This document shows positions 1-64,000 of a DNA stretch of 64,000 nt, one piece after another; positions within the stretch are counted from its first letter, which is position 1, and each line of letters opens with the position of its first letter. Origin of the DNA: Alphaproteobacteria bacterium. GTDB lineage: Bacteria; Pseudomonadota; Alphaproteobacteria; Rs-D84; CACZYB01. The stretch covers positions 60,963-124,962 of the forward strand of contig WQWV01000001.1 in assembly GCA_009785175.1 (NCBI GenBank), given 5' to 3'. The position numbers and the translations under genes are program-made. The notes below the pieces were generated by a model. The model did no database searches. It saw only the letters and a program-made list of their open reading frames with translations, and was not told the origin of the DNA.

Positions 1-1
1 C

Positions 2-3000
2 CGCAATGACCCATCGGTCCGCCAACTTCAAAGGACCGGCGACCCCTTCCGCTGTATCTTCAACTCTTCGGTGGCAAGAACCGGCTTCTTCCCAGCGCTT
101 AACAACGAATGCGAAGATTCGGCGCTTACCCCTTCGGCCCAACTTCTTTGCAGACAGTTCAACGGAATAGTCGCTGTAGGCGGGACTACGGACGCAAGCG
201 GCACGACCACCGGCGCAACCCAGCGGAACGTTCTCGGCGCGCTTTTCAACAACACGACCGGAACCAACAACATAGTCAACCAAGCCACCGCGGTCGCAGG
301 CGCATGCCCGTTCAACATGGCAGCCCAGCTTAACGCCGATCGCATAAATTTCGGCCGATCGCAGCCCGAGCTTAGGAACCCTATTCAGGGAACCGGCGCG
401 GATTCTAGGCACTCCTGCACCTGCACCATAGTCCGAGTAAGCACCGGCGGCATAGTTGCGCCTGATACGGATACCTCGCACGCGAATAACCGCGGCAACA
501 GGTTTGCCTGTCAACCGGGTTCCGAACGCCTGATGATGGGCGTGCGCGCCGGCACCCGCGAGTTCAGGAACAAGGACGCGAACTACCTCTATCTCGGCTA
601 TAACTACTTCTGCGGCATAACCGAGAACGTGGACGAATACGGAATCACGATGAACGATTGCATAATTGCCCAGAATGCGCTTGCCTCGCGCGCGCCGTTC
701 GCGACCAAAGCCTCGACCCAATACTTCCTCGAGGCTGCGTTCAGAATGGAGAACGGCGAATCAAGGGACGGCATTCCCTTCAGGATTTTGAACTTCCAGG
801 ATTCCGCGCTCTATCGCAATAAAATCAGCCGCATGGGCCTCGACACGCTCGAGAAATATCTAGTAAGAAACGAGGACGTTAACGACCTTAGGCGCGAACT
901 TGGCATCACGCCCGATGAAATGGACCAGTTCTTCAGCGTCTCTGTCCCCGTGCCAAGCAACTTCGTTCGCGTCAACGGCGCAGGACTCTTGAACGAGGGA
1001 ACCCGCCTCTGTCTTTCCGGAAGCCGCCTGTCCCCCACCGACCAGGCCAAGTTCGGCGATGCTAATTCCCAGAAATTGCAGCAGGCGTTGCGCGTGCTCC
1101 AGCGTTGCACGAAGCCCTCGAACAACGACACTCAAACCGCGCCCGGTCTAGCACATGACAACAACATAGCGCTCCAGTCTCAGCAGGGCGAGCACGACAA
1201 CCCGATAACCCTTGCCTATCAGATGTTCTACCTCGCCGGTATCGAACCTCATGTTGGCCAAGGCGCACGCACATCGGCCAACAACGACGGCCGGAACGCA
1301 GCCAATTCGGTGGTCGGCGACTTCCATAGTGTCGTCCGTTCGTGCCAAGCCTACGAGTCCAACCTTGCTGCTGCACGCGGTGCGGCTTACGCAAGAATGG
1401 TGGACTTCTTTAATAACTTCCTCGAGGAGAACTTGGCGAAGTTGATAAGAGGTTCGACAAGGAACGTCCGCACAATCGCGACGGAGTTTGCGGGGCTAAG
1501 GACACTTGATTCCGAGCTGCAACAAGTCGAAGCCGCCGCCACAACGGCAAACTTGGAAATGCGCAACCAGCTTAGGACGCAGATGGCGACCGCGCATGCC
1601 ACGGCGATCCTTCGCGAGTGCACCAAAATGCTCCGCACCTGGGAAATCGATGTCGGCAACATGTATACGCTGTTCAACGACTTGAACGTGATCGTTCGCA
1701 TAGATAATTCTACCGTCCATCCCCAGTGGATACACGAAACAACCGAGATATCTCAGCTTGACGACGCCACCACGAGCATTCCCGACAACGGAGCCCAGAC
1801 AATAGCTCTTGGGTTCAGACCGATCTCCAAAACCATGATGTTCGAGAACAATAAAATCCCGGCCGTTTCGCCGCGCCGATGGACTCCTGCGGTCGAAGGC
1901 GATCTGCTTGGCTATGCGGAAATCCCGAACGCGGCCAACAGAAACGTCATGGAACATTACTACGTTCTTCGCTCGGCGGACGAAACCAACCACCTTGTAA
2001 AAATCGACAGGGTTGATGCGGAAAGACGCGTCCTGCGCTTCTCCGACGTGGTCAACTCGTCCGGCTTCGTTGATGTCGCATGCAAGGACGTTGCAGGCTT
2101 CACCTATGACGCTCTCGACCTAACCAAGGTCAAAGCCTGGAGCACCTGCCCCATATTCGAACTCATCGGCGCGACGGCAAGCGGCTTCTTGCCCGAAGGT
2201 ATCTATAGGGTCGGTATCGTAGGTTCCGGCGGCGGCGCTGCTGGACATCGTGGCAAGAATCACGCAACTGCTGGCATGGGCGGATCGGGCGAACTCATAG
2301 TTCGACTTCTGACCTTGACCGGACGGACGGACTTCACGCTTAATATAGGCGACGGCGGCGGCGCGGGCGGCGACAAGGCCCAAGCCGGAAAAGATGGTTC
2401 TTCCACTGTCTTTACCCTCAGCACACAGGGCCGCGTAAGCACCGCCATGATCAACTGGCTAAGAACCAAAGTTCCGACAACCGGCATTACCTCAATGGGT
2501 GGCATGGGCGGACAACCGACAAGGGCCGGGGACGCTCTTACCACCGGTGTCCGGGGACGCCACGGCAACGAAGCTTCTATCATCAACTGGGACAACGAAA
2601 GTGATAGAAATACGAAAATGTGGGGCACTCCTATGTTCAACATGGGCGCAGGCGGTCGACCCGTATCCGGAGAGGCGATAAACTCCATCGACAACCCGAC
2701 TGACGAGCTTATGCGCGGACGCCGCGGCCAACCTGGTGGACTACTTGTCCAATGCCCGTCGACGTCGACTTCTTCGAACAGCGCGAACTTCATACCCGAA
2801 AATCCTATAAGCATGGGCGGCGAAATCGACTGTAAGGCTGTTGCCGAACTTCACAAGTTCGAGCTTGATTGGTTGAAGTCCGATTACAAAAACACCTGCG
2901 GCTCGCACAAAAACTATGTAAAGGGCGGAAACAACGGCAAGAAGAAAGCATGGGCCAATTCGCTTAGCAAAATCAAATTCTATGCCCAGGTGAACAACGC

Positions 3001-3331
3001 GTTCTGTGCCGATCAGGGCACGCTTCCTGTGCAGCAGCTTGCCGTCTCGTCCGAAAAGTGGAAGGACGTTTCCTCGTGGTTCAAGGGCTGGGCAGGCTTC
3101 GGCTGGACGACCGGTGTTGCAGCTGGTGGATACTTAGCGACATTGGCAATAATAGGTTTTACAAATGCATGGAACCCTATGGGTTGGGTTGCACTTGGTG
3201 GCGCAGCAATTGCCGCTGCAACCATGTGGATAGTCGGTAATTCCGTATACTACTGCGTCCACGCCGGCCTAAGCTGGGACAACGACGGAAATTGGAACGG
3301 AACAATCCTTGACCCGGTTCCAAACCAATAA
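2..3331 (+). CDS. large Gly/Thr/Asn-rich surface or secreted protein, 5'-partial, with a C-terminal Trp/Gly-rich double hydrophobic anchor
   Basis: ORF track gives 71..3331 (GTG at 71), but the frame stays open back to nt 2, so the N-terminus lies outside the window. Gly-rich block GSGGGAAGHRG...NIGDGGGAGGDKAQAG near aa 730-800. The last ~80 aa form two hydrophobic helices. A strong terminator follows. Confidence 0.6.
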   Translation, partial: RNDPSVRQLQRTGDPFRCIFNSSVARTGFFPALNNECEDSALTPSAQLLCRQFNGIVAVGGTTDASGTTTGATQRNVLGALFNNTTGTNNIVNQATAVAGACPFNMAAQLNADRINFGRSQPELRNPIQGTGADSRHSCTCTIVRVSTGGIVAPDTDTSHANNRGNRFACQPGSERLMMGVRAGTREFRNKDANYLYLGYNYFCGITENVDEYGITMNDCIIAQNALASRAPFATKASTQYFLEAAFRMENGESRDGIPFRILNFQDSALYRNKISRMGLDTLEKYLVRNEDVNDLRRELGITPDEMDQFFSVSVPVPSNFVRVNGAGLLNEGTRLCLSGSRLSPTDQAKFGDANSQKLQQALRVLQRCTKPSNNDTQTAPGLAHDNNIALQSQQGEHDNPITLAYQMFYLAGIEPHVGQGARTSANNDGRNAANSVVGDFHSVVRSCQAYESNLAAARGAAYARMVDFFNNFLEENLAKLIRGSTRNVRTIATEFAGLRTLDSELQQVEAAATTANLEMRNQLRTQMATAHATAILRECTKMLRTWEIDVGNMYTLFNDLNVIVRIDNSTVHPQWIHETTEISQLDDATTSIPDNGAQTIALGFRPISKTMMFENNKIPAVSPRRWTPAVEGDLLGYAEIPNAANRNVMEHYYVLRSADETNHLVKIDRVDAERRVLRFSDVVNSSGFVDVACKDVAGFTYDALDLTKVKAWSTCPIFELIGATASGFLPEGIYRVGIVGSGGGAAGHRGKNHATAGMGGSGELIVRLLTLTGRTDFTLNIGDGGGAGGDKAQAGKDGSSTVFTLSTQGRVSTAMINWLRTKVPTTGITSMGGMGGQPTRAGDALTTGVRGRHGNEASIINWDNESDRNTKMWGTPMFNMGAGGRPVSGEAINSIDNPTDELMRGRRGQPGGLLVQCPSTSTSSNSANFIPENPISMGGEIDCKAVAELHKFELDWLKSDYKNTCGSHKNYVKGGNNGKKKAWANSLSKIKFYAQVNNAFCADQGTLPVQQLAVSSEKWKDVSSWFKGWAGFGWTTGVAAGGYLATLAIIGFTNAWNPMGWVALGGAAIAAATMWIVGNSVYYCVHAGLSWDNDGNWNGTILDPVPNQ

Positions 3332-3334
3332 AAC

Positions 3335-3367
3335 CAAAAACTCCCTCGGCATCCCCGGGGGAGTTTT
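3335..3367 (+). terminator. rho-independent terminator (AAAAACTCCC-loop-GGGAGTTTTT)
   Basis: Perfect 10-bp inverted repeat with a 13-nt loop and a T-run, directly after the stop of the large CDS. Confidence 0.8.
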
Positions 3368-3371
3368 TCTA

Positions 3372-3400
3372 TTGCACCTCTGCACTCGGCCTGCTATAAT
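3372..3400 (+). promoter_or_regulatory. sigma70-like promoter TTGCAC-17-TATAAT, probably giving a leaderless ftsE mRNA
   Basis: The -35 TTGCAC is at 3372-3377 and the -10 TATAAT at 3395-3400, with a 17-nt spacer. The ftsE ATG lies at 3407, only 6 nt after the -10. Confidence 0.5.
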
Positions 3401-3406
3401 TTCCGC

Positions 3407-4099
3407 ATGAGCCAAGAGAGAAAAGAGCCCCGGCCCCTTGTCGAATTCGACGACGTGTCTTTCCGCTACTTCGAGCACCAGGAGATTTTGAAAGACGTCA
3501 ATTTCAAACTCCACCGCGGCGAGTTCGTATTCCTTACCGGTCCGTCGGGCGCCGGCAAGACCTCGTTCCTTAACCTCATGCACCTAAACCTTATGCCGAC
3601 TTCGGGCACGGTAAAACTTTTCGGCCGAAATATCGAGCGGCTAACCCCCAAGGACTCCGCCGCCGCGCGCCGCAAAATCGGCGCCGTGTTCCAGGATTTT
3701 CGCCTGCTCCCGCACCTCACCGTCCTTGAAAACATAGCGCTTCCATTAAGAATCTCCGGCAAATCCGATCGATACATCGCGACGCACGTCCCCGAGCTTG
3801 TCGAATGGGTGGGTTTGAAAAACAGAATGCAAAGCCTCCCGGACACGCTCTCCGGCGGCGAGAAACAGCGCGTCGCCATCGCCCGCGCAGTAATCGGGAA
3901 TCCAGACCTTATCATCGCGGACGAACCCACCGGCTCGGTCGACGACGAAATGGCCGGCAAGCTCTTATACCTTTTCAAAGAGCTCAACAAGATGGGCACG
4001 GCGGTCATCATCGCCACGCACTCCAAACTGCTTCCGGCACAGTTCGGATACCCTGTATATAGCCTGGGCGGCGGCATTATGACCAAGGTGGGCGCATGA
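3407..4099 (+). CDS. ftsE: cell division ATP-binding protein FtsE
   Basis: Walker A GPSGAGKTS, ABC signature LSGGEKQR, Walker B IIADEPT. Translationally coupled to the downstream ftsX. Confidence 0.9.
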   Translation: MSQERKEPRPLVEFDDVSFRYFEHQEILKDVNFKLHRGEFVFLTGPSGAGKTSFLNLMHLNLMPTSGTVKLFGRNIERLTPKDSAAARRKIGAVFQDFRLLPHLTVLENIALPLRISGKSDRYIATHVPELVEWVGLKNRMQSLPDTLSGGEKQRVAIARAVIGNPDLIIADEPTGSVDDEMAGKLLYLFKELNKMGTAVIIATHSKLLPAQFGYPVYSLGGGIMTKVGA

Positions 4100-4977
4100 T
4101 GATATTCAAAACCGACAAAGCGTTATCGTTGGACGTCTCCCGCCGCTTCCTTCCGTTCATGATGGCGTTTATAATTTTTATATCTAGTATTATTTTGGCG
4201 GTGTCCGGCATAGCCTCGCACATGCTGAACGCGCTTGGCAACCGCTTGACCAACGATGCGATAGTCCAGGTCTTGCCCAACATGAACGCCCGCGACCCGC
4301 GCGCCGAGCTTGAAACAACTATGGATCGGGTAAGGAAAGTCCTTGCCGCCGACACCGGCGTAAAATCGTTCAAAATCCCGACGGATAAAGAAGAGGCCGA
4401 GCTGCTTCGCCCCTGGCTTGGCAACATGGGCGCAACCTCGCTTGGGATTCCGCTTCCAAGAATTATAATTTTGAATCCCGCGAAAAATGTCGATTACGAC
4501 CGGCTTTCGATCGCGCTTAAGAATATTTCGCCGATGATCAATATCGAACGCTCGGCGGATTTCTCGACCGAGTTGAAGGGGCGCATTACGTCGTTAAAAC
4601 TCGTGCTTGATCTGATGATGCTGATAATCGCTGCTGCTGCGGCGTTTGCGATTATTCACGCGGTGCAGGCCTCGATCGTCGCAAACCGCGGCGCCATAGA
4701 GATCCTGCGCTCGATCGGCGCGGCCAATTATTATATCGCAAGCCGGCTTAGCAATCGCATCCTTCTTTCTTCGATCGCCGGTGCGGCCATAGGTTTCGCG
4801 CTATCCATTGCGACGCTTTATTATCTTCGAAGCTCGCTTGCCGGAACTTCGGGCGCGCTTGATATACCGACCGTATCTCTCGAGGCGGCATTCGTTCTGC
4901 CGGTGGTCGCGGCTGTGTTCGCGAAATTCATATCGTTCTTCGCAACTATGTTTTATCTAAGGGGGAAACCGTCATGA
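4096..4977 (+). CDS. ftsX: cell division permease FtsX-like
   Basis: 4-bp overlap with ftsE. Has an N-terminal TM segment and C-terminal TM helices. Length (293 aa) is typical of alphaproteobacterial FtsX. Confidence 0.75.
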   Translation: MMIFKTDKALSLDVSRRFLPFMMAFIIFISSIILAVSGIASHMLNALGNRLTNDAIVQVLPNMNARDPRAELETTMDRVRKVLAADTGVKSFKIPTDKEEAELLRPWLGNMGATSLGIPLPRIIILNPAKNVDYDRLSIALKNISPMINIERSADFSTELKGRITSLKLVLDLMMLIIAAAAAFAIIHAVQASIVANRGAIEILRSIGAANYYIASRLSNRILLSSIAGAAIGFALSIATLYYLRSSLAGTSGALDIPTVSLEAAFVLPVVAAVFAKFISFFATMFYLRGKPS

Positions 4978-5597
4978 CCATCGAAATCGGCCTTAAGAGG
5001 GAAAATTGGTTCGACCGCAACGCGAAAAAGATTCTGCTCTCCCTATTGGCTTTCTCGATAATATACTCGCTTGGCTTCGTAGCGTTCGTGCAAACGCTAA
5101 GATTCAAGAACGAGGACATAGGCAAGGCGGATGCGATCGTGGTGCTAACCGGCGCGCCCGGTCGTATCGAAGCGGGCCTGCAAATGCTTAAGGACGGCGT
5201 CGCTCCGAAGCTTTTCATCTCGGGCATCGAAAACAAGATCTATCTGAACCAAGCGGTCGAGAAGGCGCGCATCAATCCGAAACAGGTTGCGTTCGGCACC
5301 GCCAAAAGCACGGCCGAGAACGCGCTTGAAACCGCCGAGTTCGCAAAGAGGAACAATGTAAGAAGCATGGTCGTCATCACCTCGTTCTATCACATGCCCC
5401 GCGCCCGCGCGCTTTTCAACCGCTACCTAAAGGGCGTAGATATAACATACGTTCCGATAAGCCACCAGATTCGCGATTCAAGGAATGTATTCAGGAATTC
5501 CATAGCGCTCTCGCTTGCGTTCAAGGAGTATAACAAGTTCCTTATCACCGGCGCGCTTACCTATTTCGGCGCGGACACGGCAATAAAATTTCTATAG
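4974..5597 (+). CDS. DUF218 / YdcF-ElyC-SanA family protein
   Basis: N-terminal TM segment, then ADAIVVLTGAPGRIEAGLQML...SGIE, characteristic of DUF218. Overlaps the ftsX stop. Confidence 0.7.
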   Translation: MTIEIGLKRENWFDRNAKKILLSLLAFSIIYSLGFVAFVQTLRFKNEDIGKADAIVVLTGAPGRIEAGLQMLKDGVAPKLFISGIENKIYLNQAVEKARINPKQVAFGTAKSTAENALETAEFAKRNNVRSMVVITSFYHMPRARALFNRYLKGVDITYVPISHQIRDSRNVFRNSIALSLAFKEYNKFLITGALTYFGADTAIKFL

Positions 5598-5606
5598 GAG
5601 CCGCAG

Positions 5607-6314
5607 ATGACATTCGCCCGCTCGCTTGTTTTCTTTGTTTGTTTCCAGGCTTTGACGCTGGCGCTTGCGATAATCTCGTTGATACTTTTCTGGGCGCCCA
5701 CGATGTGGATTTTGAAAATCGCGCGGGTTTGGAGTTTTACGACGCTCGTGCTGCTCGATAAAATCTGCGGATTGAAATATCGCATACGCGGTCAAGCCAA
5801 CGTTCCGACACACCCGTATATCATGGCAAGCAAGCACCAGTCCGCCTGGGAAACCGTAGCATATCAATACCTATTCGGCCCGACGAATTTCATGTTCAAG
5901 AAGGAATTGATATTCATTCCCTTCTTCGGCTACGTTCTTTGGAAATCCGGCAACGTGATGGTCAATCGCGGCAGCACGACGAAATCCGGCCTTGCGAAAA
6001 TGATGGAAAAAATCAAAGACATTTTACGCACGCGCAATTTGGTGATCTTTCCCGAAGGGACGCGGAAATCCCCCGGCGCTAACCCGGATTACAAATCGGG
6101 ACTTGCCACGATTGCCAAGGCTATTCCAGGTTCATTCGTCCTTCCTGTTGCCGTCAATTCCGGGCGTTTTTGGAAGAAGGGCGGATTTATGAAATACCCC
6201 GGCACTATCGAGGTCGTAATCGGCAAACCGTTGAACACCGACGATTTCGATTCGCGCCAGGCCTTGACCACCAAGGTCGAAGCCGCTATTGAAGAGAATA
6301 TGAAATCTATCTAA
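5607..6314 (+). CDS. plsC: 1-acyl-sn-glycerol-3-phosphate acyltransferase
   Basis: HxxxxE-type box (HQSAWE) and FPEGTR motif. N-terminal membrane segment. Confidence 0.8.
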   Translation: MTFARSLVFFVCFQALTLALAIISLILFWAPTMWILKIARVWSFTTLVLLDKICGLKYRIRGQANVPTHPYIMASKHQSAWETVAYQYLFGPTNFMFKKELIFIPFFGYVLWKSGNVMVNRGSTTKSGLAKMMEKIKDILRTRNLVIFPEGTRKSPGANPDYKSGLATIAKAIPGSFVLPVAVNSGRFWKKGGFMKYPGTIEVVIGKPLNTDDFDSRQALTTKVEAAIEENMKSI

Positions 6315-6321
6315 ATATACT

Positions 6322-6420
6322 GAAGCTCCCAGCGAGTTCACTCGCTGCGCACACCACGCCGCCCCACGCAGTGCGTGTGCGCCCAAGGCGCTACCCGCCC
6401 AGCCGGCGTAGTGGCTTCGC
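6322..6420. repeat. ~100-bp intergenic repeat, copy 1 (palindromic core CAGCGAGTTCACTCGCTGCGC + ACGCCGCCCCACGCA)
   Basis: Near-identical core repeated at 14275-14395. Both copies sit immediately 3' of a gene (plsC, murI). Confidence 0.7.
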
Positions 6421-7493
6421 TATATAATTATCTCTGCCAACAGCGCATCCATTTTAAGAAAAGCGCTCTTCTTGAACCGCACATTCGAACGGCCCCACGC
6501 AAGCGATTCATGCAGCCGCAACACCTTCGAAAGCGGTATGCCGATGTTTGCCTCGAACTCCGCCATATCGATTCCACGCACTTGACGCAGCCCCATTATT
6601 GCGGCTTCCCTCGCTCGCGCCATCCGGGATAGGGGTTTTAATTTGGGCGAACCAGCCAGCCACTTTTCGACCGGGCAAGGATTCTTCGTTTCAAAAAATT
6701 TCCCCTCAACGCAAAGCCGTCCAGCCGCCGCAGGACCAATTCCGATATAATCTCTCCCGCTCCAATAACCGACATTGTGCCGCGATTCGAATCCGGGCGC
6801 GGCATAGTTCGAAACCTCGTATCGACGCGCAGCACGCCCCGCCGCCGCAAACATTTTTACGGCAAGCGTCTCGCCCGCCTCGGCCACTCCCGCACGCGCG
6901 AATGCGGTTCCCGGCTCGATCCCCAACTGATAAAGCGACAGGTGCGGCACATGCGCCCAGCGCGCCAGCTCCGCCTCCCAATCCGCCAAGGTCTGACCGG
7001 CAAGGCCATACATCAAATCTACATTATAGTTTGGAAAAATCTCCGCACCGGCCTCAACGAATTCCACCGCCTGCGCCGCAGTGTGCGCCCGCCCCAACCA
7101 CCGCAAAAACGAATCCCGCGTCGATTGCACACCAATGGATAAACGGTTCACACCCACCTCCCGAAACGCCCGCAATTTAGCAACATCGCACGTCGCCGGA
7201 TTAGCCTCGAGCGTAATCTCGCAATCGGACGCTAGCCGCCAGTTCCCGCCGGCCCGCGCTAAAATCTCCGACACGAATTCTACCGAGGCAAGCGACGGGG
7301 TTCCCCCACCGAAATATACCGAAACCACTTCCCGCCCGCCGCACACGCCGGCATAAAAATCAAGCTCCTTCAAATACGCCGAAAGCAATTCATCACCATT
7401 CCGACCACGCGCCGCGCACGAAGAAAACGCGCAATACCGACACTTGCTTATGCAATACGGATAGTGGATATAAATCGAAAGCGGCCGACTCAT
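6420..7493 (-). CDS. hemW: radical SAM heme chaperone HemW (coproporphyrinogen III oxidase-like)
   Basis: CxxxCxxC radical-SAM motif (YCISKCRYCAF). True ATG at 7493 overlaps the upstream transporter stop (ATGA). The ORF-track extension to 8168 is spurious. Confidence 0.85.
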   Translation of the reverse strand: MSRPLSIYIHYPYCISKCRYCAFSSCAARGRNGDELLSAYLKELDFYAGVCGGREVVSVYFGGGTPSLASVEFVSEILARAGGNWRLASDCEITLEANPATCDVAKLRAFREVGVNRLSIGVQSTRDSFLRWLGRAHTAAQAVEFVEAGAEIFPNYNVDLMYGLAGQTLADWEAELARWAHVPHLSLYQLGIEPGTAFARAGVAEAGETLAVKMFAAAGRAARRYEVSNYAAPGFESRHNVGYWSGRDYIGIGPAAAGRLCVEGKFFETKNPCPVEKWLAGSPKLKPLSRMARAREAAIMGLRQVRGIDMAEFEANIGIPLSKVLRLHESLAWGRSNVRFKKSAFLKMDALLAEIII

Positions 7494-8680
7494 CGCCCGG
7501 CCCTGCCCACAAATTTCATAATATATATATAATATCCCACCACCGCCCCCTTCAATACAAGCAGCGCAGCAATCGCAGCATGCACCGAATAAGCGTCCGC
7601 AATCATTCCGACCACGAAATATACAAGCGCCGAGAAAACTCCGGCCAGTATGGTTATGAACGCGCGCATGGTCGCCCGCTCGGAATCCGAAAATTCGCTC
7701 TGCATCAGCACGGATTCTGCGGTCGCCTCGGACCCTTGGCCAAGCGCAGAAAACGCGATGACGAACGGCGCGGCTATGTTGTTGAGCATAACGCCGATAC
7801 CGACGCCGGCGAAACGGAACATGTTGCCTATTATACCCATTTGCAAAATCCCGAACCGACGCAGCCACATCGTGATTCGAAACCCGAAGGAGGTGCACAT
7901 ACGCTGTATGAACACAATCAAATCCACCGCCCAAATCGGCACGAACATGCTGTAATAGACCGAGCCGAACCGATACTGCGAATCTACCCACGAATTGTTC
8001 ATCATGTGTATAGTCGCTATGCGCCGCGCGCCCACGCTTCGCATGAATTTCCCCAATGCGGAAACAAGATGTCCGAACGCCTTGCGCTCGCTTTTGACAT
8101 AACTTTTCGGCTCGACAAGCATAATGCTGGTGGCAAGCTGCGCGAAAGTGGGTATGACCGACACCCACGCGACCGCGATTATTCCGTAAAAGTAAATCAC
8201 CGGCACGGCCACCATCGTCGCCGCCGCTCCGCCCAAATAGCGCCAGACCTTGGTGCCCGAATACACTATGTCGTATTTCCCGCGCTTCTTCAAATCCGTC
8301 ATCGTTTCATACATAAGCGCTTCGTCGGTCCCGGACATGAACGCGTTGTAAAGCCCGAACATGACGACGCTTAAAAACAGAAGGCCCACGCTGCCGATGG
8401 TGCCGGCAATCGCCATGCAGGTTCCGGCCGCCATACAGAAGCTGTCGGACACAATCATGGTCTTCTTCCTGGACCACTTGTCGGAAATGATTCCCGTCGG
8501 CACCACCATAGCCGAAGTGGTCAGCATCTGAACCGAGGACACAAGGCCCGCCATTGCCCAGCTCCCGGTTATCATCTCGCAGAATATGACGTATACGCCC
8601 GACAAAGGCCAAAGCCAGTTCAAAAAATCGTGCGCCTTGAAAAGTGCGAGGTTCCGACGTATACGAAAACGCTTCATCAT
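7490..8680 (-). CDS. MFS-like multi-TM transporter, tandem paralog B
   Basis: About 12 hydrophobic helices. Shares PTGIISDKWSR and overall similarity with the gene at 8677..9855. Stop overlaps the hemW start. Confidence 0.65.
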   Translation of the reverse strand: MMKRFRIRRNLALFKAHDFLNWLWPLSGVYVIFCEMITGSWAMAGLVSSVQMLTTSAMVVPTGIISDKWSRKKTMIVSDSFCMAAGTCMAIAGTIGSVGLLFLSVVMFGLYNAFMSGTDEALMYETMTDLKKRGKYDIVYSGTKVWRYLGGAAATMVAVPVIYFYGIIAVAWVSVIPTFAQLATSIMLVEPKSYVKSERKAFGHLVSALGKFMRSVGARRIATIHMMNNSWVDSQYRFGSVYYSMFVPIWAVDLIVFIQRMCTSFGFRITMWLRRFGILQMGIIGNMFRFAGVGIGVMLNNIAAPFVIAFSALGQGSEATAESVLMQSEFSDSERATMRAFITILAGVFSALVYFVVGMIADAYSVHAAIAALLVLKGAVVGYYIYIMKFVGRAGR

Positions 8681-9855
8681 CTATATTTTCTCATAAGGTA
8701 AAAGAAATACGCCGCGATCACTGCCTTGTATAAAACCAAAACGCCAAGCGACGTCCGCGCTGAATACGCCTCGGCAAGCCAACCGGAAAACGCAAACACG
8801 CCGGCCGACAATACACCCGCGAATATCGCTATGATAGAACGCATGGTCGCCCGCTGCTCGTCCGTGAACTCCTCCTGCATCAATGCCGACTCGGCCGTAT
8901 GCTCGGGCCCCGTGCCAAGCGATGAAATCGCGAATATAAACGGCGAGATTATATTATTGAAGACAAGCGCCACGCCGACCGTCGAAATCTTATACACGTG
9001 TCCGACAAGCGCCATTTTGAAAAATCCCAAACCGCGCAACCGCATCGCGACCTTAAATCCGGCCGAGCTACAGATCCTATATATGGAATAGACCAAGTCC
9101 ACCGCCCAAATCGGCACGAACACGGCGAAGAAGATTGTGTTGATGCGATACTGCACCTCGCCCCACGAAAAGTTCATAGAATGGGCAAGCGCGATCCGCC
9201 GCGCCTTGCGGTTCCTAACAAACGCAAGCAAAGCCTCAAGCAAATGCGGGAACGCCCGCCGCTCGCTGCGACGATAACTTTTCGGTTCCACGAACATAAA
9301 ACTGACTACCGTCTGCGCCACCGCGGGTATGATCGAAATCCACGCAAGCATTAGCATGTCGAAGAAATAAATCACAGGAATAGCTATGAATCCGGCCGCC
9401 AACGCGCCGATGTATCGCCACGCCCTGGTGCTTGCGTATGCTATGTCGTATTCGTCTTTCCTATCAAGGTCGGCCATGGTTTCGTATATAAGGCCCTCTT
9501 CGGTTCCCGTCTCAAACGCACCGGCAAGTCCCCATATCGCCGCCCCCGCGAACAAAAGCGGCGTCGAGGAAATGACGCCCGCCATCGCAAAACACAATCC
9601 CATCGCGACAAAGAAAAGCGAGGATACGACAAGCGTGCGGCTTCGCGACCACTTGTCCGAGATTATGCCCGTCGGCACCGCGCATAACGCTTGGACAAGG
9701 ATATATAGCGAAAATACGAACGACGCGGTGGCCCACGATCCGGTTATTTGTTGGAAGTAGATTATAGCAACTGCGTTAAGCGGCCAGCACCAGTTGAGGA
9801 AGTTATGAACACGTAAAAGCCGTATATTCCGCGCAACAGGAAGCTTGCTAGTCAT
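8677..9855 (-). CDS. MFS-like multi-TM transporter, tandem paralog A
   Basis: Paralog of 7490..8680. The real start is MTSKLPVARN at 9855, 2 nt after the rdgB stop. The Arg/Lys-rich N-terminal extension in the ORF track is antisense read-through of the rdgB tail. Confidence 0.65.
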   Translation of the reverse strand: MTSKLPVARNIRLLRVHNFLNWCWPLNAVAIIYFQQITGSWATASFVFSLYILVQALCAVPTGIISDKWSRSRTLVVSSLFFVAMGLCFAMAGVISSTPLLFAGAAIWGLAGAFETGTEEGLIYETMADLDRKDEYDIAYASTRAWRYIGALAAGFIAIPVIYFFDMLMLAWISIIPAVAQTVVSFMFVEPKSYRRSERRAFPHLLEALLAFVRNRKARRIALAHSMNFSWGEVQYRINTIFFAVFVPIWAVDLVYSIYRICSSAGFKVAMRLRGLGFFKMALVGHVYKISTVGVALVFNNIISPFIFAISSLGTGPEHTAESALMQEEFTDEQRATMRSIIAIFAGVLSAGVFAFSGWLAEAYSARTSLGVLVLYKAVIAAYFFYLMRKYR

Positions 9856-10594
9856 TTTCTTTGGTTTCCACCGCCGCCTCCATCGCGGTTTCGAATTCTT
9901 CCTCTTTGATTTCGCGTTTCGCACGGTTCGAAGTTTTCGGAGCAGCCTTTTTCTTTTCGACCCCCACCTCTTCGACCTTCTCTTCCGCCACCGGAGCGGC
10001 AACCGCATTCAATCCCGCGATATATCCAGCAAGTTTGCGAAGGGCGACCGCACGGTGCGAGAATTGCGATTTGAACTCCGGCTCCATCTCGTCTATTTCG
10101 GCCATGGAACAGCCGCGACCGTTCGGCACGAATATCGGATCGTATCCGAATCCTCCTGCGCCAGCCGCCGGAAACCGTAGCGTCCCGTGAATCTCGCCGG
10201 TCGCGAACATGGTCTTTTGACCCTTGATGGCAACTGCGATAGTCGATACGAAGAACGCCGAGTTATCGGACGCCCCAAGTCGCTTTTCGATCTCGGCAAA
10301 GGCCGCATCATAACCGCCGGACTCGATTGCGAATTCGTGCGTGCGCACACCTGGAAATCCGTCAAGCGCTGGAATTACAAGGCCCGAGTCGTCGGCAATC
10401 ACCGGCATATCTGTTTTGGCCGAAATAGTTTCGGCTTTGATTCGCGCGTTCTCTTTGAAAGTTTCACCCGTTTCCGCTATTTCAAACTCGCCGAATAATT
10501 CGGTATAGGGGACGACCTTCACGGGCGCAAGTATCTCGGCGATCTCGGCTAGCTTTCCCGGATTCGCCGAGGCGAGTATAATCTTTTCTATCAT
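9848..10594 (-). CDS. rdgB: non-canonical purine NTP pyrophosphatase (RdgB/Ham1 family) with a ~50-aa Lys/Glu-rich C-terminal extension
   Basis: Ham1 motifs SANPGKLAE, DDSGL, GFGYDPIF. The C-terminal KKKAAPKTSNRAKREIKEEEFE tail is not typical of RdgB. Confidence 0.85.
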   Translation of the reverse strand: MIEKIILASANPGKLAEIAEILAPVKVVPYTELFGEFEIAETGETFKENARIKAETISAKTDMPVIADDSGLVIPALDGFPGVRTHEFAIESGGYDAAFAEIEKRLGASDNSAFFVSTIAVAIKGQKTMFATGEIHGTLRFPAAGAGGFGYDPIFVPNGRGCSMAEIDEMEPEFKSQFSHRAVALRKLAGYIAGLNAVAAPVAEEKVEEVGVEKKKAAPKTSNRAKREIKEEEFETAMEAAVETKEND

Positions 10595-11340
10595 ATCTTC
10601 GTTTCCACTATTTCATTGTTTTCAAGTGCTATTTTCCGAACGCCCGCGCTCCGTTCTGCGCCGATCGCGCTTACCATCGAGCGGACATTTCCGTCTTCGA
10701 ATATAAGGGCGGCGCAATCGTCTATGGCATAACCGTCCGAGCTTATGAACTCGTGTTTGATTCTGTCCCGAATAAAATCCACGCGCGCCGGTTCCTTTGA
10801 AGCATGCGGCGTGCAAAGCCCTTGTATAAGGCCAAGGCATTGCACGGGCGCAAGCTCCATGTTGCTGTCGCCCACGAACTCGGATAAATTCGTGATACCG
10901 AATTCGAACCAGCACATGGCGCCAGCCGCCGAACCGCTAAGCACCACGCCGTTGCCGAACGCCTCGCGCAAAAGGTTGTCGACGCCGCGCGTCCGCCAAA
11001 CTTCAAGCATTTTAAGGGTAAGCCCGCCGCCGACATAGATTATATCCGCGCCCAATATTGCCGAACGCACCTCTTCGTCGGTGGGCGATTCGGATACGAG
11101 TTTGAGGGCGGATACCTCGCACCCAAGCCCGGCGAAATGACGCAACACGCCCTCTATATAAAGCTCGTCGTCGCCCGATGCGGTGGCAAGGAAAACAAGA
11201 TGCGGCGCATCCTTGCCGCTCAATCGCACGACCTCGCGCGTGATTTCAAGGATCTCGACCGGCTGCTCGATCACGGATCCGTCGGCAAGCCTTTTGCTCT
11301 GGCCAAGTTTCCCGCTTCCGATCGCGACTATCTTACCCAT
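10591..11340 (-). CDS. peptidase S51 (dipeptidase E / cyanophycinase-like) family protein
   Basis: Class-I GATase-like fold signatures (MGKIVAIGSG...; GxSAG-like SGSAAGAM). ATG at 11340 is 1 nt from the dnaB stop. Confidence 0.65.
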   Translation of the reverse strand: MGKIVAIGSGKLGQSKRLADGSVIEQPVEILEITREVVRLSGKDAPHLVFLATASGDDELYIEGVLRHFAGLGCEVSALKLVSESPTDEEVRSAILGADIIYVGGGLTLKMLEVWRTRGVDNLLREAFGNGVVLSGSAAGAMCWFEFGITNLSEFVGDSNMELAPVQCLGLIQGLCTPHASKEPARVDFIRDRIKHEFISSDGYAIDDCAALIFEDGNVRSMVSAIGAERSAGVRKIALENNEIVETKI

Positions 11341-11341
11341 T

Positions 11342-12796
11342 TTACCCTCCCGTTGAATGGACTTCGTCAAGGTTTCCGAATTTGGTGTATTTACCGACAA
11401 AAGCGACGTTGACCGGGCCGGTGGGGCCGTGGCGTTGCTTTTCGATTAAAAGCTGGGCTTTGCCGCGCACGCGTTCCATATTGAGGTTCCACTTGACCCA
11501 CGCGTCGGTGTTCATGTCAAGCGGCTCCTCTTTTTCCTTATAGTATTCCTCGCGATATATGAACATGACCATGTCGGCGTCCTGTTCGATCGAGCCGGAT
11601 TCGCGCAAATCGGCAAGCTGCGGTTTTTTATCTTCGCGCGATTCGACGGCGCGCGAAAGTTGGGACAAAGCGACCACAGGAACGTTAAGTTCCTTGGCCA
11701 ACATTTTAAGGCCGCGTGTGATTTCGGAAACTTCCTGCACTCGGGAATCTGCGTTGCGGCGGCTGGCCGAACCGGTCAAAAGCTGGATATAGTCTACCAC
11801 AATCAAGGACAATCCGGACTTGCGCTTCACACGCCGCGCACGCGTGCGGATTGCGGAAATGCTAAGCGCCGCGGAATCGTCAATCAACAAAGGCACAGAA
11901 GAAATCGCGCGGCCCTGCTCGATTATGCGGTTGAACATATTCTCGTCGATTCGGCCGTTCCTTAGGTCGTGCACGGGCACCTCGGCCTCGCACGCCAAAA
12001 TTCGCGATGACAACTGGTCGTGCGACATCTCAAGCGAGAAGAACATCACAGGCCCGTCAAGCTCGATCGGCGAGCGCTTGTTCAAAACTTCGTTCGCGAC
12101 GTTAAATGCCAAATTCAAAGCCAGCGCCGTTTTGCCCATACCCGGACGCGCCGCGATTATGACAAGGTCGCTTGGATGGAATCCACCGATTCGCTTGTCC
12201 AAAAGCTCAAGGCCGGTCGACACGCCGGACATCTTGCCCTTGTTGTTTTTCGCGCGCTCAATGATTCCGGTCGCAACGCCAAGGGAGTCGGCGAATGAAC
12301 GCGCGCCGCCCTCTTCCTCGCCTTCGACGGCAAGGTTGTAAAGCTTCTGCTCGGCCATGGCAATTTGCTCAAGCGCGCCGGCGTCGTCCGCGCCGCTTCC
12401 ATACGCGTCGTTGACTATGCCGGTGCCAAGGTCGATCAAAGACCGTTTAATCGCCAAATCATAAACCAGCCGGCCATAGTCGTATGCGTTCGCGGCGGGC
12501 GTTGCGGACGAAGCCAAAGAGGCAAGATATTCAGCACCCCCGACCTCGGCGAATCCCTCGCCCGGCTCCATGTATTTTTTCAAAGTCAGGAGGTCGACCA
12601 AATGCCCTTTTTCAAGCATTCTTTGCATCGATTCGAAAATCTTGCGGTGAAGCGGCTCGACGAAATGCTCGGCGCGCAGGAATTCCGCGATTCGTTCATA
12701 GGCTTTATTATTCACCAAAATCGCCGAAAGCACGCCCTGCTCGGCTTCGACCGACGCGGGCGGACGTTTAAGGAAATCACCGCTTGAATTGACCAT
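11342..12796 (-). CDS. dnaB: replicative DNA helicase DnaB
   Basis: N-terminal DnaB domain (VEAEQGVLSAIL), Walker A GMGKTA, RecA-like C-terminal domain. Length 484 aa. Confidence 0.95.
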   Translation of the reverse strand: MVNSSGDFLKRPPASVEAEQGVLSAILVNNKAYERIAEFLRAEHFVEPLHRKIFESMQRMLEKGHLVDLLTLKKYMEPGEGFAEVGGAEYLASLASSATPAANAYDYGRLVYDLAIKRSLIDLGTGIVNDAYGSGADDAGALEQIAMAEQKLYNLAVEGEEEGGARSFADSLGVATGIIERAKNNKGKMSGVSTGLELLDKRIGGFHPSDLVIIAARPGMGKTALALNLAFNVANEVLNKRSPIELDGPVMFFSLEMSHDQLSSRILACEAEVPVHDLRNGRIDENMFNRIIEQGRAISSVPLLIDDSAALSISAIRTRARRVKRKSGLSLIVVDYIQLLTGSASRRNADSRVQEVSEITRGLKMLAKELNVPVVALSQLSRAVESREDKKPQLADLRESGSIEQDADMVMFIYREEYYKEKEEPLDMNTDAWVKWNLNMERVRGKAQLLIEKQRHGPTGPVNVAFVGKYTKFGNLDEVHSTGG

Positions 12797-12859
12797 AATA
12801 AACCCTTCTTCGCGATTTTATTCCCCTTTGTCGCCAAAGGCAAGGATAAAACTTGCCTC

Positions 12860-12888
12860 TTGATTATGTAGCTTTAGAGGCGTATAAT
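12860..12888 (+). promoter_or_regulatory. sigma70-like promoter TTGATT-17-TATAAT (leaderless or very short leader)
   Basis: The -10 ends at 12888; the lipoprotein ATG is at 12895. Confidence 0.45.
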
Positions 12889-12894
12889 TATCCC

Positions 12895-13419
12895 ATGAAA
12901 GTTTTTCTAGCGATATTGCTATTCCTTTCCGCTTGCGGTTCGATTCGAGAATACTCGAACAAAGAACTGACCCTTGAATACGAGGTCGTAGTCCCCGACA
13001 AAAGTAAGAACCAGATTTACGCCCACACTTCCCTTTGGCTCATAGGTTCTGCCGACGCATATAAACTGACAAATCCCACAATAAAATCCCAAAGCCAGGG
13101 TATAATGTCGCAAACCATAGTGGTGGACAAGAATATCTCGCCCGCCAATAACGACTTCGTGAAATTCAATCTTACATTCATCATAATCGACGAGCACGCG
13201 AAACTCGTATTCTCCAATCCCCGTCTTGAAAGCAAGTCCTGGCTTTTCCCCATGGATTGGTCGAAAATCAATATGGAAAAGGAACTTGCGGGATACAAGC
13301 AAATCACGGAACAGATGTTCGAAGAATACTCGGAATACATAATAGACGCTCCGATAAACCCGCATTTTGAAAAGAACGTCCGGGTCATAACCGAAAGCAC
13401 GACGGAGAGTGAACTATGA
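12895..13419 (+). CDS. lipoprotein of unknown function (lipobox LSAC)
   Basis: Signal peptide MKVFLAILLFLSAC. Locally low GC (~42%). Start chosen at 12895 rather than the ORF-track start at 12853. Confidence 0.6.
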   Translation: MKVFLAILLFLSACGSIREYSNKELTLEYEVVVPDKSKNQIYAHTSLWLIGSADAYKLTNPTIKSQSQGIMSQTIVVDKNISPANNDFVKFNLTFIIIDEHAKLVFSNPRLESKSWLFPMDWSKINMEKELAGYKQITEQMFEEYSEYIIDAPINPHFEKNVRVITESTTESEL

Positions 13420-13474
13420 ACTCCAAGAAAGTAAATTTTGACGAAAAATCAACCCTATGGGGGGGGGTAGCTCA

Positions 13475-14266
13475 ATGAAGATAGGTATATTTGATTCCGG
13501 CCTTGGCGGCCTTATCGCCATGCGCGCCGTGGTCGAGACGCTGCCTACATACGACTACGTCTATATCGGCGACACGGCGAACCTTCCCTACGGCTCCCGC
13601 TCGCGCGAGAAGATTCTGCAATACACGGAAAAATGTATTGATTATCTTTTCCGCGAGCACGATTGCAAGATCGTCCTCATGGCATGCAACACCGCGGCCA
13701 TAGCTGCGCTTCGATACCTACAAACCGAATACCTTCCGAAAAACTACCCCGACCGCCGCGTCCTGGGCATTATAATTCCTACCATCGAGGCGGCGCTCGA
13801 GACCGGCGCGCAAGACATAGGCCTGATCGCCACGGTTTCCACCACCAACTCCAAAGTCTATGAAAAAGAGCTCCAGAAAATAAATCCCAACATCAAGATT
13901 TCAAGCGTCCCCGCGCCCCTTCTTGTGCCGCTCATAGAATACGACGGCGACAAATACGCCAAGGATATCATCAAGGATTACCTGGCCAAACTTCCGCCCG
14001 TCAAGGTGCTTGTCTTGGGCTGCACGCACTATCCCATGTATAAGGATCTGTTCCGAAAGATGCTCCCTGATACCAAGGTCATATCCCAAGACGAAATCCT
14101 TCCCGAGAAAGTCGCCGACTACCTTGCGCGCCACGACGAGATCAGGACGAAGCTCTCCCACGGCGGCACCAAGACGTTTATCTTTACGGATATAACTCCG
14201 AACTATGTGGCCACCGCCTGCCGGCTTTTCGGACACAAGATAGCGTTTACGAAGACGGAACTTTAG
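13475..14266 (+). CDS. murI: glutamate racemase
   Basis: Start chosen at MKIGIFDSGLGG (13475); MACNTA...GCTHYP active-site regions are present. An in-frame ATG-G9 (MGGGSS) 18 nt upstream could extend the N-terminus. Confidence 0.9.
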   Translation: MKIGIFDSGLGGLIAMRAVVETLPTYDYVYIGDTANLPYGSRSREKILQYTEKCIDYLFREHDCKIVLMACNTAAIAALRYLQTEYLPKNYPDRRVLGIIIPTIEAALETGAQDIGLIATVSTTNSKVYEKELQKINPNIKISSVPAPLLVPLIEYDGDKYAKDIIKDYLAKLPPVKVLVLGCTHYPMYKDLFRKMLPDTKVISQDEILPEKVADYLARHDEIRTKLSHGGTKTFIFTDITPNYVATACRLFGHKIAFTKTEL

Positions 14267-14274
14267 CATACATA

Positions 14275-14395
14275 AACTCTCAGCGAGTTCACTCGCTGCG
14301 CGCTGGACGCCGCCCCCACGCATGGAGAGCCGCGCCCTTCGGGACACGCCGCCTATGCTCGGCGTCTTGGCTTGCTAGCCCCCTAAAATTATGCT
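14275..14395. repeat. ~100-bp intergenic repeat, copy 2
   Basis: CTCAGCGAGTTCACTCGCTGCGC...ACGCCGCCCCCACGCA, matching 6322-6420. Confidence 0.7.
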
Positions 14396-14400
14396 ATAAT
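14372..14400 (+). promoter_or_regulatory. sigma70-like promoter TTGCTA-17-TATAAT upstream of the hypothetical-virB11 operon
   Basis: Exact 17-nt spacer. ATG is 10 nt after the -10. Confidence 0.5.
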
Positions 14401-14410
14401 AATACCCGCC

Positions 14411-15172
14411 ATGCGAACCCTTGATATCTACAGCGCTATAAAAGATTTCATCTCCGCCTCGCCGCGCGAAATCCAAACTCCTGGCGCTATGGTAAAGGAC
14501 ATAGCCAAAGCCATAAACGACATTTCGGCAAACGCCGATAAAATCGATGACGAAGCGCTTTCGCTTACCGCAAGCCTTTTGTGGATAAGCGCGATAAAGA
14601 AAAACGGATATAAAATCGCAGCCGCGGGCGCCGCCGCTAAAAATCTCTTCCCATTCGCGCCCGACCTCAAGATCGCCACGTTTGCCAAGGCGATCGACAT
14701 AGCAACCGGCATAGCAAACGATTCCTCGATAATAGCGTTCGTGCCCCTAAAAGGAAGCCGCGACATCTGGTGGTCGAACATGCTCTTGCCCGACGCCGCG
14801 GTCAAGGTGATCGCCAAGCTCGGAGCCCCCGGCACGGAATCATACCTGATCGCGAACGAGCCCAAGGCGTTTGGCTTCGACCGCTCCATCATAGTCGTCA
14901 AAACGGACAAGACGCTATCGGCCAACGACCTTACCACCACTCTCCACAAACTCAAAATTCCTATATACAGGATCACCTCGCAAACCGCGCTTGTCGACGG
15001 CTCGGTCGCGCATGTGGTCGAAATTTCGCACCCGATAAAATCCGCCAACGCCGGCATCTTCAAGCTCAAGGACGAAATCGGCGGCGTGAAATTGAAAGTT
15101 TCCGGCTACCTCGGCGGCTACTCGGAACCGTGCACACAAAAAACCGAAATCTTGAAATTCAAGGTGGCATGA
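14411..15172 (+). CDS. hypothetical soluble protein co-transcribed with virB11
   Basis: 253 aa, no TM segment, no recognisable motif. Stop overlaps the virB11 start (ATGA). Confidence 0.55.
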   Translation: MRTLDIYSAIKDFISASPREIQTPGAMVKDIAKAINDISANADKIDDEALSLTASLLWISAIKKNGYKIAAAGAAAKNLFPFAPDLKIATFAKAIDIATGIANDSSIIAFVPLKGSRDIWWSNMLLPDAAVKVIAKLGAPGTESYLIANEPKAFGFDRSIIVVKTDKTLSANDLTTTLHKLKIPIYRITSQTALVDGSVAHVVEISHPIKSANAGIFKLKDEIGGVKLKVSGYLGGYSEPCTQKTEILKFKVA

Positions 15173-16140
15173 TGAGCGCGAACGAAGTCCTGAAAGAAGC
15201 CATCCTTCCGCTCGCCAACTGGTATAACCAGAAGGGCATAGAGGAGGTCGCGATAAACGAGCCGGGCGTAGTGTGGCTTCGCGAACGCGGACGGCTTGAA
15301 TCCCCTTGGACGAAGCAGGCGGACCCGAAATTAACACAGTCGTATCTTATGGACATTCTCCACATCATCGCGAATGTGAACGAGCTTCCGTTCGATCCCG
15401 CGAACGGCATTCCGACCGTATACGCAAGCCTTCCGGGCGAGCATAGATTTTCTGCGATTGCCGGCAAGAACGTCAATGCCTCAAGCGATAATCCCGAGGG
15501 CGGCATAGCGATTGCGATTCGAGTAAAGGACGCCGACGCCCACTTCGACTTCAAAAACTATGGACTGATTAAGGGCGAGGCGCTGCGCGAAATCACGCAA
15601 AAAACCAAGAAGCTTTCCGACGACCCCTACACGCGACTTATGCAGCTGATCAGAGATGGCGAGAACATTTTGATCTCCGGCGCGACGGCCACCGGTAAAA
15701 CCACGTTCCTTAATAATATCCTGAAACTCCTTAATCCTAATATGAGGATTATCACGATCGAGGATACACGCGAACTTAATGTGCCGCAGGCCAACAAGGT
15801 CAACATCACGCTCTCGCGCACACAGCAGACGAATATCTTTTCATACAAGGACGTGATAGATTTGGTCGTCCGCATGTCGCCCGATTCCATTATGGGCGGC
15901 GAGATTTCGACCGATAACGCGCAGGCCGTGTGGGAGCTTATGAACACCGGGCACAGCCACTTCTACGCCACGATCCACGCCGATTCGGCCGAGCAGGCCT
16001 ACCTTTCGTTTATCGATAGGATTCTGCACGTTTTCCCGAATCTTGATCAAAAACGCACTATGGAGCAGATGCGGAAATCGCTGCATGTCGTGCAAATCGG
16101 ACGCGAAGGCGGCCTAAGGCAAATTACGGAAATTATCTAA
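15169..16140 (+). CDS. virB11: type IV secretion ATPase VirB11 family
   Basis: EEVAINEPG N-terminal domain. Walker A ISGATATGKTT, RIITIEDTRELNVP, SIMGGEIS and GHSHFYATIHADSAEQAY all align with A. tumefaciens VirB11. The ORF-track merge 14770..16140 is an artefact. Confidence 0.85.
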   Translation: MMSANEVLKEAILPLANWYNQKGIEEVAINEPGVVWLRERGRLESPWTKQADPKLTQSYLMDILHIIANVNELPFDPANGIPTVYASLPGEHRFSAIAGKNVNASSDNPEGGIAIAIRVKDADAHFDFKNYGLIKGEALREITQKTKKLSDDPYTRLMQLIRDGENILISGATATGKTTFLNNILKLLNPNMRIITIEDTRELNVPQANKVNITLSRTQQTNIFSYKDVIDLVVRMSPDSIMGGEISTDNAQAVWELMNTGHSHFYATIHADSAEQAYLSFIDRILHVFPNLDQKRTMEQMRKSLHVVQIGREGGLRQITEII

Positions 16141-16142
16141 GT

Positions 16143-16176
16143 TCGTCATTCCGGCCCACGCGCCGGAATCCAGTTA
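16143..16176. repeat. palindromic element GTCATTCCGGC-n6-GCCGGAATCCAG (unit A family)
   Basis: 8-bp stem ATTCCGGC/GCCGGAAT. The same family occurs at 37795-37900, 50059-50095 and 61255-61335. Confidence 0.7.
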
Positions 16177-16238
16177 GAATATCTACCTACTGCTCTTTCC
16201 TTTCCCGCGCGCTAAAATAAAACGCACAAGGAGGACTC

Positions 16239-16568
16239 ATGAACAAATACATCATCGCCATAGCTCTAATCACACTCGGCGCCTGCGCCACCAAGAAAGA
16301 ACCGAAATGCCCGGTTGCCGAGATTCCCGACGCCGGCCAACTTGCCGAAATCTTCGCGCGCACCGCGGTTGATACGTTCTGTGAAATAAGGGATTGCAAC
16401 AACCTCCCCGAACGCGAGGCGGTGATAACTGCGAATGTCCGGTTTAGCAAGCGCATCGAACCGCCGGTCGAGGGCTGCGACATCGACGCGCAATCCGCCG
16501 AGGTTAATTATACCTACGAGATAAGACAGGACGGGCATATACTCCGCTCGGGCAACGCAAGCAATTAA
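16239..16568 (+). CDS. small lipoprotein (lipobox LGAC), Cys-rich
   Basis: Good ribosome-binding site AGGAGG; signal peptide MNKYIIAIALITLGAC. Confidence 0.6.
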   Translation: MNKYIIAIALITLGACATKKEPKCPVAEIPDAGQLAEIFARTAVDTFCEIRDCNNLPEREAVITANVRFSKRIEPPVEGCDIDAQSAEVNYTYEIRQDGHILRSGNASN

Positions 16569-17810
16569 TTAACTGCGTTGTTTCTCATACGGCTGAGCCA
16601 CGCCGGGAAATTTTGCCACCTTGTCCACCGGAAAAACCTTCTCGAGCTCGCGTTTGACTTCTGCGATGAATTCTGGATTGTTCCACCCTTTGATACCTTC
16701 GGCGATGGTAAGCGCGACAAGGTTGTTCTGGTCCTTCTTGTCGGCGTTTTGATAAAGCCCCTTGGCGGTCATGTTGGATTTCCCCTCGAAAGCCCAGCGC
16801 ATGTTAGTGTTCAGCAAATCGTCCGTGATAAGGATATTCCCGTCGTCGTCAAGCATAAGCTCGAGCTTGCCGTCGATAACCAACGCACCGTCATAGAACT
16901 CGCCCGGGATAACTTCGGCCTTGCCGCCCACCATGCGGGTCTTTGGGAACTTGGTTTTCGAGCAAGCGATTTTAATCGCGGTAAGAGCCCTTAGCACCAT
17001 AAGGCGCGCAGCCCTCTCCTGCTCCGGCGACATATAATCCGCAGGCGCAAGCCGGCTTGTCCCTATCATCTGCCGCCCGCCGCCATCGCGCATTTTGAAA
17101 AGTATTCCGTCCTTGCGGTCGATATAGCAGATGGGCTTGGATATATCCTGTCGTCTAAGTCTGTCGTGCAACTCCCATACGTTCGCGTCGTCCCTGCTTT
17201 GCATCAAAAGCGGATCGTCGTAGGTGAATTTGGTCGGCTCCTTGGTCGCCCCGTCGAAATAACGCGGGTCGTTCTTCACGCTTGATTCGGATACAAGGTC
17301 GAGTTCTCCGTCCGGCTTTACGATTACGCATTTCTTGTGGAAAAGTTGGATAACCGGCTCTTTGAAGGGGTGAACCTTCTTGTCAAGGCCGACGTATTTG
17401 GTGCTTGGCTGAACTTGCGAATGATTGCCCTGGCCGTCCTTCTCTCCGTAAAGCCATGGATAGCGGGACACCAAAGTCGCCCGCGCGCACACGCCGAAAC
17501 ACACAACCACTTCTTGGTTGAATGGCATTCCCATTTTGTGGATAAGATGGTTGCCCTTCGTGCCCGCATAGCTTGTCGCGAAACCAAGCCCGTTCAAAAG
17601 TCCGAACATAATGCTGTTTTGGACAAGCTCGTTCTGGACTTTGCCCGCGTTTTCTTCGGTGCCCGCGCCCGACGCGGTGATGTCCATGCCCTTCGATTCG
17701 AACGCGACATATTTCGGGTTCGAGGTTTTGCGTATGCGCTTCGTCTTCCCGCTCTTTATTTCTTCAAGTATTTCAATCTGGCCAAGGGGATCGTTCGACA
17801 CGTTTCTCAT
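16569..17810 (-). CDS. hypothetical protein (413 aa), no recognisable domain
   Basis: Start chosen at MRNVSNDP (17810), which has the ribosome-binding site GAAAGG. Soluble, Asp/Lys/Gly-rich. Confidence 0.45.
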   Translation of the reverse strand: MRNVSNDPLGQIEILEEIKSGKTKRIRKTSNPKYVAFESKGMDITASGAGTEENAGKVQNELVQNSIMFGLLNGLGFATSYAGTKGNHLIHKMGMPFNQEVVVCFGVCARATLVSRYPWLYGEKDGQGNHSQVQPSTKYVGLDKKVHPFKEPVIQLFHKKCVIVKPDGELDLVSESSVKNDPRYFDGATKEPTKFTYDDPLLMQSRDDANVWELHDRLRRQDISKPICYIDRKDGILFKMRDGGGRQMIGTSRLAPADYMSPEQERAARLMVLRALTAIKIACSKTKFPKTRMVGGKAEVIPGEFYDGALVIDGKLELMLDDDGNILITDDLLNTNMRWAFEGKSNMTAKGLYQNADKKDQNNLVALTIAEGIKGWNNPEFIAEVKRELEKVFPVDKVAKFPGVAQPYEKQRS

Positions 17811-17920
17811 GATTTTTGCCTTTCTTTGTTTCCCCCCGGGTTGGATTTTATAGAGTAGGCACCTCAAAAGCAATAAAAATATAAATTGCTTTCGCCGCGA
17901 TTCGCCTGTATGTTATAAGC

Positions 17921-18256
17921 ATGGCTACAAACAAAGATTTTTTCGATCATGTCTTGGATACCCTAAGTCCCGCGGGCGATATTTCATACAAGAAGATGTT
18001 CGGCGAATACGGCGTTTATAAAAACGGCAGGATGATAATGCTTGTCTGCGACAATACGGTGTTTGTGAGACAGTTGCCCGAAGTCGCCGCGGTATTCGCG
18101 AAATACAAGGTAAGGCCGGAAAGCGAAGTTCCATACGAAGGCGCGAAAGAATACTTTATCGTTGATATGGACAACCAACCGCTGGCCTGCGATCTGGCTG
18201 AACTCCTGTCCCGTATTCTGCCCCTACCGAAACCGAGAAAGAAGAAATCGGCATAG
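17921..18256 (+). CDS. TfoX N-terminal domain protein
   Basis: KKMFGEYGVYKNGRMIMLVCDNTVFVR matches the TfoX_N consensus. Confidence 0.65.
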   Translation: MATNKDFFDHVLDTLSPAGDISYKKMFGEYGVYKNGRMIMLVCDNTVFVRQLPEVAAVFAKYKVRPESEVPYEGAKEYFIVDMDNQPLACDLAELLSRILPLPKPRKKKSA

Positions 18257-18995
18257 CGCCCAAATCCATTTTCGCATACCCCTCGGACGCAAGCAACTGC
18301 GCCAACCCCGCGCTGTTCATAATTATAATCTCCGTATCTTTTCCGCGCGATTGATGAAACGCATTGGACACGTTTGTGCCGTGAATAACCTGAAGCCCGC
18401 CTGTGCCGGGAATTGATAATACTTTCGTGTGGTTAACGATCAGCGTGTGGTTGCCAAGGTCCATTACGCTTCGCCCGTCCGTCGAGGAATAAGCCAATCC
18501 CATAGAATTTGAAAAATACAGCGATTCGCTTGTTATGAATTTATCTTGGGCAACGCGCTGCACGCGCCGTATTTTCGTAATGGACACAGCCACGTTGTCA
18601 TAGGGTATGGCGGCAAGCCGCTCTATGAAATCCAATGGCAGCCCGTCGTCGTTGTCGATTCTAAAAGTAATAATGCGCCCACCGCGCAAATCCTCGGGAA
18701 TAGGCATGTTTCCACCCGGGACAAACACGTTCCGCACAAAGGGAAACTCCTTCTCAAGCGCCGCGAACAAAGCCCTCTTATCGGCCGGCATTTTATCCGA
18801 ATGATAGACCAGAAGCACAAAGTTTTTATCGCTCTGCGCCGCGAAACTGCGTAAAGTTATCCCACGAAACATGGCCATGCGTTCGGAAAAATATGGCTCC
18901 TCGAAAACATTAAAAAAGCCATAGTCCGGGTGGTCCTTTTTGAAAGAGTCCGCAACGGAATACCTGACCATTCCTATTATATTATTTTGCGACAT
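18156..18995 (-). CDS. hypothetical protein, possible glycosyltransferase-like (putative rhamnosyltransferase family)
   Basis: 279-aa ORF. Its 3' ~100 nt overlaps tfoX-N antisense, so the C-terminus is uncertain. Confidence 0.4.
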   Translation of the reverse strand: MSQNNIIGMVRYSVADSFKKDHPDYGFFNVFEEPYFSERMAMFRGITLRSFAAQSDKNFVLLVYHSDKMPADKRALFAALEKEFPFVRNVFVPGGNMPIPEDLRGGRIITFRIDNDDGLPLDFIERLAAIPYDNVAVSITKIRRVQRVAQDKFITSESLYFSNSMGLAYSSTDGRSVMDLGNHTLIVNHTKVLSIPGTGGLQVIHGTNVSNAFHQSRGKDTEIIIMNSAGLAQLLASEGYAKMDLGAMPISSFSVSVGAEYGTGVQPDRRPAVGCPYQR

Positions 18996-19163
18996 TGCAG
19001 CGCTCCTCGCAACCGGCTATGAACCATTTTTGGAAAAACGGCCTGAATATTTCCGGCCCGGCCTTGAAACAAAACAGTGCGGTCATCGCGGTCGCAAGCT
19101 GACCCCAATAGCGTAAAAATCCGTATCGTAAGTAGAAACCTGATAGTGTTCTAGGCATTTTCA

Positions 19164-19709
19164 TCATAGTTTATTTATGAATTTGAACACAGGGGTAATC
19201 CACCCCTGCCGCGGCGACAACTGTCCCGATTCTTTGAGTTTGATTATGTCGGTATAGGAAAGCCACGCTACGCCGTCGACCTCGGCATCGTTGAAACAAA
19301 GGTTCTTTATGTCGATGTTTTTCACAATTACGAAAAGATCGTACCAGTGCTTTTCCACCTTGTCCCCGGGCATGATGTCTTCGCGGAAAGAGGTAAGGAA
19401 ACGGAAGTCCTTGGCTTGTATTTTACGCTCGATTTGAAATCCGATTTCCTCGTTCATCTCGCGCATGACGGTTGTGATCGAATCCTCGCCGGCGGATACA
19501 TGCGCGGCAAGCGATATGTCCCAGACGCCGGGAAACACACGCTTGGACGCGCTCCTACGCTGCATGAGTATCTTGTTTTCGGAGTTGACTATCGCCACTA
19601 CCCCCCCCCGGTGCAAAAGGCCTTTTTCATGCGCCTCGTCGCGCGAAACTATGCGACCGTCCGGAACACCGTAGTCGTCCAAAACCTCGATCATTTCAGA
19701 TTCATACAT
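19164..19709 (-). CDS. Nudix hydrolase
   Basis: Nudix box AGEDSITTVMREMNEEIGF. Contains a G9 tract (plus-strand C9 at 19601-19609) encoding RGGV. Confidence 0.8.
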   Translation of the reverse strand: MYESEMIEVLDDYGVPDGRIVSRDEAHEKGLLHRGGVVAIVNSENKILMQRRSASKRVFPGVWDISLAAHVSAGEDSITTVMREMNEEIGFQIERKIQAKDFRFLTSFREDIMPGDKVEKHWYDLFVIVKNIDIKNLCFNDAEVDGVAWLSYTDIIKLKESGQLSPRQGWITPVFKFINKL

Positions 19710-20058
19710 CTTCTTCGCCTACCTCTTCATAAAGGAGTTTTTCGATCCGCGCGGCCGTCGCCTGCGACGTGTCGGCTTTGAACCGCAATTCCGGCGTCGA
19801 GCGCATTTTCATTTTGTTAGCAAGCTCGTATCGTATAGTTTTAGCCGCCACATTCAAAGCCGCTACAACCTCGTTCACATGCGATTCCACAAGCGTCGAA
19901 ACGAACACCACGGCGTGTTCATAGCCGCGCGAAGGCCGCACCTCGTTGATCGAAAACATCCTCCCGCCGACGACGATCCCCTCGAAAAATCCCTCGCCTT
20001 GTAATCCGGCCAAAGCTCGTTTCATCGATTCGCCTATCTGAAGATGTCGCATATTCAT
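19702..20058 (-). CDS. rbfA: ribosome-binding factor A
   Basis: 118 aa; PELRFKADTS C-terminal motif. Confidence 0.75.
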   Translation of the reverse strand: MNMRHLQIGESMKRALAGLQGEGFFEGIVVGGRMFSINEVRPSRGYEHAVVFVSTLVESHVNEVVAALNVAAKTIRYELANKMKMRSTPELRFKADTSQATAARIEKLLYEEVGEEDV

Positions 20059-20066
20059 ACCGACCC

Positions 20067-20606
20067 CTAGTCCATATTTTTCAAAACGTCGTAAAGCGAG
20101 ATTTTCTTCGACGCACCGGCGTTAAGCTCGACTACATAACGCGTAAGATGCCCGTCCGACTCATACCCGGCGACGCATTCGTTCCAAAAATTGTCGCGCG
20201 CTTCGGCGGAAACGAAATCATGCTCTTCCAAAAGGACATGGCACGGCGACACATGGGAAAGATCGCCCGGCTGACGGTTGGGCGCGATGAAAATCACCTC
20301 GCGCTTAAAATTCAAAAATATCATATCCAAGGGGATAAGCGTGTTTTTCATCCACATCGCGAAATGATCCTCGGCACCGAAATCGAACATCATTCCGCCC
20401 CACGGGTCAAGCGCCGTGCGGTTCATAAGGCCTATGCGCCTAGTTTCCTCGGTATCCGCGACCTCAAGATTAAAGACTGCTACGGTTATGCCAAGATCGT
20501 CGACGAAGCCCATTCTCTGGGTCTTAAGCGGCGCTTGAACCTCTGGCACAGAGGCTACCGCGGAAAACGCGAAAAGCAAAACGGCTAAAGCGAGAATCTT
20601 TCTCAT
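20067..20606 (-). CDS. DUF192 (COG1430) exported protein
   Basis: Signal peptide; GMMFDF...MWMKNTLIPLDMIF motif. Confidence 0.7.
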   Translation of the reverse strand: MRKILALAVLLFAFSAVASVPEVQAPLKTQRMGFVDDLGITVAVFNLEVADTEETRRIGLMNRTALDPWGGMMFDFGAEDHFAMWMKNTLIPLDMIFLNFKREVIFIAPNRQPGDLSHVSPCHVLLEEHDFVSAEARDNFWNECVAGYESDGHLTRYVVELNAGASKKISLYDVLKNMD

Positions 20607-20755
20607 ATTTTCTTCTTCCCTCGGGTCTTCCGATTTTTGGACTTCTTCTTAACATCGTTGACTATCGACTTTTTATCGCAAGGAAGCTTGTCATGATTTT
20701 CCACCATCGCTCCAAAAGCCAGCATGACTGCCAGGGCGGCAAGGACTTTCCTCAT
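20603..20755 (-). CDS. small exported protein (~50 aa), Lys-rich C-terminus
   Basis: MRKVLAALAVMLAFGAMV signal-like segment. Weak support. Confidence 0.3.
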   Translation of the reverse strand: MRKVLAALAVMLAFGAMVENHDKLPCDKKSIVNDVKKKSKNRKTRGKKKI

Positions 20756-20801
20756 GAACGTAATCCCCATACGGCCATTATATAGCGGCTGCGGAAAATA
20801 A

Positions 20802-21674
20802 TCAATAAACAATCGATACGTCTTGCCGGCTAACGATTTTGAAACCCGAGAAAGAATCAATCAACTCAAGCGTCGTCTCTTCTTGTGAACGCAAGGCGTA
20901 TTCGATTTTTTTATCATGAAGGCGGGCGTCGATGTTGTCGCCGGCGCGGCTCATGGCCTGTGCGCGCGAGATATGCTCGGCCTCAAGCGACAGGCACAAA
21001 GCGCGGAACAGCCGGGAGTATGCATACTGCGCCATGATTTTCGCCATCGTTTCCGACGCATTCGCGCCCACATCGGGTATGGCCTTGTCCGCCCACGGCA
21101 CGGACCGTATCGAGTTGAGTTTCACATCGTCGATCGGGAATATTTTTTTCTCCATAACATGGATTCTTCCGCCCGATCGCACGTTATGCACGATAACGAT
21201 CGAGCCGCCGGATTCCGCAAGTTTGGCAACTTCGAGCGCAAGCATTATCTCTTCCGCCACTGCGGCAAGTCGCCCGACCGATTTCGGCATCTCCATGAAT
21301 TGCTTGAACTGTTGGTGATACCTAGCCCTAAGGGCCCGCCCGCAAATTATGACCTCTGCTCCGGCAACGCGTGAACCCATCGCCTCGAAGTGATGCACCA
21401 CGCCCTTGTTAAGCTTTCCGACAAGCCCGATGTCCGACCCTATAAGCACTACTTTTTTAATAACAGAATCGGGCGCAGCCGCCACAATCCGTGGCTCCGC
21501 CTTGAATACAGCCCGCATTGCAAGCTCGAGATTCGCGGCGAATTCGTCTGCCGATAACGCTGCCTTCACGAACTTGGCCCCTGCCGCCGCAGACATGGTT
21601 TTAAGGGATGAAACCACGCTCTTCATTTTCGAAAGCGTGTTGATCTGGCGTTTTACTTGGCTAAGGTTTGGCAT
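20802..21674 (-). CDS. atpG: N-ATPase gamma subunit
   Basis: F1-gamma fold signatures; last gene of the atpDCQRBEFAG order. Confidence 0.8.
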   Translation of the reverse strand: MPNLSQVKRQINTLSKMKSVVSSLKTMSAAAGAKFVKAALSADEFAANLELAMRAVFKAEPRIVAAAPDSVIKKVVLIGSDIGLVGKLNKGVVHHFEAMGSRVAGAEVIICGRALRARYHQQFKQFMEMPKSVGRLAAVAEEIMLALEVAKLAESGGSIVIVHNVRSGGRIHVMEKKIFPIDDVKLNSIRSVPWADKAIPDVGANASETMAKIMAQYAYSRLFRALCLSLEAEHISRAQAMSRAGDNIDARLHDKKIEYALRSQEETTLELIDSFSGFKIVSRQDVSIVY

Positions 21675-23091
21675 TCCTCATCACCTTCTTAAGCTGCTCC
21701 ATCTCGGGGTTGGAAAGCGCCACGCCGGACGCTATTTTTTTCCACAACGCGGATGCGGATTTCTTAACCGCCGCCACGATCTTGGCGGCGAACGGCAATA
21801 CCTTTTCGATCTTGATCCTGTCGAACAATCCCGCCTCGAGCGCCACAAGCATTACGGCCAAAGCCGCGCCCTCCACCGGCTCGCCATAGTTCTGTTTCAA
21901 TAATTCTCGCGTAGCCCGCCCGCGCGCCAGTATCTGTTCCGATTTCTCGTCAAGCTCGGAACCGAATTTGGTGAAATCCTCCAAATCCAAAAACGAGGCA
22001 TAGGCGGATTTCATATTGCCCGCGGCCTTAGCGAGAGTTTTTATCTGCGCCTTGGAACCGATGCGCGAAACGCTCAAACCCGCATCGATCGCCGGCAGCT
22101 GTCCCTTCGAGAACAAGGCCGACGATAGGACAATCTGTCCATCGGTGATTGAAATAACATTAGTCGGAATATACGAGGCAAGGTTTCCGGCCTGCGTTTC
22201 AATGATCGGCATAGCGGTTATAGAACCCCCGCTTTTGAAATTTCCGGCCCGCTCCAACAAACGCGAATGCGCCCAGAATATGTCGCCCGGATAGGCCTCT
22301 CGTCCCGGCGCGCGCTCAAGCGAAAGCGAAATCTGGCGATACGCGTTTGCGTGCAAGGTTAAGTTGTCATAGACTATTAAAACGTCTTTGCCCTGCCCTG
22401 CGAAATATTCGGCTATAGCGGTTGCGGTATATGGGGCGACATACGCCTCCGCCGCGCTTTTCTCGCTTGCCGCCGCCACTATTACTACGTTATCCAAAGC
22501 CTTGGCGGATGCCAAACGCCCGCGTATCCGCTGCACCTCGCTCATCTTCGCGCCAATCAAGCATAGCACCGAGATCACGCCGTTGTCCCGGTTGGCAATC
22601 ACCGCATCGATCGCGATTGTGGTCTTGCCGGATTGCCGATCTCCGATGACAAGCTCGCGCTGTCCGCGCCCGATCGGAATCATGGCGTCGATTATTTTTG
22701 TGCCTGTGCTAAGCGGGACGTTGACCGGCCTACGACTGATGATAGGCGGGGCCTCGCGCTCTATCGGCATGCGGAGTTTGGACGGTATTTTGCCCTCGTC
22801 GTCGATGGGCATTCCAAGCGCATCGACCACACGGCCAAGGAGTTTATCGCCGACCGGCACGCTCATCTGGACGTTAAGCCTTACGATTTTATCGCCCGCC
22901 GCGACAAGCGATTCGTCGCCGAAAAGCGCGATTTGCACGGCGGCCGCGGTGATCCGCATCACCATTCCCTCAACCGCTCCTACACGCACCATCTCGCCAA
23001 GCCCTACGCGGGAAAGGCCGGATGCCACCACGATTCCGCCCGCCACCGACACTGTGCGCCCGACTTCGCGGGCTATTACAAGCCTAGTCAT
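21661..23091 (-). CDS. atpA: N-ATPase alpha subunit
   Basis: GDRQSGKTTIAIDAVI Walker A, characteristic of alpha subunits. Confidence 0.9.
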   Translation of the reverse strand: MTRLVIAREVGRTVSVAGGIVVASGLSRVGLGEMVRVGAVEGMVMRITAAAVQIALFGDESLVAAGDKIVRLNVQMSVPVGDKLLGRVVDALGMPIDDEGKIPSKLRMPIEREAPPIISRRPVNVPLSTGTKIIDAMIPIGRGQRELVIGDRQSGKTTIAIDAVIANRDNGVISVLCLIGAKMSEVQRIRGRLASAKALDNVVIVAAASEKSAAEAYVAPYTATAIAEYFAGQGKDVLIVYDNLTLHANAYRQISLSLERAPGREAYPGDIFWAHSRLLERAGNFKSGGSITAMPIIETQAGNLASYIPTNVISITDGQIVLSSALFSKGQLPAIDAGLSVSRIGSKAQIKTLAKAAGNMKSAYASFLDLEDFTKFGSELDEKSEQILARGRATRELLKQNYGEPVEGAALAVMLVALEAGLFDRIKIEKVLPFAAKIVAAVKKSASALWKKIASGVALSNPEMEQLKKVMRNAKP

Positions 23092-23827
23092 TTTTCACCC
23101 TCGCTATGAATTCCTCGATAAAATTTTCAATGGAAAATGATAGTTCCAGATCGCCGCATGAAATCAATATCCCGATCGGCATTTGAAGCACCCGTTCGAA
23201 TTTAACCTTCGCCTTCTCTTTCAATGCAACATCGAACGCCGCTGCGATTTCCCGACGCATATCGGCCGCGATAATAAACGGCGCCTTGACCAAGACCGAC
23301 CGCTCGGCCGCATAGAATTTCCTAAGTTGCGCCAACCCTTCCATCTTCCCGGTTTTTAGCATTTCGACAAGGCGCAGGCATATAACCTCCTCCATCGGGC
23401 GCGAGGTTATGAACTCGACCGCCCCGCGAAGCGTCGCCGCCAAATCTTCGCCCGCCGCCGCCTCAAGCCGTCCCAAAAACTTGGCGCGCTCCGATTTAAG
23501 AAGACGTTCGAACGCCGCCTGCCGAGATTCGATGTCGGATTTGAAAGCAAGCGTTTCCTCCTCGCGTATACGCGCGATCTCGGCCATGCCATCTTCTCTC
23601 TCGCGGGCAAGCTCGGCTTCCATCCGCTCGCGCTCCATGTCGAAATTCTTGCGCTCGTTTTCAAGCTCGCCGCGGGCAAGCTCTGCGGCTACCAGTTCGC
23701 GCTCAAGGCGACGCTTGCGCTCGCTCATATTCTTCATCACGGGGGTAAATACCCACCGGCGTAAAACCCAAAGGCTGATAAGGAAATTTATCGCCTGAAG
23801 TATTACCGTGATGAAATCTATGCTCAT
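23084..23827 (-). CDS. atpF: N-ATPase b subunit (long form; no delta gene present)
   Basis: N-terminal TM helix, then an extended charged coiled coil and a C-terminal globular part. 247 aa. Confidence 0.65.
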   Translation of the reverse strand: MSIDFITVILQAINFLISLWVLRRWVFTPVMKNMSERKRRLERELVAAELARGELENERKNFDMERERMEAELAREREDGMAEIARIREEETLAFKSDIESRQAAFERLLKSERAKFLGRLEAAAGEDLAATLRGAVEFITSRPMEEVICLRLVEMLKTGKMEGLAQLRKFYAAERSVLVKAPFIIAADMRREIAAAFDVALKEKAKVKFERVLQMPIGILISCGDLELSFSIENFIEEFIARVKND

Positions 23828-23837
23828 GCGCCGCGCC

Positions 23838-24128
23838 CTATGCCCCTGCGCCCGCCGCGGTCAAAGCCGCGCTCCAGAACGGATTGGCGAACAATAAAAT
23901 CATCGCGATAAGCAAGCAATAGATAGCCACAGTTTCAAGCATCGCGATCGATACGAAAAGCGTCGAGCGTATGTTGTCTGCCTCGTCTGGCTGCTGGGTC
24001 ATCGAGGCAAGCGCCTGTTTGACCGCCATTCCTTCGGCGACTTCGACGGCGATGCCTCCGATCGCGATTGTAAATCCTGCGGTGGCGATCGATACCACGG
24101 CGATTGATGTCGAGCTAGGGTCTAGCAT
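23838..24128 (-). CDS. atpE: N-ATPase c subunit with a complete putative Na+-binding ligand set
   Basis: Start taken at MLDPSS. Helix 1 has Q (VKQALASM), helix 2 has ETxxxY (AMLETVAIYCLL). Confidence 0.75.
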   Translation of the reverse strand: MLDPSSTSIAVVSIATAGFTIAIGGIAVEVAEGMAVKQALASMTQQPDEADNIRSTLFVSIAMLETVAIYCLLIAMILLFANPFWSAALTAAGAGA

Positions 24129-24825
24129 TTTTTCCTCCTTGTTTTTGTGAATTGTTATGACTGTGTGAAACGCGGGACTTCTTGGCTTCCACCCCGGTCG
24201 TGATGTAAACCGTGGCAAGCACCATGAAAATAAACGGCTGTATCGTCCCCGCGATCAACCCGAAAAGGTTCATAAGCGCGGGAAAGAAGAAAGGAGCAAG
24301 CACTATCATAAGGCCGACCATGAACGCTCCGCTCATGATGTTGCCGTAAAGCCTCATTGCGAGCGAGAAGAATTTCAAAATCTCGGATAACACGTTGAAC
24401 GGGACAAGTATGGCGCTGGGCTCGATAAACCGCCGGAAATATCCGCGCACTCCGACCTCTCGCACGGCTATATAGATTCCGTATATGAAAGTAAGGATCG
24501 CCAACGCCGCACATGTCGATATCGACGCCGTCGCCGGATCGACGAACGGGATTAATACAAGCCAGTTGTTGGCGAATATGAATATGAAAAGCGCGCCCAC
24601 GAATGTCATGACCTGCATATCTTCGCGCCCCGAAACCGCCGCCACCTGCCCGCGGATAAATTCTACCACCACCTCGACCAGCATGCTGCGGCGATAAAAA
24701 ATCAGAAGCGGCAAAGCGATAAGCATAGCCGCCCATGTATAGACGACCGTCGCGGTGATACCAACCTCGCCGACCGAGAAGACAAGAAGCTCATCTGGAC
24801 TTAAACGCATACACCCTTCCCGCAA
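24115..24825 (-). CDS. atpB: N-ATPase a subunit
   Basis: Conserved LAMRLYGNIMSG arginine motif; 5-6 TM helices. Confidence 0.85.
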   Translation of the reverse strand: MREGCMRLSPDELLVFSVGEVGITATVVYTWAAMLIALPLLIFYRRSMLVEVVVEFIRGQVAAVSGREDMQVMTFVGALFIFIFANNWLVLIPFVDPATASISTCAALAILTFIYGIYIAVREVGVRGYFRRFIEPSAILVPFNVLSEILKFFSLAMRLYGNIMSGAFMVGLMIVLAPFFFPALMNLFGLIAGTIQPFIFMVLATVYITTGVEAKKSRVSHSHNNSQKQGGKNARP

Positions 24826-25051
24826 AAATTCCGATTACACATGCGAACAGAAGCGACGGCACCCGCCCGAAAAGTATCGCCATTCCCGCCAACCAAACGC
24901 TTGCTACAATAAGCCTCAGGGCCAAAAACTGCTTAAAAGGCCCGGGTTTTTTGCTTTTAAGCGTGCGCTCCAACGATTTTTTCAACCATGTGAAATACCA
25001 ATACGACGAGAAGAATCCCACGCCCAACGCGATTAAAATTGCGACTATCAT
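24791..25051 (-). CDS. atpR: N-ATPase-specific small membrane protein AtpR
   Basis: 86 aa from MIVAILIALG; two to three TM helices with intramembrane Arg (LALRLIV, FAGRVY). Overlaps the atpQ stop by 4 nt. Confidence 0.6.
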   Translation of the reverse strand: MIVAILIALGVGFFSSYWYFTWLKKSLERTLKSKKPGPFKQFLALRLIVASVWLAGMAILFGRVPSLLFACVIGIFAGRVYAFKSR

Positions 25052-25309
25052 TGCTTGATCTCCCTTTTGATGAAACGGTATGTGTTGTAAAGCCCGAAAA
25101 GGATTCCGCCCAAAATAAAGCATAGCGTGGTCCACCTGTCCCCGAACAATGTTCCTATATAGGTAAACAATGCCACCGGCGCCGCCACACCCCATCCGAC
25201 AAGACCGAACAACGATGCGGCGCGCCACACCCCGCTTCCGATCGGTTCGCCGCGCGCGGCAAGCCGGCGTTCTATTTCACGCTCGATTTTATCCTCGAAT
25301 TTTTTGTTA

Positions 25310-25317
<8 letters not shown>
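25048..25317 (-). CDS. atpQ: N-ATPase-specific small membrane protein AtpQ (AtpI/AtpZ-like)
   Basis: 89 aa, two TM helices. Located between atpC and atpR. Confidence 0.6.
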
Positions 25318-27144
<1,827 letters not shown>

Positions 27145-27152
27145 TTATCGGG

Positions 27153-28120
27153 CTATCTTAAGATAAACGTTTCCCCTTCATCGGCGATTTTTTCACCATC
27201 ATGATAGCATGCTTTTCTAACTCCGGTCGCACTCAATATCCGAATGACACCATGGCTAGCGAAAGTGGAGTCCTCGCATTTTATGACTTCATTTTTACGG
27301 AAATGATGGCCGGCAAGCAACCCATAGGGCATCTTATACGGCTCGGTAAACGTCCCCCATACTTCCCCTTCCTTTTTACCGAAGGTGGCGTCTTTGTTAT
27401 AACAGAGCTTTTCAACTCCGGGAATCGGGTCGCCGAAAGTCGCATTGTTGCATGTTATCGAACCGGGCCCTACTGTTTTCCAATTCGCTTTTCCATATAC
27501 TATGCCTACGACATGGTTGGGGTCGCCGCCTACTCTTACTTCCCTATGATTGCCCGCCGGAACAGGCGCAGCCACCCTCGCTTCTACATACGACGCACGC
27601 CGGGAGGACGTACCGGCGCCTTCATCTTCAACGTCTGCCAGTGCCACTCGCCGCCGCCGCGCTTGACCTTCGGCTTCTACTATCCTCAGGTTATTAAACA
27701 GCTCCTGCTCCAACTCGTTATACTTTCCCTCAAGCGCGTTAAGCCAACCTTCGATGCCGGCAAGCCTTCCCTCCAACTCCGGCGGTACGGAGGGTGTCTG
27801 CGGCATGTTCGCGATTTGCGATTTAAGCGCCGAGATTTCGGATTCAAGCGCGGTTATGCGTTGATTCGCCCCGCCGCCCTGCTGACTGGTTTCGCGGGTT
27901 CCTTGGCCATGATTGGTCTTGCGAACCTTTCTGCCGGAGTTGCCGGCCTTGGCATTCGACGTCCTCTGATTGCCGGCATTGGTTCTTCCGCCGGAATTGC
28001 CTGCCTTACGCCGCTGCTGCTGTGCGAATAAATCCTCGGCCATTAATGAAAGCAAAAGAAACGCTATAAGGAGAAGTTTACCCCCCCCCGCACAAATCGC
28101 ATATTTTTGTTGAAAAGCAT
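27153..28120 (-). CDS. phase-variable secreted coiled-coil / Cys-module protein, paralog 1 (phase OFF: frameshift at the G9 tract)
   Basis: The downstream frame (ORF track 27153..28055, TTG start) encodes ...GGGKLLLIAFLLLSLMAEDLFAQQ. The upstream ATG at 28120 (ribosome-binding site GGGAG) reads MLFNKNMRFVRGGV and stops. One extra G in the tract at 28081-28089 would fuse the two frames. Confidence 0.6.
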
Positions 28121-28147
28121 AGTATATTCTCCCCTATTCTTGCAAAT

Positions 28148-28176
28148 AGTATACCTTATTTCCTATACCTTGACAA
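28148..28176 (-). promoter_or_regulatory. sigma70-like promoter TTGTCA-17-TATACT for paralog 1
   Basis: Minus-strand -35 at 28171-28176 and -10 at 28148-28153. Same architecture as the paralog 2 promoter. Confidence 0.45.
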
Positions 28177-28182
28177 GGGAAA

Positions 28183-28707
28183 TTAAAATCTATAGAGAAG
28201 CGAGCCGGATATGAAACCGGACGGTTCCAAAATATCCCCGGAATATGTCTTTCTTCCGACTGTTGCACGAAGGACGAATCCGTTCGAGAAGCCGTAATCC
28301 ACACCGGCGAAAAGTCCCCAATAGAAATCTTCCTTCTTCTCTCCCGAGTTGAACGAGTATCCGGCCAAGCCGCCCGAAACTCCTGCGAACAGATCGAAAT
28401 TATATATCCCGCCGAAGAAGTGCATGACCGAGGCCTCGTATGCCATATATTTGAACTCGGAAATATCTCCGCCGGACGGCCGTATTTTCGAAGGTATGAA
28501 GAAGGTGAAGGCGGCGCCCCAGTTGTTGACGAAGCGGACACCTGCGTGAATTCCGTTGACCGAGGCGTCGGTGTCCATTTCCTCAATCCATTCGCCGGTG
28601 ATAGCGAACTTCTCCGCGCGCCGCTCGAAACCTATATAGTTTTCAGGAATATATGCCTTGGCATCAAGCGTAAAAAAGATCGCTAAAATAAAAATGAGGG
28701 CTTTCAT
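28183..28707 (-). CDS. small outer-membrane beta-barrel protein (OmpX/OmpW-like, 8-strand class)
   Basis: Signal peptide; alternating amphipathic strands with aromatic girdle residues; C-terminal ...LLYRF. Confidence 0.65.
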   Translation of the reverse strand: MKALIFILAIFFTLDAKAYIPENYIGFERRAEKFAITGEWIEEMDTDASVNGIHAGVRFVNNWGAAFTFFIPSKIRPSGGDISEFKYMAYEASVMHFFGGIYNFDLFAGVSGGLAGYSFNSGEKKEDFYWGLFAGVDYGFSNGFVLRATVGRKTYSGDILEPSGFISGSLLYRF

Positions 28708-29619
28708 CTATTTCTCCGTAAGCTTGAATTCTATCCTGCGATTTTTGGAAAGGGAAGCATTATCGTTGCCAACCGCGACCGGCTGGAACTCGCCGAATCC
28801 TGCGGCGGCAAGGCGGTCGGCCGGGATTCCGCGACTATGCAGATACCTGACGACTTCGCCGGCGCGCGCAGACGATAACTCCCAGTTGTCCGCGAACAGG
28901 GAGCCCGCGCGAACTGGTCGTGAATCGGTATGCCCGTCCACACGCAAAATCCAATCGGTGTCGTCGGGAATTTTCTGCATTGCTTCAATGAGTGTGGCTG
29001 CTATGCCGTCAAGCGCCGCGCGGCCCGCTTCGCCTATTTCGGCGGACTCGGGCGCAAAGAAAACCTCGGACGGCAACACGAACCTGTCGCCGCGGATCTC
29101 GAAATTCCGATTGCCCTCAAGCGCGCCCAATAAAGAGCCGAAGAAGTCGGAGCGAACCCTGTGCAACTCGGCGGTTTTATTTGCCAAAGCGCGGTTGAGC
29201 TTCTTGCCAAGCTCGACGATCTGCACCTTCTGCCACGCGATGTATTTATCGGTCGCTTCGAATACGGCGTTCAACTTCTGAAGCTCTCGCCCCAACCGCT
29301 CGACCCGATTTTTATATTCACGGTTTTGTTGCTCCAAAGTCTTGATCTCGTTTTCTTTTTTGATAATCGTGCCGTCCATTTCCGCAACCATCTGGTTCAA
29401 AGCGTCTATGCGCGAAGTATTCGCCTCGTTTTTGATCCGCTCGGCACGTTCACGGGCAAGGATATCGCTTAACTCCACCGAAGCGCCGTCTTCCTTCGCT
29501 TCCTCGGGCCGCGCGAAAACCAACGCAAGCGTGATGAAAAGCATGAACAGGAACATCGAGCTCATCAAGTCGACGAAGCTTGGCCATAAATTCTGCTCTT
29601 CTCGCGTCATTATTGTCAT
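28708..29619 (-). CDS. MotB/OmpA-family protein: N-terminal TM anchor, ~130-aa coiled coil, C-terminal OmpA-like peptidoglycan-binding domain
   Basis: MotB-like N-terminus (WPSFVDLMSSMFLFMLF). OmpA_C motifs TDSRPV...NWELSSARA...NRRIEF. Confidence 0.75.
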   Translation of the reverse strand: MTIMTREEQNLWPSFVDLMSSMFLFMLFITLALVFARPEEAKEDGASVELSDILARERAERIKNEANTSRIDALNQMVAEMDGTIIKKENEIKTLEQQNREYKNRVERLGRELQKLNAVFEATDKYIAWQKVQIVELGKKLNRALANKTAELHRVRSDFFGSLLGALEGNRNFEIRGDRFVLPSEVFFAPESAEIGEAGRAALDGIAATLIEAMQKIPDDTDWILRVDGHTDSRPVRAGSLFADNWELSSARAGEVVRYLHSRGIPADRLAAAGFGEFQPVAVGNDNASLSKNRRIEFKLTEK

Positions 29620-29631
29620 CGCGCCGATTTC

Positions 29632-30744
29632 CTATAGTTTCGATTTGGCAAGCAGTCGGATATCCGCCGAAAGCGTTTCAGTCATTTCGCTAAGCTTGAA
29701 GTCGATCAGGCGTATGTGCTCCTTGGTCGCCGAATCCATACCGAATCCGGATTTGGTCATCTTCAGCATCTCGTCCATGGCCTTAATCATCTTCTCGGGC
29801 ACCATGGACATCTTGTCCATCTGTTTAAGGCGCGTTTGCATCTGCCCCGCAAGCTCGACTACCGCACTTCCCATTGCGCCCATCTTTGCGGCGGTTTCGG
29901 CCGAAGTTTCGTTCGCCTTGGCGATTACGCGCTGCAAAGCTCCTACCGCGTCCGCAGTCTGCTCGATCATGGCCTTAAGATAGGTAAGCGTTCCGGCGTT
30001 CACTCCGTCCTGCTGCGGAACCGACGCGCGGGCAAGCGACATGATGGAGTCTTCGGCCTGATTGCAAAAATCGCGCTTCATTACGTCAAGGAGGAATTGC
30101 AAAAATCCAACAGCCAACGACAAACCAAGACCGAAAAGCGAAGTCGAAAACGCGACCCTCATTCCGCCGATAGGCGCCAGAATTCCACGGCGCACGGCCT
30201 CAAGATCCGCTCCGCCCGAAACGGCTGTGCCGGCCGCGCCAACGGATACCAACAAACCCCAGAAGGTTCCAAGCAGGCCGATGAACACCAATATGCCCGC
30301 TATGTATTTCGATGTATATCCGAATCCGGAAACGCGCGCTCGCAACGCCGCCGCGACCTTCTCTGCCGCACCCATGTCCATATAACCGTGCCCGGCCTTT
30401 CCGCCCGATGCCAGCTGATGGAAAGCAAAACGCATCTCGCTCGGCACATGTATATTGCGCTCGCCGGACATATAGGCGTTCATAGCGAACGCTCCGCGAA
30501 TTACCTTGAATTGATTGACGAAGTTTGCGACCACACCGGCCACAAAAAGCCCGACGATAAGCGAGTTAAGCCCGGCGCTTGCACCGAACGCTTCGACGAC
30601 CGAGCCGCCGGAAATCAACGCCCCGACGATAATTGCTGCTACGAAGGCGCACGCGCCGAAAAAGCACGCTTTGATACGTATGAAATCTATCTTTGTAAGT
30701 TTCGACTGTTTGACCATGGAACACCTCTTGATTACTTTCGACAA
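29632..30744 (-). CDS. MotA/TolQ/ExbB-family proton channel with a ~140-aa Met/Lys-rich cytoplasmic C-terminal extension
   Basis: Four TM helices in 2+2 topology; GLLGTFWGL signature in TM3. The C-terminal tail is predicted coiled coil. Confidence 0.75.
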   Translation of the reverse strand: MSKVIKRCSMVKQSKLTKIDFIRIKACFFGACAFVAAIIVGALISGGSVVEAFGASAGLNSLIVGLFVAGVVANFVNQFKVIRGAFAMNAYMSGERNIHVPSEMRFAFHQLASGGKAGHGYMDMGAAEKVAAALRARVSGFGYTSKYIAGILVFIGLLGTFWGLLVSVGAAGTAVSGGADLEAVRRGILAPIGGMRVAFSTSLFGLGLSLAVGFLQFLLDVMKRDFCNQAEDSIMSLARASVPQQDGVNAGTLTYLKAMIEQTADAVGALQRVIAKANETSAETAAKMGAMGSAVVELAGQMQTRLKQMDKMSMVPEKMIKAMDEMLKMTKSGFGMDSATKEHIRLIDFKLSEMTETLSADIRLLAKSKL

Positions 30745-30793
30745 ACATTACCCGCGTTTTGTCCACTAGTCAAGGGAAAAATCAAGAAAAAGC

Positions 30794-32086
30794 CTACGCT
30801 CTGCCACCGCCGGATTTAACGGACGACAATCTCTTCAAAGGCAACGGAGCCGCCGAAACCGGCCGCACCATTCCCCCGCCAAGCTTGAAATACAGCGACT
30901 GTAGTATCTTGAAATGCTCAAGCACCTTACGCTTTGCCGGATCGGCATTATCAACAGTATACTTGCGGAAGGCTTTCACAGATTCCAATAATTCGCTACT
31001 CTCGACCTTGCCAATTTGATGGTTGACCCGCCGCTCGAGGCATTTGGCCAATACGGCATTAAGGACAAGATAGTCCCCTTCCGCCCGACCGGTCTTTATT
31101 TTCGCAAGCGCGGCCTGGAGGTTCTCCCAAGCGGTCTTTTTCTTGTCATAGCTTGCGGCGAATATGTCGCCGAACTTCTTGTTGAACCATGCCATCTTTT
31201 CTGTCGGATCGAGATACATGATATCGAACGCCACCCGCGCGCCCATCACTTCTTTAAGCATGAACCCGAACGTGGTTATGGCTTCGTTCGAGCTTTCGTT
31301 ATTGCATATGTTCAAATAGTTTCCGCTATCGAATCGCCGCCTAAGCTGGACGCCCGCCCCGGCCATGACAAGGGATTCGGATTCGTTGAATATCTCGTTC
31401 ATGTCTATATGGGCCTTGATCCCGCCGTTTGTTTTGCGAAAAGCCGCCTTGGCCAGCGGTGAGAAATGGGGCACGTACAATCCGACATTTATAAATCTCG
31501 AATTAAGGAATCTTCCCACTTTTTTTATATTCGAAGGGGAGTTTATGATACCCTTGTACTTGCCGCCGCCCATTTCCGAAACCCGCTTTGCCGCCTTAAA
31601 ATAGACTGAATCCGTTTCGTCCTCGATTTTCCTAAGGCTGAACCTCGATTGAATCCCGTGCTCGAACTCGTGCATTATCACTTTTTTCTTGGCGATGTCG
31701 CGCACAGGCTTCGTCGCGCGAGTCAAAAGCAGCGGCTGGCGCTTGAACTGATTGTCTATATTGTCAAGGTTCAAAAGGACGGTAAGCTCTTCCGGCACAT
31801 ACTGGCCCTTGGCGTCCGTCCCGTCTTCCCCGACCGCGCGGACATTGAAAAACAGGCGGTTCAAGAAGAAATCCTCAAGCGCGTATTTTCCGTTCACCGG
31901 CTTGATTATGTAATAGGCGAAATCGTCCTCCTTAACCGAAACATGGGTGATACCCTGACTCGAATAATGCCGGACAAGGTTTGCTATCAGCTCTTTAAGG
32001 ATCGAGTTATAGTCGACCTTGCCCTTCGGCGGCTTCACTATGTCGCAATACGCATCGATAAAATCCGAGATTTTCTTCTTGTCCAT
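30794..32086 (-). CDS. cytoplasmic HExxH (HEFEH) protein of unknown function, first gene of the MotAB-like cluster
   Basis: 430 aa, no TM segment; VIMHEFEHGIQ zincin-like motif. Confidence 0.5.
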   Translation of the reverse strand: MDKKKISDFIDAYCDIVKPPKGKVDYNSILKELIANLVRHYSSQGITHVSVKEDDFAYYIIKPVNGKYALEDFFLNRLFFNVRAVGEDGTDAKGQYVPEELTVLLNLDNIDNQFKRQPLLLTRATKPVRDIAKKKVIMHEFEHGIQSRFSLRKIEDETDSVYFKAAKRVSEMGGGKYKGIINSPSNIKKVGRFLNSRFINVGLYVPHFSPLAKAAFRKTNGGIKAHIDMNEIFNESESLVMAGAGVQLRRRFDSGNYLNICNNESSNEAITTFGFMLKEVMGARVAFDIMYLDPTEKMAWFNKKFGDIFAASYDKKKTAWENLQAALAKIKTGRAEGDYLVLNAVLAKCLERRVNHQIGKVESSELLESVKAFRKYTVDNADPAKRKVLEHFKILQSLYFKLGGGMVRPVSAAPLPLKRLSSVKSGGGRA

Positions 32087-32190
32087 TTCACAGATTCCTT
32101 TGCAGACATTATACCACGGAATTTTCTAAAAAACCACTTGCTTTAACTCTGGCAAGGATCTATGCTTTCCAGCATAAATAAGGATTTGAA

Positions 32191-33159
32191 ATGACACGTA
32201 TATTATCAGGGGTAAAGCCCACCGGCAGCCCCCACCTCGGCAACCTTTTCGGCATGATTCTGCCGGCGATAGAGCTCACAAACGCGAACCCCGGAGCGCT
32301 TCTTTTTATCCCGGATATTCACGCGCTTAATTCCGTAAAGGACGCAACCAAAATGCGCGAGCTTTCATACGAGGTCGCGGCCACGCTTATCGCCTGCGGT
32401 TTTGACGTATCGAAAAACATCACCTACCGCCAATCCGACATTCCCGAAATTTTTGAACTTTCCGCAATCCTTATGCCTTTCACGCCCAAGGGCCTGATGA
32501 ACCGTGCGCATGCCTATAAGGACAGGTTGGCCAAAGACGGCAACGACGATAACGTCGACATGGGGCTTTATACTTATCCCGTTTTGATGGCCGCAGATAT
32601 TCTTGCGTTCGACACGGACATAGTGCCCGTCGGTCTGGATCAGAAACAGCACATCGAAATCGCCCGCGACATAGCCGAGCGCGTGAACGCCGCCACCGGC
32701 AAACCTACGCTTAAATTGCCCAAGGAATCTATTAAGAAGGACGTCGGCACAATCCCCGGGCTTGATGGCCGCAAGATGAGCAAATCGTATGGAAACACTA
32801 TCGAGATTTATTCCACGCCCGAGGAAACGGCGAAAAAGCTTGCCAAGCTCGCCACCGATTCCCTAACCCCCGCCGACCCTAAACCTGACGACAGCGCGAT
32901 TTATAACCTCATGCGCCTGGCAAATGTGGACAAGCAATTCCAAATGCACTACCTCTCCGGCGGCATAGGCTACGGCGATGCTAAAAAAGAATTGGCCAAT
33001 GCACTGAACACCTACCTCTCCCCCATGCGCGAAAAATACAACGAACTTATAAACAATAAAGCCTACCTTGATAAGGTTTTATCCGAAGGCGCCACAAAGG
33101 CACGCGCTATCGCAACTCCTATCCTTGACCGCGTTAAGAAAGATTTAGGACTACTGTAA
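32191..33159 (+). CDS. trpS: tryptophan--tRNA ligase
   Basis: Class I HIGH-like (TGSPHLGN) and KMSKS motifs. Confidence 0.9.
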   Translation: MTRILSGVKPTGSPHLGNLFGMILPAIELTNANPGALLFIPDIHALNSVKDATKMRELSYEVAATLIACGFDVSKNITYRQSDIPEIFELSAILMPFTPKGLMNRAHAYKDRLAKDGNDDNVDMGLYTYPVLMAADILAFDTDIVPVGLDQKQHIEIARDIAERVNAATGKPTLKLPKESIKKDVGTIPGLDGRKMSKSYGNTIEIYSTPEETAKKLAKLATDSLTPADPKPDDSAIYNLMRLANVDKQFQMHYLSGGIGYGDAKKELANALNTYLSPMREKYNELINNKAYLDKVLSEGATKARAIATPILDRVKKDLGLL

Positions 33160-34817
33160 TGAATATCAATCCGTTCATATCAAAACTTGAAAAGCTCTTT
33201 AGGGGCGCGGTGGAAATTCCCGAAGGGATCGAAATCGTCCGCCCCTCCGACCGCCCGGACTTGTCCGATTTCCAAAGCAACATAGCGCTCGCTCTTGCCA
33301 AAATAGCAAAGGCGAATCCCCGCCAACTTGCCGAACAAATCATGGGCAAAATAGACGGCAATCCCGACTTCTCCTTCAAAATCGACGGTCCTGGGTTTAT
33401 AAACATCACCCTTTCCGAAAAGGAAATCGAGGCCGCCGCAACCCGCACCGTAAACACCCCCGAACTAGGCTTCACCAAAACCAAAAACCCGCTAAGCATC
33501 ATAGTCGATTACGGCGGCGCCAACATGGGCAAGACACTTCACGTCGGCCACCTGCGCCCGCACATACTTGGCGAGGCGACGAAACGCCTGGCCCGTTTCG
33601 TGGGACATAACGCCACCGGAGATGCGCACATCGGCGATTGGGGTCGGCCTATGGGCTTGCTTATCACGGCCATACGCGAAGAGGGCATCGACCCGGACGC
33701 CCTCACCATCGAAGACTTGAACCGCCTATACCCGGCCTCAAGCGCAAGGTATAAAGAGGACGCGGAATTCGCCGCCCGCACCAACGCCGCGATCATGGAA
33801 CTTCAAAACGAAGAACCGGACGCCGTCAAAATCCATTCCAAAATCGTCGAAACCTCGTCTAACGATGTAAAGAAAGTAATAGCGCCGCTTAACATCACAC
33901 TTGAAACCTGGTGGGGCGAATGGTGGACGATTCCTAATATCAAAATGTTGCTGGCTAAATGGATTGCAAACGGCACGGTCAAGGAATCCGATGGCGCATG
34001 GATAATCGAAACAGACACAGAAGTCCCCTTCCGCGCCACGAATTCCCACGGCCTGTTTCTATACGAGATGACGGACGTAGGGACGATTTACAACCGCGTC
34101 GAACGCTTCAAGCCCGATCTTATCCTCTATCACGCCGACATTCGGCAGAGGCTAAGTTTTGATAAAGTATTCGAGGTGGTTCGTAAAACCGGCATAGCGC
34201 CCGCGACCCTGGGCCTCGAACTCCTTGGCCACGGCATGATGCAGGGCAAGGACGGCCGCCCGTTCAAGACGCGTTCCGGCGACAACTACGCGCTTGGCGA
34301 TTTCATACGGGACGCTATCAAAATCTCAGCCGAGAATGCCAAATCGCCCGAGGACGCGGTGGCGATAGCGGTGGCCGCCATCAAGTTCGCCGACTTCATA
34401 AATCCGCGCGAAAGCGATTACATCTTCGACACGGAAAAGTTCCTTAAATTCGAAGGCAAGACCGGGCCCTATATCCTCTACACCGCAGTGCGTATCAAAT
34501 CGATATTGGAAAAAAGCCCCGCGCCCGCAAACGCCGCGATAAAGCTTAGCAACAAATACGACCGCGCGTTGGCGATCAAGCTATGCGACTTCGCGTCGAC
34601 CGTGCAAAAGGCATTCGACCAGCGCGCGACAAACCTTCTGGCCACATACATATTCGAGCTAGCCAGCGCGTTTTCCGCATTTTACCATGAATGTCATATC
34701 AGCAGCGAAGAAAATCAGGAACTAAAAAACTCCTGGCTCGCACTATCCGCCGCAACGCTGCGCGCAATCGAAATCTTCGCAAACATAATAGCAATCGACA
34801 TACCCAAGGAGATGTAA
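33159..34817 (+). CDS. argS: arginine--tRNA ligase
   Basis: 552 aa; HVGH motif; DALR anticodon-binding C-terminus. Confidence 0.9.
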   Translation: MNINPFISKLEKLFRGAVEIPEGIEIVRPSDRPDLSDFQSNIALALAKIAKANPRQLAEQIMGKIDGNPDFSFKIDGPGFINITLSEKEIEAAATRTVNTPELGFTKTKNPLSIIVDYGGANMGKTLHVGHLRPHILGEATKRLARFVGHNATGDAHIGDWGRPMGLLITAIREEGIDPDALTIEDLNRLYPASSARYKEDAEFAARTNAAIMELQNEEPDAVKIHSKIVETSSNDVKKVIAPLNITLETWWGEWWTIPNIKMLLAKWIANGTVKESDGAWIIETDTEVPFRATNSHGLFLYEMTDVGTIYNRVERFKPDLILYHADIRQRLSFDKVFEVVRKTGIAPATLGLELLGHGMMQGKDGRPFKTRSGDNYALGDFIRDAIKISAENAKSPEDAVAIAVAAIKFADFINPRESDYIFDTEKFLKFEGKTGPYILYTAVRIKSILEKSPAPANAAIKLSNKYDRALAIKLCDFASTVQKAFDQRATNLLATYIFELASAFSAFYHECHISSEENQELKNSWLALSAATLRAIEIFANIIAIDIPKEM

Positions 34818-35428
34818 TGACCACCCTACAAATAGCCCTTTTAATAACTTACTTCATCTGCGCCATTCCATTCGGTTTTATCCTAAGCCGCGTGTTTTTG
34901 AAAATGGATTTAAGGAAGATGGGCTCGGGCGGCACGGGCGCGACCAACGCGCTTCGCACAGGCAATAAAACGGTCGCAGCCGCAACGCTCGCACTTGATG
35001 CGCTAAAGCCTATTTTCAGCTTCGGCCTTGGCATAACGCTTTTCCCGGAATTGGCGGAAAGCTTTGCGTTCAAATCTTGGCTTGCTATCGTTGCTGTATT
35101 CGCGCACTGCTACCCGGTCTACCTCGGGTTCAAAGGCGGCAAGGGCGCGGCCACGGCCTGGGGCACCATGTATCTTTTCTCGACCTTTTTTGCGCTTGCG
35201 GTCATAGGCACATGGCTTGCCATATTGACGGCGTTCAAGAAGTCGTCGCTTGCCGCGATGTCGACGCTCCCGCTTGCCATTATCTATGCCTACCTTTTCA
35301 GTGGCGCGGCGGTCATGTATACATACCTTATGGTCGCGTTAATAGTTGTAATCCGGCACAAGGATAACATTCGCCGCCTTCTCGCCGGCACAGAGGATAA
35401 AGTAAAATTAAAAGCCAAGAAAAAATAG
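34818..35428 (+). CDS. plsY: glycerol-3-phosphate acyltransferase PlsY
   Basis: GSGGTGATNALR motif; start MTTLQ 1 nt after the argS stop. Confidence 0.9.
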
Positions 35429-35430
35429 CT

Positions 35431-36498
35431 GCCGTAGCTCTTGCCCGTTCCGACAAGATCGGCGCGATCACCTACAACAAACTCCTGGCCGAATTCAAAA
35501 CTGCCGAGGCAGCCTATAATTACCTTGAAACCACCAAAAAGAGCCGGCTTTTTAGCCTAAAGGACGCAGAGCGTGAATTGGACCAAGCTGAAAAACTGGA
35601 CATGAAAGCCCTCTTCGCCGGCACGCCTGAATATCCCAAATTGCTAAGCCAGCTTCCCGACCGGCCACCGGTTATTTACGCCATCGGAAACTTGGAAACT
35701 CTTAATAAGAAAACCATAGCGATAGTTGGATCCCGACACGCTTCCACCAATTCGAAAACTTTCGCATCCAATCTAAGCCGCGAATTGGCGATCCAGGATT
35801 ACGCAGTAGTGTCCGGCATGGCGATCGGTATCGACACGGCAGTGCACCAAGGCACCATAGCTTCCGGTAAACTCGCATGCACGATCGCGGTATTGGGCTG
35901 CGGCGCGGACGTGATTTATCCGGCATCGAATAGGGATCTCTACAAAGTAATCGCTCAAAACCATTTGGTAATATCCGAAATGCCGCCGGGAACGAAACCG
36001 TCCATCTCGCTTTTTCCGCGCAGGAATCGTTTGATTTCCGGCCTAAGCCAGGGCGTTGTGATTGCCGAGGCATCGATCAAATCCGGCTCCCTGATCACCG
36101 CACGTTTTGCACTTGATCAAAACCGCGAAGTGTTTGCGGTTCCGGGATCTCCGGTTGATCCACGCTCTGGCGGCACGAACTACCTTATCAAAAACGGAGC
36201 GTGCCTGATCGAGTCCTCGACCGACATAATTACTGAACTTGAATCCCAAAACTTCCGCACCTCGAAACCCAAAAAGTTCGAATTGAACGAGGAAGCTATC
36301 ACATTCGAGCCGACGGATATAATTGATATCAAGGATCGTATCCTCTCCCTTCTGGGCCCGGGCGAAACATCGGCCAACGTGCTTTTGCGCGACCTCTCAG
36401 ATACACCGCGCGCTCTGGTAAGCAACGCCCTATTGGAACTCGAGCTTGACGATAAGATCGAATACTCCATAAACGGTAATATAACGGCAAAATTATAG
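35431..36498 (+). CDS. dprA: DNA processing protein DprA (start codon unclear)
   Basis: Rossmann-like DprA core (IVGSRHAS...GIDTAVHQG...FAVPG). The N-terminal helical domain is encoded in frame from 35431, immediately after the plsY stop, with no canonical start codon before the TTG at 35578. Confidence 0.75.
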   Translation, partial: AVALARSDKIGAITYNKLLAEFKTAEAAYNYLETTKKSRLFSLKDAERELDQAEKLDMKALFAGTPEYPKLLSQLPDRPPVIYAIGNLETLNKKTIAIVGSRHASTNSKTFASNLSRELAIQDYAVVSGMAIGIDTAVHQGTIASGKLACTIAVLGCGADVIYPASNRDLYKVIAQNHLVISEMPPGTKPSISLFPRRNRLISGLSQGVVIAEASIKSGSLITARFALDQNREVFAVPGSPVDPRSGGTNYLIKNGACLIESSTDIITELESQNFRTSKPKKFELNEEAITFEPTDIIDIKDRILSLLGPGETSANVLLRDLSDTPRALVSNALLELELDDKIEYSINGNITAKL

Positions 36499-36507
36499 GA
36501 GGCGCAG

Positions 36508-37329
36508 ATGCTTGAAAAAATTTTAGAATTCATGAAATCCGCCGGCGAGATCGCGATGAATAATTATGGTCGCACGGATAACTCGGAATTCAAGTCCGAA
36601 GAAGCGCACGATTTGATAACAATCACCGACCGTGCGATCTCCGACCTTTTTCAAAAATTCATAGCCGATAACTTCTCCGATCTCGACTATTGCATAGTCG
36701 ACGAAGAAAGCATGGACAAACTGACCGTGGGGGGGGGTAGTCCGTTCGATGAAATCGCGAAACACGAATGGGCGTTCGTCCTTGACCCGATAGACGGCAC
36801 AGTCGGTTATGCGCTTGAAATCCCCATGTTCGGAATTTCTCTTGGCGTGCTTAAAAACGGCAAGCCCTATTGCGGAGCCATATACGCCCCGGCGCTTGGC
36901 GAGCTTGTCTATTGCGATACCGAACAGGCGTTCTGGATTAAAAACAATACCAAAATCGAACTTAAACCCTCAGAGCTGGGCAAACTTCCCATAATATTCA
37001 GCCTTGGCCGATATGTGCGCCAAAGCGACAATTACGAACCCCGATATCTTCAAGCCGGTTATAACAGCATGACCACGCACTTTCTTTACATGGCGACCGG
37101 CCGCGGTCGGTGCAACTATTTCAAGTGGCATATATGGGACATGGGCGGCGCCTGGGCGATAATGAAATTCCTCGGATTCGAGTTCATGGATTTCAAGACC
37201 GGCAAAATCTTGGAAAATCTTTCAGCCGACAAATTCAATGACAAATTGAAAATCAAGAATGTGCATATCGTCTGCAAACCCGCCGATTTCGAATTTTTCA
37301 AAGGCATAGCCGAGGAAACGGGAATATAA
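36508..37329 (+). CDS. inositol monophosphatase (SuhB/CysQ) family protein
   Basis: DPIDGT motif. An in-frame G9 tract at 36729-36737 encodes VGGGS. Confidence 0.75.
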   Translation: MLEKILEFMKSAGEIAMNNYGRTDNSEFKSEEAHDLITITDRAISDLFQKFIADNFSDLDYCIVDEESMDKLTVGGGSPFDEIAKHEWAFVLDPIDGTVGYALEIPMFGISLGVLKNGKPYCGAIYAPALGELVYCDTEQAFWIKNNTKIELKPSELGKLPIIFSLGRYVRQSDNYEPRYLQAGYNSMTTHFLYMATGRGRCNYFKWHIWDMGGAWAIMKFLGFEFMDFKTGKILENLSADKFNDKLKIKNVHIVCKPADFEFFKGIAEETGI

Positions 37330-37330
37330 A

Positions 37331-37792
37331 ATGACCATAGAAATAGTCCGCGCGACGCTTGACGATTTGCCGGCGATACAGGCGTTAAGCAACGATATTT
37401 TCGAAATCGAGCTGACCATTTGCCCCGAGTTAATCCGCGATTGGCCGTATTCCCCGAACGGAGAAAGGTATTTTAGGGATTGGATTGAAAACCACTTCTT
37501 TCTTGTGGCAAAGGACAACGGAAAAACCATCGGATACCTAAGCGCCAAATTTGACATGGGCCTAATCCATATCAACGGCACGTGCGCCGAAATCGAAAAC
37601 GTTTCCGTTAGGGAATCCTATCGTAATCAAGGCATAGGCCGCCGGCTTTTCGAGGCATTCAAAACCGAATGCAGGAAACACGACATATCCTCGATAAAAA
37701 TCAAGTTCCTGACCGAAAACGAACAGGCCGCCAAAGCCTATGAAGCTTGGGGATTAAAACCCTGGGCCACCGTTTTCAATTTCGATTTGTAA
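37331..37792 (+). CDS. GNAT family N-acetyltransferase
   Basis: Acetyl-CoA motif RNQGIGRRLF. Confidence 0.7.
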   Translation: MTIEIVRATLDDLPAIQALSNDIFEIELTICPELIRDWPYSPNGERYFRDWIENHFFLVAKDNGKTIGYLSAKFDMGLIHINGTCAEIENVSVRESYRNQGIGRRLFEAFKTECRKHDISSIKIKFLTENEQAAKAYEAWGLKPWATVFNFDL

Positions 37793-37794
37793 AT

Positions 37795-37900
37795 ATTAAA
37801 CTCGTCATACCGGCCACCGCATGTCCGCCGAAGCCTCGCGCGAAGGTGGAAGCCGGAATCCAGTAAGTATGGATTCCGGGTCAAGCCCGGAATGACTAGG
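37795..37900. repeat. composite palindromic repeat: unit A (GTCATACCGGCC...GCCGGAATCCAGTAAG) plus inverted unit B (GGATTCCGGGTCAAGCCCGGAATGAC)
   Basis: Same A+B arrangement as 61255-61335. Confidence 0.7.
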
Positions 37901-38390
37901 AAAGAACCTGCTCAAGGTATTCGCCAGGCCCCACGAAAATCACCTCTTTACCGACCGAAGCGGCATATTTCAAGACAGCCTCATACCGCTCGCCGACACA
38001 ATCCCGTATATACTCCGCATCGTCTCCGCGGCCATTATAGTCGGCCTCAAGCTGGGCAAGGCGTTCGCGGGAAGGCATGATGAAGGCATAGTCCTCTATA
38101 CCCAAAACCCGGATCAAATCGTATGTTTCCTGTTTTGGAACGGACACAAGCGTCTTGCCGGCCCCCAACTCCCCTCGACAATATGTATATAGGTTTTCTG
38201 GATACTCGGGGTTAATCGCCACCACTTTTTGACCGCGATAATTCGGATACTCGGATTTGCCTATATAAGGAGCAAGGCTTGCGTCCCGGAAAATCTTGCC
38301 CTCGATGTCGGCGATATCCGTCCGCTTTTTCGAAAGCGTCGTTTTGCCAAGACCTGGATAAACGATATATGCCTGCTTCAGTTTCAACAC
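37896..38390 (-). CDS. P-loop NTPase-like hypothetical protein
   Basis: Walker-A-like PGLGKTTL near the N-terminus; 164 aa. Confidence 0.4.
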   Translation of the reverse strand: MLKLKQAYIVYPGLGKTTLSKKRTDIADIEGKIFRDASLAPYIGKSEYPNYRGQKVVAINPEYPENLYTYCRGELGAGKTLVSVPKQETYDLIRVLGIEDYAFIMPSRERLAQLEADYNGRGDDAEYIRDCVGERYEAVLKYAASVGKEVIFVGPGEYLEQVLS

Positions 38391-38977
38391 TATCTCTGCC
38401 CCGCAGCAGCCTTCACAAAATCGTCGAATATTTTCTGTTGCGCAAGGATTTTAGCGGCAAGCAGCTGCGGCCGCCATTGCACGCCAAGCACAAAACTGTT
38501 CCACGGCTTTTTGGGCTCGATAGCCTCGATCGCCCCGTCCCCTGCATGCGCCGTTGCAAAGAAATCCCCGCCTGCGCCGATATCCACGGCCTTTTCGTGC
38601 AAAGAATTTACACTGCCGATCCCGGAAACGATCGTTCCCGGAACAAGATTTACTCTGTGATGGCCTGCGCCATGCCCGGACACGTCGACGATTTTTCCGC
38701 CAAGGTATCGGGCAAGCGCCTGCATTCCGAAACATATAGCCAGAAGGCTGACTTCGTTTTTCTCGGTCCATTCTATCGCACTAATATAGTCCTCGGCCTT
38801 CGCGCCGACTTCTGCGCCCGGAAGCAGGACTCCGTGCGGACGTATGCAGGTTTCCGACAACGCCATGTCCCGACCTACATAAAGCAAGGCCCCTCCGGCA
38901 TTGCTGATCGCATCGGCATAGATTTCCATATTCCCCACGGCATAGGGTAGCGCTATTATAGGTTTATCAGTTTTCAT
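38390..38977 (-). CDS. class I glutamine amidotransferase-like / gamma-glutamyl hydrolase (peptidase C26) family protein
   Basis: ICFGMQ catalytic-Cys context, then a His region. Start taken at MKTDKPII. Confidence 0.55.
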   Translation of the reverse strand: MKTDKPIIALPYAVGNMEIYADAISNAGGALLYVGRDMALSETCIRPHGVLLPGAEVGAKAEDYISAIEWTEKNEVSLLAICFGMQALARYLGGKIVDVSGHGAGHHRVNLVPGTIVSGIGSVNSLHEKAVDIGAGGDFFATAHAGDGAIEAIEPKKPWNSFVLGVQWRPQLLAAKILAQQKIFDDFVKAAAGQR

Positions 38978-39130
38978 GAATTGGATTTTAGATCTCCCGC
39001 CCGCAAGAATCAATAAAAAAATTAACTCGCGAAAAAGTTGAATCCCGCGGTTTGCAAAGCTCTGCGGGATTTAACTTTGTTTGACGTGATTTCTATATCT
39101 GCAATATTTCTTTTTTCAGGGTATATCTAT

Positions 39131-39805
39131 TTATACTTTTCTTATTAACACGTGATAGTGGTAAAGTTGTGCTTTATTACCATATTCCAAATAACCTTCG
39201 CCAATATGTTCAATCAGTTCTATTTTGAACTTAGCAAATATTTCCTTAATAGCACCATAATCAGCATAAAAATGAGGAACTTTGTATTCATGCCCTTCTA
39301 TCATACATAGGTTCGTATTTGCATCAACCAGCGGCCAGTCTTGATGAAACATCCATGAGCTTTTGGAGCCTAGCGTCAAATAACATTCTCCACCGGGGCG
39401 CAATACACGCCGCAACTCTCCTGCAATTTTGTGCATGCCGTTTGTGTCAGTATGAGAAATAGCATTGCGGGAATAGATGCAGTCAAACGAGCCGTCAGTA
39501 TAGGATAAGTTCAACATATCACCGACTGCAAAATCCACGGATAATTTCTCTTCGGCGGACCATTTTTTCGCAGTATCAACACAGCTTTCATCAATGTCGA
39601 AAGCTGTGGTTTCAAATCCGTTTTTTGCAAACAGTATAGTATGGCGTCCAAGCCCGCACCCCAAATCTAAGAACTTATTTCTTCCTTGACCTTTCCAGCG
39701 GTTCACAAGGTAAAATGATTCTATAGCCGGATTTTTCCAGCGGTCGACTTGGTCTTCGGGTAAAATATCCCAATTCCAACCTTTTGATTGAATAATATCG
39801 GTCAT
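39131..39805 (-). CDS. class I SAM-dependent methyltransferase within an AT-rich island
   Basis: Motif I LDLGCGLGR. Local GC is about 38-40%, against ~57% in the flanks. Confidence 0.75.
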   Translation of the reverse strand: MTDIIQSKGWNWDILPEDQVDRWKNPAIESFYLVNRWKGQGRNKFLDLGCGLGRHTILFAKNGFETTAFDIDESCVDTAKKWSAEEKLSVDFAVGDMLNLSYTDGSFDCIYSRNAISHTDTNGMHKIAGELRRVLRPGGECYLTLGSKSSWMFHQDWPLVDANTNLCMIEGHEYKVPHFYADYGAIKEIFAKFKIELIEHIGEGYLEYGNKAQLYHYHVLIRKV

Positions 39806-40030
39806 GTAAATTTCCTTTAATATTTCTTTGAATTATAAACTCTGAAAACATAAAAATAAAGATAATAAGGTTCGTCCTTTATAAAGGACAACCATATATC
39901 CAAATCCTATGTCTACAATATGACAATTTATATCTCCCCGATTGGGCCAAATCGACACCGGAATACTATTTAATAAAAAAATCCGCAGGCATTTCGCAAC
40001 ACCTGCGGACTTGTTCAAATCGCAACGAGC

Positions 40031-40882
40031 TTATTTACGAGCGTTTTCTATGGCAATCCGCATAGTTCTTTCATCAACCGCACCCTTGAATATCTGGTCG
40101 CCGATGATGAACGCGGGCGTTCCCATGATCTTAAGCTTTTCGGCCAACTCTCGCGTTCCGATAAGCTCCTTGATCACAGCTTCGGATTCCATGTCGACCT
40201 TAAGGCGTTCGACGTCTAGACCGGCGTCTTTGGCGGCCTTCATTACGATCGCGGTGATCTTCTCGTCAAGCTCTTTTTGGTTCACCTGCTGGGGATTTTT
40301 GATTTCGGGTATAAGGTTTGTTGAATAAAGCGCTTTATACATCTCAAGCCCCTTGCCCTGATACGCCGCGGCTATGCTGGCTTTCGCGGGGATAAGCGAT
40401 ACCTGCGGGAATATGGGGAAGTTTTTCAAGACTACCTTTACGTCCTTCTGATCGGCGATGACCGTGGACAATGTGGCTGCGGCACGTTTGCAATGGCCAC
40501 AGTTGAAGTCATAGAATTCGAATACCACGATTTTGCCCTGGGGATTGCCGATAATGGGCGCGCCCTGCCAAGCCGAGGCACCAAGGTTCTTCAACGCGTC
40601 TTTGGCGGCTGCCATTTCGCGGGCTTCTGCCATCTCTGCGGCAAGCGCCTGGGACTGCTCGATGATCTCTGGATTTTTTGCAAGGTATTTCGGAATCGAA
40701 CGATACGCCACCGCGCAAGATATAAATACTATCGAATAAAAAATACCGATTGCGGGCACGACTTCTTTGATAAGCGCACCGACAATTCCACGGCGACCGC
40801 CGGGCTTCATCGAAACCTTTCTAATATAAACATACGATGCCACGCCGATTGCCGCGCCGGCTATGTAAGAACCTATTGCCAT
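40031..40882 (-). CDS. DsbA-family thiol:disulfide oxidoreductase with an N-terminal membrane anchor
   Basis: Thioredoxin-fold CGHC active site (FYDFNCGHCK). Confidence 0.7.
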   Translation of the reverse strand: MAIGSYIAGAAIGVASYVYIRKVSMKPGGRRGIVGALIKEVVPAIGIFYSIVFISCAVAYRSIPKYLAKNPEIIEQSQALAAEMAEAREMAAAKDALKNLGASAWQGAPIIGNPQGKIVVFEFYDFNCGHCKRAAATLSTVIADQKDVKVVLKNFPIFPQVSLIPAKASIAAAYQGKGLEMYKALYSTNLIPEIKNPQQVNQKELDEKITAIVMKAAKDAGLDVERLKVDMESEAVIKELIGTRELAEKLKIMGTPAFIIGDQIFKGAVDERTMRIAIENARK

Positions 40883-40967
40883 TTTATCTCTCCTTTTTGT
40901 TAGCTCTGCAAAGTATAGAAATCCGCCCGCGCGAAGTCAAGGGAAATGATGGGAAAACTAGCCGCTA

Positions 40968-41552
40968 CTACTTCAATTTCAAGTATTGCTCGTTCTTTAT
41001 ACGCCTCTGCATACACTCGGGCAACGCGGGCACGCCGCGGAATGCAAACCCCCTGCCCCTTTTTGGCGCAAGCATAAGGTAATCTGTCTCCGATTTATCG
41101 GGCGTTTCATAAAGGACTTCCACGATTTCCGGCACATGCTCTATGGTGCGAAAACCCGCGAAAAGAGAATCGTTCACTCCCACAAACCCACAGCCCTCGT
41201 TTTCATGCAAAAATTTATGTATATCGACGCCCGCCTCTAACAACTTGCCCGAAACCTCGAACGGCATGGCAAAGGCCTCGTCTATCGCGGCGACGACATC
41301 GGGGCTTCCGGGATCGATTCCACCCATAACCTTCGAACCCACGTTTTCCATGACTATGCAGCTGATAAGGAATAGCTCCATGGACTTATCGTTTTTACCC
41401 CCCCCCAAGTGGTCGGCCATAACGGTCAATATCTGGGCATAGCTGTCATGTTTAAGGCCGTGTTGAAGATCGCGCAAAGACGAAAAAACCCGCCTAGCCG
41501 TGCGAAGATAGTCGGCCTTCATCTCTGTAAATATTTCAGTATTATTTTTCAT
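40968..41552 (-). CDS. hypothetical cytoplasmic protein containing an in-frame G9 tract
   Basis: 194-aa ORF. Plus-strand C9 at 41398-41406 encodes LGGGK. Confidence 0.5.
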   Translation of the reverse strand: MKNNTEIFTEMKADYLRTARRVFSSLRDLQHGLKHDSYAQILTVMADHLGGGKNDKSMELFLISCIVMENVGSKVMGGIDPGSPDVVAAIDEAFAMPFEVSGKLLEAGVDIHKFLHENEGCGFVGVNDSLFAGFRTIEHVPEIVEVLYETPDKSETDYLMLAPKRGRGFAFRGVPALPECMQRRIKNEQYLKLK

Positions 41553-41767
41553 ATCCCCATATTAGACTAAATATAATAAATGTCAAGAAACTTTCACATT
41601 GAAAAAAACCGCGCGGGGATATACAATATAAATGAAAAGCCAAGCCTTCTCAGTTTCGAGCATATACGAAGGTTTGGAGCAAAAAATAATCCGCAATGGA
41701 CTTATTGCTTCCATGAGGAATTATTTTTTGTGAAAATCAAGTAGATGCCGAAAATGGGAAGGCTTAA

Positions 41768-43101
<1,334 letters not shown>

Positions 43102-43118
43102 GTGGCAATTATACCAAA

Positions 43119-43877
43119 TCAAAATACATATCTCAAGCCCAAAAGAACTTCCTCGGATATCATATCATATTTTATTTCCGAAACCGAGTTGGCATAGGCG
43201 CCCCCGCCCAACACTTCGGCCATGCCGCGCGCAGTCAAATCTACCTGGCCAAGATTGTTATATCGGTATCCAAAGTCGAGTATGAAGCTCTGGCTTACTA
43301 CGAACGCTATGCCTCCGCCTATGTTGTATGCGAAATTCCTTATTGTCTCGGAATCATCCATAAAATATTCCGTATCATTTACCAAGTCGACCGAAGACCA
43401 CGCTACATGGCTTTTGATTTTGGCAAATCCCACGCCTGTTCCTAGATATGGCCTGAACCTTCGGGTAAGCGGCATGTCGTAATAACCGTTAAGAAACCAT
43501 GTCGAGGTCTTGACCCTCAACTTTACCGGATTGCCGTCGTATGCAGGATTTGAAGTAGCCATATCTGCGTGTTTACCGGGACCGAAACCGTATTCCGCCT
43601 CTATGCGCAAAATACCCCTTGTGGAACGCGAGAAGCTCTGGAAACCTACGGCGACATTTCCGCGCACGGAATCAAGCCATTCGTTTCCTATGATTGTTGA
43701 ATCCGGTGTAAGAAGAAATAGATTCGGCGCGGCGCCTTGGCTTGGTGTATAGTCGGTAATTTCTGTATCTCCGATTTTTATATCGGCCCACGATACCTTA
43801 CCGCTTATATATATTTCGGCCGATGCCTGAAAAGCAGGCACCATCGCAAGCACAAAGGCCAGTATTATTCTAAGCAT
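43119..43877 (-). CDS. outer-membrane beta-barrel protein (OmpA-like / Omp25-type surface antigen family)
   Basis: Signal peptide; amphipathic strands; terminal LRYVF. Confidence 0.6.
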   Translation of the reverse strand: MLRIILAFVLAMVPAFQASAEIYISGKVSWADIKIGDTEITDYTPSQGAAPNLFLLTPDSTIIGNEWLDSVRGNVAVGFQSFSRSTRGILRIEAEYGFGPGKHADMATSNPAYDGNPVKLRVKTSTWFLNGYYDMPLTRRFRPYLGTGVGFAKIKSHVAWSSVDLVNDTEYFMDDSETIRNFAYNIGGGIAFVVSQSFILDFGYRYNNLGQVDLTARGMAEVLGGGAYANSVSEIKYDMISEEVLLGLRYVF

Positions 43878-44079
43878 GTTTTACCCCTCGAACGAATACT
43901 ATCGGGGGACGAAGAAAAAATCATTAGGAGGAAATTTCCATACTGAATGACGTAAAAGATGATCTGATAAACTTGTCAAATCGTGCGAACTCGTCAGTTT
44001 GTAGCAGATACTAGGAAGCATACTCGACCGATAAAATTTTCAATCTGACGAAGTAGATTATGCGAAATGACAAGTTCCC

Positions 44080-46125
44080 CTAGAAGCCATCCAAATTGAC
44101 CGCTTCCTCCTCGTCATCGCTGATGCGTAGCATTATGTCGCGGGCAAGGTATACTTGGATTCGCGTGCCGGCGGGAACGGTGAAAGGCTTGCGCTGGCGA
44201 AGCGATTGATGGATCATCTTTTGCGCCATGGCTTTCCAATTCTGCTGGATTTCCATCTTCATTTTGTCGCGCGGGGTCATGTTGAAGAAAGCGGTCTCGG
44301 CCATATCCGGATTCCATGTTGCCACCCCGGTAAGCTCGTCCCCGAACACTTCATCCTCAAAGACCGCGCCGCCAAGCGTAGCCCACTGCCCGTCCGTCAC
44401 CCTCTGTGTGACCGCGAATTGGGACGAGGTGGGGAACAGCGCCTCCATCGCGACCGGCAAAGCGCTATAAAGAAGCGGCCGCATGAAGAAGCTCTTCATG
44501 TATTCTGGATCGACGCGCCCCGGCACTCCGTCGCGTCCCTGCGCATCCGTGGTCGAGGTTTCGGGACCGGTGCCGTCGATGGTATTGCCGGCAAGCTTGA
44601 ACTCGGCGCCGTCGGGACGGATAAGACGTTCCCAGCCAAGCTGGACGCGCACGATTGTTTCAAGCGGGTTGTCGAGAGCTATGTTCGGCGGTTCGGCGAA
44701 ACCGATAAGCTGGCTTCCGGCGGGAACCACGATGGTGCGCCCGTCGCCGCCGTATACGTTTCTCTCGACGGTGGCCAAAGCCATAAGCTGGTCTGGCGCC
44801 GTTCCGTCGACAAGCTGGCTGACGTATATGGGCCTGACAAGCACGGCTGGTATGGGCTTGCCCTGACGCAGCACAAAGCGCTCGTCCTTGGGGTTCGAGG
44901 ACACATAATCCTTGGAGTCGATTGTAAATGGCACAAGCCCCTTCTGTCCGCGGCCGCGTATACCAAGCGGATCGGGCAGGCGGTGGCAGTCGTCCTCGTC
45001 TTCGCACGGACGGCCCACACCGCCCTCTTTGGCGATCATGCGATTGTTGATGACGTCGTCTATATTGGGGTTGAAGTTGTTTGCGTTGCGAGCATTCAAT
45101 ACTTCGTCGAGTATAGGAAGCACGAGGTTGATGCGGCGATCATGCGCCTTGGCCTGGTCATGCACGATACCCTTGCCTATGATCTGACCGGTGCGGGACG
45201 CGATGACCATGCCGTCGTCCTGAAGCGTGCCGATGACCTGGCGACAGTTGGGAGAGTATACGTTGCGGTTGCCCTGTGCCCATCCGATGAACACGCCCGA
45301 GAAATCGTAAACCTTGCTTGCGAAATTGCGACAGCTCATGCCCTGCGCGATTGCGTCCGAAATCTGGGGTTCCGGCGCGGCGACCTGGGCTGACCGCACG
45401 GGCTGAGGAGTCGGCACAGGCTGGGACTCCCACGAAGGCTCGGCAAAATCCTCGAATTCGTTTTCCTCCTCGAAAGGATTAAACGCGGGTGGCGCAGGAG
45501 GAGCCGCAGGAGCCGGCGCGGTAAATGAGACTTCGACGGGTATAGAGAGCGTCATGCTTGCGGCGTCGGTCTCGTCCTCGGGCACATATTGAACCTCCAC
45601 GCTAAACGATCGGCTAAGGGTTTCATAGGGCACGAAGGAAACGGTGATGCTGCACCGATTGAAAAGGTCTATGCCGTCAAGCTCGACACAGTCGTTGCCG
45701 ATGGATACGCCGTCGACCGACTGGCTTGCGAAGACATTCATCACGCGGACTGCGCGCTCCATTCCCGAGATTTGGATCTGATCTAGCACCGCCTCGCCGG
45801 TATTGCTTCCCCAAAGCGATATGCGCGAGGGTGTGGCGGATAGAAGCGCCGTGGCGGCGGCTGGCACGGAAACTGCGGCGGGCGCTCCGGCTTCTTCTGA
45901 TACGGATTCGGCAACGGCAAAGGGATTTGTGTTCTTTGTCTTCTCCTCGCCGCCGAACATTACGACTCCGGCGATGAATACGCCAAGCATAGCGAAGGAC
46001 ACAAGCATCAGCACGCGGCCTGATCTGGCCTCGCCGGCACGGATGTCGCTCTGCATCGCGGGCGCGACTGCGCTTGCGTTCGGCGCCGCTTCCTGATTAT
46101 GAGCTTTCCTTCTTATCCCGAACAT
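44080..46125 (-). CDS. virB10: type IV secretion system VirB10/TrbI family protein (long form, Pro-rich linker)
   Basis: N-terminal cytoplasmic segment plus TM; Pro-rich region APAAPPAPPAF; C-terminal TrbI-like domain (IVVPAGSQLIGFAE...). Confidence 0.8.
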   Translation of the reverse strand: MFGIRRKAHNQEAAPNASAVAPAMQSDIRAGEARSGRVLMLVSFAMLGVFIAGVVMFGGEEKTKNTNPFAVAESVSEEAGAPAAVSVPAAATALLSATPSRISLWGSNTGEAVLDQIQISGMERAVRVMNVFASQSVDGVSIGNDCVELDGIDLFNRCSITVSFVPYETLSRSFSVEVQYVPEDETDAASMTLSIPVEVSFTAPAPAAPPAPPAFNPFEEENEFEDFAEPSWESQPVPTPQPVRSAQVAAPEPQISDAIAQGMSCRNFASKVYDFSGVFIGWAQGNRNVYSPNCRQVIGTLQDDGMVIASRTGQIIGKGIVHDQAKAHDRRINLVLPILDEVLNARNANNFNPNIDDVINNRMIAKEGGVGRPCEDEDDCHRLPDPLGIRGRGQKGLVPFTIDSKDYVSSNPKDERFVLRQGKPIPAVLVRPIYVSQLVDGTAPDQLMALATVERNVYGGDGRTIVVPAGSQLIGFAEPPNIALDNPLETIVRVQLGWERLIRPDGAEFKLAGNTIDGTGPETSTTDAQGRDGVPGRVDPEYMKSFFMRPLLYSALPVAMEALFPTSSQFAVTQRVTDGQWATLGGAVFEDEVFGDELTGVATWNPDMAETAFFNMTPRDKMKMEIQQNWKAMAQKMIHQSLRQRKPFTVPAGTRIQVYLARDIMLRISDDEEEAVNLDGF

Positions 46126-46135
46126 CTGCCGCCTT

Positions 46136-47590
46136 TTATTGTGTGCGAACTATGTTGCATGATTGGCCGTGGCGCGATAGCGACTGGCATATCTCGTTCG
46201 CTTTTTCGATTCTCTCGAACGGACCTATGCGAAGGCGATAGAACTCGCCTCCGTAATAACGCTGCTGCCCAAGCTCGTCGACGCCGCTTGTTTCCACGCT
46301 ATAGAACGGAGTGAACTCGTCCATGAACGGCAAACGTTCGGTAAGGGTCAGCCATAACCCCTCGAGCTCGCTAACGGAACGCCCGCGGAAGATTTCGATT
46401 GAAAGCGCACCGTTGTTTTGACGCACAAGCGGCACGAAGTGATTCGAATGCCGCGGTGCAGGGCATGTGGGACACGCTGCCTGAGGAGCGATCGGAGCCA
46501 TCGCGAATCCGGGTATAGGCTGGCTGAATTGGGTCCACTGTCCGCCCTGGACACCGCCGCCGAAGCCGCCGTTAAATCCGCCGCCAACAGCGATGCTGCC
46601 GCGACCGGGCGCATTTCCGGCCACGCTTGCCACCGCAATCATATCCATCGGTGGCGGAGGGTTGGAAAGCAAATAAGGTTTCGAGCGCAGCTTGATGCAA
46701 ACCAAACGTCCGCCCGAGCGAAGCACCAAATCGCCGATAGCTTCGACGACCAAAAGGCGCGACTGCGGCCCCTCGGTCCTGAATCCCACGGGCGATTCGC
46801 CGTCTTCGACAAGCAACGACACGACCGGCCGCTGATTCATGTTAAGCGCCTTCTCTCCGAAATCGATATAGGTGAAGACCTGGTCGCGCCATACGCGTTC
46901 CGGCGCGATTACGAAATCGTCTGGGTTGGGGATGAAGATGTCAAGGTCGAAACGGAATTCCGTAGGGTCGACGGGAACCGATTTGATCCAACCGAAGTCC
47001 TCGCCTTCCCATGTCGGGTCTGATACGCCGCCGCCGAAGCTCCTGCCTCCCATGACCGATCGCATTCCCATGAACGAGCCGTCCGCGCCCCCGCCTGCCG
47101 AAGCTCCTCCGCGTGCGCCGCGCGCGAAACGGGCTGGCACGTTGACATCTACGATGGACGATGTGATTCTATCGGTCGTGAATGGTTCCGAACGCAAATA
47201 GAAAACATACTTGTTTCCGCTCTGCCCGAATATGAAAAGGTTTGTATCGGCCATCGAGCGTCCGTCGACCGGCGAAATCATGAATACGTTTTTCTCGACC
47301 GGTCGCCCCTCGAAGAAGTCCCTATCGCCGACGTATGCGTCCCTGATGGTTTCCCACTCCGGAAAGTTGATGACGGTAAGCATTCCGTCCCTAAGCCTAA
47401 GCGGTATGACCGCGCCTGGTTCCCAGTTTACGCGTTCGAATCCGGGCTTGGTCTGGTTTTCGCCCATATTCTGAAGCGGGTGGTCCCACGCGGTCTGTGT
47501 TCCGAAACCTGCTCCGGGCACCATTTCCTGCGCGGATACGACAAACGGAAATGCTACGGTCGCAAGCAATAAGCTAATCGTTTTTTTCAT
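46136..47590 (-). CDS. virB9: VirB9/CagX/TrbG family protein with Gly-rich inserts and a C-terminal SPOR-like domain
   Basis: VirB9 N-domain (VINFPEWETIRDAYVGDRDFF...NLFIFGQSGNKYVFYLR) and C-domain (FVIAPE...VCIKLRS). The tail QRYYGGEFYRLRIGPFERIEKANEICQSL resembles SPOR. Confidence 0.75.
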   Translation of the reverse strand: MKKTISLLLATVAFPFVVSAQEMVPGAGFGTQTAWDHPLQNMGENQTKPGFERVNWEPGAVIPLRLRDGMLTVINFPEWETIRDAYVGDRDFFEGRPVEKNVFMISPVDGRSMADTNLFIFGQSGNKYVFYLRSEPFTTDRITSSIVDVNVPARFARGARGGASAGGGADGSFMGMRSVMGGRSFGGGVSDPTWEGEDFGWIKSVPVDPTEFRFDLDIFIPNPDDFVIAPERVWRDQVFTYIDFGEKALNMNQRPVVSLLVEDGESPVGFRTEGPQSRLLVVEAIGDLVLRSGGRLVCIKLRSKPYLLSNPPPPMDMIAVASVAGNAPGRGSIAVGGGFNGGFGGGVQGGQWTQFSQPIPGFAMAPIAPQAACPTCPAPRHSNHFVPLVRQNNGALSIEIFRGRSVSELEGLWLTLTERLPFMDEFTPFYSVETSGVDELGQQRYYGGEFYRLRIGPFERIEKANEICQSLSRHGQSCNIVRTQ

Positions 47591-47796
47591 GTAATCTCTC
47601 CACCTTCCGATTTGACTTCCTTTTTAAGGAATTTGCAAGCGTTTTTTGTAAAACCCAATAAAAAAACCAAGCCCTCTCAAATCGCGCGAGGAACAAGGTT
47701 TTAAGGGAAGTTTTGAGGGAGTGGACTTTATCGCCTCCATGACCGAAAGACTTGCCCGCGAAAACCTCCGCTCGTTCGTGCGTATTTCAGGGGGCG
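47591..47796. repeat. intergenic modular repeats upstream of virB9 (modules CCTCAAATCGnGCGAG, GGTTTTAAGGG, GCGTATTTCAGRGG)
   Basis: Modules are shared with 48433-48618 and partly with 58325-58420. Confidence 0.6.
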
Positions 47797-48432
47797 TTAT
47801 ATGGCGCGATAGGAGACAACACGGAAACCAAGGGGATTGCGCCAGGCCTGCTCGCCGGTGCGCTGCTGCTCGCCCTGCTCGAATTCGACCTTGATTTCTA
47901 TGGTCTTGCTGATGGTCTTGGTTTCCTCGGAATTAAGGCTTGTGGCCTCGATGTTTACGGGCACCTCGAATATTTCGCGATTTGGCATAAAGCGTATTTT
48001 CGGGACATCAACGGTGGCTATCATTTTTATGTCGCCGCGCGGCCTGATTCTGGCCTGGAACTCGCTCGAGCTTGCAAACTCTTCCCATGCCTCCGGCGCA
48101 GTCTGAAGCCTAAGGTCGCTTGCCCGACCGAAAAGCACTCGCGCCATTTCCCGCTCGGGGATAAGGGATTCGCGCGTCTCGACGTAATTTATGATCATGT
48201 TGCGCGCTATTGTGTTGCCAAGCTGTCCTGGGGCAAGCGTGCGCGGCGCGCGTATGACGCTCACCGTATCGGCGCTCGTATTCCCCTCGACAAGGAAAGC
48301 TTCGTATTTCACACCCGGCTGGATGCGCTCGTATGCGAAAACAAGGATGATAAGAGCGATCGCCACCAAAAAGAAAAAGAATCCGTGGGTTCTTAGAATC
48401 CAAAGATACCTGCGCTCGTCGACCGACCTCAT
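47797..48432 (-). CDS. virB8: type IV secretion system VirB8 family protein
   Basis: Short cytoplasmic N-terminus, one TM helix (FFFFLVAIALIILVFAY), periplasmic NTF2-like domain. Start at 48432 has ribosome-binding site GGAGGG; alternative ATG at 48495. Confidence 0.7.
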   Translation of the reverse strand: MRSVDERRYLWILRTHGFFFFLVAIALIILVFAYERIQPGVKYEAFLVEGNTSADTVSVIRAPRTLAPGQLGNTIARNMIINYVETRESLIPEREMARVLFGRASDLRLQTAPEAWEEFASSSEFQARIRPRGDIKMIATVDVPKIRFMPNREIFEVPVNIEATSLNSEETKTISKTIEIKVEFEQGEQQRTGEQAWRNPLGFRVVSYRAI

Positions 48433-48618
48433 TGAAAAACCCCCTCCTATGGCAATCATAAATCGCCGTGCCAAGGTTTGCAAGGAAAAAAGCATAAACC
48501 CCTCAAATCGTGCGAGAAGCAAGCGTATAAGAAAAATCCCTTGGGAGTGTATACTGACATACATGACCAAGGGATTTATTCGAAATAGGCGCCGCTAATC
48601 GCGCGTATTTCAGAGGTT
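48433..48618. repeat. intergenic modular repeats upstream of virB8
   Basis: Same three modules as 47591-47796, in a different order, plus GACCAAGGGATTTAT, which is shared with 58326-58340. Confidence 0.6.
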
Positions 48619-49653
48619 TTAAGGGTTAAAGACGAAAGTATGTCCGCCGTCCGTAATATGCACCCCGTTTACATAACACCTATCGCCACGACCTCTTGCC
48701 GGATCGCCGAATGTGGCGTCGTCGCAAGAAATCGTAGAATGCCTTGCGAATCCTCTTTTCCTAAGCGATTGGCCGTAAAGCACGAATCCGTCGGCCGGCA
48801 CGGTGAATGCCTCGCCTTGTGTGGCTATGTGTTCGCCATGCCTTGTAAAGCATATCTTTCTCTTGCCGTCGTTTTGGGAATTCCTTATCGGATCGTCGAC
48901 ACCAAGGTTTTGCTCCTGGCATATCATGGCCGAACCGGGCGTATGCGTGCTATGGCGAAGCGGACCGTATACGACCCATGTATCAAGCGCGGCCTGAGCG
49001 TGTCTTTGTGCCTCTTCCTGCTCTTGCATGAATTCGTTTACCCTTTGGGTCGAGGCGGCCGATTCACCTACGCTTGCCTTTGTGGCAAAAGCGGCGTTCG
49101 CATGCTTCTTGATTTCTATACCACGGTTGGCGAAGTCCTCAAGCATAGGATCATCCCAACCCGAAGGCTTCCTAAGATATCTGTTATCAAGCCCGGCTAC
49201 ATCGGTCTTAAGCTTGCTGACATCCGCCTGAACCGACGCGAACTGAGCGGCGTTCACGCTTGTTCCGGTGGTGGTGGCAAGGGTCGTGCGCCAGGTCTCA
49301 AGCGCGCCGATCCTTGAATCAAGCGACGTGGTCGAGGCGGCCCTGGCCTCGCCTTCGGTGGTTGAGGTGCCAAGCAGAGCCTCAAGCTGCTTCTTAAGTT
49401 CTGCGACTTCGGATTCTAGCGTCTGTATTCTCTCAGCAGCCCTCGAGGTGCCGCCGGTATTTGTAGTCGTGGCGCGCGGCTGCCTGCCCTGCTCTTTCCT
49501 ATTGGCCGAACCTCTGGCTGTGGTGCCGCCAGCCTTGCGGTGCCGCTGCTGTGCGGCAAGGTCTTCGCCCATAACCGAAAGTGCGAGGAACGCAATGAAG
49601 AAAAGCTTCACTCCCCCCCCCCACGAGAATTTTGTTTTTACGTCAAATAACAT
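48619..49653 (-). CDS. phase-variable secreted coiled-coil / Cys-module protein, paralog 2 (phase ON: G10 tract in signal-peptide codons)
   Basis: MLFDVKTKFSWGGGVKLFFIAFLALSVMGEDLAAQQ. Plus-strand C10 at 49613-49622. Ribosome-binding site AGGAGA. Central coiled coil; C-terminal CxnC...TFGDP modules; contains an RGD tripeptide. Confidence 0.75.
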   Translation of the reverse strand: MLFDVKTKFSWGGGVKLFFIAFLALSVMGEDLAAQQRHRKAGGTTARGSANRKEQGRQPRATTTNTGGTSRAAERIQTLESEVAELKKQLEALLGTSTTEGEARAASTTSLDSRIGALETWRTTLATTTGTSVNAAQFASVQADVSKLKTDVAGLDNRYLRKPSGWDDPMLEDFANRGIEIKKHANAAFATKASVGESAASTQRVNEFMQEQEEAQRHAQAALDTWVVYGPLRHSTHTPGSAMICQEQNLGVDDPIRNSQNDGKRKICFTRHGEHIATQGEAFTVPADGFVLYGQSLRKRGFARHSTISCDDATFGDPARGRGDRCYVNGVHITDGGHTFVFNP

Positions 49654-49679
49654 GCTAGAATCTCCTGTTTCCGCATATC

Positions 49680-49708
49680 ATTATACATTATTTCCCATAG
49701 TTAAGCAA
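49680..49708 (-). promoter_or_regulatory. sigma70-like promoter TTGCTT-17-TATAAT for paralog 2
   Basis: Minus-strand -35 at 49703-49708 and -10 at 49680-49685. Confidence 0.45.
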
Positions 49709-49719
49709 GGGGGTAGGGT

Positions 49720-50046
49720 TTACGAGGCTTTCAATATTTTTATCTTCCCTTCGACCGCAGGAATCTTAAGGACCTTCTCAACGCGCGCGACATACTCAAG
49801 CGAGTTTTCAGGCTGCCCCTCGGCCACGCGCACTTCTGGAGCCTTGAGCAATTTCGCGCACCATTCTTTGGGTATCATTTCAAGCGCTATGGGCTCGGTC
49901 GGGCTACGATATAAAATCGCGTGATCCCCGCCGTCGTAAAGTATTTTGGGCTCAAGCGGTTCGCCCTCGCGCACATCGCCTATGGAAAACCAGATGGCAA
50001 GGCCACCTTCGAAATCGCCTATTACGAATAATCCAGCCTGTTCCAT
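49720..50046 (-). CDS. small hypothetical protein (108 aa)
   Basis: ORF with normal GC. No motif recognised. Confidence 0.4.
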   Translation of the reverse strand: MEQAGLFVIGDFEGGLAIWFSIGDVREGEPLEPKILYDGGDHAILYRSPTEPIALEMIPKEWCAKLLKAPEVRVAEGQPENSLEYVARVEKVLKIPAVEGKIKILKAS

Positions 50047-50058
50047 TTTTCCCCTCCC

Positions 50059-50095
50059 TTTATTCTGTCATTCCGGCCTCCGAGCCGGAATCCAA
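50059..50095. repeat. palindromic element GTCATTCCGGCCTCCGAGCCGGAATCCA (unit A family)
   Basis: Lies between the hypothetical gene and the ileS stop. Confidence 0.7.
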
Positions 50096-50105
50096 TTGTA
50101 ATAAA

Positions 50106-53100
50106 TCAAACCTTTTTAATCGAGAATTTTATCGGCGTCCCCGCAACTTCGACAATTCCCTCGCCCGGCGCGAAGGATACCGCAAGCACGGTCTTCTTAA
50201 TCTCTTCCGCCCAAGCATCGGAAATCTCTGTGCCCGAATAGGTAAGCTCGATCCGATCCGCCACATGAAACCCGGCGTTTTTGCGCTCTTCTTGCACCGC
50301 ACGCATGAAATCGCGCATAAGCCCCTCTTCGACAAGCGCAGGCGTCAACTCGGTGTCAAGCATTACGACCGCGGAGTTGTCGATTGTTGCTTTGCCTACG
50401 ATACCGTCCTTCACCTCGACCTTTATTTCGAATTCTCCGGCGGCAAGTTCATAACCCGCGATTTTGCAAACGTCGTTCACGATTTCATACTTGCCCTCCC
50501 GCGCGGCGGCCTGCACCTCGCGCAAAGCGGCACCAAGGCGCTTTCCAACGATCGGCGTGAATATATAAAGCCTCGACTCGGCATATTTATCTATGTCGCT
50601 TACGATATCGACATACTTCACGTTGCATTCCGCGTCGATAAGATCGATATAGTCGCCAAGCTTGTCAACGTCCGATGTCGCAATGGTCATCTTGGCAAGC
50701 GGCTGACGGTTTCGCATACCGACTTCCTCGCGTAAAGCCTTCTGGGCGGAGCAGACAAGGCGCACGGCCTTCATCGCTTCGACAAGCGGCGCATCGAACA
50801 CCTCGACCTTCGACCAGTCGGTCAAATGCACCGAGCCCTCGCCGGTGATTTCGCGCCATATATAATCGGTCGTGAACGGCAGCATGGGCGCCAGCATTTT
50901 GCAAAGCGTCCGCAAAACTACATACAAAGTATTGAACGCTGCCTGTTGCTCCGCGCTTGAAACCGACGTGCCCCAGAACCGCTCGCGCGATAACCGTATA
51001 TACCAGTTGTTAAGCTCGTCCATGAACTCTTCCGCCTCGCGGCAAACGGCGGCAAGGTCGTATGCGTCCATAGCGGCGGTGATCGCTACATGAACCTCTC
51101 CTACTCGTGCAATAATATACCTATCCAACACATGGATCGAAGACAGGTCGCGCTCGGCCTTTATTCCGTCGGCGTTTGCATACAAAGTAAAGAAGTGATA
51201 GGCGTTGTAAAGCGGCATTACGGATCTGCGCGCAGCCTGCATAACCTCGGTTCCTTCTTTCGAGATACGCAAAATCTCGCCCTTCAACACCGGCGAGTTC
51301 ATCATGAACCAGCGCAGCGCGTCGGAACCGAATTTGTCGATGAACACGTCTGGTTCCTCGTAGTTTCCAAGGCGCTTGGAAAGCTTCTGCCCCTTCTCGT
51401 CGAAGACAAGGCCGATGCAGTTGCAGGTCTTGTATGGTATCTCGTCGAACAAAGCTACGCCAAGCACGGCCAACGAATAGAACCATCCGCGCGTCTGGTC
51501 AAGCCCTTCGGCGATAAAGTCCGAGGGATAGTTCCGCTCGAACCATTCCTTGTTTTCAAAAGGATAATGGACGTTGGCGAACGGCATCGCGCCGGATTCG
51601 AACCAACAGTCGAACACGTCCTCTATACGTGTATAGATCTCGCCGTCTTTTTCGAACTTTATCTCGTCTATATACGGACGATGTAAATCCACGACCTTCT
51701 TGCCGGACAATTTCTCAAGCTCCTCGATCGAGCCGACGACGATCACCTTGCCGCTTGGCGATTTCCAAACGGGTATGGGCGTGCCCCAGAAGCGTCCGCG
51801 GGATATGGACCAGTCGCGCGCTCCCTCAAGCCACTTGCCGAACCGTCCGTCCTTTATATGCTCGGGTATCCAGTTTATGTTTTGGTTTTTCGCGACAAGC
51901 TTTTCCCTGATCCCGGGCACTTTGACGAACCACGAGCTCATAGCCATATAGATCAGCGGCTTGTCCGTGCGCCAGCAATGGGGGTAGCTATGCGAGATCT
52001 GGTCTTTTTTGAAAACCGATCCCTCGGCGCGCAGGCGTTCGATTATCGGCGCGTTCGCGTCGAACACAAGCATGCCTTCAAAGTCCGGCACCAACCTGTT
52101 GAATTTCCCCTCGCCGTCCAAAGGATTGAAAAATGCGGTGTTCGGATACGAACTTGCGAAAAGCTCGAAATCGTTTTCACCGAACGCCGGGGCGATGTGA
52201 ACTATGCCCGTTCCGTCGGCATCGCTTACGAATTCGCCGGCAAGCACTTTGAACATGGGAAAGCTATTCGCATAGGGGAACAGCGGCTCGTATGACATAC
52301 CGACCAGCTCGGAGCCTTTCCTAACCGCAACCATCTCCGCATCGGCCAGCTCTTTTTTATACGCCGCCGCACGCGATTTTGCCATTATGACTTTATCGCC
52401 CGAAGCCAGTTTATAAACTCCGTATTCTATATCTGCGCCCACGGCAAGCAGCATGTTCGACGGCAGCGTCCAGGGGGTCGTAGTCCAAGCCAGCAGATAT
52501 TCGCCGGTCGCAAGTTTGAATTTCACCGTGATCGCAGGGTCAAGACGGTCGCGATAACACCCGGGCTGATTTACTTCGAAATTTGATAACACGGACTCCG
52601 CCGCCCATGAATAGGGCATGACACGAAAATCCTCGTATATAAGGCCTTTCTTGTAAAGCTCTGCGAACGCCCACACCACGGATTCCATATAGGTCTTGTC
52701 CATGGTCTTGTAATCGTTTTCCATATCGACCCAACGGCCCATGCGACGGATCGAGGCTTTCCAGTTGGTATCATAAGCCATTACGAACTCTCGACCCTTT
52801 TCCACGAACCTATCGACACCGTATTCCTTGATCGCCTTCTTGCCCGAAATCCCAAGCGCGCTCTCGAGCTTTAGTTCAAGTGGCAAGCCATGACAGTCCC
52901 AGCCCCAACGCCGCTCGACCCGAAATCCTCGCATGGTCTTGTATCGTCCGATGGTGTCCTTGTTGTATGATTGAAGCACGTGGCCGTAATGCGGAGTTCC
53001 GGTCGCGAAAGGCGGCCCGTCGTAAAATACGAAATCGTTGGCGTCCGCACGAATTGAAATGGATTTTTCAAAATCTTTTTCCAAATCCCACTTCGAAAGC

Positions 53101-53168
53101 ACTTCCTGCTCCAAAGCGTTGAAATCCGGCTTGGGCGAAGTTTCGCGATAATGTTTTGCGCTTGACAT
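50106..53168 (-). CDS. ileS: isoleucine--tRNA ligase, type 2 (eukaryote-like)
   Basis: 1020 aa; HYGH motif (TPHYGHVLQS); KMSKR region; type-2 C-terminal architecture. Confidence 0.9.
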   Translation of the reverse strand: MSSAKHYRETSPKPDFNALEQEVLSKWDLEKDFEKSISIRADANDFVFYDGPPFATGTPHYGHVLQSYNKDTIGRYKTMRGFRVERRWGWDCHGLPLELKLESALGISGKKAIKEYGVDRFVEKGREFVMAYDTNWKASIRRMGRWVDMENDYKTMDKTYMESVVWAFAELYKKGLIYEDFRVMPYSWAAESVLSNFEVNQPGCYRDRLDPAITVKFKLATGEYLLAWTTTPWTLPSNMLLAVGADIEYGVYKLASGDKVIMAKSRAAAYKKELADAEMVAVRKGSELVGMSYEPLFPYANSFPMFKVLAGEFVSDADGTGIVHIAPAFGENDFELFASSYPNTAFFNPLDGEGKFNRLVPDFEGMLVFDANAPIIERLRAEGSVFKKDQISHSYPHCWRTDKPLIYMAMSSWFVKVPGIREKLVAKNQNINWIPEHIKDGRFGKWLEGARDWSISRGRFWGTPIPVWKSPSGKVIVVGSIEELEKLSGKKVVDLHRPYIDEIKFEKDGEIYTRIEDVFDCWFESGAMPFANVHYPFENKEWFERNYPSDFIAEGLDQTRGWFYSLAVLGVALFDEIPYKTCNCIGLVFDEKGQKLSKRLGNYEEPDVFIDKFGSDALRWFMMNSPVLKGEILRISKEGTEVMQAARRSVMPLYNAYHFFTLYANADGIKAERDLSSIHVLDRYIIARVGEVHVAITAAMDAYDLAAVCREAEEFMDELNNWYIRLSRERFWGTSVSSAEQQAAFNTLYVVLRTLCKMLAPMLPFTTDYIWREITGEGSVHLTDWSKVEVFDAPLVEAMKAVRLVCSAQKALREEVGMRNRQPLAKMTIATSDVDKLGDYIDLIDAECNVKYVDIVSDIDKYAESRLYIFTPIVGKRLGAALREVQAAAREGKYEIVNDVCKIAGYELAAGEFEIKVEVKDGIVGKATIDNSAVVMLDTELTPALVEEGLMRDFMRAVQEERKNAGFHVADRIELTYSGTEISDAWAEEIKKTVLAVSFAPGEGIVEVAGTPIKFSIKKV

Positions 53169-53214
53169 GATACGTTCCGTTTCTTAATCTGATACCGCGG
53201 AAAATTATAAGGGT

Positions 53215-54900
53215 TTGATGGCAAAAGTAAAGTCCAAAATGGTATATGATGTTGCTGTAATAGGCGCCGGACACGCGGGTGTCGAGGCTGCGGCTGCGGC
53301 TTCGCGCATAGGTGCCAAAGTAGCGTTGATTACGTTTAGCCGCGACAACATTGGCCAGATGTCCTGCAACCCCTCGATCGGCGGACTTGGCCGTGGGCAT
53401 TTGGTGCGCGAAATAGACGCGCTTGATGGCATCATGGCACTTGCGGCCGACAAGGCTGCAATCCAATATCGCGTTCTAAACGAATCCAAGGGTCTTGCCG
53501 TCCGCGGTTTAAGAATTCAAGCCGATAGAGGATTATACCAGCGCGCCGTCGCCGAACTTCTTCCAAAGAACATTGATATTGTCGAAGCGGAGGCCGAAGG
53601 TTTCTCCCAAATAAAAACCGGATTTGAAATAAAAACCGCGGCGGGCATTTTGGAATCCAAAACCCTTATCATGACCACCGGCACCTTCCTAAACGGTCTT
53701 ATAAGTGCCGGCACAGAAAAAACCGAAGGTGGTCGCATAAACGAAAAACCCTCCAAAAATCTATCAAAAAGCTTAAAAAAAGCCGGGTTTTCACTTATAA
53801 GGCTCCAAACCTGCACCTCACCCCGCCTTGATAAAAGCTCTATAAACGTCAAAAAAATCGAAGCTCAAGAAAACCAGGCGCTATGCGAACCGTTTTCCTA
53901 TATTAACCCAATCCCAACTATAAAACAACACTCCTGCCATATAACCTATACGAACGCCAAAACCCACGAAATTATAAAAAAAGCAAGCGCCGGTCTCCCA
54001 CTTGCTAAAGGCACCGGCCCACGCTATTGCCCCTCGATCGAGGACAAGGTCCGGCACTTTCCACACCACCCCCGGCACCAGGTTTTTTTGGAACCCGAAG
54101 GCGATAATTCCGACATAGTCTTCCCCAACGGCATAATGACCACGCTCTCGCAAAAGGCACAAGACGCGTTTATACGCCTGATCCCAGGCCTTGAAAAAGT
54201 GAAAATATTACGCTATGGCTACGGTGTGGAATACGACACTATCGACCCGCGCGAATTATCAAGCACACTTGCAAGCAAGCGCATCCCAAACCTTTTCTTC
54301 GCCGGTCAAATAAACGGGACCAGCGGATACGAGGAGGCCGCGGCGCAAGGATTGGTCGCCGGCGCCAACGCAGCGCTATACGCCGCCGACAAACCACCGC
54401 TTGAAATCACCCGGGCCAATTCGTTCATAGGCACCATGATCGACGACCTGACCACACTTGGCATAGACGAGCCGTATCGCATGTTCACAAGCCGCTCTGA
54501 ATATAGGCTTTCGCTAAGGCAAGATAACGCCGACATACGCCTGACGCCTATTGGCATCAAAGCGGGATTAATCGGCAAACCTCGCGCCGAGTTCTTCAGA
54601 AACAAACTAGCTAAAATAAAATCGGGCGACGCCGAAGACCGCTTCGTCGCCACATACCTTAGGGCCGAAAAAACCTACGCCGGATATATCAAGCGCCAAG
54701 AACGACAGATCGCAGCCTACAATGCCGACCTTAAATTAAAAATCCCGCTCTCCATAGACTACGCGAAACTCCCCGGCCTTACGAACGAAGCCGTGCAAAA
54801 ACTTTCCCGCGCGAAACCTGAAACCATAGCGGCTGCGTCGCGCATTCCCGGCATAACTCCAGCAGCCATAATTGTCCTATTGTCTTTTATAAAAAGATGA
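53215..54900 (+). CDS. mnmG: tRNA uridine 5-carboxymethylaminomethyl modification enzyme MnmG (GidA)
   Basis: FAD motif [15 protein letters not shown]; 561 aa. Alternative start at 53239. Confidence 0.9.
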
Positions 54901-54907
54901 GTAATAT

Positions 54908-55459
54908 ATGCCCATGAAAAAATTCTTCGCCCTATTTCTTTTCCTTTTCACAAGCGCGAACGCACATGCCTCGTGGGTCGGCCGATACTTCGATAACATG
55001 GGGCGCGAGATCGGCGAGATTTGGCGCAAGCCGGATAGCTTCGATATCGCCTCTCCGTTCGTGATGTGGCATAACCGCCTTTTCTGGGACGAGGACGAAG
55101 CGCGTCGGTTCAACGAAAACCCCCGCGGCGGCGGCATAGGCCTTACCAAGGATTACGATAAGCGCGAGGCGGGATTGGTCTTTATGGCCTTCCACGACAG
55201 TTTCGAGAAGATACAGATAATATGGGGCTACACCTCGTTGCACAAGGCGAGCATAGTCGGCGATCTCAAGGTCAACTACGGCCATATCTTCGGCATTCAC
55301 CAGCGCTATAATTATATAAGCTATACGCCGATCCCTATGCCGCTGCCTATCGCTGGATTGTCATACGGCCCATTATCGGTGGACGCGACGTATATCCCCG
55401 GCTGGCATAACTTTGGAAACGTCTTATTTGTGTGGGCAAGACTTAGGATTGAGTTATAG
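54908..55459 (+). CDS. pagP: lipid A palmitoyltransferase PagP homolog
   Basis: Aligns with E. coli PagP: RFNENPRGGGIGL ~ RYNERPWGGGFGL, and SYGPLSVDATYIPG...NVLFVWARLRIEL ~ GYGPVTFQMTYIPG...NVYFAWMRFQF. Confidence 0.75.
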   Translation: MPMKKFFALFLFLFTSANAHASWVGRYFDNMGREIGEIWRKPDSFDIASPFVMWHNRLFWDEDEARRFNENPRGGGIGLTKDYDKREAGLVFMAFHDSFEKIQIIWGYTSLHKASIVGDLKVNYGHIFGIHQRYNYISYTPIPMPLPIAGLSYGPLSVDATYIPGWHNFGNVLFVWARLRIEL

Positions 55460-56290
55460 GGCCGCCTTTATCTTCTCGATAGCCCGCGCAATTCCATCCT
55501 TGTCGTTTCTAAGTTTGCAAACCCAAAGCAGCAGAACCGGCTTTATCATACGTCGCATGGCCACCTTTCTAAGCAGCGATTCGTCCGCATTGTATGCTTC
55601 AAGCATAGGCCTGACGGCAGTATCGCCGATATCCATGAAATCCGCCGCCCGGTCAAGATAACCGGATTCCGTGAAGTCGATCACCCCGACATTTTTACCA
55701 TCGAAAATAATATTATGTCCGCCAAGGTCGCCATGCGAGAACACCCTGTCTTCGCCAAGGGCGATTAAAACTTCGGGCATCTTCTTCATCATCAGGTTAT
55801 CAAGTTGCCGAGCCTGCTCTTTAGTTAAATGCAAATTGATTAAATCTTTACATGAACGATAGCGCTTCTGCCACTCCGCGATTTCCCACTCGACGGTATA
55901 TACGGGCACGCCGGGCACCAAAAGCGTATGCAGCTGGCCAAGGAACCGGCCAAGCCTTGTCCCGATCATCTGCTTCTCCTCGGGCGCAAGGTCAAGCTTG
56001 AACATGGGCTCTCCCACTACTCCGTAAAGCGCAAGATATTTGCCTTTATTATCCACACAATCGACACTTTGGAATTTGATGTCGGTGTCGATGGTATTCA
56101 CGGCTTCAAGTACCCGAGCCTCGTTTTCGTATTTCACTCCTGCTGTGCGCGGGAATTTGAATACAAGCTCGCCGCCGTCGACAATATATGCGCGGCTGTG
56201 ATATCCCATTTCGTTAAGGACAATATTGCGCCCTCCGCCAATAAGCTTTTCTATTATATCAAGTTCTTTTTTAATCATGGGAAACTCCAC
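55454..56290 (-). CDS. phosphotransferase (APH/choline-kinase-like) family protein
   Basis: Catalytic-loop HGDLGGHNIIFDG and DFTESG (DFG-like) regions. Confidence 0.65.
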   Translation of the reverse strand: MEFPMIKKELDIIEKLIGGGRNIVLNEMGYHSRAYIVDGGELVFKFPRTAGVKYENEARVLEAVNTIDTDIKFQSVDCVDNKGKYLALYGVVGEPMFKLDLAPEEKQMIGTRLGRFLGQLHTLLVPGVPVYTVEWEIAEWQKRYRSCKDLINLHLTKEQARQLDNLMMKKMPEVLIALGEDRVFSHGDLGGHNIIFDGKNVGVIDFTESGYLDRAADFMDIGDTAVRPMLEAYNADESLLRKVAMRRMIKPVLLLWVCKLRNDKDGIARAIEKIKAAL

Positions 56291-56303
56291 AAACGAAGTT
56301 TTT

Positions 56304-56382
56304 TGGTGGCGGGGGTGAGAATCGAACTCACGACCCCGGGCTTATGAGTCCCGTGCTCTAACCATCTGAGCTACCCAGCCAC
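56304..56382 (-). tRNA. tRNA-Met (anticodon CAU; elongator versus Ile-lysidine not resolved)
   Basis: Cloverleaf with anticodon loop CTCATAA; T-arm GTGAG-TTCGATT-CTCAC; CCA encoded. Confidence 0.8.
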
Positions 56383-56448
56383 GGAGCGTATGATACTACC
56401 ACGGTCTGAAAAATCAAGCTCAAACTAATGACGCGCTGAAACCATAAA

Positions 56449-57129
56449 TTACCTGAATTTCAATTTCAACGCGTTGCGCGGGGCGTTGCCCTGGCACTTT
56501 CCGTCAAAGCTGATACCAACTATGCCCTCGCCGCCGTCAAGATACATCATTTCTTTTAATCCTGCCTCGCGACCCATATTGGCGAACTCGGCCAAGCTCA
56601 CGGGCTCCATGCTGTAAATCACTTTCAATTTGGCGCCTGGCTTATCGTATCCCAATCCTATGCGGGGCGCGCGATGAGTATATTTGGAAAAGTCTTTGGG
56701 TATACTGCCGCCGATTATCAAACGCGGTCCGTTTTGAAAAGCGCGCGATACGTTTTTCATACCTCCAGCCATGTCGGTTTTAATGAATTCCTCGTTCGAT
56801 TTTATAGCTACGCGACCAGAATTATAGAATACGACCACACCGCCCAACCCATCCAGGTTGAAATTGTCCTTGGTCTGTATGGCAAGCTTGTCCCGCGACA
56901 CGAACGACGGATCCCACTTGCCGGTCATTGAATGATAGACTCCTCCGGTAGGTGTTCCGTCGCGATGATGAAGCGGACCGGTGAATACAAGTCCGTCGTT
57001 TCCACACAAATCATGCACAAAAGACATTTTCTGCTCGCCAAGGTCGATATCGCGCTCCGCAGCTTTGCAAAGCAAAGCTCCCGCCGCGAAAAGCACCAAA
57101 ACGGAATGTCTTAGATAAGTTTTGACCAT
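56449..57129 (-). CDS. secreted hypothetical protein (possibly phosphodiester glycosidase/DUF2233-like)
   Basis: Signal peptide; 226 aa. Family assignment is weak. Confidence 0.4.
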   Translation of the reverse strand: MVKTYLRHSVLVLFAAGALLCKAAERDIDLGEQKMSFVHDLCGNDGLVFTGPLHHRDGTPTGGVYHSMTGKWDPSFVSRDKLAIQTKDNFNLDGLGGVVVFYNSGRVAIKSNEEFIKTDMAGGMKNVSRAFQNGPRLIIGGSIPKDFSKYTHRAPRIGLGYDKPGAKLKVIYSMEPVSLAEFANMGREAGLKEMMYLDGGEGIVGISFDGKCQGNAPRNALKLKFR

Positions 57130-57159
57130 TCCGAAATCATAGCCAAAAATTCTATAATG

Positions 57160-57753
57160 TCAAGTGATCGCGGCGATCCGCTTCTCTACGATATTCCAAT
57201 CCACAAGATGATTCAAAAACGCATCCGCAAAATCCCCTCGTCTATTCTGATAATCTAAATAATACGCATGCTCCCACACGTCCAAGCAAAGTATAGGCGC
57301 CGCCCCATGTGCGATGGGATTATCCGCGTTCAAACCCTTGGTGATTTTATATTGCCCATCTTCATGAATAAGCCACGCCCAGCCCGAGCCGAACACTCCG
57401 ACCGCCGCCTCCTTGAACTCGGCTGCGAATTTATCGAATCCTCCGAAAGCGTCGTTAAGCGCCGCCGGAAACGCGGTGCCTGAATCTTTGCGCAATGTGG
57501 CAAAGAAAAAGGCGTGGTTGAACACCTGCGCTGCGTTGTTGAATATCCCGGACGTGGTCGGATTCCCGGCTGTTTTAGCTATTATTTCATCTAAACCCTT
57601 GCCGGACCATTCCGTGCCCTCGATAAAACCGTTAAGGTTTTTTATATACGCCGCCATGTGCTTGTTGTAATGAAAATCGACCGTCCGCGCGGACATATAC
57701 GGCTCAAGCGCATCGCCGGCAAAAGTCAATGGATATTGTTTAAGGTCGAACAT
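57160..57753 (-). CDS. sodB: Fe/Mn superoxide dismutase
   Basis: FHYNKHH, DVWEHAYY motifs. Confidence 0.9.
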   Translation of the reverse strand: MFDLKQYPLTFAGDALEPYMSARTVDFHYNKHMAAYIKNLNGFIEGTEWSGKGLDEIIAKTAGNPTTSGIFNNAAQVFNHAFFFATLRKDSGTAFPAALNDAFGGFDKFAAEFKEAAVGVFGSGWAWLIHEDGQYKITKGLNADNPIAHGAAPILCLDVWEHAYYLDYQNRRGDFADAFLNHLVDWNIVEKRIAAIT

Positions 57754-58222
57754 CTTGGCCTCCTAGCTTTCCTGTTTTCTCGTCATTTCCTATATAGAAC
57801 TTGTATGCTTTGGGTTCGAAAGCAAGGACGATTATATTCGGATCTTCCAGCTTCCATCCCGAATGGATCCAATCGTTCCTCCAATACCTATCCCTGGCCT
57901 CCGCACCGGTAATAACGCTCATTATACCATAAAGTCGCACGACATGATGTGTCGTCTGGTTATAGTAATAAAGGCACGCGCGCGGGTTCGCCGCGATCTG
58001 CGCCACCTTGTGCGAATTTGCGAAAGTTAGGAAATGAAGGTTAAGATCGGTGGCGTCCTTGTTGTCCGCGTTAAGGATTGTTCGAACATCGGGATAGCCG
58101 CCCTCGCCGTTTGTTGCAAGCTCTACCGTAGCACAACCTCTGATTATTTCTAAAATTGATTCCTGCATTCTCATATCATAGCGCGAAACCTGGCCGCACG
58201 AAAGCAGTAGATATTCCTTCAT
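57740..58222 (-). CDS. pyridoxamine 5'-phosphate oxidase-like FMN-binding family protein
   Basis: Start at MKEYLLL (58222). The ORF-track extension overlaps tRNA-Ala and was trimmed. Confidence 0.5.
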   Translation of the reverse strand: MKEYLLLSCGQVSRYDMRMQESILEIIRGCATVELATNGEGGYPDVRTILNADNKDATDLNLHFLTFANSHKVAQIAANPRACLYYYNQTTHHVVRLYGIMSVITGAEARDRYWRNDWIHSGWKLEDPNIIVLAFEPKAYKFYIGNDEKTGKLGGQDVRP

Positions 58223-58248
58223 ATAATCGGATAAAAGACGAATGTTTC

Positions 58249-58324
<76 letters not shown>

Positions 58325-58420
58325 AAGACCAAGGGATTTATACACTCCGGCTTATAAAAAAGCAACTTGAAAAATGCAAAAGCCAAAAACTCCTCAAATC
58401 GAGGCGATTGCGACGGTTCG
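58325..58420. repeat. repeat modules upstream of tRNA-Ala (GACCAAGGGATTTAT; CTCCTCAAATCGAGGCGA)
   Basis: Shares modules with the virB8/virB9 intergenic regions. Confidence 0.5.
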
Positions 58421-58507
58421 GAATAAAAAATAAAAAGTAAACGTATTCTCTACTACGTGCTTTTTAATTTTGACTGAACCTAGCAGGCGCCGGATTTCAC
58501 GGGTTTT

Positions 58508-58789
58508 CTACTCATCATCTGAAAACTTACCGCCGGCAACATCTCCGCCCATATCGTCAAAGAAAATCTCGGTATCCGATACCTCAAGCTCGTCCTCGCC
58601 GTTGTCGATATTCGCAGCTTCGTCGGGTTGCCGCGCCGGCTGGGCCTTCTTTTTGCGGATCGCTTCTATTTCTTTTTTGGTATCAAGGGCCTTCTTGCAC
58701 TTTGGACAAGCCGCGTCCGCACGGTTCATATCGTAAAACATTCCGCTGCACGACGGGCAAATATGTTTCCTTCCACGCGGGTCTGCCAT
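58508..58789 (-). CDS. FYDLN_acid-family zinc-ribbon protein
   Basis: CPSCSGMFYDMNR...CPKCKK, then an acidic C-terminal tail. Confidence 0.6.
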   Translation of the reverse strand: MADPRGRKHICPSCSGMFYDMNRADAACPKCKKALDTKKEIEAIRKKKAQPARQPDEAANIDNGEDELEVSDTEIFFDDMGGDVAGGKFSDDE

Positions 58790-58844
58790 TGAAACCTCCT
58801 CTTCGGATATATATCTAATCCGACAACCCAAAGTCAAGAGGAAT

Positions 58845-60044
58845 TTATTTAATGTGTTTGTTGATGCCTATAGAAAGATACCCGACAAATACCGCCGCAA
58901 GCGTCAGAGGGATAAGATACCAGCGCAGCCACTCGTATCCCCCGTATATACCGATCAGAAGCAGGCCGACGAACGATATGATTCGCCCGGTGTTAAGCGC
59001 GGCGTCGCGGAACACGAAATACTCGACCTTGTGCTCCTTGGTTATATATGACGACTTGGAGAGGTTATAGAAATTGATCAAGGCTATTTTATCAAGAAGG
59101 GCGGCGGCTGTCGCATATACGAAATTGTATATCAAAAACGTGGCCGCCATGGGCTTTGATACGAACAATGCCACCCCTCCGAACACCGCAAGCGTCGAGA
59201 TCGCCAATATCCTTGGAAACATGGCCCTGCTCCCGAACCGGCTGAATAAAAATGCGGTAGCAAGCGAGAAGGCGGCGAATATGGTCGTGAACATGCCAAG
59301 CTTGAAGTCCGTCTTGAACATATATACGGTATACATGGTGATGATTGTGCCAAGCGGCGCGGATAGCGAGATTCCGCGCAACATTTCTATCACGAACATC
59401 TTGGCGATCGCCGTATGACGCATGGTGCAGCGCCAAAACCCCTTGAAATCCGGCCCGTTTGGCGAACGATAGGTCGAAGGCTTTATAAACATGGCGATAG
59501 AGAATTTTATCAGACATACGGCCATAAGCGCCTTTGCCACCTCCTCGTAGGATCCAAGCGTGATGAAAATGCCAAGCGCTATAGGCGCCACTATCTTGGT
59601 AAGCCCGCCGAACAGCGCCCGGTATCCCGTGAACCGCGTCATCGAATCCGCCGGCACCTTCTCGGCGACAAGGTAATGAAGCGGCGCCCAATACATCGCT
59701 GCGGTAATACCCACCATTATGCTAAGCGGTATTATATAGCCGACCACCGCCTCGCCCAAAAACACTATCGCCGAAAGGAAAAACATATCCGACGCCACGC
59801 CCGCACGGAAAACCACAACCCTGTCCTTCCTTTTTATCCAATTCGCCAACAAGAAGTATGCGACCAGGACTATTATATGAAGGAATATGTTGTAAAGCGA
59901 TATGGAAACCATCTCGCTTGCCGAATTCTGCATTATGAAGGATACGAAGAACGCGCCCATGAAAAGCACGGGAACTTCCTTGAGCGCAAGCGAAGCCAGA
60001 AGCAGCTTTGCGTCCCTTGTTAATTTTGTATCCGGCGCACTCAT
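58845..60044 (-). CDS. multi-TM transporter (MFS-like), tandem paralog D
   Basis: Start at MSAPDTKLTRDAK. About 12 TM helices. Shares the C-terminal IGIYGGYEWLRWYL with 60041..61240. Confidence 0.6.
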   Translation of the reverse strand: MSAPDTKLTRDAKLLLASLALKEVPVLFMGAFFVSFIMQNSASEMVSISLYNIFLHIIVLVAYFLLANWIKRKDRVVVFRAGVASDMFFLSAIVFLGEAVVGYIIPLSIMVGITAAMYWAPLHYLVAEKVPADSMTRFTGYRALFGGLTKIVAPIALGIFITLGSYEEVAKALMAVCLIKFSIAMFIKPSTYRSPNGPDFKGFWRCTMRHTAIAKMFVIEMLRGISLSAPLGTIITMYTVYMFKTDFKLGMFTTIFAAFSLATAFLFSRFGSRAMFPRILAISTLAVFGGVALFVSKPMAATFLIYNFVYATAAALLDKIALINFYNLSKSSYITKEHKVEYFVFRDAALNTGRIISFVGLLLIGIYGGYEWLRWYLIPLTLAAVFVGYLSIGINKHIK

Positions 60045-61240
60045 TTTATATACCTGTTGATTTTTATGGAAAGATAGCCTATCGCCACCACGGACATGAT
60101 CAAAAACACCAGATACCACCTAAGCCATTCGTAGCCGCCGTATATGCCGATCAGCAACAGGCCGCCGAAAGCTATCATCCGCCCGATTGTAAGCATAGCC
60201 TCCCTTAAAGTAAAATATTCGATCTTATGTTTATCTTTGACACACGACTTCTTCGACACGTTATATACGTTTATCATTGTAATAGAAGAAATGAGGGTAA
60301 TGGCAATCGAAGACACTAAATTATATAAAATGAAGGTCGCCTCCGACACCGCGAATACAAACAGCAGAAGGGAGCAGCAAAGTCCGATTGTCGAAACGAC
60401 AAGGATCGGGGGAAACATCCGCGGCTGTCCGAACTTTCCGAATACATAGTTTGTCAGTATTGCGGACATAGCGAATACCGTTGTAAAAATTCCAAGGTTC
60501 AGGTCCGTTTTGAATAAATATACCGTATACATGGTTATAACCGTCGATAGCGCGCCGAACATGGATATTCCGTTAAGCACCTCTATAAGAAACAACTTTC
60601 GTATCAAGGGTGTTCTTTTTATACTTCTATACAAACCCGCAAAGTCGGGCCCGCTCTTCTTTACCCGTTTTTTCGGCGGCTTCAAAAGGGATATGCATAA
60701 AAAATCGAGCGCGCACACGACCAAAAGCGCGCCGGCCACGCTTTCATAGGATTCGATTGTTATAAAAAAGCCCAACAGCACGGGCGCTACCACTCTTGTG
60801 ATGCCGGTCATCATGGTTCTATACGAGGTGAATTTCGTCATCGATTCCTTCGCCACGACCTCGCCTGCCATCGTATGCATAGGGAGCCAGTGCAGCGCGT
60901 CCCGCATTCCAAGAAGGATTCCCATCGGGATCACCCAATGCACCACCTCGCTGCCCAAACCGATAATCATTAAACAACATATCGCGGACGGAAGCACGCT
61001 AAGCCTGAATACGTTTATTTTATTTCCTGTCTTAAGCTTTCCGACCAAGGCAAAAAATGCGATTATTTGTATGATAAACCATGACAAGGTCAACACCGAG
61101 ATGGCTTCTATTTCATTTTGCACGTTGCGCATAACGAACGAAATAAAAAATGTGTTAAGGAATAGGGCTGCGACGTTATATAGCAAATGCACGGCGATAA
61201 GGGCCTTGGCGTTCCTAGTCAATTTGGCATTTGTGTTCAT
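60041..61240 (-). CDS. multi-TM transporter (MFS-like), tandem paralog C
   Basis: Start at MNTNAKLTRNAK; stop overlaps the paralog D start. Confidence 0.6.
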   Translation of the reverse strand: MNTNAKLTRNAKALIAVHLLYNVAALFLNTFFISFVMRNVQNEIEAISVLTLSWFIIQIIAFFALVGKLKTGNKINVFRLSVLPSAICCLMIIGLGSEVVHWVIPMGILLGMRDALHWLPMHTMAGEVVAKESMTKFTSYRTMMTGITRVVAPVLLGFFITIESYESVAGALLVVCALDFLCISLLKPPKKRVKKSGPDFAGLYRSIKRTPLIRKLFLIEVLNGISMFGALSTVITMYTVYLFKTDLNLGIFTTVFAMSAILTNYVFGKFGQPRMFPPILVVSTIGLCCSLLLFVFAVSEATFILYNLVSSIAITLISSITMINVYNVSKKSCVKDKHKIEYFTLREAMLTIGRMIAFGGLLLIGIYGGYEWLRWYLVFLIMSVVAIGYLSIKINRYIK

Positions 61241-61254
61241 TTCTATTTTCCTGT

Positions 61255-61335
61255 CATACCGGCCCCCGAGCCGGTATCCAGTAAGCATAATATCTTACTC
61301 TTTCCTGGATTCCGGGTCAAGCCCGGAATGACAAT
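61255..61335. repeat. composite palindromic repeat, unit A plus inverted unit B
   Basis: GTCATACCGGCCCCCGAGCCGGTATCCAGTAAG ... GGATTCCGGGTCAAGCCCGGAATGAC. Confidence 0.7.
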
Positions 61336-61339
61336 AATC

Positions 61340-61873
61340 CTACCAATTCCTACAAAGCGCCCGAACCCGTTGCGATTCGGCGGGCGTATCTATCGCGGCA
61401 TTTTCTCGCTCAAGCTCGGCCTTCATAAGGTTGTGTATATTACTTATGTTTTGGCTCTTCTCGATTTCCCGGCGAATCTCCGCTATGTTCCTATTAAGGC
61501 GATATTGCAAAATCACAAGCTCCTCTTCGAACAGCTGGGCGTATCGCCTGAGCACTCGCGAATAAGCTTCTACATGCTTCGCCTCGTGATCGACTATGGC
61601 ATAGAATTCACAACTCCCGCGCCTGAACTTGTCGTGAACATGGATCTTGACCGACGAATAACCGACATTGAAGGCGACCGAGCCCGGGCAATCCCCTTCG
61701 TCCACGAAAATATTGAAATCGACGACCGTGCGGCCAAGATGGTTTTCCATTATGGTGGCATCGGTCATAACAATCGCGGGCTCGTATGTGATAAGCCTGA
61801 ACTCGACGGGCTCGCACTCGAAGGCCTGCGCTCCGAACGCGAATAGCAGAAGAAAGAGCTTAAATAGAATCAA
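61340..61873 (-). CDS. secreted DUF922-like putative zinc metalloprotease (HEAKH)
   Basis: Signal peptide; HExxH motif AIVDHEAKHVE. Confidence 0.5.
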   Translation of the reverse strand: MILFKLFLLLFAFGAQAFECEPVEFRLITYEPAIVMTDATIMENHLGRTVVDFNIFVDEGDCPGSVAFNVGYSSVKIHVHDKFRRGSCEFYAIVDHEAKHVEAYSRVLRRYAQLFEEELVILQYRLNRNIAEIRREIEKSQNISNIHNLMKAELERENAAIDTPAESQRVRALCRNW

Positions 61874-64000
61874 GATAAGGCTCCACGAACTTGGCCCCGT
61901 ATTGACGCCTCAATTCCTCGGCAAGCAACACTGCCTTGCGTCCCGAGTCGAACAGGCCGAGATAAGGCCCAAGCCCGCTCATGTCTACGTTCAAAATCAC
62001 GGATTCCCCAATAGCGGGCTTTCTAAACAAGATGGCATACTTCAAATTCTTATAGATTTTGCCCTGTATAAACGCGAACTCCTTGGGCGTAAGATTCCAG
62101 TTGGCATAGTCTTCTTGACGCGCCTGCGCGTTCCTAAAGAATATATGGGTTTGGCACTGCCCGCGCATAAGCTCGCCTATGCCAAGCTTGTCGACGATGT
62201 TGGGCTGCTGGAATGCGGCCAGATACGCCTGGCGCTTCTTACGCCCTTCCTGAAGCCCTATGATAAAGTTGCGGCGGAATTCCGAATTGGCCAACAACGG
62301 CGCCGTTTCGTCGATTATGATAAGCGACGGCGAACCCGTGCGCCCGGTTAAATTCTGAATCCGGTTCATAAGATAGGAAACCACCGCGGGCGCAAGCGTT
62401 TCGTCCTCTATCAAATACGTAAAATCGAACGTGGTGAAGTTCGAGCTTAAATCAAGTGTATCGTCGACCGAGTTGAAGATTTCGCCGTATTGGTTCTCGT
62501 CGACCCATCGGAACATCTCGCGCCGCATTCTGCCGGCCGGCGAGAAGCAGGATTTGTAAAGGTTCTTGATTGTGCGCTTGGATGGCTCGAGATAGTCGAA
62601 CGCAACGCCCACGGCGCGCGCTATCTCCGCCTCTGATGCCGCATCGTTTACAAGCGTTATTTCCTTTAACCAGCGTCGTAAAAACGCCCGGTTTTCCGCA
62701 TTGTCCTCGATACGGAAAGGATTAAGCCGCACGGTGGTTCCGGCCTTGATGGCCTCCTTGTCCTTGGTGTCGCCCTCGAAATTGATATAATCGCCCCCGG
62801 CGGCGTATGTGAATATTTCCGCGCCGCGATGCCTGTCGAAAAAGAACACCTTCAAGTCGTCTATTTTCATGCTCTGGCCCGCTAAAAACGAATAGAGCGT
62901 CGTCTTGCCCTGTCCGGTGGGTCCGATTGCAATGGTGTGAGCTACCGCGTTGGGTTCTTCCGATATATGGAATTGGAATTGATAGGCCGTGCCCTGATAC
63001 GTGGGGAAGATTACGATTGGCGTGTCGCCCCAGTCGGATTTCGAAAGGCCTTCTGGCTGCCGCTCAAAGTTAAACAACGTCGCCGCAGCGCGGGAAAGCA
63101 GTTTGTATGTGCGCGGCGATTGGTCATAACTTGGGAACTGCGTGAACCAAGTGATTTCCGCAACCCAGCCCTCGCGTATCGGCACCACGCCGTAAAGGCG
63201 GCAGATCTTCTCGACCTCGAACACGGCGGCGTCAAGCCCGGCCTCGGTATCGGATAATACAAAGAACGTTTCGCTGAAGTTCACAAGCGTCTGGTGGTCT
63301 TCATCACCTTGTTCGATATATGATAGCGCGTCGTCGTATTGGCGCAAAACGTCAAGCGAGAAGGTGGTAGACGCAGCCATTCTCCGTTGGTTCAACAACA
63401 ACATCTGCGCCTGAATTTTCGAAATCGTGAAGATATTGAAAAGCACCGTCAACTCGTAATTCAAGGCCAACACGTCGGCCAACATCTGCTCGTCCGCCTG
63501 CCCGCTTTGTTGTTTTATGCCTATGACGGCCATGAACTTTTCCTTGCCCCCGCTTCTAAATCGGATATAGCCTTTGTTCGAGAAGAAAACTTCGTCGCTG
63601 ACAAGCAAATCCGACACGTTTCCGCTAAGGCCGCCCTGCCCTTGAACGGGATTCGGACGCGATACCTGGTTGATCACGTGCGAGAAGAACGCAAGCGGCG
63701 ACTCGCTTGCCCCCTCGCGCAAAAGCTGGACTTTGTAATCGGACAACATTGCCTCGAGATTGGAGGACGCCAACTCCAAATCGGTATAGGCGTTTTTTCG
63801 CGCGCCGACCGATAATACTACGTAATGCGAGTTCGTGAACACCTCGCTCTGCGCCTCGTTCCACTTCTTGCCGATTTCGGCCATGTATTTGTTCTTGGGC
63901 TCAAGCACGCTGCGGTTTTTGACCTTCTCGCGCAAAGTGAATATGCGGCATTCCGCGGCGATCTCGCTCAACGAGTCTATCCATTTTTTACGCGATTCCA
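61860..64000 (-). CDS. virB4: type IV secretion ATPase VirB4, N-terminus beyond the window edge
   Basis: Walker A IGPTGQGKTT, Walker B LIIIDE, CagE/TrbE/VirB4 C-terminal regions. The frame stays open through nt 64000. Confidence 0.85.
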   Translation of the reverse strand, partial: ESRKKWIDSLSEIAAECRIFTLREKVKNRSVLEPKNKYMAEIGKKWNEAQSEVFTNSHYVVLSVGARKNAYTDLELASSNLEAMLSDYKVQLLREGASESPLAFFSHVINQVSRPNPVQGQGGLSGNVSDLLVSDEVFFSNKGYIRFRSGGKEKFMAVIGIKQQSGQADEQMLADVLALNYELTVLFNIFTISKIQAQMLLLNQRRMAASTTFSLDVLRQYDDALSYIEQGDEDHQTLVNFSETFFVLSDTEAGLDAAVFEVEKICRLYGVVPIREGWVAEITWFTQFPSYDQSPRTYKLLSRAAATLFNFERQPEGLSKSDWGDTPIVIFPTYQGTAYQFQFHISEEPNAVAHTIAIGPTGQGKTTLYSFLAGQSMKIDDLKVFFFDRHRGAEIFTYAAGGDYINFEGDTKDKEAIKAGTTVRLNPFRIEDNAENRAFLRRWLKEITLVNDAASEAEIARAVGVAFDYLEPSKRTIKNLYKSCFSPAGRMRREMFRWVDENQYGEIFNSVDDTLDLSSNFTTFDFTYLIEDETLAPAVVSYLMNRIQNLTGRTGSPSLIIIDETAPLLANSEFRRNFIIGLQEGRKKRQAYLAAFQQPNIVDKLGIGELMRGQCQTHIFFRNAQARQEDYANWNLTPKEFAFIQGKIYKNLKYAILFRKPAIGESVILNVDMSGLGPYLGLFDSGRKAVLLAEELRRQYGAKFVEPYLDSI

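Follow-up and report, generated by a model that had tools for sequence, protein, structure and literature searches.

Results

Poly-G/C tracts in the window and the genes that carry them

In this study, we analysed a 64-kb stretch of DNA (the window) from an uncultured alphaproteobacterium, along with adjoining sequence that extends the region to 95 kb. The window contains six exact G/C runs of 9 or 10 nt:

13459..13467, + strand: G9, then TAG; within the 20-codon upstream ORF preceding murI; same G9 in the ENA and Logan contigs
19601..19609, - strand: G9 in sense (C9 on the + strand), then TAG; Nudix codons 33-36, in frame as HRGGVV; same length in the ENA contig
28081..28089, - strand: G9 in sense (C9), then TAA; signal-peptide region of paralog 1; G9 also in ENA and Logan
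36729..36737, + strand: G9, then TAG; IMPase-family codons 74-77, in frame in the MAG (VGGGS)
41398..41406, - strand: G9 in sense (C9), then TAA; codons 49-52 of the 194-aa orphan, in frame as LGGGK; C9 also in ENA
49613..49622, - strand: G10 in sense (C10), then AGTGA; signal-peptide region of paralog 2, WGGGV; G10 also in ENA and Logan

The genes and ORFs concerned are the following:

13416..13478, + strand: upstream ORF of 20 codons containing the G9, MNSKKVNFDEKSTLWGGVAQ and a stop, read directly from the sequence
13475..14266, + strand: murI, glutamate racemase, 263 aa as annotated (Pfam Asp_Glu_race; NCBI record MCL2438951.1)
19164..19709, - strand: divergent Nudix hydrolase (IDI/YfcD-like), below all NCBIfam equivalog cutoffs
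27153..28120, - strand: paralog 1 (par1), 322 aa if G10, OFF at G9
36508..37329, + strand: IMPase-family phosphatase of 273 aa, divergent, its gene flanked by dprA and a GNAT acetyltransferase gene
40968..41552, - strand: orphan 194-aa protein FWD15_00565, containing the C9/LGGGK
48619..49653, - strand: paralog 2 (par2), FWD15_00600, 344 aa, in frame (ON) at G10

A first-pass annotation of this DNA had counted seven tracts; the six that it listed are all present, and the seventh does not exist. Its reading of the tracts as in-frame glycine codons holds for the Nudix, IMPase-like, 194-aa and paralog 2 genes but not for paralog 1, whose frame is broken at G9 and would be regained at G10; this OFF state had been missed. 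At all six tracts the G strand is the sense strand.

Excess over chance and distribution of run lengths

Comparison of run counts with a composition-based null, a check proposed earlier, revealed an excess in both the 64-kb window and the 95 kb. Runs of at least 9 nt are expected 0.07 times in the window under an order-3 Markov model and 0.5-0.6 times under orders 0-1, against six observed, so the excess is larger than was implied by the earlier estimate of one or two chance runs per 64 kb. With the tracts masked, 0.03-0.13 such runs are expected in the extended 95 kb and eight were observed, a local density of ~1 per 12 kb. Other bacterial contigs provided an empirical background of one run of at least 9 nt per 1.10 Mb (~0.06 per 64 kb), and overall the poly-G/C excess is ~100-fold over chance. 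The longest A/T run in the window is 7 nt, and its GC content is 52%.

The G/C runs in the window number 41 at 5 nt, one at 6 nt, none at 7-8 nt, five at 9 nt and one at 10 nt, which agrees with the earlier observation that lengths are restricted to 9-10 nt, with none at 7-8 or at 11 and above. Runs of 6-8 nt are depleted across the 95 kb (9-14 expected; three observed, including a tRNA stem). The gaps at 7-8 and 11+ nt had been considered odd, but they are not anomalous because the distribution in Campylobacter jejuni is alike and is ascribed there to insertion and deletion biases (PMC6321876, PMC8355987). Thresholds for hypermutable length are at least 7 G/C in PhasomeIt and at least 8 as validated in C. 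jejuni (PMC6321876); the tracts described here measure 9-11 nt.

Consequences of tract length and relationships of the tract genes

Tracts within ORFs are all 5'-proximal, lying between 3% and 45% of the way along the ORF in seven genes, and all of their +/-1 length variants lead to a truncated product. A -1 slip gives TAG at once in the Nudix gene and GAG TGA in paralog 2, and a +1 slip in the 194-aa orphan gives TAA at once. Since the tracts lie in a signal-peptide region or in the first 3-45% of the coding sequence, a one-base change would switch the gene product.

The tracts had previously been placed in essential-looking, housekeeping-type genes, which proved mostly wrong, as the Nudix and IMPase-like proteins are non-orthologs and the murI tract lies outside the coding sequence. 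The Nudix protein scores 73 bits against an IDI cutoff of 127 bits, and the IMPase-like protein reaches 29-60 bits where SuhB, CysQ and HisN require 229-332 (NCBIfam); orthology to IDI and to SuhB, CysQ or HisN, respectively, was rejected on these scores, which are far under every equivalog cutoff. For FWD15_00565, no homolog was detected among 5.8 billion proteins, nor any Pfam or NCBIfam match. The comparison of orthologs that had been suggested for the glycine codons was informative: Gly/Pro runs are absent from orthologs and homologs, which do not differ in length at these sites. In the Nudix protein the tract swaps residues relative to IDI (HLAFSS) without altering length, and in the IMPase-like protein it lies in the variable loop immediately ahead of the WxxDPIDGT motif. 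The tracts are therefore lineage-specific, having arisen by substitution at tolerant positions.

By class, the products are two proteins of secreted type (par1 and par2), three cytoplasmic-type hydrolases (Nudix, IMPase-like and a DHH-family protein encoded outside the window) and the orphan FWD15_00565. Half of the tract genes thus encode cytoplasmic-type enzymes and not classic surface structures, an observation that weighs against a contingency-locus reading.

Two secreted paralogs

Paralogs 1 and 2 are 27% identical, and their tracts occupy the same place in the signal peptide. They have in common a conserved 5' module of ~190 nt comprising promoter, GGAG, ATG, tract and signal peptide; the predicted promoter of paralog 1 is its own (TTGTCA-17-TATACT, 28176-28148). 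In paralog 1 the signal peptide is followed by a basic low-complexity region, a helical region and a C-terminal Cys-bounded module, CNNATFGDPxxGxxKxC. Elsewhere, the C-terminal CxNxxFGDPxxGxxKxC module is found in secreted proteins with Ig-like, CBM, fn3 and chitin-binding domains, and par1 and par2 are putative secreted, lectin-like proteins and candidate variable host-interaction factors. Immediately downstream of paralog 2 are virB8 and a TrbI/VirB10 gene.

The murI leader

The ATG-G9 at 13457 had been read as the start of a MGGGSS sequence leading into murI. The frame does read into murI, but annotated MurI begins at 13475 and the tract is outside its coding sequence, the start codon being ~7-8 nt past the end of the G9. 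The tract is instead within the upstream ORF, whose ATG overlaps the stop codon of the preceding 188-aa gene (ATGA, 13416-13419) and is preceded by a GGAG Shine-Dalgarno sequence (13404-13407). At G9 the TGA of the upstream ORF overlaps the murI ATG (ATGA, 13475-13478), at G10 or G7 the upstream ORF joins murI in frame, and at G8 or G11 it ends at a TAG 4 nt ahead of the murI ATG. Given coupled translation of the upstream ORF, murI is predicted to be translatable at any tract length. This arrangement of codons makes an ON/OFF role of the tract improbable, and a +/-1 change would probably have a modulatory effect on murI; the G9 may also serve as a G-rich Shine-Dalgarno sequence.

Tracts in the flank and in a related organism

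Two tracts, with the G strand antisense, lie in the DHH-family gene, which is located 9 kb beyond the window; this gene would encode 284 aa at C9+C9 and is OFF as assembled (C9+C10). In a related organism of 41% GC, a G11 tract lies 33 codons into a small gene that is OFF and would be a 131-aa ORF at G10. Genes were thus caught OFF in the MAG (par1), in the flank (DHH) and in the relative (131-aa gene), and the IMPase-like gene, intact (ON) in the MAG, is frameshifted (OFF) in the ENA and Logan assemblies. The closest named relative of the DHH gene is from a 'Rickettsiales bacterium' MAG, and the organism has type IV secretion system (T4SS) genes (virB8, TrbI/VirB10); it is probably host-associated. 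Neither mutS nor mutL is among the genes in the ~95 kb read, which is part of the genome only; UvrA and UvrD are present.

Reproducibility of tract lengths between assemblies

The NCBI MAG was compared with an ENA MEGAHIT assembly and with Logan contigs of SRR5215205 and SRR10512954, all short-read k-mer (Illumina) assemblies. Tract length was identical at five of the six window tracts across three or four independent assemblies. Over the ~64 kb compared there were only two SNPs and one indel, and the indel is in the tract at 36729, which is G8 in ENA ERZ27264051 and Logan SRR5215205 and G9 in the NCBI MAG. The G8 state frameshifts the IMPase-like gene into fragments of 94 and 160 aa, and the predicted 94-aa product was matched exactly. 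Ten predicted +/-1 tract products were looked for in a protein collection, in which the organism is represented by few datasets, and none was found.

Length variation between assemblies was thus seen at one of eight tracts (window and flank) in an organism present in ~3-4 public datasets. That this variation is limited to one tract and co-occurs with two SNPs on the same contig counts against a contingency reading; since the G8/G9 change shares its contig with those SNPs, it could reflect two strains living side by side, each fixed for one length, and not rapid switching.

A TAR trinucleotide follows the tracts

TAR lies directly 3' of all seven G9 and G11 tracts, compared with frequencies of 4.8% (window) and 3.4-4% (background), and both G10 tracts are followed by AR, equivalent to G9-[T>G]-AR. 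The flank is also present at the tract of the 41%-GC relative and at the antisense DHH-a tract. Its conservation is limited to 3 nt on the 3' side and one pyrimidine on the 5' side. Plain slippage leaves this invariant flank unexplained. The '+1 G' state of the tracts reads GGG GGG GGG UAR. A prfB-like +1 frameshift site was considered and is not supported, as genes that are ON as assembled need no shift, the orthologs are without the motif, and the motif also occurs antisense; only the '+1 G' state would imitate the prfB signal.

Discussion

With a probability of roughly 0.7, we read the tracts as true poly-G/C contingency loci, hypermutable sites whose length varies through slipped-strand mispairing. 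This was one of the options raised in the first-pass annotation, and it is favoured by the paralogs being in ON and OFF states, the G8/G9 change as the sole indel between assemblies, OFF genes in the flank and in the relative, the 5' placement, and the 9/10 peak in length. In the proposed mechanism, the nascent strand would slip on the homopolymer at replication with the gain or loss of one G, and this single-base change would shift the frame, giving full-length or truncated product in a reversible and stochastic manner. High-frequency reversible switching of this kind would allow the T4SS-bearing organism to vary its secreted lectin-like proteins and its accessory nucleotide/phosphate hydrolases, an adaptive use that we infer from the genes affected. 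Probably, the 'frameshifted pseudogenes' and split genes of such MAGs (par1, the IMPase-like fragments and DHH) are phase-OFF alleles and not the products of decay or assembly error.

Decay nevertheless has to be weighed, as the tracts might be a non-adaptive by-product of biased mutation and weak selection in a host-restricted bacterium, like the poly(A) tracts of Buchnera and Blochmannia, their genes decaying or dispensable and rescued by transcriptional or ribosomal slippage. Such a history would fit tracts that are found in genes for accessory enzymes of cytoplasmic type (Nudix, IMPase-like, DHH), that have left several genes frameshifted and that are missing from orthologs, as well as the lineage itself, a T4SS-bearing alphaproteobacterium with a Rickettsiales MAG as nearest named relative for DHH. 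We consider it quite unlikely, however, as the length distribution is sharply bimodal with 6-8 nt depleted and no continuum, the signal-peptide tract position is kept in paralogs only 27% identical, all tracts are 5'-proximal, A/T runs do not exceed 7 nt, the GC content of 52% shows no AT bias, and the flank is highly specific. An artefact in which homopolymer lengths were mis-called or inserted is very improbable, despite homopolymers being a known weak point of sequencing and one tract being G8 or G9 depending on the assembly. Five of six lengths agree between independent Illumina assemblies, made with three assemblers and from at least two SRA runs, and on this ground we reject assembly error, including the platform-specific error suggested earlier. 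In addition, the tracts keep long ORFs with conserved downstream domains, the homolog alignments show no length change, and an artefact would not yield a specific flank or 5'-proximal placement.

The TAR flank raises a further alternative. Tentatively, and with low confidence, the tracts could be a composite element, Y-G(9-11)-TAR, that arose or is maintained as a unit. Possibly, the stop codon and the Shine-Dalgarno-like G run would, by analogy with prfB, make one OFF phase leaky through +1 frameshifting or re-initiation; if true, the heritable switch in the DNA would then be coupled to a translational rheostat. Another possibility is that a DNA-level process, such as template switching from one tract to another or a sequence-specific factor, installs or homogenises the tract with its 3' flank. 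Either option would account for the density of ~1 tract per 12 kb, the tracts in accessory metabolic genes and the flank shared with the 41%-GC relative. The proposition that Gn-TAR is a signal (a prfB-like recoding site or a DNA recognition or installation motif) and not only a slippery run we regard as improbable. It draws on the TAR at seven of seven G9/G11 tracts and the AR at G10 tracts, on the flank in the relative and on the antisense strand of DHH-a, and on the prfB signal consisting of CTT_TGA_C with an upstream Shine-Dalgarno-like sequence (PMC3711429). Against it, conservation ends 3 nt on one side and one pyrimidine on the other, the tracts occupy unrelated positions within unrelated ORFs, a stop-codon reading is inapplicable to the antisense DHH tracts, and length polymorphism and OFF states are accounted for without such a model. 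If the TAR flank proves to be genome-wide, it would represent a new rule on how tracts originate or how OFF states are read.

A few pathogens that can be cultured have provided detailed studies of simple-sequence contingency loci. Our literature searches found no reported poly-G phasome in this alphaproteobacterial group, and a dense set of tracts is now described in an uncultured, T4SS-bearing member known from metagenomes only. The loci under the contingency reading provide candidate variable factors, namely two secreted lectin-like paralogs, one of them beside virB8/virB10, and three nucleotide/phosphate hydrolases. Possibly, murI is an example of an essential gene that would be buffered against a slippery tract by coupled translation of an upstream ORF.

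Comparison with known systems

Poly(A) tracts with transcriptional-slippage rescue were reportedly described in insect endosymbionts by Tamas et al. in 2008. In Buchnera and Blochmannia, long homopolymers are tolerated in functional genes and frameshifted copies may yield some protein (PMC3017870). Those are A/T runs in very AT-rich, degenerate genomes and are seen as decay, whereas the tracts here are G/C, length-limited, 5'-biased and flank-specific. The '+1 G' state resembles the prfB +1 site in having a slippery codon that abuts a stop with a G-rich, Shine-Dalgarno-like sequence upstream (PMC3711429). However, the motif here is also antisense in one gene, and the likeness would be one of resemblance only.

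Treponema pallidum, which is uncultivable and host-dependent, has many G runs of at least 8 nt in a genome of ~52% GC, and so resembles the present organism in having G runs at this base composition. In its tpr genes and TP0126, poly-G length modulates the expression of outer-membrane protein genes (PMC7864442). Its tracts are mainly upstream and transcriptional, whereas seven of the eight here are predicted intragenic frameshift switches. In Neisseria, pilC has a G tract in its signal-peptide coding region. Phase variation by simple sequence repeats in this genus has been reviewed (PMC5084427, PMC5320596). As proposed here, signal-peptide G tracts in secreted or surface genes act by translational ON/OFF switching, with paralogs in differing phases. 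Par1 and par2 are unrelated to PilC, however, and in contrast to the promoter tracts of porA and opc no tract was detected in a promoter spacer in the present sequence, the murI tract being in a coupled upstream ORF and not in a -35/-10 spacer.

The C. jejuni genome of ~1.6 Mb has roughly one tract per 80 kb genome-wide, compared with ~1 per 12 kb in the 95 kb read here. The host here is an uncultured 52%-GC alphaproteobacterium and not an AT-rich epsilonproteobacterium, its targets are Nudix, IMPase-like, DHH and orphan genes in place of capsule, LOS and flagellar glycosylation genes, and every G9/G11 tract has a 3' TAR. The median number of tracts per C. jejuni genome is ~20, and Campylobacter poly-G/C tracts are 53% G9 and 26% G10, with 82% in ORFs (PMC6321876). 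G8 tracts tend to gain a base and tracts of G11 or more to lose one, which keeps lengths at G9-G10, and switching occurs 1e-4 to 1.6e-3 times per division (PMC8355987). It is to this C. jejuni/coli phasome that the tracts correspond in being mostly intra-ORF G/C runs with a 9/10 peak and few at 7-8 or 11+ nt, and as in Campylobacter, where +/-1 frameshifts turn many strain- or lineage-specific loci per genome ON or OFF, they are numerous and lineage-specific (PMC6321876, PMC8355987).

Results

Abundance and lengths of the poly-G/C tracts

A direct count in the window (52.3% GC) found exactly six G/C homopolymers of at least 9 nt, five of 9 nt and one of 10 nt. The first-pass annotation had given seven tracts; the coordinates it listed are right, the total a miscount. 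Its statement that tract lengths are confined to 9 or 10 nt, with none of 7–8 or of 11 or more, was borne out by the run-length distribution, in which 41 runs of 5 nt and a single run of 6 nt are followed by a gap at 7 and 8 nt and then by five runs of 9 nt and one of 10. The tracts in the window, in its right flank and in a related organism are listed below.

Poly-G/C tracts and the genes associated with them
13459–13467: G9, open reading frame (ORF) upstream of murI
19601–19609: C9, Nudix gene (19164..19709, minus strand)
28081–28089: 9 nt, paralog par1 (27153–28120, minus strand)
36729–36737: G9, IMPase-family gene (36508..37329, plus strand)
41398–41406: C9, hyp194, a gene for a 194-aa protein
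49613–49622: 10 nt, paralog par2 (48619–49653, minus strand)
Right flank contig L108 7398–8253, ~8.7 to 9.6 kb past the right end of the window (ENA ERZ27264051 k141_4350207): DHH-family phosphoesterase gene with two tracts, C9 and C10
Relative's contig L110 7618–8011 (ENA ERZ27245258 k141_32571, another sample, 41% GC): single G11-TAA tract

Simulation yielded 0.07 runs of at least 9 nt per 64 kb under an order 3 null and about 0.5 at orders 0–1, making the earlier estimate of one or two per 64 kb too high. When the sequence was extended to 95 kb, with tracts masked before the null was trained, eight such runs were observed versus 0.03–0.13 expected, and three runs of 6–8 nt versus 9–14 expected. 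Only one run of at least 9 nt occurred in 1.10 Mb of contigs from other bacteria, which served as the empirical background. Based on these simulated and empirical backgrounds, the tracts are in about 100-fold excess and the gap at run lengths 6–8 is real. Locally there is about one tract per 12 kb. Within the 95 kb, a single G/C run of 8 nt was present, in the left flank contig (L107 13279–13366, ~8.2 kb left of the window) at the acceptor/T-arm 3' end of tRNA-Ser(GGA); it was excluded as a contingency tract since it is a structural part of that tRNA. Tandem Repeats Finder found no other types of simple sequence repeat, and Rfam matches were limited to two tRNAs.

In six of eight tracts the presumed leading strand carries the G run, a bias that is not significant. 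GC skew on the plus strand is uniformly negative across window positions 1–64000 and the flanks, gidA lies within the window and gidB-parA-parB just past its right end; because of this skew and these gene positions, the region is probably near the replication origin and within one replichore.

Agreement between assemblies

The first-pass annotation had raised platform-specific assembly error as an explanation for the tracts. We compared the sequence with the independent short-read assemblies ENA ERZ27264051 (MEGAHIT), Logan SRR5215205 and Logan SRR10512954, which together cover essentially the whole window, and the only differences were two SNPs and one indel. Tract length was the same in every assembly for five of the six window tracts; random homopolymer mis-assembly is therefore ruled out, and the artefact explanation is rejected.

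The sole indel is in the tract at 36729, which is G9 in the metagenome-assembled genome (MAG) and G8 in the ENA and Logan assemblies. Both SNPs were on the contig that carries the G8 allele.

SNPs relative to ENA contig k141_3553212
32880: T/G
41186: A/G

The presence of these SNPs and the G8 allele on one contig hints at two near-identical strains co-existing. At G8 the IMPase-family gene is split in two, into a product of 94 aa that ends ...LTVGGVVRSMKSRNTNGRSSLTR and a C-terminal ORF of 160 aa, and these two fragments are each recorded as separate proteins. Exact protein look-up returned none of ten predicted products of ±1 changes, among them par1 ON, par2 OFF, Nudix OFF, hyp194 OFF, IMPase G10 and the murI fusion.

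Reading frames set by the tracts

All intragenic tracts are within the first 3–45% of their ORFs. At its assembled length of G10, par2 is in frame (MLFDVKTKFSWGGGVKLFFIAFLALSVMG...), and at G9 par1 is out of frame (MLFNKNMRFVRGGVNFSL*), with a 322-aa ORF at G10. The overall identity of the two paralogs is only 27%, yet they have in common a ~190-nt module comprising promoter, GGAG, ATG, tract and signal peptide. The DHH gene, whose tracts are poly-C on the sense strand, has a continuous 284-aa ORF at C9+C9 and is OFF as assembled (C9+C10). In the relative, the G11 run is the only long run on its contig and is located 33 codons into a small gene that has a Shine-Dalgarno sequence ahead of it; this gene is also OFF as assembled, with an ORF of about 131 aa at G10.

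The 13459 tract is outside murI, within a 20-codon upstream ORF. The ATG of this ORF shares an ATGA (13416–13419) with the stop of the 188-aa gene before it, and a GGAG lies 8 nt upstream. When the tract is G9, the stop of the ORF overlaps the murI ATG (ATGA at 13475–13478); with G10 or G7 the ORF is fused in frame to murI, and with G8 or G11 its stop is a TAG just after the tract, which leaves 4 nt to the murI ATG. The G run, 7 nt upstream of that ATG, is itself spaced as a Shine-Dalgarno sequence would be. Each of the three tract phases thus gives murI a nearby termination/re-initiation or fusion route, and we infer that murI would be translatable in all three, an essential gene that is buffered, not switched. 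Positions 13404–13478 form a translational coupling chain from the 188-aa gene through the upstream ORF to murI. A role for the tract as a promoter spacer was rejected, as there is no -10 element between tract and ATG, only 7 nt apart.

The genes that carry tracts

The Nudix protein scored 73 bits against an NCBIfam IDI equivalog cutoff of 127, and the IMPase-family protein 29–60 bits against cutoffs of 229–332 (SuhB, CysQ, HisN). Because these scores are far under every NCBIfam equivalog cutoff, both are divergent accessory hydrolases and not essential housekeeping orthologs. These scores, and the position of the murI tract outside that gene, leave the suggestion that tracts sit in essential-looking coding sequences unsupported. 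Alignment with solved homologs showed the Nudix tract to be a residue replacement without length change (HRGGVV versus HLAFSS) and placed the IMPase tract in a variable loop ahead of WxxDPIDGT; DHH orthologs (63–38% identity) have the same length and no proline runs at either tract position. Since homologs and orthologs have neither the runs nor a length change, the tracts are lineage-specific and arose in situ at tolerant positions. Small-molecule phosphohydrolases (Nudix, IMPase-like and DHH) account for three of the seven tract genes. The polymorphic IMPase-like gene has dprA directly upstream, and the window contains the competence-related genes dprA and tfoX (35578–36498, 17921–18256).

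Word-indexed homolog searches matched hyp194 only to itself, and likewise par2, making both hyp194 and the paralog family orphans by such a search. An exhaustive HMMER search with par2 gave matches confined to the C-terminus, which holds a module bounded by Cys residues, CxNxxFGDPxxGxxKxC. Pfam offers no model for this module (~55 aa, C-x-N-x-x-F-G-D-P-x-x-G-x-x-K-x-C-Y), which is present twice in both par1 and par2. In secreted proteins of other organisms it occurs in up to 10 copies, in tandem in small ones, and also in large proteins beside Ig-like, CBM, fn3 and chitin-binding domains. Given that company, the module fits a reading of the paralogs as secreted binding proteins; its motif presumably recalls SUEL/rhamnose-binding lectins. 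AlphaFold2 models of par2 and par1 were uninformative (pLDDT 42, pTM 0.26).

Type IV secretion genes (VirB4, VirB8, TrbI/VirB10, VirB11-like ATPase) are scattered through the region, with par2 directly upstream of virB8 and virB10, and one outer membrane protein bears a weak resemblance to Adr, a rickettsial adhesin; gidA, gidB and parAB are also in the region.

Type IV secretion and envelope genes (VirB11-like T2SSE, VirB8, TrbI/VirB10, VirB4/CagE, Adr-like OMP, OmpA, PagP)
Window 14770–16140
Window 43119–48432
Window 61860–63971
L108 12793–17790

Two genes in the left flank (L107 14030–18685, 10–15 kb left of the window), one of the GmrSD type (type IV restriction) and one for an autotransporter of 743 aa that faintly resembles Chlamydia-PMP, are both tract-free.

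Discussion

The tracts are real poly-G/C runs built like slipped-strand contingency loci. The varying tract, the paralogs in opposite phases, the OFF genes in the right flank and in the relative, the early position within ORFs and the 9/10 length peak are counted as evidence for switching. One tract only (36729) was seen to vary between assemblies, and its G8/G9 difference could be a fixed strain difference; high-frequency reversibility and adaptive use are what we infer for the tracts.

A further feature is the 3' flank. On the G strand, each of the six G9 tracts, as well as the G11 of the relative, is directly followed by TAG or TAA, and both G10 tracts are followed by A and a purine, equivalent to G9-[T>G]-AR. 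On its 5' side every run is preceded by a pyrimidine, and conservation goes no further. TA followed only 4.8% of G3–6 runs in the window, which gives a binomial p of about 2e-6 for the five window tracts and 0.048^7, roughly 6e-10, for all seven. In the background, the frequency of a following TA was 3.4–3.7% for G3–5 and 9% for G6, and among 25 runs of at least 7 nt there was one case; a general rule that TA follows long G runs was rejected on this last count.

At sense-strand tracts the flank gives one of the slipped frames a stop codon directly behind the run, as a purely translational 'ambush stop' account would have it. That account is weakened as the sole reason, and incomplete, because the flank also occurs at one DHH tract whose G strand is antisense, a single case with a chance p of about 0.03–0.05. 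Possibly, the flank provides a leaky OFF state analogous to prfB, combining slippery GGG, a stop and an upstream Shine-Dalgarno-like G run; the prfB site has a slippery codon followed by a stop, with a Shine-Dalgarno-like sequence upstream (PMC3711429). Another possibility is DNA-level homogenisation, or installation of tract and flank together. The relative's G11-TAA suggests that the tract with its flank is a trait common to related organisms.

No close genome was found among GTDB species representatives (best MurI match 45% identity), and a metagenome scan with Obg gave one 76% match, on a 3.5 kb contig without the tract regions, the rest being 64% or lower; the GTDB MurI and metagenome Obg matches were used as compositional background only. 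The nearest relatives of the DHH gene include a "Rickettsiales bacterium" MAG, and the scattered layout of the type IV secretion genes is reminiscent of split loci of the Rickettsiales type.

We found no literature report of such contingency tracts in this lineage. Three features merit follow-up: their local density, the flank and, at murI, the coupled upstream ORF. In Campylobacter, 53% of tracts are G9 and 26% G10, and 82% are intragenic (PMC6321876); the 9/10 peak has been put down to a bias toward insertion at G8 and toward deletion from G11 upwards, and tracts switch at 1e-4 to 1.6e-3 per division (PMC8355987). The tracts described here have, like those of Campylobacter, a length peak at 9/10.

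Follow-up and report, generated by a model that had tools for sequence, protein, structure and literature searches.

A conserved MotA/ZorA- and MotB/ZorB-like gene pair, within a four-gene alphaproteobacterial cluster, reads best as an uncharacterised peptidoglycan-anchored motor

The window analysed here, a 64,000-nucleotide stretch of an alphaproteobacterial contig, contains four co-oriented minus-strand open reading frames at 28183-32086, which we refer to as A, B, C and D. As given by the ORF listing, C and D abut with a gap of 0 bp and B and C are separated by 12 bp, while the distance between A and B depends on the start assigned to B (49 bp if this is a TTG, 76 bp if it is the ATG at 30717). 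We saw no clear promoter or terminator in the A-B interval and no minus-strand terminator between the four genes. Flanking the four genes are an N-ATPase-type operon, trpS, argS, plsY and dprA. A preliminary description of this DNA had reported four co-oriented minus-strand genes with the motifs listed below, which the ORF listing bears out, and an absence of flagellar, Tol-Pal and TonB genes nearby, which holds in the flanks that we examined. The features of the locus are as follows:

28183..28707, minus strand: D, a secreted protein of 174 aa resembling a small outer-membrane beta-barrel (signal peptide, composition and C-terminus)
28708..29619, minus strand: C, a MotB/ZorB-like B subunit of 303 aa (N-terminal TM helix, coiled coil, OmpA-like domain)
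28738..29061, minus strand: OmpA-like domain of C, DGHTD...NWELSSARA...NRRIE (Pfam PF00691, residues 187-294, E 1.8e-16)
29569..29571, minus strand: Asp17 codon of C, within WPSFVDLM, where the TM helix begins (WPGFVDAL conserved at >=80% in 75 family members)
29632..30717, minus strand: B, a MotA/ZorA-like A subunit, 361 aa from the ATG at 30717
29635..30075, minus strand: cytoplasmic tail of B, residues ~215-361 (from alignment and AF2)
30253..30279, minus strand: GLLGTFWGL in TM3 of B, residues 147-155 (invariant in 22/22 family members)
30794..32086, minus strand: A, a soluble gluzincin-like protein of 430 aa, not a conserved partner of B-C
31373..31399, minus strand: MNEIFNESES, residues 229-238 of A (E231, N234, E235 and E237 invariant)
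31658..31672, minus strand: HEFEH, residues 139-143 of A (read from the sequence; invariant in 23/23 sequences)

B has the A-subunit fold of the MotA/ExbB/TolQ/ZorA superfamily, with polar residues conserved in two inner TM helices, and structure comparison places it nearest to ZorA, TolQ and ExbB, with MotA and PomA ranking lower. Its maximal ORF (29632-30744) encodes 370 aa from a TTG at 30744, confirming the length, the four TM helices and the GLLGTFWGL motif attributed to it previously. The start chosen by gene callers is the ATG at 30717, which has an AAGAGG Shine-Dalgarno sequence and agrees with the N-termini of homologues. Four hydrophobic segments (~10-35, 44-70, 137-166 and 188-213) give the four predicted TM helices. 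The invariant residues include Thr151, inside GLLGTFWGL, Ser193 in TM4, and P182. In the solved Zorya complex, ZorA Thr147 and Ser184 contact ZorB Asp26 (PMC11946911), and by analogy Thr151 and Ser193 are a putative ion-filter pair in B, a correspondence drawn from motif position rather than from residue-level structural superposition. Beyond TM4 the C-terminal region, ~145 aa long, is helical. The AF2 model, predicted for the B monomer only, shows a low-confidence linker (231-247) and then three long helices (241-268, 273-322 and 329-360) with a pLDDT of 50-69. In an alignment across Alphaproteobacteria the tail retains Y246, A249, E252, Q253, T254, H334 and D339 as invariant residues, and it has no specific sequence match in the PDB. 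This tail had been described as not found elsewhere; it is indeed absent from MotA, TolQ and ExbB, but it is conserved throughout the B family.

C consists of a single TM helix (13-39), a coiled-coil stretch (~40-170) that matches several coiled-coil Pfam families, and the OmpA-like domain. This confirms the MotB-like protein of 303 aa proposed earlier, with ~130 aa of coiled coil between the TM helix and the OmpA-like domain. Asp17 lies where MotB, ExbD, TolR and ZorB have their universal Asp (Asp26 in ZorB; PMC11946911), and the DGHTD, SNWELSxARA and NRRIE motifs are conserved at >=80% in the C family. C matches PADLOC ZorB3 with an E-value of 2.5e-28, whereas its PDB sequence matches are limited to the OmpA-like domains of MotB, MotS and PomB (1e-13 to 1e-10). 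It also matches NCBIfam PRK09039 (PRK09039.1-2; NF006543) over residues 66-302 with 248.8 bits (E 1.4e-73), not reaching the cut-off of 305. The B-subunit family of the B-C pair is evidently what the PRK09039 'peptidoglycan-binding protein' models (NF006542-NF006546) capture, and no functional information is attached to these models. As the equivalog cut-off exceeds its score, C is clearly related to this family, but as a short divergent member. Two features of C sit awkwardly with the motor reading developed below. Members of its family range from 296 to 850 aa, with C and its relative in locus L009 the shortest, which is hard to square with a simple fixed spacer between inner membrane and wall. 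In addition, free-living relatives conserve a post-TM LSGRD motif that is missing from C in the window.

The B-C pair is widely conserved. Relatives of B were found in at least 576 GTDB species genomes, mostly Alphaproteobacteria, and in 77 of 80 examined loci the next gene downstream of B, in the same orientation, is a C homologue; at the other three the contig ends short. Gaps between the two homologues are mostly -4 to +50 bp. Among the 45 loci with a callable B ORF, suhB and efp lie upstream of the pair in 20-22, and at 20 the upstream gene was grouped by clustering with secreted, Pro-rich proteins whose C-terminus is OmpA-like, an envelope theme. The pair is also kept in host-associated lineages labelled Rickettsiales. 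L009 shares the N-ATPase operon, trpS, argS, plsY and dprA with the window, and the closest relative with this same neighbourhood carries B-C alone, with no A and no D. These contexts are best read as those of a vertically inherited pair in the core genome. Other relatives have different, unrelated small genes within or beside the pair; these, together with the D gene that abuts C here, may encode lineage-specific accessory subunits.

A had been credited with a zincin-like HEFEH motif, and we indeed find an invariant HExxH in a zincin (gluzincin) fold, with MNEIFNESES, by analogy with gluzincins, as a candidate helix to supply the third zinc ligand. Identity to gluzincin metallopeptidases (M1 aminopeptidases, M30 lugdulysin and M9 collagenases) is 8-12%; A matches no Pfam or NCBIfam peptidase family and has no signal peptide. 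Its 46 homologues are in Firmicutes-like gut contigs, most with long variable C-terminal extensions, and no MotA, OmpA or stator genes were present in the four homologue neighbourhoods examined. The GC3 of A is 0.65, the same as that of neighbouring genes, so A is not a fresh insertion. A is probably a divergent gluzincin-fold, zinc-dependent hydrolase, separate from the B-C unit.

D has a signal peptide ending AKA/Y, and its mature part, with 20% aromatic residues, 14% Gly, alternating hydrophobicity and a C-terminal LLYRF, is consistent with a small outer-membrane barrel. Searches of Pfam, PADLOC, NCBIfam and PHROGs returned no match, and among 5.8 billion clusters D matched only itself. A full HMMER search of 1.84 billion representatives gave the self-match and one marginal 39-residue match (E 2.6e-4), with no credible homologue. 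Judged by these searches, D is a lineage-specific ORFan.

We compared the B-C pair with the known motor systems. TolQ and ExbB, at ~230 aa, have three TM helices and lack a long tail, in contrast to the 361 aa and four predicted TM helices of B, and TolR and ExbD lack the OmpA-like domain present in C; a TolR/ExbD-type family is absent among the matches listed for C. Tol and Ton systems have an adjacent TolA or TonB-like transducer gene, whereas none lies beside B-C and C itself supplies the long periplasmic reach. With MotAB and PomAB the pair shares a four-TM A subunit and a B subunit whose N-terminal TM helix carries an Asp and whose C-terminal domain is OmpA-like, and PGAP names several B homologues 'flagellar motor protein MotA'. 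It is nevertheless extremely improbable that B-C is the flagellar stator that this name implies. The plug and linker of MotB-type subunits are replaced by coiled coil in C, and the cytoplasmic loop of B is only ~65 aa and not alignable to MotA by sequence. B has no Pfam MotA_ExbB or MotA_N match even at E 10 and no NCBIfam MotA model match, its A1 profile retrieves no MotA or PomA chain from the PDB at E <=1, and the two proteins fall below ZorA, TolQ and ExbB in the structure comparison. Neither the examined parts of the window nor the loci inspected in relatives contained flagellar genes. 'Flagellar motor protein MotA' is a misnomer for the B family, and the earlier view of a stator-like pair that is neither flagellar nor Tol/Ton is supported for B-C. 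The family most similar to the pair is ZorAB, the Zorya anti-phage motor (E. coli 8QYD; Shewanella 8VVN). Among named HMM families, ZorA and ZorB alone match the channel core of B and, PRK09039 aside, they are among the best for C, which has the Zorya B-subunit hallmark of a TM Asp plus a peptidoglycan-binding domain. The PADLOC ZorA matches to B, at 1e-13, are however confined to the TM3-TM4 region, and its NCBIfam scores are far below cut-off for antiphage_ZorA_2 (29.4 bits against 100), ZorA_1 (24 against 190) and ZorA_3 (13.9 against 250). ZorA has three TM helices and a tail that forms a continuous, very long pentameric tube from the last of these (E. coli deletion constructs reach residue 729), whereas the far shorter tail of B sits behind a flexible linker. 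In ZorB the peptidoglycan-binding domain follows the TM helix directly, with no linker, where the coiled coil of C spans 130 aa and that of its relatives up to ~650 aa.

These differences also bear on whether B-C could be a stand-alone minimal anti-phage module of Zorya type, widespread in Alphaproteobacteria, which we consider very unlikely. As the preliminary description had noted, the accessory genes do not match: none of ZorC, D, E, F or G is beside the pair, and A, D and a downstream 300-aa protein have no PADLOC match. Searching the plasmid collection with B and the phage collection with A gave no match, and the flanking genes are conserved housekeeping genes, unlike a defence island. 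The Zorya-type defence reading offered earlier is therefore weak. That description had further taken the four genes as a single system with an effector-like A, and in a more elaborate form this would be a lineage-specific, Zorya-style modular system in which B-C senses or energises, the tail of B recruits A as a cytoplasmic effector, and D is the outer-membrane partner. Co-orientation, the short gaps, the lack of an intervening minus-strand terminator and the closeness of B and C to ZorA and ZorB favour such a system, as do the small genes at relatives' pairs, which recall the variable accessory genes of Zorya. Against it, both A and D are missing from all 80 species loci that carry B-C and from L009-L011, as well as from the closest syntenic relative; the A homologues examined occur away from MotA/OmpA neighbours; neither A nor D has a PADLOC counterpart; D, having no homologues, allows no co-occurrence test; and B-C is conserved by vertical descent among housekeeping genes. 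Synteny across related genomes had been put forward as a check, and it is kept for B-C and lost for A and D, so the four-gene reading is not supported and we regard it as unlikely. The functional unit is likely to be the two-gene B-C pair, possibly co-transcribed with D here, rather than a four-gene system.

We found no paper or experiment on the B-C family, and its function is therefore inferred. The best reading, by analogy with known motors, is that B-C is an uncharacterised peptidoglycan-anchored ion-driven motor of the 5:2 type, with the stoichiometry, the use of protons and the rotation all carried over from that analogy. As in the solved 5:2 motors, five copies of B would encircle the two TM helices contributed by a C dimer. 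Protons would pass from the periplasm via Thr151/Ser193 of B to Asp17 of C and on to the cytoplasm, and their flow would drive stepping or rotation of B around C. C would be held still, with its dimeric coiled coil reaching the wall and its OmpA-like domains binding peptidoglycan. The moving part would then bear five of the conserved three-helix cytoplasmic tails, each on its flexible linker, and the tail is a likely output or input surface for some partner. We infer that the role of the pair is probably a housekeeping envelope function rather than motility or phage defence.

A more specific proposal, which we hold to be quite unlikely, is that B-C and the Zorya motor are sisters, with B-C in the housekeeping role. 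Here a peptidoglycan-anchored, proton-driven rotary unit would report or repair envelope perturbation via its tail, and would dock lineage-specific accessories (A and D in the window, and small cytoplasmic ORFs or the secreted OmpA-like protein in relatives). If true, the pair would represent an ancestral modular 'envelope-sensing motor' and a possible source of defence Zorya.

Six functional classes of such membrane motors are recognised, namely flagellar MotAB, Ton, Tol, the gliding systems AglRQS and GldLM, and Zorya, and each has revealed a new way for the proton gradient to do work in the cell envelope. For the window, the outcome is a negative one, the apparent four-gene 'system' being probably an accident of neighbourhood. 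More broadly, B-C would be a further, architecturally distinct class, in which a four-TM A subunit with a conserved, tethered helical tail is paired with a B subunit that combines an OmpA-like anchor with a coiled coil of great and variable length. Hundreds of species, mostly Alphaproteobacteria, carry the pair, and knowledge of its role would add a missing piece to the envelope biology of this class and shed light on the origin of Zorya motors.

The cluster named in the preliminary description comprises four genes, here called A to D and tagged FWD15_00495 to FWD15_00510, in a metagenome-assembled "Alphaproteobacteria bacterium":

30794-32086, minus strand: A, HExxH gluzincin-like protein, 430 aa
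29632-30744, minus strand: B, MotA/ZorA-like protein, 370 aa when read from TTG
ATG at 30717, minus strand: likely real start of B, giving 361 aa
28708-29619, minus strand: C, MotB/ZorB-like protein, 303 aa
28183-28707, minus strand: D, barrel-like protein, 174 aa

An ORF listing confirmed these four minus-strand genes. The features described were also found: HEFEH in A, GLLGTFWGL and four hydrophobic segments in B, and in C one TM helix, a coiled coil and an OmpA domain. The ATG at 30717 is the likely start of B because of an AAGAGG Shine-Dalgarno sequence, the choice of gene callers and the N-termini of homologues. The intergenic gaps are 49 or 76 bp between A and B, 12 bp between B and C and 0 bp between C and D. 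A promoter picked out by eye in the A-B gap (TTGACT-17-TAATGT) was not called by a scan, its -10 hexamer matching at 3/6 positions, and is not claimed.

We evaluated the conservation of this arrangement among relatives of B. Its homologues, typically near 380 aa, exceed 1,500, and scanning a single genome for each GTDB species confirmed at least 576 relatives. The matches listed are mostly Alphaproteobacteria (Rhodospirillales, Kordiimonas, Kiloniellales, Acetobacteraceae, Azospirillum, Roseivivax) and include a few Dokdonella and Thauera. In 77 of 80 fetched loci the gene directly 3' of B, in the same orientation, is a C homologue; the remaining three loci are contigs that end short. In most loci the two genes are separated by -4 to about +50 bp. 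In Magnetospirillum aberrantis the pair is isolated, with a 4-bp gene overlap. Homologues of A, D and the 300-aa gene downstream of D were found in none of the 80 loci (0/80). The closest informative relative, locus L009 (labelled Rickettsiales bacterium; 45% identity for B, 62% for C), shares its neighbourhood with the window, including the N-ATPase operon, trpS, argS, plsY and dprA, and only B-C is present there. The proposed four-gene synteny therefore holds for B-C and, since A and D are absent from related loci, breaks down for those two genes. The four-gene "system" of the window is no real unit, and the B-C pair is a member of a large family.

Only 46 homologues were found for A besides itself. 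In the four neighbourhoods of these that we inspected, the gene content was Firmicutes-like (sortase/SpaA, SpoIIM, SLH-amidase, ECF sigma/anti-sigma), and no MotA or OmpA gene lay near the homologue. Many of the Firmicutes proteins are 500-740 aa long, with long variable C-terminal extensions. At two loci (L003/L004, 7552-10190) the A homologue is followed immediately 3' by an ECF sigma/anti-sigma pair; in L003, an rve gene of the transposase/integrase family additionally lies roughly 2 kb upstream. A itself had no match among PDB sequences, PHROGs or a phage collection. Recent horizontal transfer of A was rejected on compositional grounds, its GC3 of 0.65 equalling that of its neighbours. D, which has a signal peptide and a C-terminal LLYRF, looks like a small outer-membrane barrel, judging by its composition and C-terminal Phe. 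It matched only itself in a search of 5.8 billion clusters, and full HMMER over 1.84 billion representatives returned itself and one marginal 39-residue stretch (E 2.6e-4).

The B family has been annotated as flagellar MotA, which is a misnaming. Pfam gave no match to B, even with the threshold relaxed to E 10, and the only named HMMs to hit it at E <0.001 are ZorA models (PADLOC, 1e-13; NCBIfam, 29 bits where the cut-off is 100), with matches mainly over TM3-TM4. In the AF2 model of B the membrane core has a pLDDT of 82-95 and the tail 50-69; a Foldseek search with this model against solved structures placed ZorA (8vvn_D) at rank 1. GLLGTFWGL (including T151), P182 and S193 are invariant in the family alignment. 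The tail of B had been described as extra; the same alignment shows AYxQALLEQTAD, H334 and D339 kept family-wide, and thus the tail is a hallmark of the whole B family and no local oddity. A search of PDB sequences with the A1 profile retrieved no motor proteins and only coiled-coil noise; its top match, an MlaD-domain protein (E 0.021), was discounted as a resemblance between helical low-complexity stretches. B had no match in a plasmid collection, and a cluster look-up of family members yielded no informative names.

C reached E 1.4e-73 with the NCBIfam PRK09039 "peptidoglycan-binding protein" models, under the model cut-off, and 2.5e-28 with PADLOC ZorB3. Across 75 family members, WPGFVDAL, which opens the TM helix and bears a universal Asp, is conserved, as are the OmpA-like motifs DGHTD, SNWELSxARA and NRRIE. 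Family length runs from 296 to 850 aa, with the window's C among the shortest and long homologues of 804-850 aa (L073, L082, L091) or 596-661 aa (L043, L026). The conserved ends suggest that nearly all of this variation falls in the coiled coil, and its spread far exceeds the need of a fixed inner-membrane-to-wall spacer. The window's C is without the post-TM LSGRD motif found in free-living relatives.

The pair is flanked by housekeeping genes, with no defence islands. In neighbour statistics covering 45 loci with a callable B ORF, with 38 high-GC loci left out, efp and suhB lie upstream of the pair in 20-22 of the 45, and the immediate upstream gene in 20/45 was clustered as encoding a Pro-rich, secreted protein whose C-terminus is OmpA-like. 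It is possible that this protein is a third component of the B-C system. It was noted in free-living relatives (L013, L018, L024, L044, L052, L062, L069, L075, L089, L090 and others), where it is co-oriented and secreted, has a long linker rich in Pro, Ala and Lys and an OmpA-like domain at the C-terminus, and matches NCBIfam PdsO, YiaD and PA1041-type models at 1e-10 to 1e-5. The window lacks its gene, which in these relatives follows suhB and efp. In the host-associated relatives closest to the window, one or two small cytoplasmic ORFs separate B from C:

L010, 8173-9306: small, soluble
L093, 4444-5497: small, soluble
L094, 6195-6557: small, soluble

The 120-aa insert of L094 resembles two repeats within the 255-aa protein of L010 (E 1e-7 and 4e-5), and the L093 ORFs are unrelated to both. 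A conserved small subunit between B and C was rejected, as the inserts are mostly mutually unrelated and absent from the window. Mla genes lie directly upstream of the pair and co-oriented with it at two loci, as MlaE-MlaF (L095, 3380-4905) and MlaD-ybeY-lnt (L094, 1914-2384); the arrangement may be fortuitous or may point to a connection with outer-membrane lipid homeostasis.

Other genes of the window were also considered:

27153-28055, minus strand: 300-aa protein just downstream of D, with a Gly/Asn/Ser-rich N-terminus and a coiled-coil segment
48619-49653, minus strand: its distant paralogue, 25% identity over ~340 aligned positions, E 1.4e-11
20802-27126, minus strand: ATP synthase operon, in the order beta, epsilon, two small ORFs, a, c, b, alpha, gamma
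44080-46125, minus strand: TrbI/VirB10-like protein, Pfam TrbI 9.5e-19

Neither the 300-aa protein nor its paralogue has a Pfam match over cut-off or occurs in any related locus, and no tandem repeat supporting phase variation of the 27153-28055 gene was found in 26000-33000. The ATP synthase operon adjoins B-C in both the window and L009 (33-6226), with differing local order and orientation. The domain match of the TrbI/VirB10-like protein indicates a putative type IV secretion or conjugation component; a TrbI gene lies near the same neighbourhood in L009 too (13759-15101).

In the solved ZorAB structure, ZorB Asp26 contacts ZorA Thr147 and Ser184, and mutating these residues abolishes function (PMC11946911). 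By motif position, an equivalent of this Asp/Thr/Ser triad appears to be present in B-C. The architecture differs: B has four predicted TM helices in contrast to three in ZorA, and its tail of ~145 aa sits behind a flexible linker, whereas that of ZorA is a very long continuous tube. In C a long coiled coil separates the TM helix from the peptidoglycan-binding domain, where ZorB has no linker, and Zorya accessory genes are absent beside B-C. When membership was assessed, the pair departed from flagellar, Tol/Ton and Zorya systems in at least one defining criterion each. We found no paper on the B-C family in the full-text literature; papers on MotAB evolution merely mention "GIT" clades, of unknown function, and exclude ZorAB.

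We hypothesise a mechanism for the pair, whose conservation, motifs and fold are established observations. On the model of solved 5:2 motors, a C dimer would be encircled by five B subunits, with protons passing by way of T151 and S193 to Asp17 as B steps round C. The coiled coil and OmpA-like domains would fix C to peptidoglycan, and the conserved cytoplasmic tails would form a coupling surface for some partner. Stoichiometry, ion and rotation are inferred, as is a housekeeping role in the envelope. Within the 5:2 motor class, B-C stands apart as an architectural variant, and the family is not peculiar to the window.

Follow-up and report, generated by a model that had tools for sequence, protein, structure and literature searches.

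The gene considered here, P2, lies on the reverse strand of a 64-kb window (the whole stretch of DNA that was analysed, 64,000 nucleotides in length) and encodes a protein that is 100% identical to the hypothetical protein FWD15_00600 (P0001) of a metagenome-assembled genome (MAG) labelled "Alphaproteobacteria bacterium". A word-indexed search of 5.8 billion proteins returned no second match beyond FWD15_00600. The features of the gene and its product are listed below, with the basis of the assignment in brackets where one is given.

49703..49708 (-), -35-like hexamer TTGCTT, aligned with TTGTCA of the paralog P1
49680..49685 (-), -10 hexamer TATAAT, 17 nt past the -35-like hexamer and aligned with TATACT of P1
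49662..49666 (-), Shine-Dalgarno sequence AGGAG, 8 nt 5' of the ATG, with GGAGA at the same position in P1
48619..49653 (-), open reading frame (ORF) of P2, 344 aa, from the ATG at 49653 to the stop at 48619 (ORF list)
49552..49653 (-), predicted Sec signal peptide, residues 1-34, likely cut after L-A-A (hydropathy, charge and relatives)
49613..49622 (-), G10 tract, codons 11-15, proposed slipped-strand switch (sequence and in-silico length changes)
49444..49551 (-), basic low-complexity linker, residues 35-70 (composition)
49372..49443 (-), heptad-patterned helix RAAERIQTLESEVAELKKQLEALL, residues 71-94, the start of a helical region reaching to about residue 223 (a/d spacing)
48799..48981 (-), module A, residues 225-285, Cys245/Cys268, its FGDP half decayed (LGVDDP plus a 5-aa insert)
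48628..48789 (-), module B, residues 289-342, Cys310/Cys326, with the canonical CxxATFGDP
48682..48690 (-), RGD, residues 322-324, in module B, its Asp standing at a nearly invariant family Lys (G-x-x-K-x-C-Y)
48531..48581 (-), terminator-like hairpin and then UUUUUCUU (U-run), between the P2 stop codon and virB8

The promoter TTGCTT-17-TATAAT proposed in the initial annotation is present as described, but its TTGCTT matches the consensus at just three of six positions and falls under the threshold of the promoter scanner, which for that reason did not list it. The position of the promoter is nonetheless common to P2 and P1 (TTGTCA-17-TATACT in the latter), where it lies inside a conserved CCCTTG...GGAAATAAnGTATAnT stretch. 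At the other end of the gene, the 3' hairpin has a folding energy of -34.6 kcal/mol over 101 nt (z = -5.9), and none of 200 shuffled sequences folds equally well. Judged by these signals, P2 is a separately transcribed gene with a putative promoter and a predicted terminator of its own.

The paralog, P1, that had been named alongside P2 does exist in the window, and was located by tblastn (E=1e-12).

27153..28120 (-), paralog P1, out of frame at G9, with an intact 300-codon ORF beyond the tract
28081..28089 (-), G9 tract of P1, from ORF nucleotide +32, the same start as the P2 tract

The two proteins share 27% identity by tblastn and 35% by global alignment, yet both open with M-L-F, and in both genes the tract begins at +32 and is followed by K-L-x-x-I-A-F-L-x-L-S-x-M-x-E-D-L-x-A-Q-Q. 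The G9 of P1 recurs identically in the ENA contig L030. Residues L2, F3 and F9 are retained between P1 and P2 by different synonymous codons, and such differences flank the tract on both sides; because the codons differ merely synonymously, translation is expected to pass through the tract. Together with the preserved upstream ATG and Shine-Dalgarno sequence, these synonymous changes bear out the 344-aa ORF from the ATG at 49653.

In P2, the tract is read as TGG GGG GGG GGA GTG and encodes W11-G-G-G-V15 in the n-region of the predicted signal peptide, so that the first description of the sequence, as a G10 run encoding WGGGV, was correct. Changing the length of the tract in silico gives a P2 product of 343-345 aa at G7, G10 and G13, and products of 14-51 aa at G8, G9, G11, G12 and every other length. 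The same rule governs both paralogs: a full protein is obtained solely with G7, G10 or G13, while all other lengths yield 13-51 aa, and a change of one unit thus switches either gene between its full product and an early stop. In P1, the frame from the ATG ends after 18 codons at G9 and runs for 322 codons at G10. The reading of P2 as the ON-phase member of the pair therefore agrees with the assembled sequence, in which the P2 tract (G10) is in frame and the P1 tract (G9) is out of frame. At ten units, the P2 tract also lies within the class of runs of at least nine G inside an ORF or promoter that is expected of a contingency gene.

The proposed mechanism is that slipped-strand mispairing at G10 would toggle the production of P2, such that one G gained or lost in the n-region tract would end translation after 14-51 codons. 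P2 would accordingly be ON at G10 as assembled, and P1, which has the same design, would be OFF at G9. Since the two genes share this switch design, a population could display neither, either or both of the proteins. The difference between the paralogs (G10 and G9) is the one length difference seen: the assemblies of the strain are all 100% identical, with no polymorphism in tract length, a metagenome scan gave 0 matches to tract-length variants, and the product presumed for the OFF variant (from M28) was not found on record.

A different start site would change the role of the tract. A GTG codon (V15) stands right after it, and were translation to begin there, the product would open with MKLFFIAFLALSVMG..., a short signal peptide of canonical form, and the G run would serve as a 5'-leader or Shine-Dalgarno-like sequence that acts on initiation and not on the frame. 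That GTG-AAG-CTT abuts the tract and yields a textbook signal peptide speaks for such a start, as does a Shine-Dalgarno-like G9 found upstream of the likely murI start elsewhere in the window. With 1 nt between tract and GTG, however, the G run of P2 is too close to act as a Shine-Dalgarno sequence, and P1 has no usable start codon past its tract, the first being a TTG that falls midway through the hydrophobic core. The upstream ATG, the AGGAG and the codons for MLF...F are, moreover, kept in the paralogs with synonymous changes, and initiation at the GTG is accordingly considered very improbable.

The P2 and P1 tracts belong to a larger set. The 64-kb window holds seven pattern matches to runs of at least nine G or C, at six loci, compared with 0.81 expected, and none of 100 dinucleotide-preserving shuffles, which served as the null, reaches seven. 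The lengths of G/C runs are bimodal, with 41 runs of five, one of six, none of seven or eight, five of nine and one of ten. GGG makes up 14% of the glycine codons in 23 window genes, and other Gly-Gly-Gly tripeptides in window genes are written with interrupted, GGC-rich codons. The tracts thus form a discrete sequence class, by virtue of their over-representation, their bimodal lengths and the minor use of GGG, and they exceed what either chance or codon usage would provide. Five of the six run into TA(A/G). Those outside P2 and P1 are the following.

19601, G9 tract in a Nudix gene, in frame
36729, G9 tract in an inositol-monophosphatase family (IMPase-like) gene, in frame
41398, G9 tract in a 194-aa ORF, in frame
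7 nt 5' of the likely murI start, G9 tract, Shine-Dalgarno-like in appearance

In-frame G9 tracts in genes of a cytoplasmic, housekeeping type (Nudix and IMPase-like) mean that a tract alone is no marker of a surface contingency gene. Across the stretches seen, tracts occur at about one per 10 kb, in loci that are a biased sample, and the 7.3 kb added on the right flank hold none.

Tracts of the same kind also accompany relatives of P2. The nearest proteins of its module family (described below) come from two MAGs labelled "Rickettsiales bacterium", LBL52 and LBL46. In LBL52, the gene for the homologue P0022 is preceded by TTGACT-tcccat-G9-TAAAAT and then by a Shine-Dalgarno sequence and an ATG, and that for P0003 has a terminator hairpin on its 5' side followed by TTGACA-aatcat-G8-TAGAAT, which places the tract of both genes in a putative promoter spacer, in noncoding DNA. 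Three paralogous genes for exported proteins in the 20-kb LBL52 locus around P0003 further carry ATGAACAAAAAnnGTAC-G9-CAAATAA in the region coding for the signal peptide; at G9 the reading frame of all three is broken, and G8 or G11 would restore it. The LBL46 homologue P0006, which resembles P2 in architecture (signal peptide, coil and two modules), lacks a tract, and more distant gut MAG loci that bear virB9, 232 kb in all, showed no G run of at least nine. Read from their sequences, the spacer and signal-region tracts of the LBL52 relatives strengthen the case for P2 as a switch.

These observations bear on the most serious competing explanation, in which the G run is an odd way of coding Gly-Gly-Gly and a mutational quirk of the lineage, P2 is expressed constitutively, and P1 is a recent pseudogene or carries a homopolymer error of assembly. 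The in-frame G9 tracts of the Nudix gene, the IMPase-like gene and the 194-aa ORF speak for such a quirk, as does the tract 5' of murI; the lack of length polymorphism in the strain assemblies and the metagenome scan points the same way, and the TA(A/G) that follows five of the six tracts hints at a sequence-specific origin. Against this stand the bimodal run lengths, with nothing at 7-8, the minor share of GGG among glycine codons, and the same tract position in paralogs of just 27-35% protein identity. The P1 ORF is, in addition, fully intact on the 3' side of its tract, and 300 open codons beyond a frameshift fit better with a reversible OFF state, as far as sequence can tell, than with a decaying pseudogene. 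Homologues in another MAG hold the tract in noncoding promoter spacers, where glycine coding plays no part, and in bacteria every G9-G10 run is hypermutable. The quirk is thus regarded as unlikely, though it is the alternative to which we give the most weight.

The product of P2 begins with MLFDVKTKFSWGGGVKLFFIAFLALSVMGEDLAAQQ, which has a Lys-bearing n-region (K6, K8 and K16), a c-region reading L-A-A|QQ and no lipobox Cys, as checked by hand. Its hydrophobic core, LFFIAFLALSVM, comprises 12 residues with a Kyte-Doolittle 11-mer maximum of 2.85 (likewise a hand check), AlphaFold places a low-confidence helix at residues 14-37 over the signal-peptide region, and members of the module family carry canonical signal peptides. 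The basic low-complexity segment reported to follow was found at residues 35-70, with nine R/K to two D/E in residues 35-74, and AlphaFold assigns no secondary structure to residues 38-67. A coiled coil had also been suggested, and the heptad positions I76/L79/V83/L86/L90/L93 are indeed cleanly spaced (3-4-3-4-3) and retained in P1 as RITALESEISALKSQI; AlphaFold predicts helices at 68-95, 100-128, 135-158, 169-192 and 199-223, at low pLDDT. The full-length model, built from two sequences, has a pLDDT of 42 and is unusable. A relation of the helical part to phage tail fibres was considered and dropped, as it has no match in PHROGs. The cysteines of P2 are residues 245, 268, 310 and 326, and a DsbA gene is present within the window.

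The C-terminal part had been described as two types of Cys-Cys module that occur in opposite order in the two paralogs and were thus shuffled. This description does not hold, in that all four Cys-Cys segments (two per paralog) are mutually homologous, with z of 4.4-11.4 relative to shuffles, and conform to a single pattern of about 58 aa: V-Y-G...C-x-N-A-T-F-G-D-P-x-x-G-x-x-K-x-C-Y-x-x-G-x-x-I-A-x-E-G-x-x-F. The modules of P1 and P2 stand in tandem and are colinear in alignment. In P2, the first copy is without the FGDP half and the second has a weaker tail, while in P1 the reverse applies, and the apparent swap in order follows from the decay of a different half in each copy. Pairing the modules colinearly gives a total score of 125 and pairing them swapped gives 123, so nothing favours shuffling, which is rejected. 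Modeling of residues 221-344 with AlphaFold from a 105-sequence alignment delivered the structure prediction that had been called for, a confident all-beta model (pLDDT 83, pTM 0.75).

The RGD reported inside a module is present in module B, but it is expected 0.14 times from the composition of P2, which is chance level, and it is missing in P1 and in the aligned homologues. The motif is therefore neither conserved nor above chance, as that of an integrin-binding RGD adhesin should be.

Membership of the module family was defined by profile similarity together with an invariant Cys pair and the motifs YG, FGDP and G-x-x-K-x-C-Y. P2 shows the YG-C-FGDP-K-CY signature of the family, except that module A deviates at FGDP and module B at the Lys. 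When 1.84 billion representative proteins were searched exhaustively with HMMER, 43 reached E <= 1e-3, and a 12-sequence profile raised this to 124; four cysteines (C25, C48, C90 and C106) are invariant across 105 sequences. The members fall into two groups, the first of which comprises small exported proteins with two or three modules from Rickettsiales MAGs, Brucella/Ochrobactrum, Mesorhizobium, Rhizobium and Polyangia. In the second are multi-repeat proteins whose fusion partner is a GH19 chitinase or trypsin-like protease, a chitin-binding domain, kelch repeats or a metalloprotease-like domain (a weak Pfam match). No Pfam or NCBIfam model matches the family, Foldseek gave no significant match for the fold of residues 221-344 (best E=0.28 in the PDB and E=0.24 in BFVD, which is viral), and full-length alignment found no relatives in GTDB genomes. 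On profile and motif evidence, the P2 module is part of a widespread, undescribed family of extracellular accessory modules.

Two known systems come closest to these modules. One is the SUEL or L-rhamnose-binding lectins (Gal_Lectin), in which Cys-rich tandem repeats likewise contain N-x-x-F-G-D-P-x-x-G-x-x-K after a YG(R/K)-type motif. Homology to this family through its YGR and DPC motifs is unproven, the sole support being the only PDB sequence match of the module, the SUEL lectin 5h4s, at a non-significant E=0.21, and the Pfam and fold searches place P2 in Gal_Lectin neither by family model nor by fold. The other is the beta-sandwich carbohydrate-binding modules (e.g., 8xmz, 8zqf and CBM4-2). 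Considering the domain partners of the family and these weak fold matches, a ligand-binding role is the most likely one for P2.

The genomic position of P2 suggested an association with type IV secretion (T4SS), for it lies directly upstream of genes identified by Pfam as virB8, virB9 (with a C-terminal SPOR domain) and virB10, while virB4 is 12 kb off. In an extended form of the proposal, P2 would belong to the neighbouring T4SS as a component or a substrate, and would serve at the pilus tip as a VirB5/CagL-like adhesin whose RGD binds a host receptor. CagL of Helicobacter pylori is a VirB5-like, RGD-bearing T4SS adhesin, and P2 resembles it in being predicted to be exported, in its elongated, partly helical region with a globular end, in its RGD and in its place beside T4SS genes, the ATG of virB8 (48432) lying 186 nt downstream of the end of P2. 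The resemblance does not extend to homology, as P2 matches no VirB or Cag family in Pfam or NCBIfam, nor any in PHROGs, and its RGD is unconserved and at chance level. The adjacency was real but proved to be unconserved: P2 has its own terminator and virB8 its own promoter-like site, and a P2-like gene is missing from all 19 related virB8-10 loci, which belong to MAGs from termites, ruminants and the human gut. In L009, the closest syntenic locus (IleRS, orf108, slot, virB8-10), the slot is taken by a DNA methyltransferase and a likely endonuclease, and P1 and the homologues P0003, P0022 and P0006 sit among unrelated genes with no T4SS neighbours. Neither a conserved position nor co-transcription with the virB genes is therefore supported, given the terminator, the 19 loci and the L009 slot, and the adjacency of P2 to virB genes is best read, from this synteny, as a coincidence in a variable slot. 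The VirB5/CagL-like adhesin is rejected on family, synteny and transcription-unit tests, and a T4SS role for P2 is judged highly unlikely.

P2 is thus best interpreted, with a probability of roughly 0.6, as a phase-variable gene of the poly-G contingency type, whose exported product probably binds a ligand and which is ON in this assembly while its paralog is OFF. The anatomy of the gene, its frame logic, the statistics of its tract and the family membership of its product are observed directly. The protein would begin with a Sec signal peptide and a disordered, basic linker, continue as a helical stalk of about 150 residues that is partly coiled coil, and end in a disulfide-bonded pair of beta-modules, and it may act as a switchable adhesin- or lectin-like ligand-binding protein at the surface or in secreted form; here we infer switching, final location and binding alike.

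A few pathogens, among them Neisseria, Campylobacter, Helicobacter and Haemophilus, offer well-documented cases of phase variation by homopolymeric tracts, and Campylobacter jejuni, like Neisseria, has a poly-G phasome. Homopolymers also act as switches within promoter spacers, as in porA and opc of N. meningitidis (poly-G/C) and fim of Bordetella (poly-C). It is the LBL52 relatives alone that resemble the latter, with G8 or G9 between TTGAC(A/T) and TA(A/G)AAT, although their putative promoters have assembled spacers of 14-15 nt, which is sub-optimal, and the tract of P2 is coding. The closest counterpart of P2 is pilC of Neisseria, whose signal-peptide region likewise contains a homo-G tract (PMC5354566). 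In pilC1 and pilC2 of N. gonorrhoeae and N. meningitidis, as in P2 and P1, the poly-G lies in the 5' signal-peptide-coding region of two paralogs whose phases may differ; it turns the genes ON or OFF by frameshift, as is proposed for P2 and P1. PilC, on the other hand, is a type IV pilus protein of about 110 kDa with no kinship to P2 in sequence or fold, and the host of P2 is an uncultured gut alphaproteobacterium in which switching is predicted. In Neisseria phasomes, at least nine G is the working threshold, the modal length is 9-10 and genomes carry 15-19 tracts (PMC5953494). The window shares with these phasomes, and with that of C. jejuni, a discrete class of runs of at least nine G, with a mode of 9-10, above chance and located at coding 5' ends and in promoters. 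It differs in being denser locally, with six tracts in 64 kb compared with 15-19 per Neisseria genome, in a window that may be a biased sample; several of its tracts also lie in cytoplasmic housekeeping-type genes, and five of six continue into TA(A/G).

To our knowledge, phase variation has hardly been documented in uncultured gut Alphaproteobacteria, and a full-text literature search found no report that links Rickettsiales with homopolymeric phase variation. The switch design itself is of a known, pilC-like kind; what is new is the module family and, in a biased sample of loci, the apparent density of G9-10 tracts. A broader reading, which we hold only tentatively and consider somewhat doubtful, is that the lineage of uncultured gut Alphaproteobacteria represented by these MAGs (labelled Alphaproteobacteria or Rickettsiales bacterium) has an unusually dense poly-G phasome, in which tracts in signal regions (P1, P2 and the three LBL52 genes) and in promoter spacers (P0003 and P0022) switch exported proteins built on the structurally undescribed, disulfide-bonded beta module, with P2 a switchable adhesin. 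If this were true, metabolism too would come under stochastic switching, through the in-frame tracts of the Nudix and IMPase-like genes. The module family is itself a new, unannotated and widespread extracellular domain that, having neither a family model nor a solved structure, would be worth annotating and studying structurally. Should P2 and P1 indeed switch, they would provide a concrete example of phase variation in gut Alphaproteobacteria and would flag a possibly large phasome there.

The lengths of G/C homopolymers in the window are bimodal, with five runs of length 9, one of length 10 and none of length 7-8, as follows.

13459-13467, plus strand, length 9, upstream of a likely murI gene
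19601-19609, minus strand, length 9, in frame within a Nudix hydrolase gene (19164-19709, minus strand)
28081-28089, minus strand, length 9, in P1, the out-of-frame paralog of P2
36729-36737, plus strand, length 9, in frame within an inositol-monophosphatase-family gene (36508-37329, plus strand)
41398-41406, minus strand, length 9, in frame within a 194-aa ORF of no family (40968-41552, minus strand)
49613-49622, minus strand, length 10, in the signal-peptide-coding region of P2, the exported-protein ORF

In all six of these runs, G is the base on the local gene's sense strand, and five of the six run directly into TA(A/G), so that one of the shifted frames gains a stop codon.

Similar tracts are present in the related MAG LBL52, where three paralogous exported-protein genes carry ATGAACAAAAAnnGTAC-G9-CAAATAA. 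With G9, all three are frameshifted, and either G8 or G11 would restore a frame encoding signal peptides of the form MNKxxTGG.NKYLA..LLLIS... In two further LBL52 genes, encoding members of the Cys-module family of P2 (P0022 and P0003), the poly-G lies inside the promoter spacer, which as assembled is 15 and 14 nt long, respectively.

L004 2818-2826, 3530-3538 and 7921-7929, G9 tracts of the three paralogs
L002 9943-9973, P0022 promoter, TTGACT-N6-G9-TAAAAT
L004 9907-9932, P0003 promoter, TTGACA-N6-G8-TAGAAT

In the region 25693-27153 (minus strand), an ATP-synthase beta-type gene starts only 27 nt 3′ of the P1 stop codon, with no terminator-like fold found 3′ of P1 (z = -0.8). In L030, the ENA contig carrying the identical G9 of P1, genes for the epsilon and a subunits come after it. 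Elsewhere, a 1086-aa ORF (71-3331, plus strand) has no match in Pfam at E ≤ 1e-5.

The T4SS genes are dispersed in the window, with virB4 ∼12 kb from virB8-virB9-virB10.

44080-48432, minus strand, virB8-virB9-virB10
61860-63971, minus strand, virB4

VirB9 (CagX domain; 46136-47590, minus strand) bears a C-terminal SPOR peptidoglycan-binding domain, and this fused form shows 60-77% conservation in 19 loci of termite, ruminant and human gut MAGs. Next after virB10, the expected place of virB11 is taken by an outer-membrane beta-barrel gene (43119-43877). The slot between orf108 and virB8 is variable; in L009, the closest syntenic relative, P2 is replaced there by genes for a DNA methyltransferase and a likely restriction endonuclease (2387-3935).

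The G9 run located 7 nt 5′ of ATG 13475, the likely start codon of murI (Asp/Glu racemase), resembles a G run of the Shine-Dalgarno type more than a frame switch; an ATG further 5′, joined directly to this tract, also reads in frame (MGGGSSMKIG...). If the tracts are hypermutable, the cytoplasmic-type genes for the Nudix hydrolase, the inositol-monophosphatase-family protein, and the 194-aa ORF would be frameshift-prone as well.
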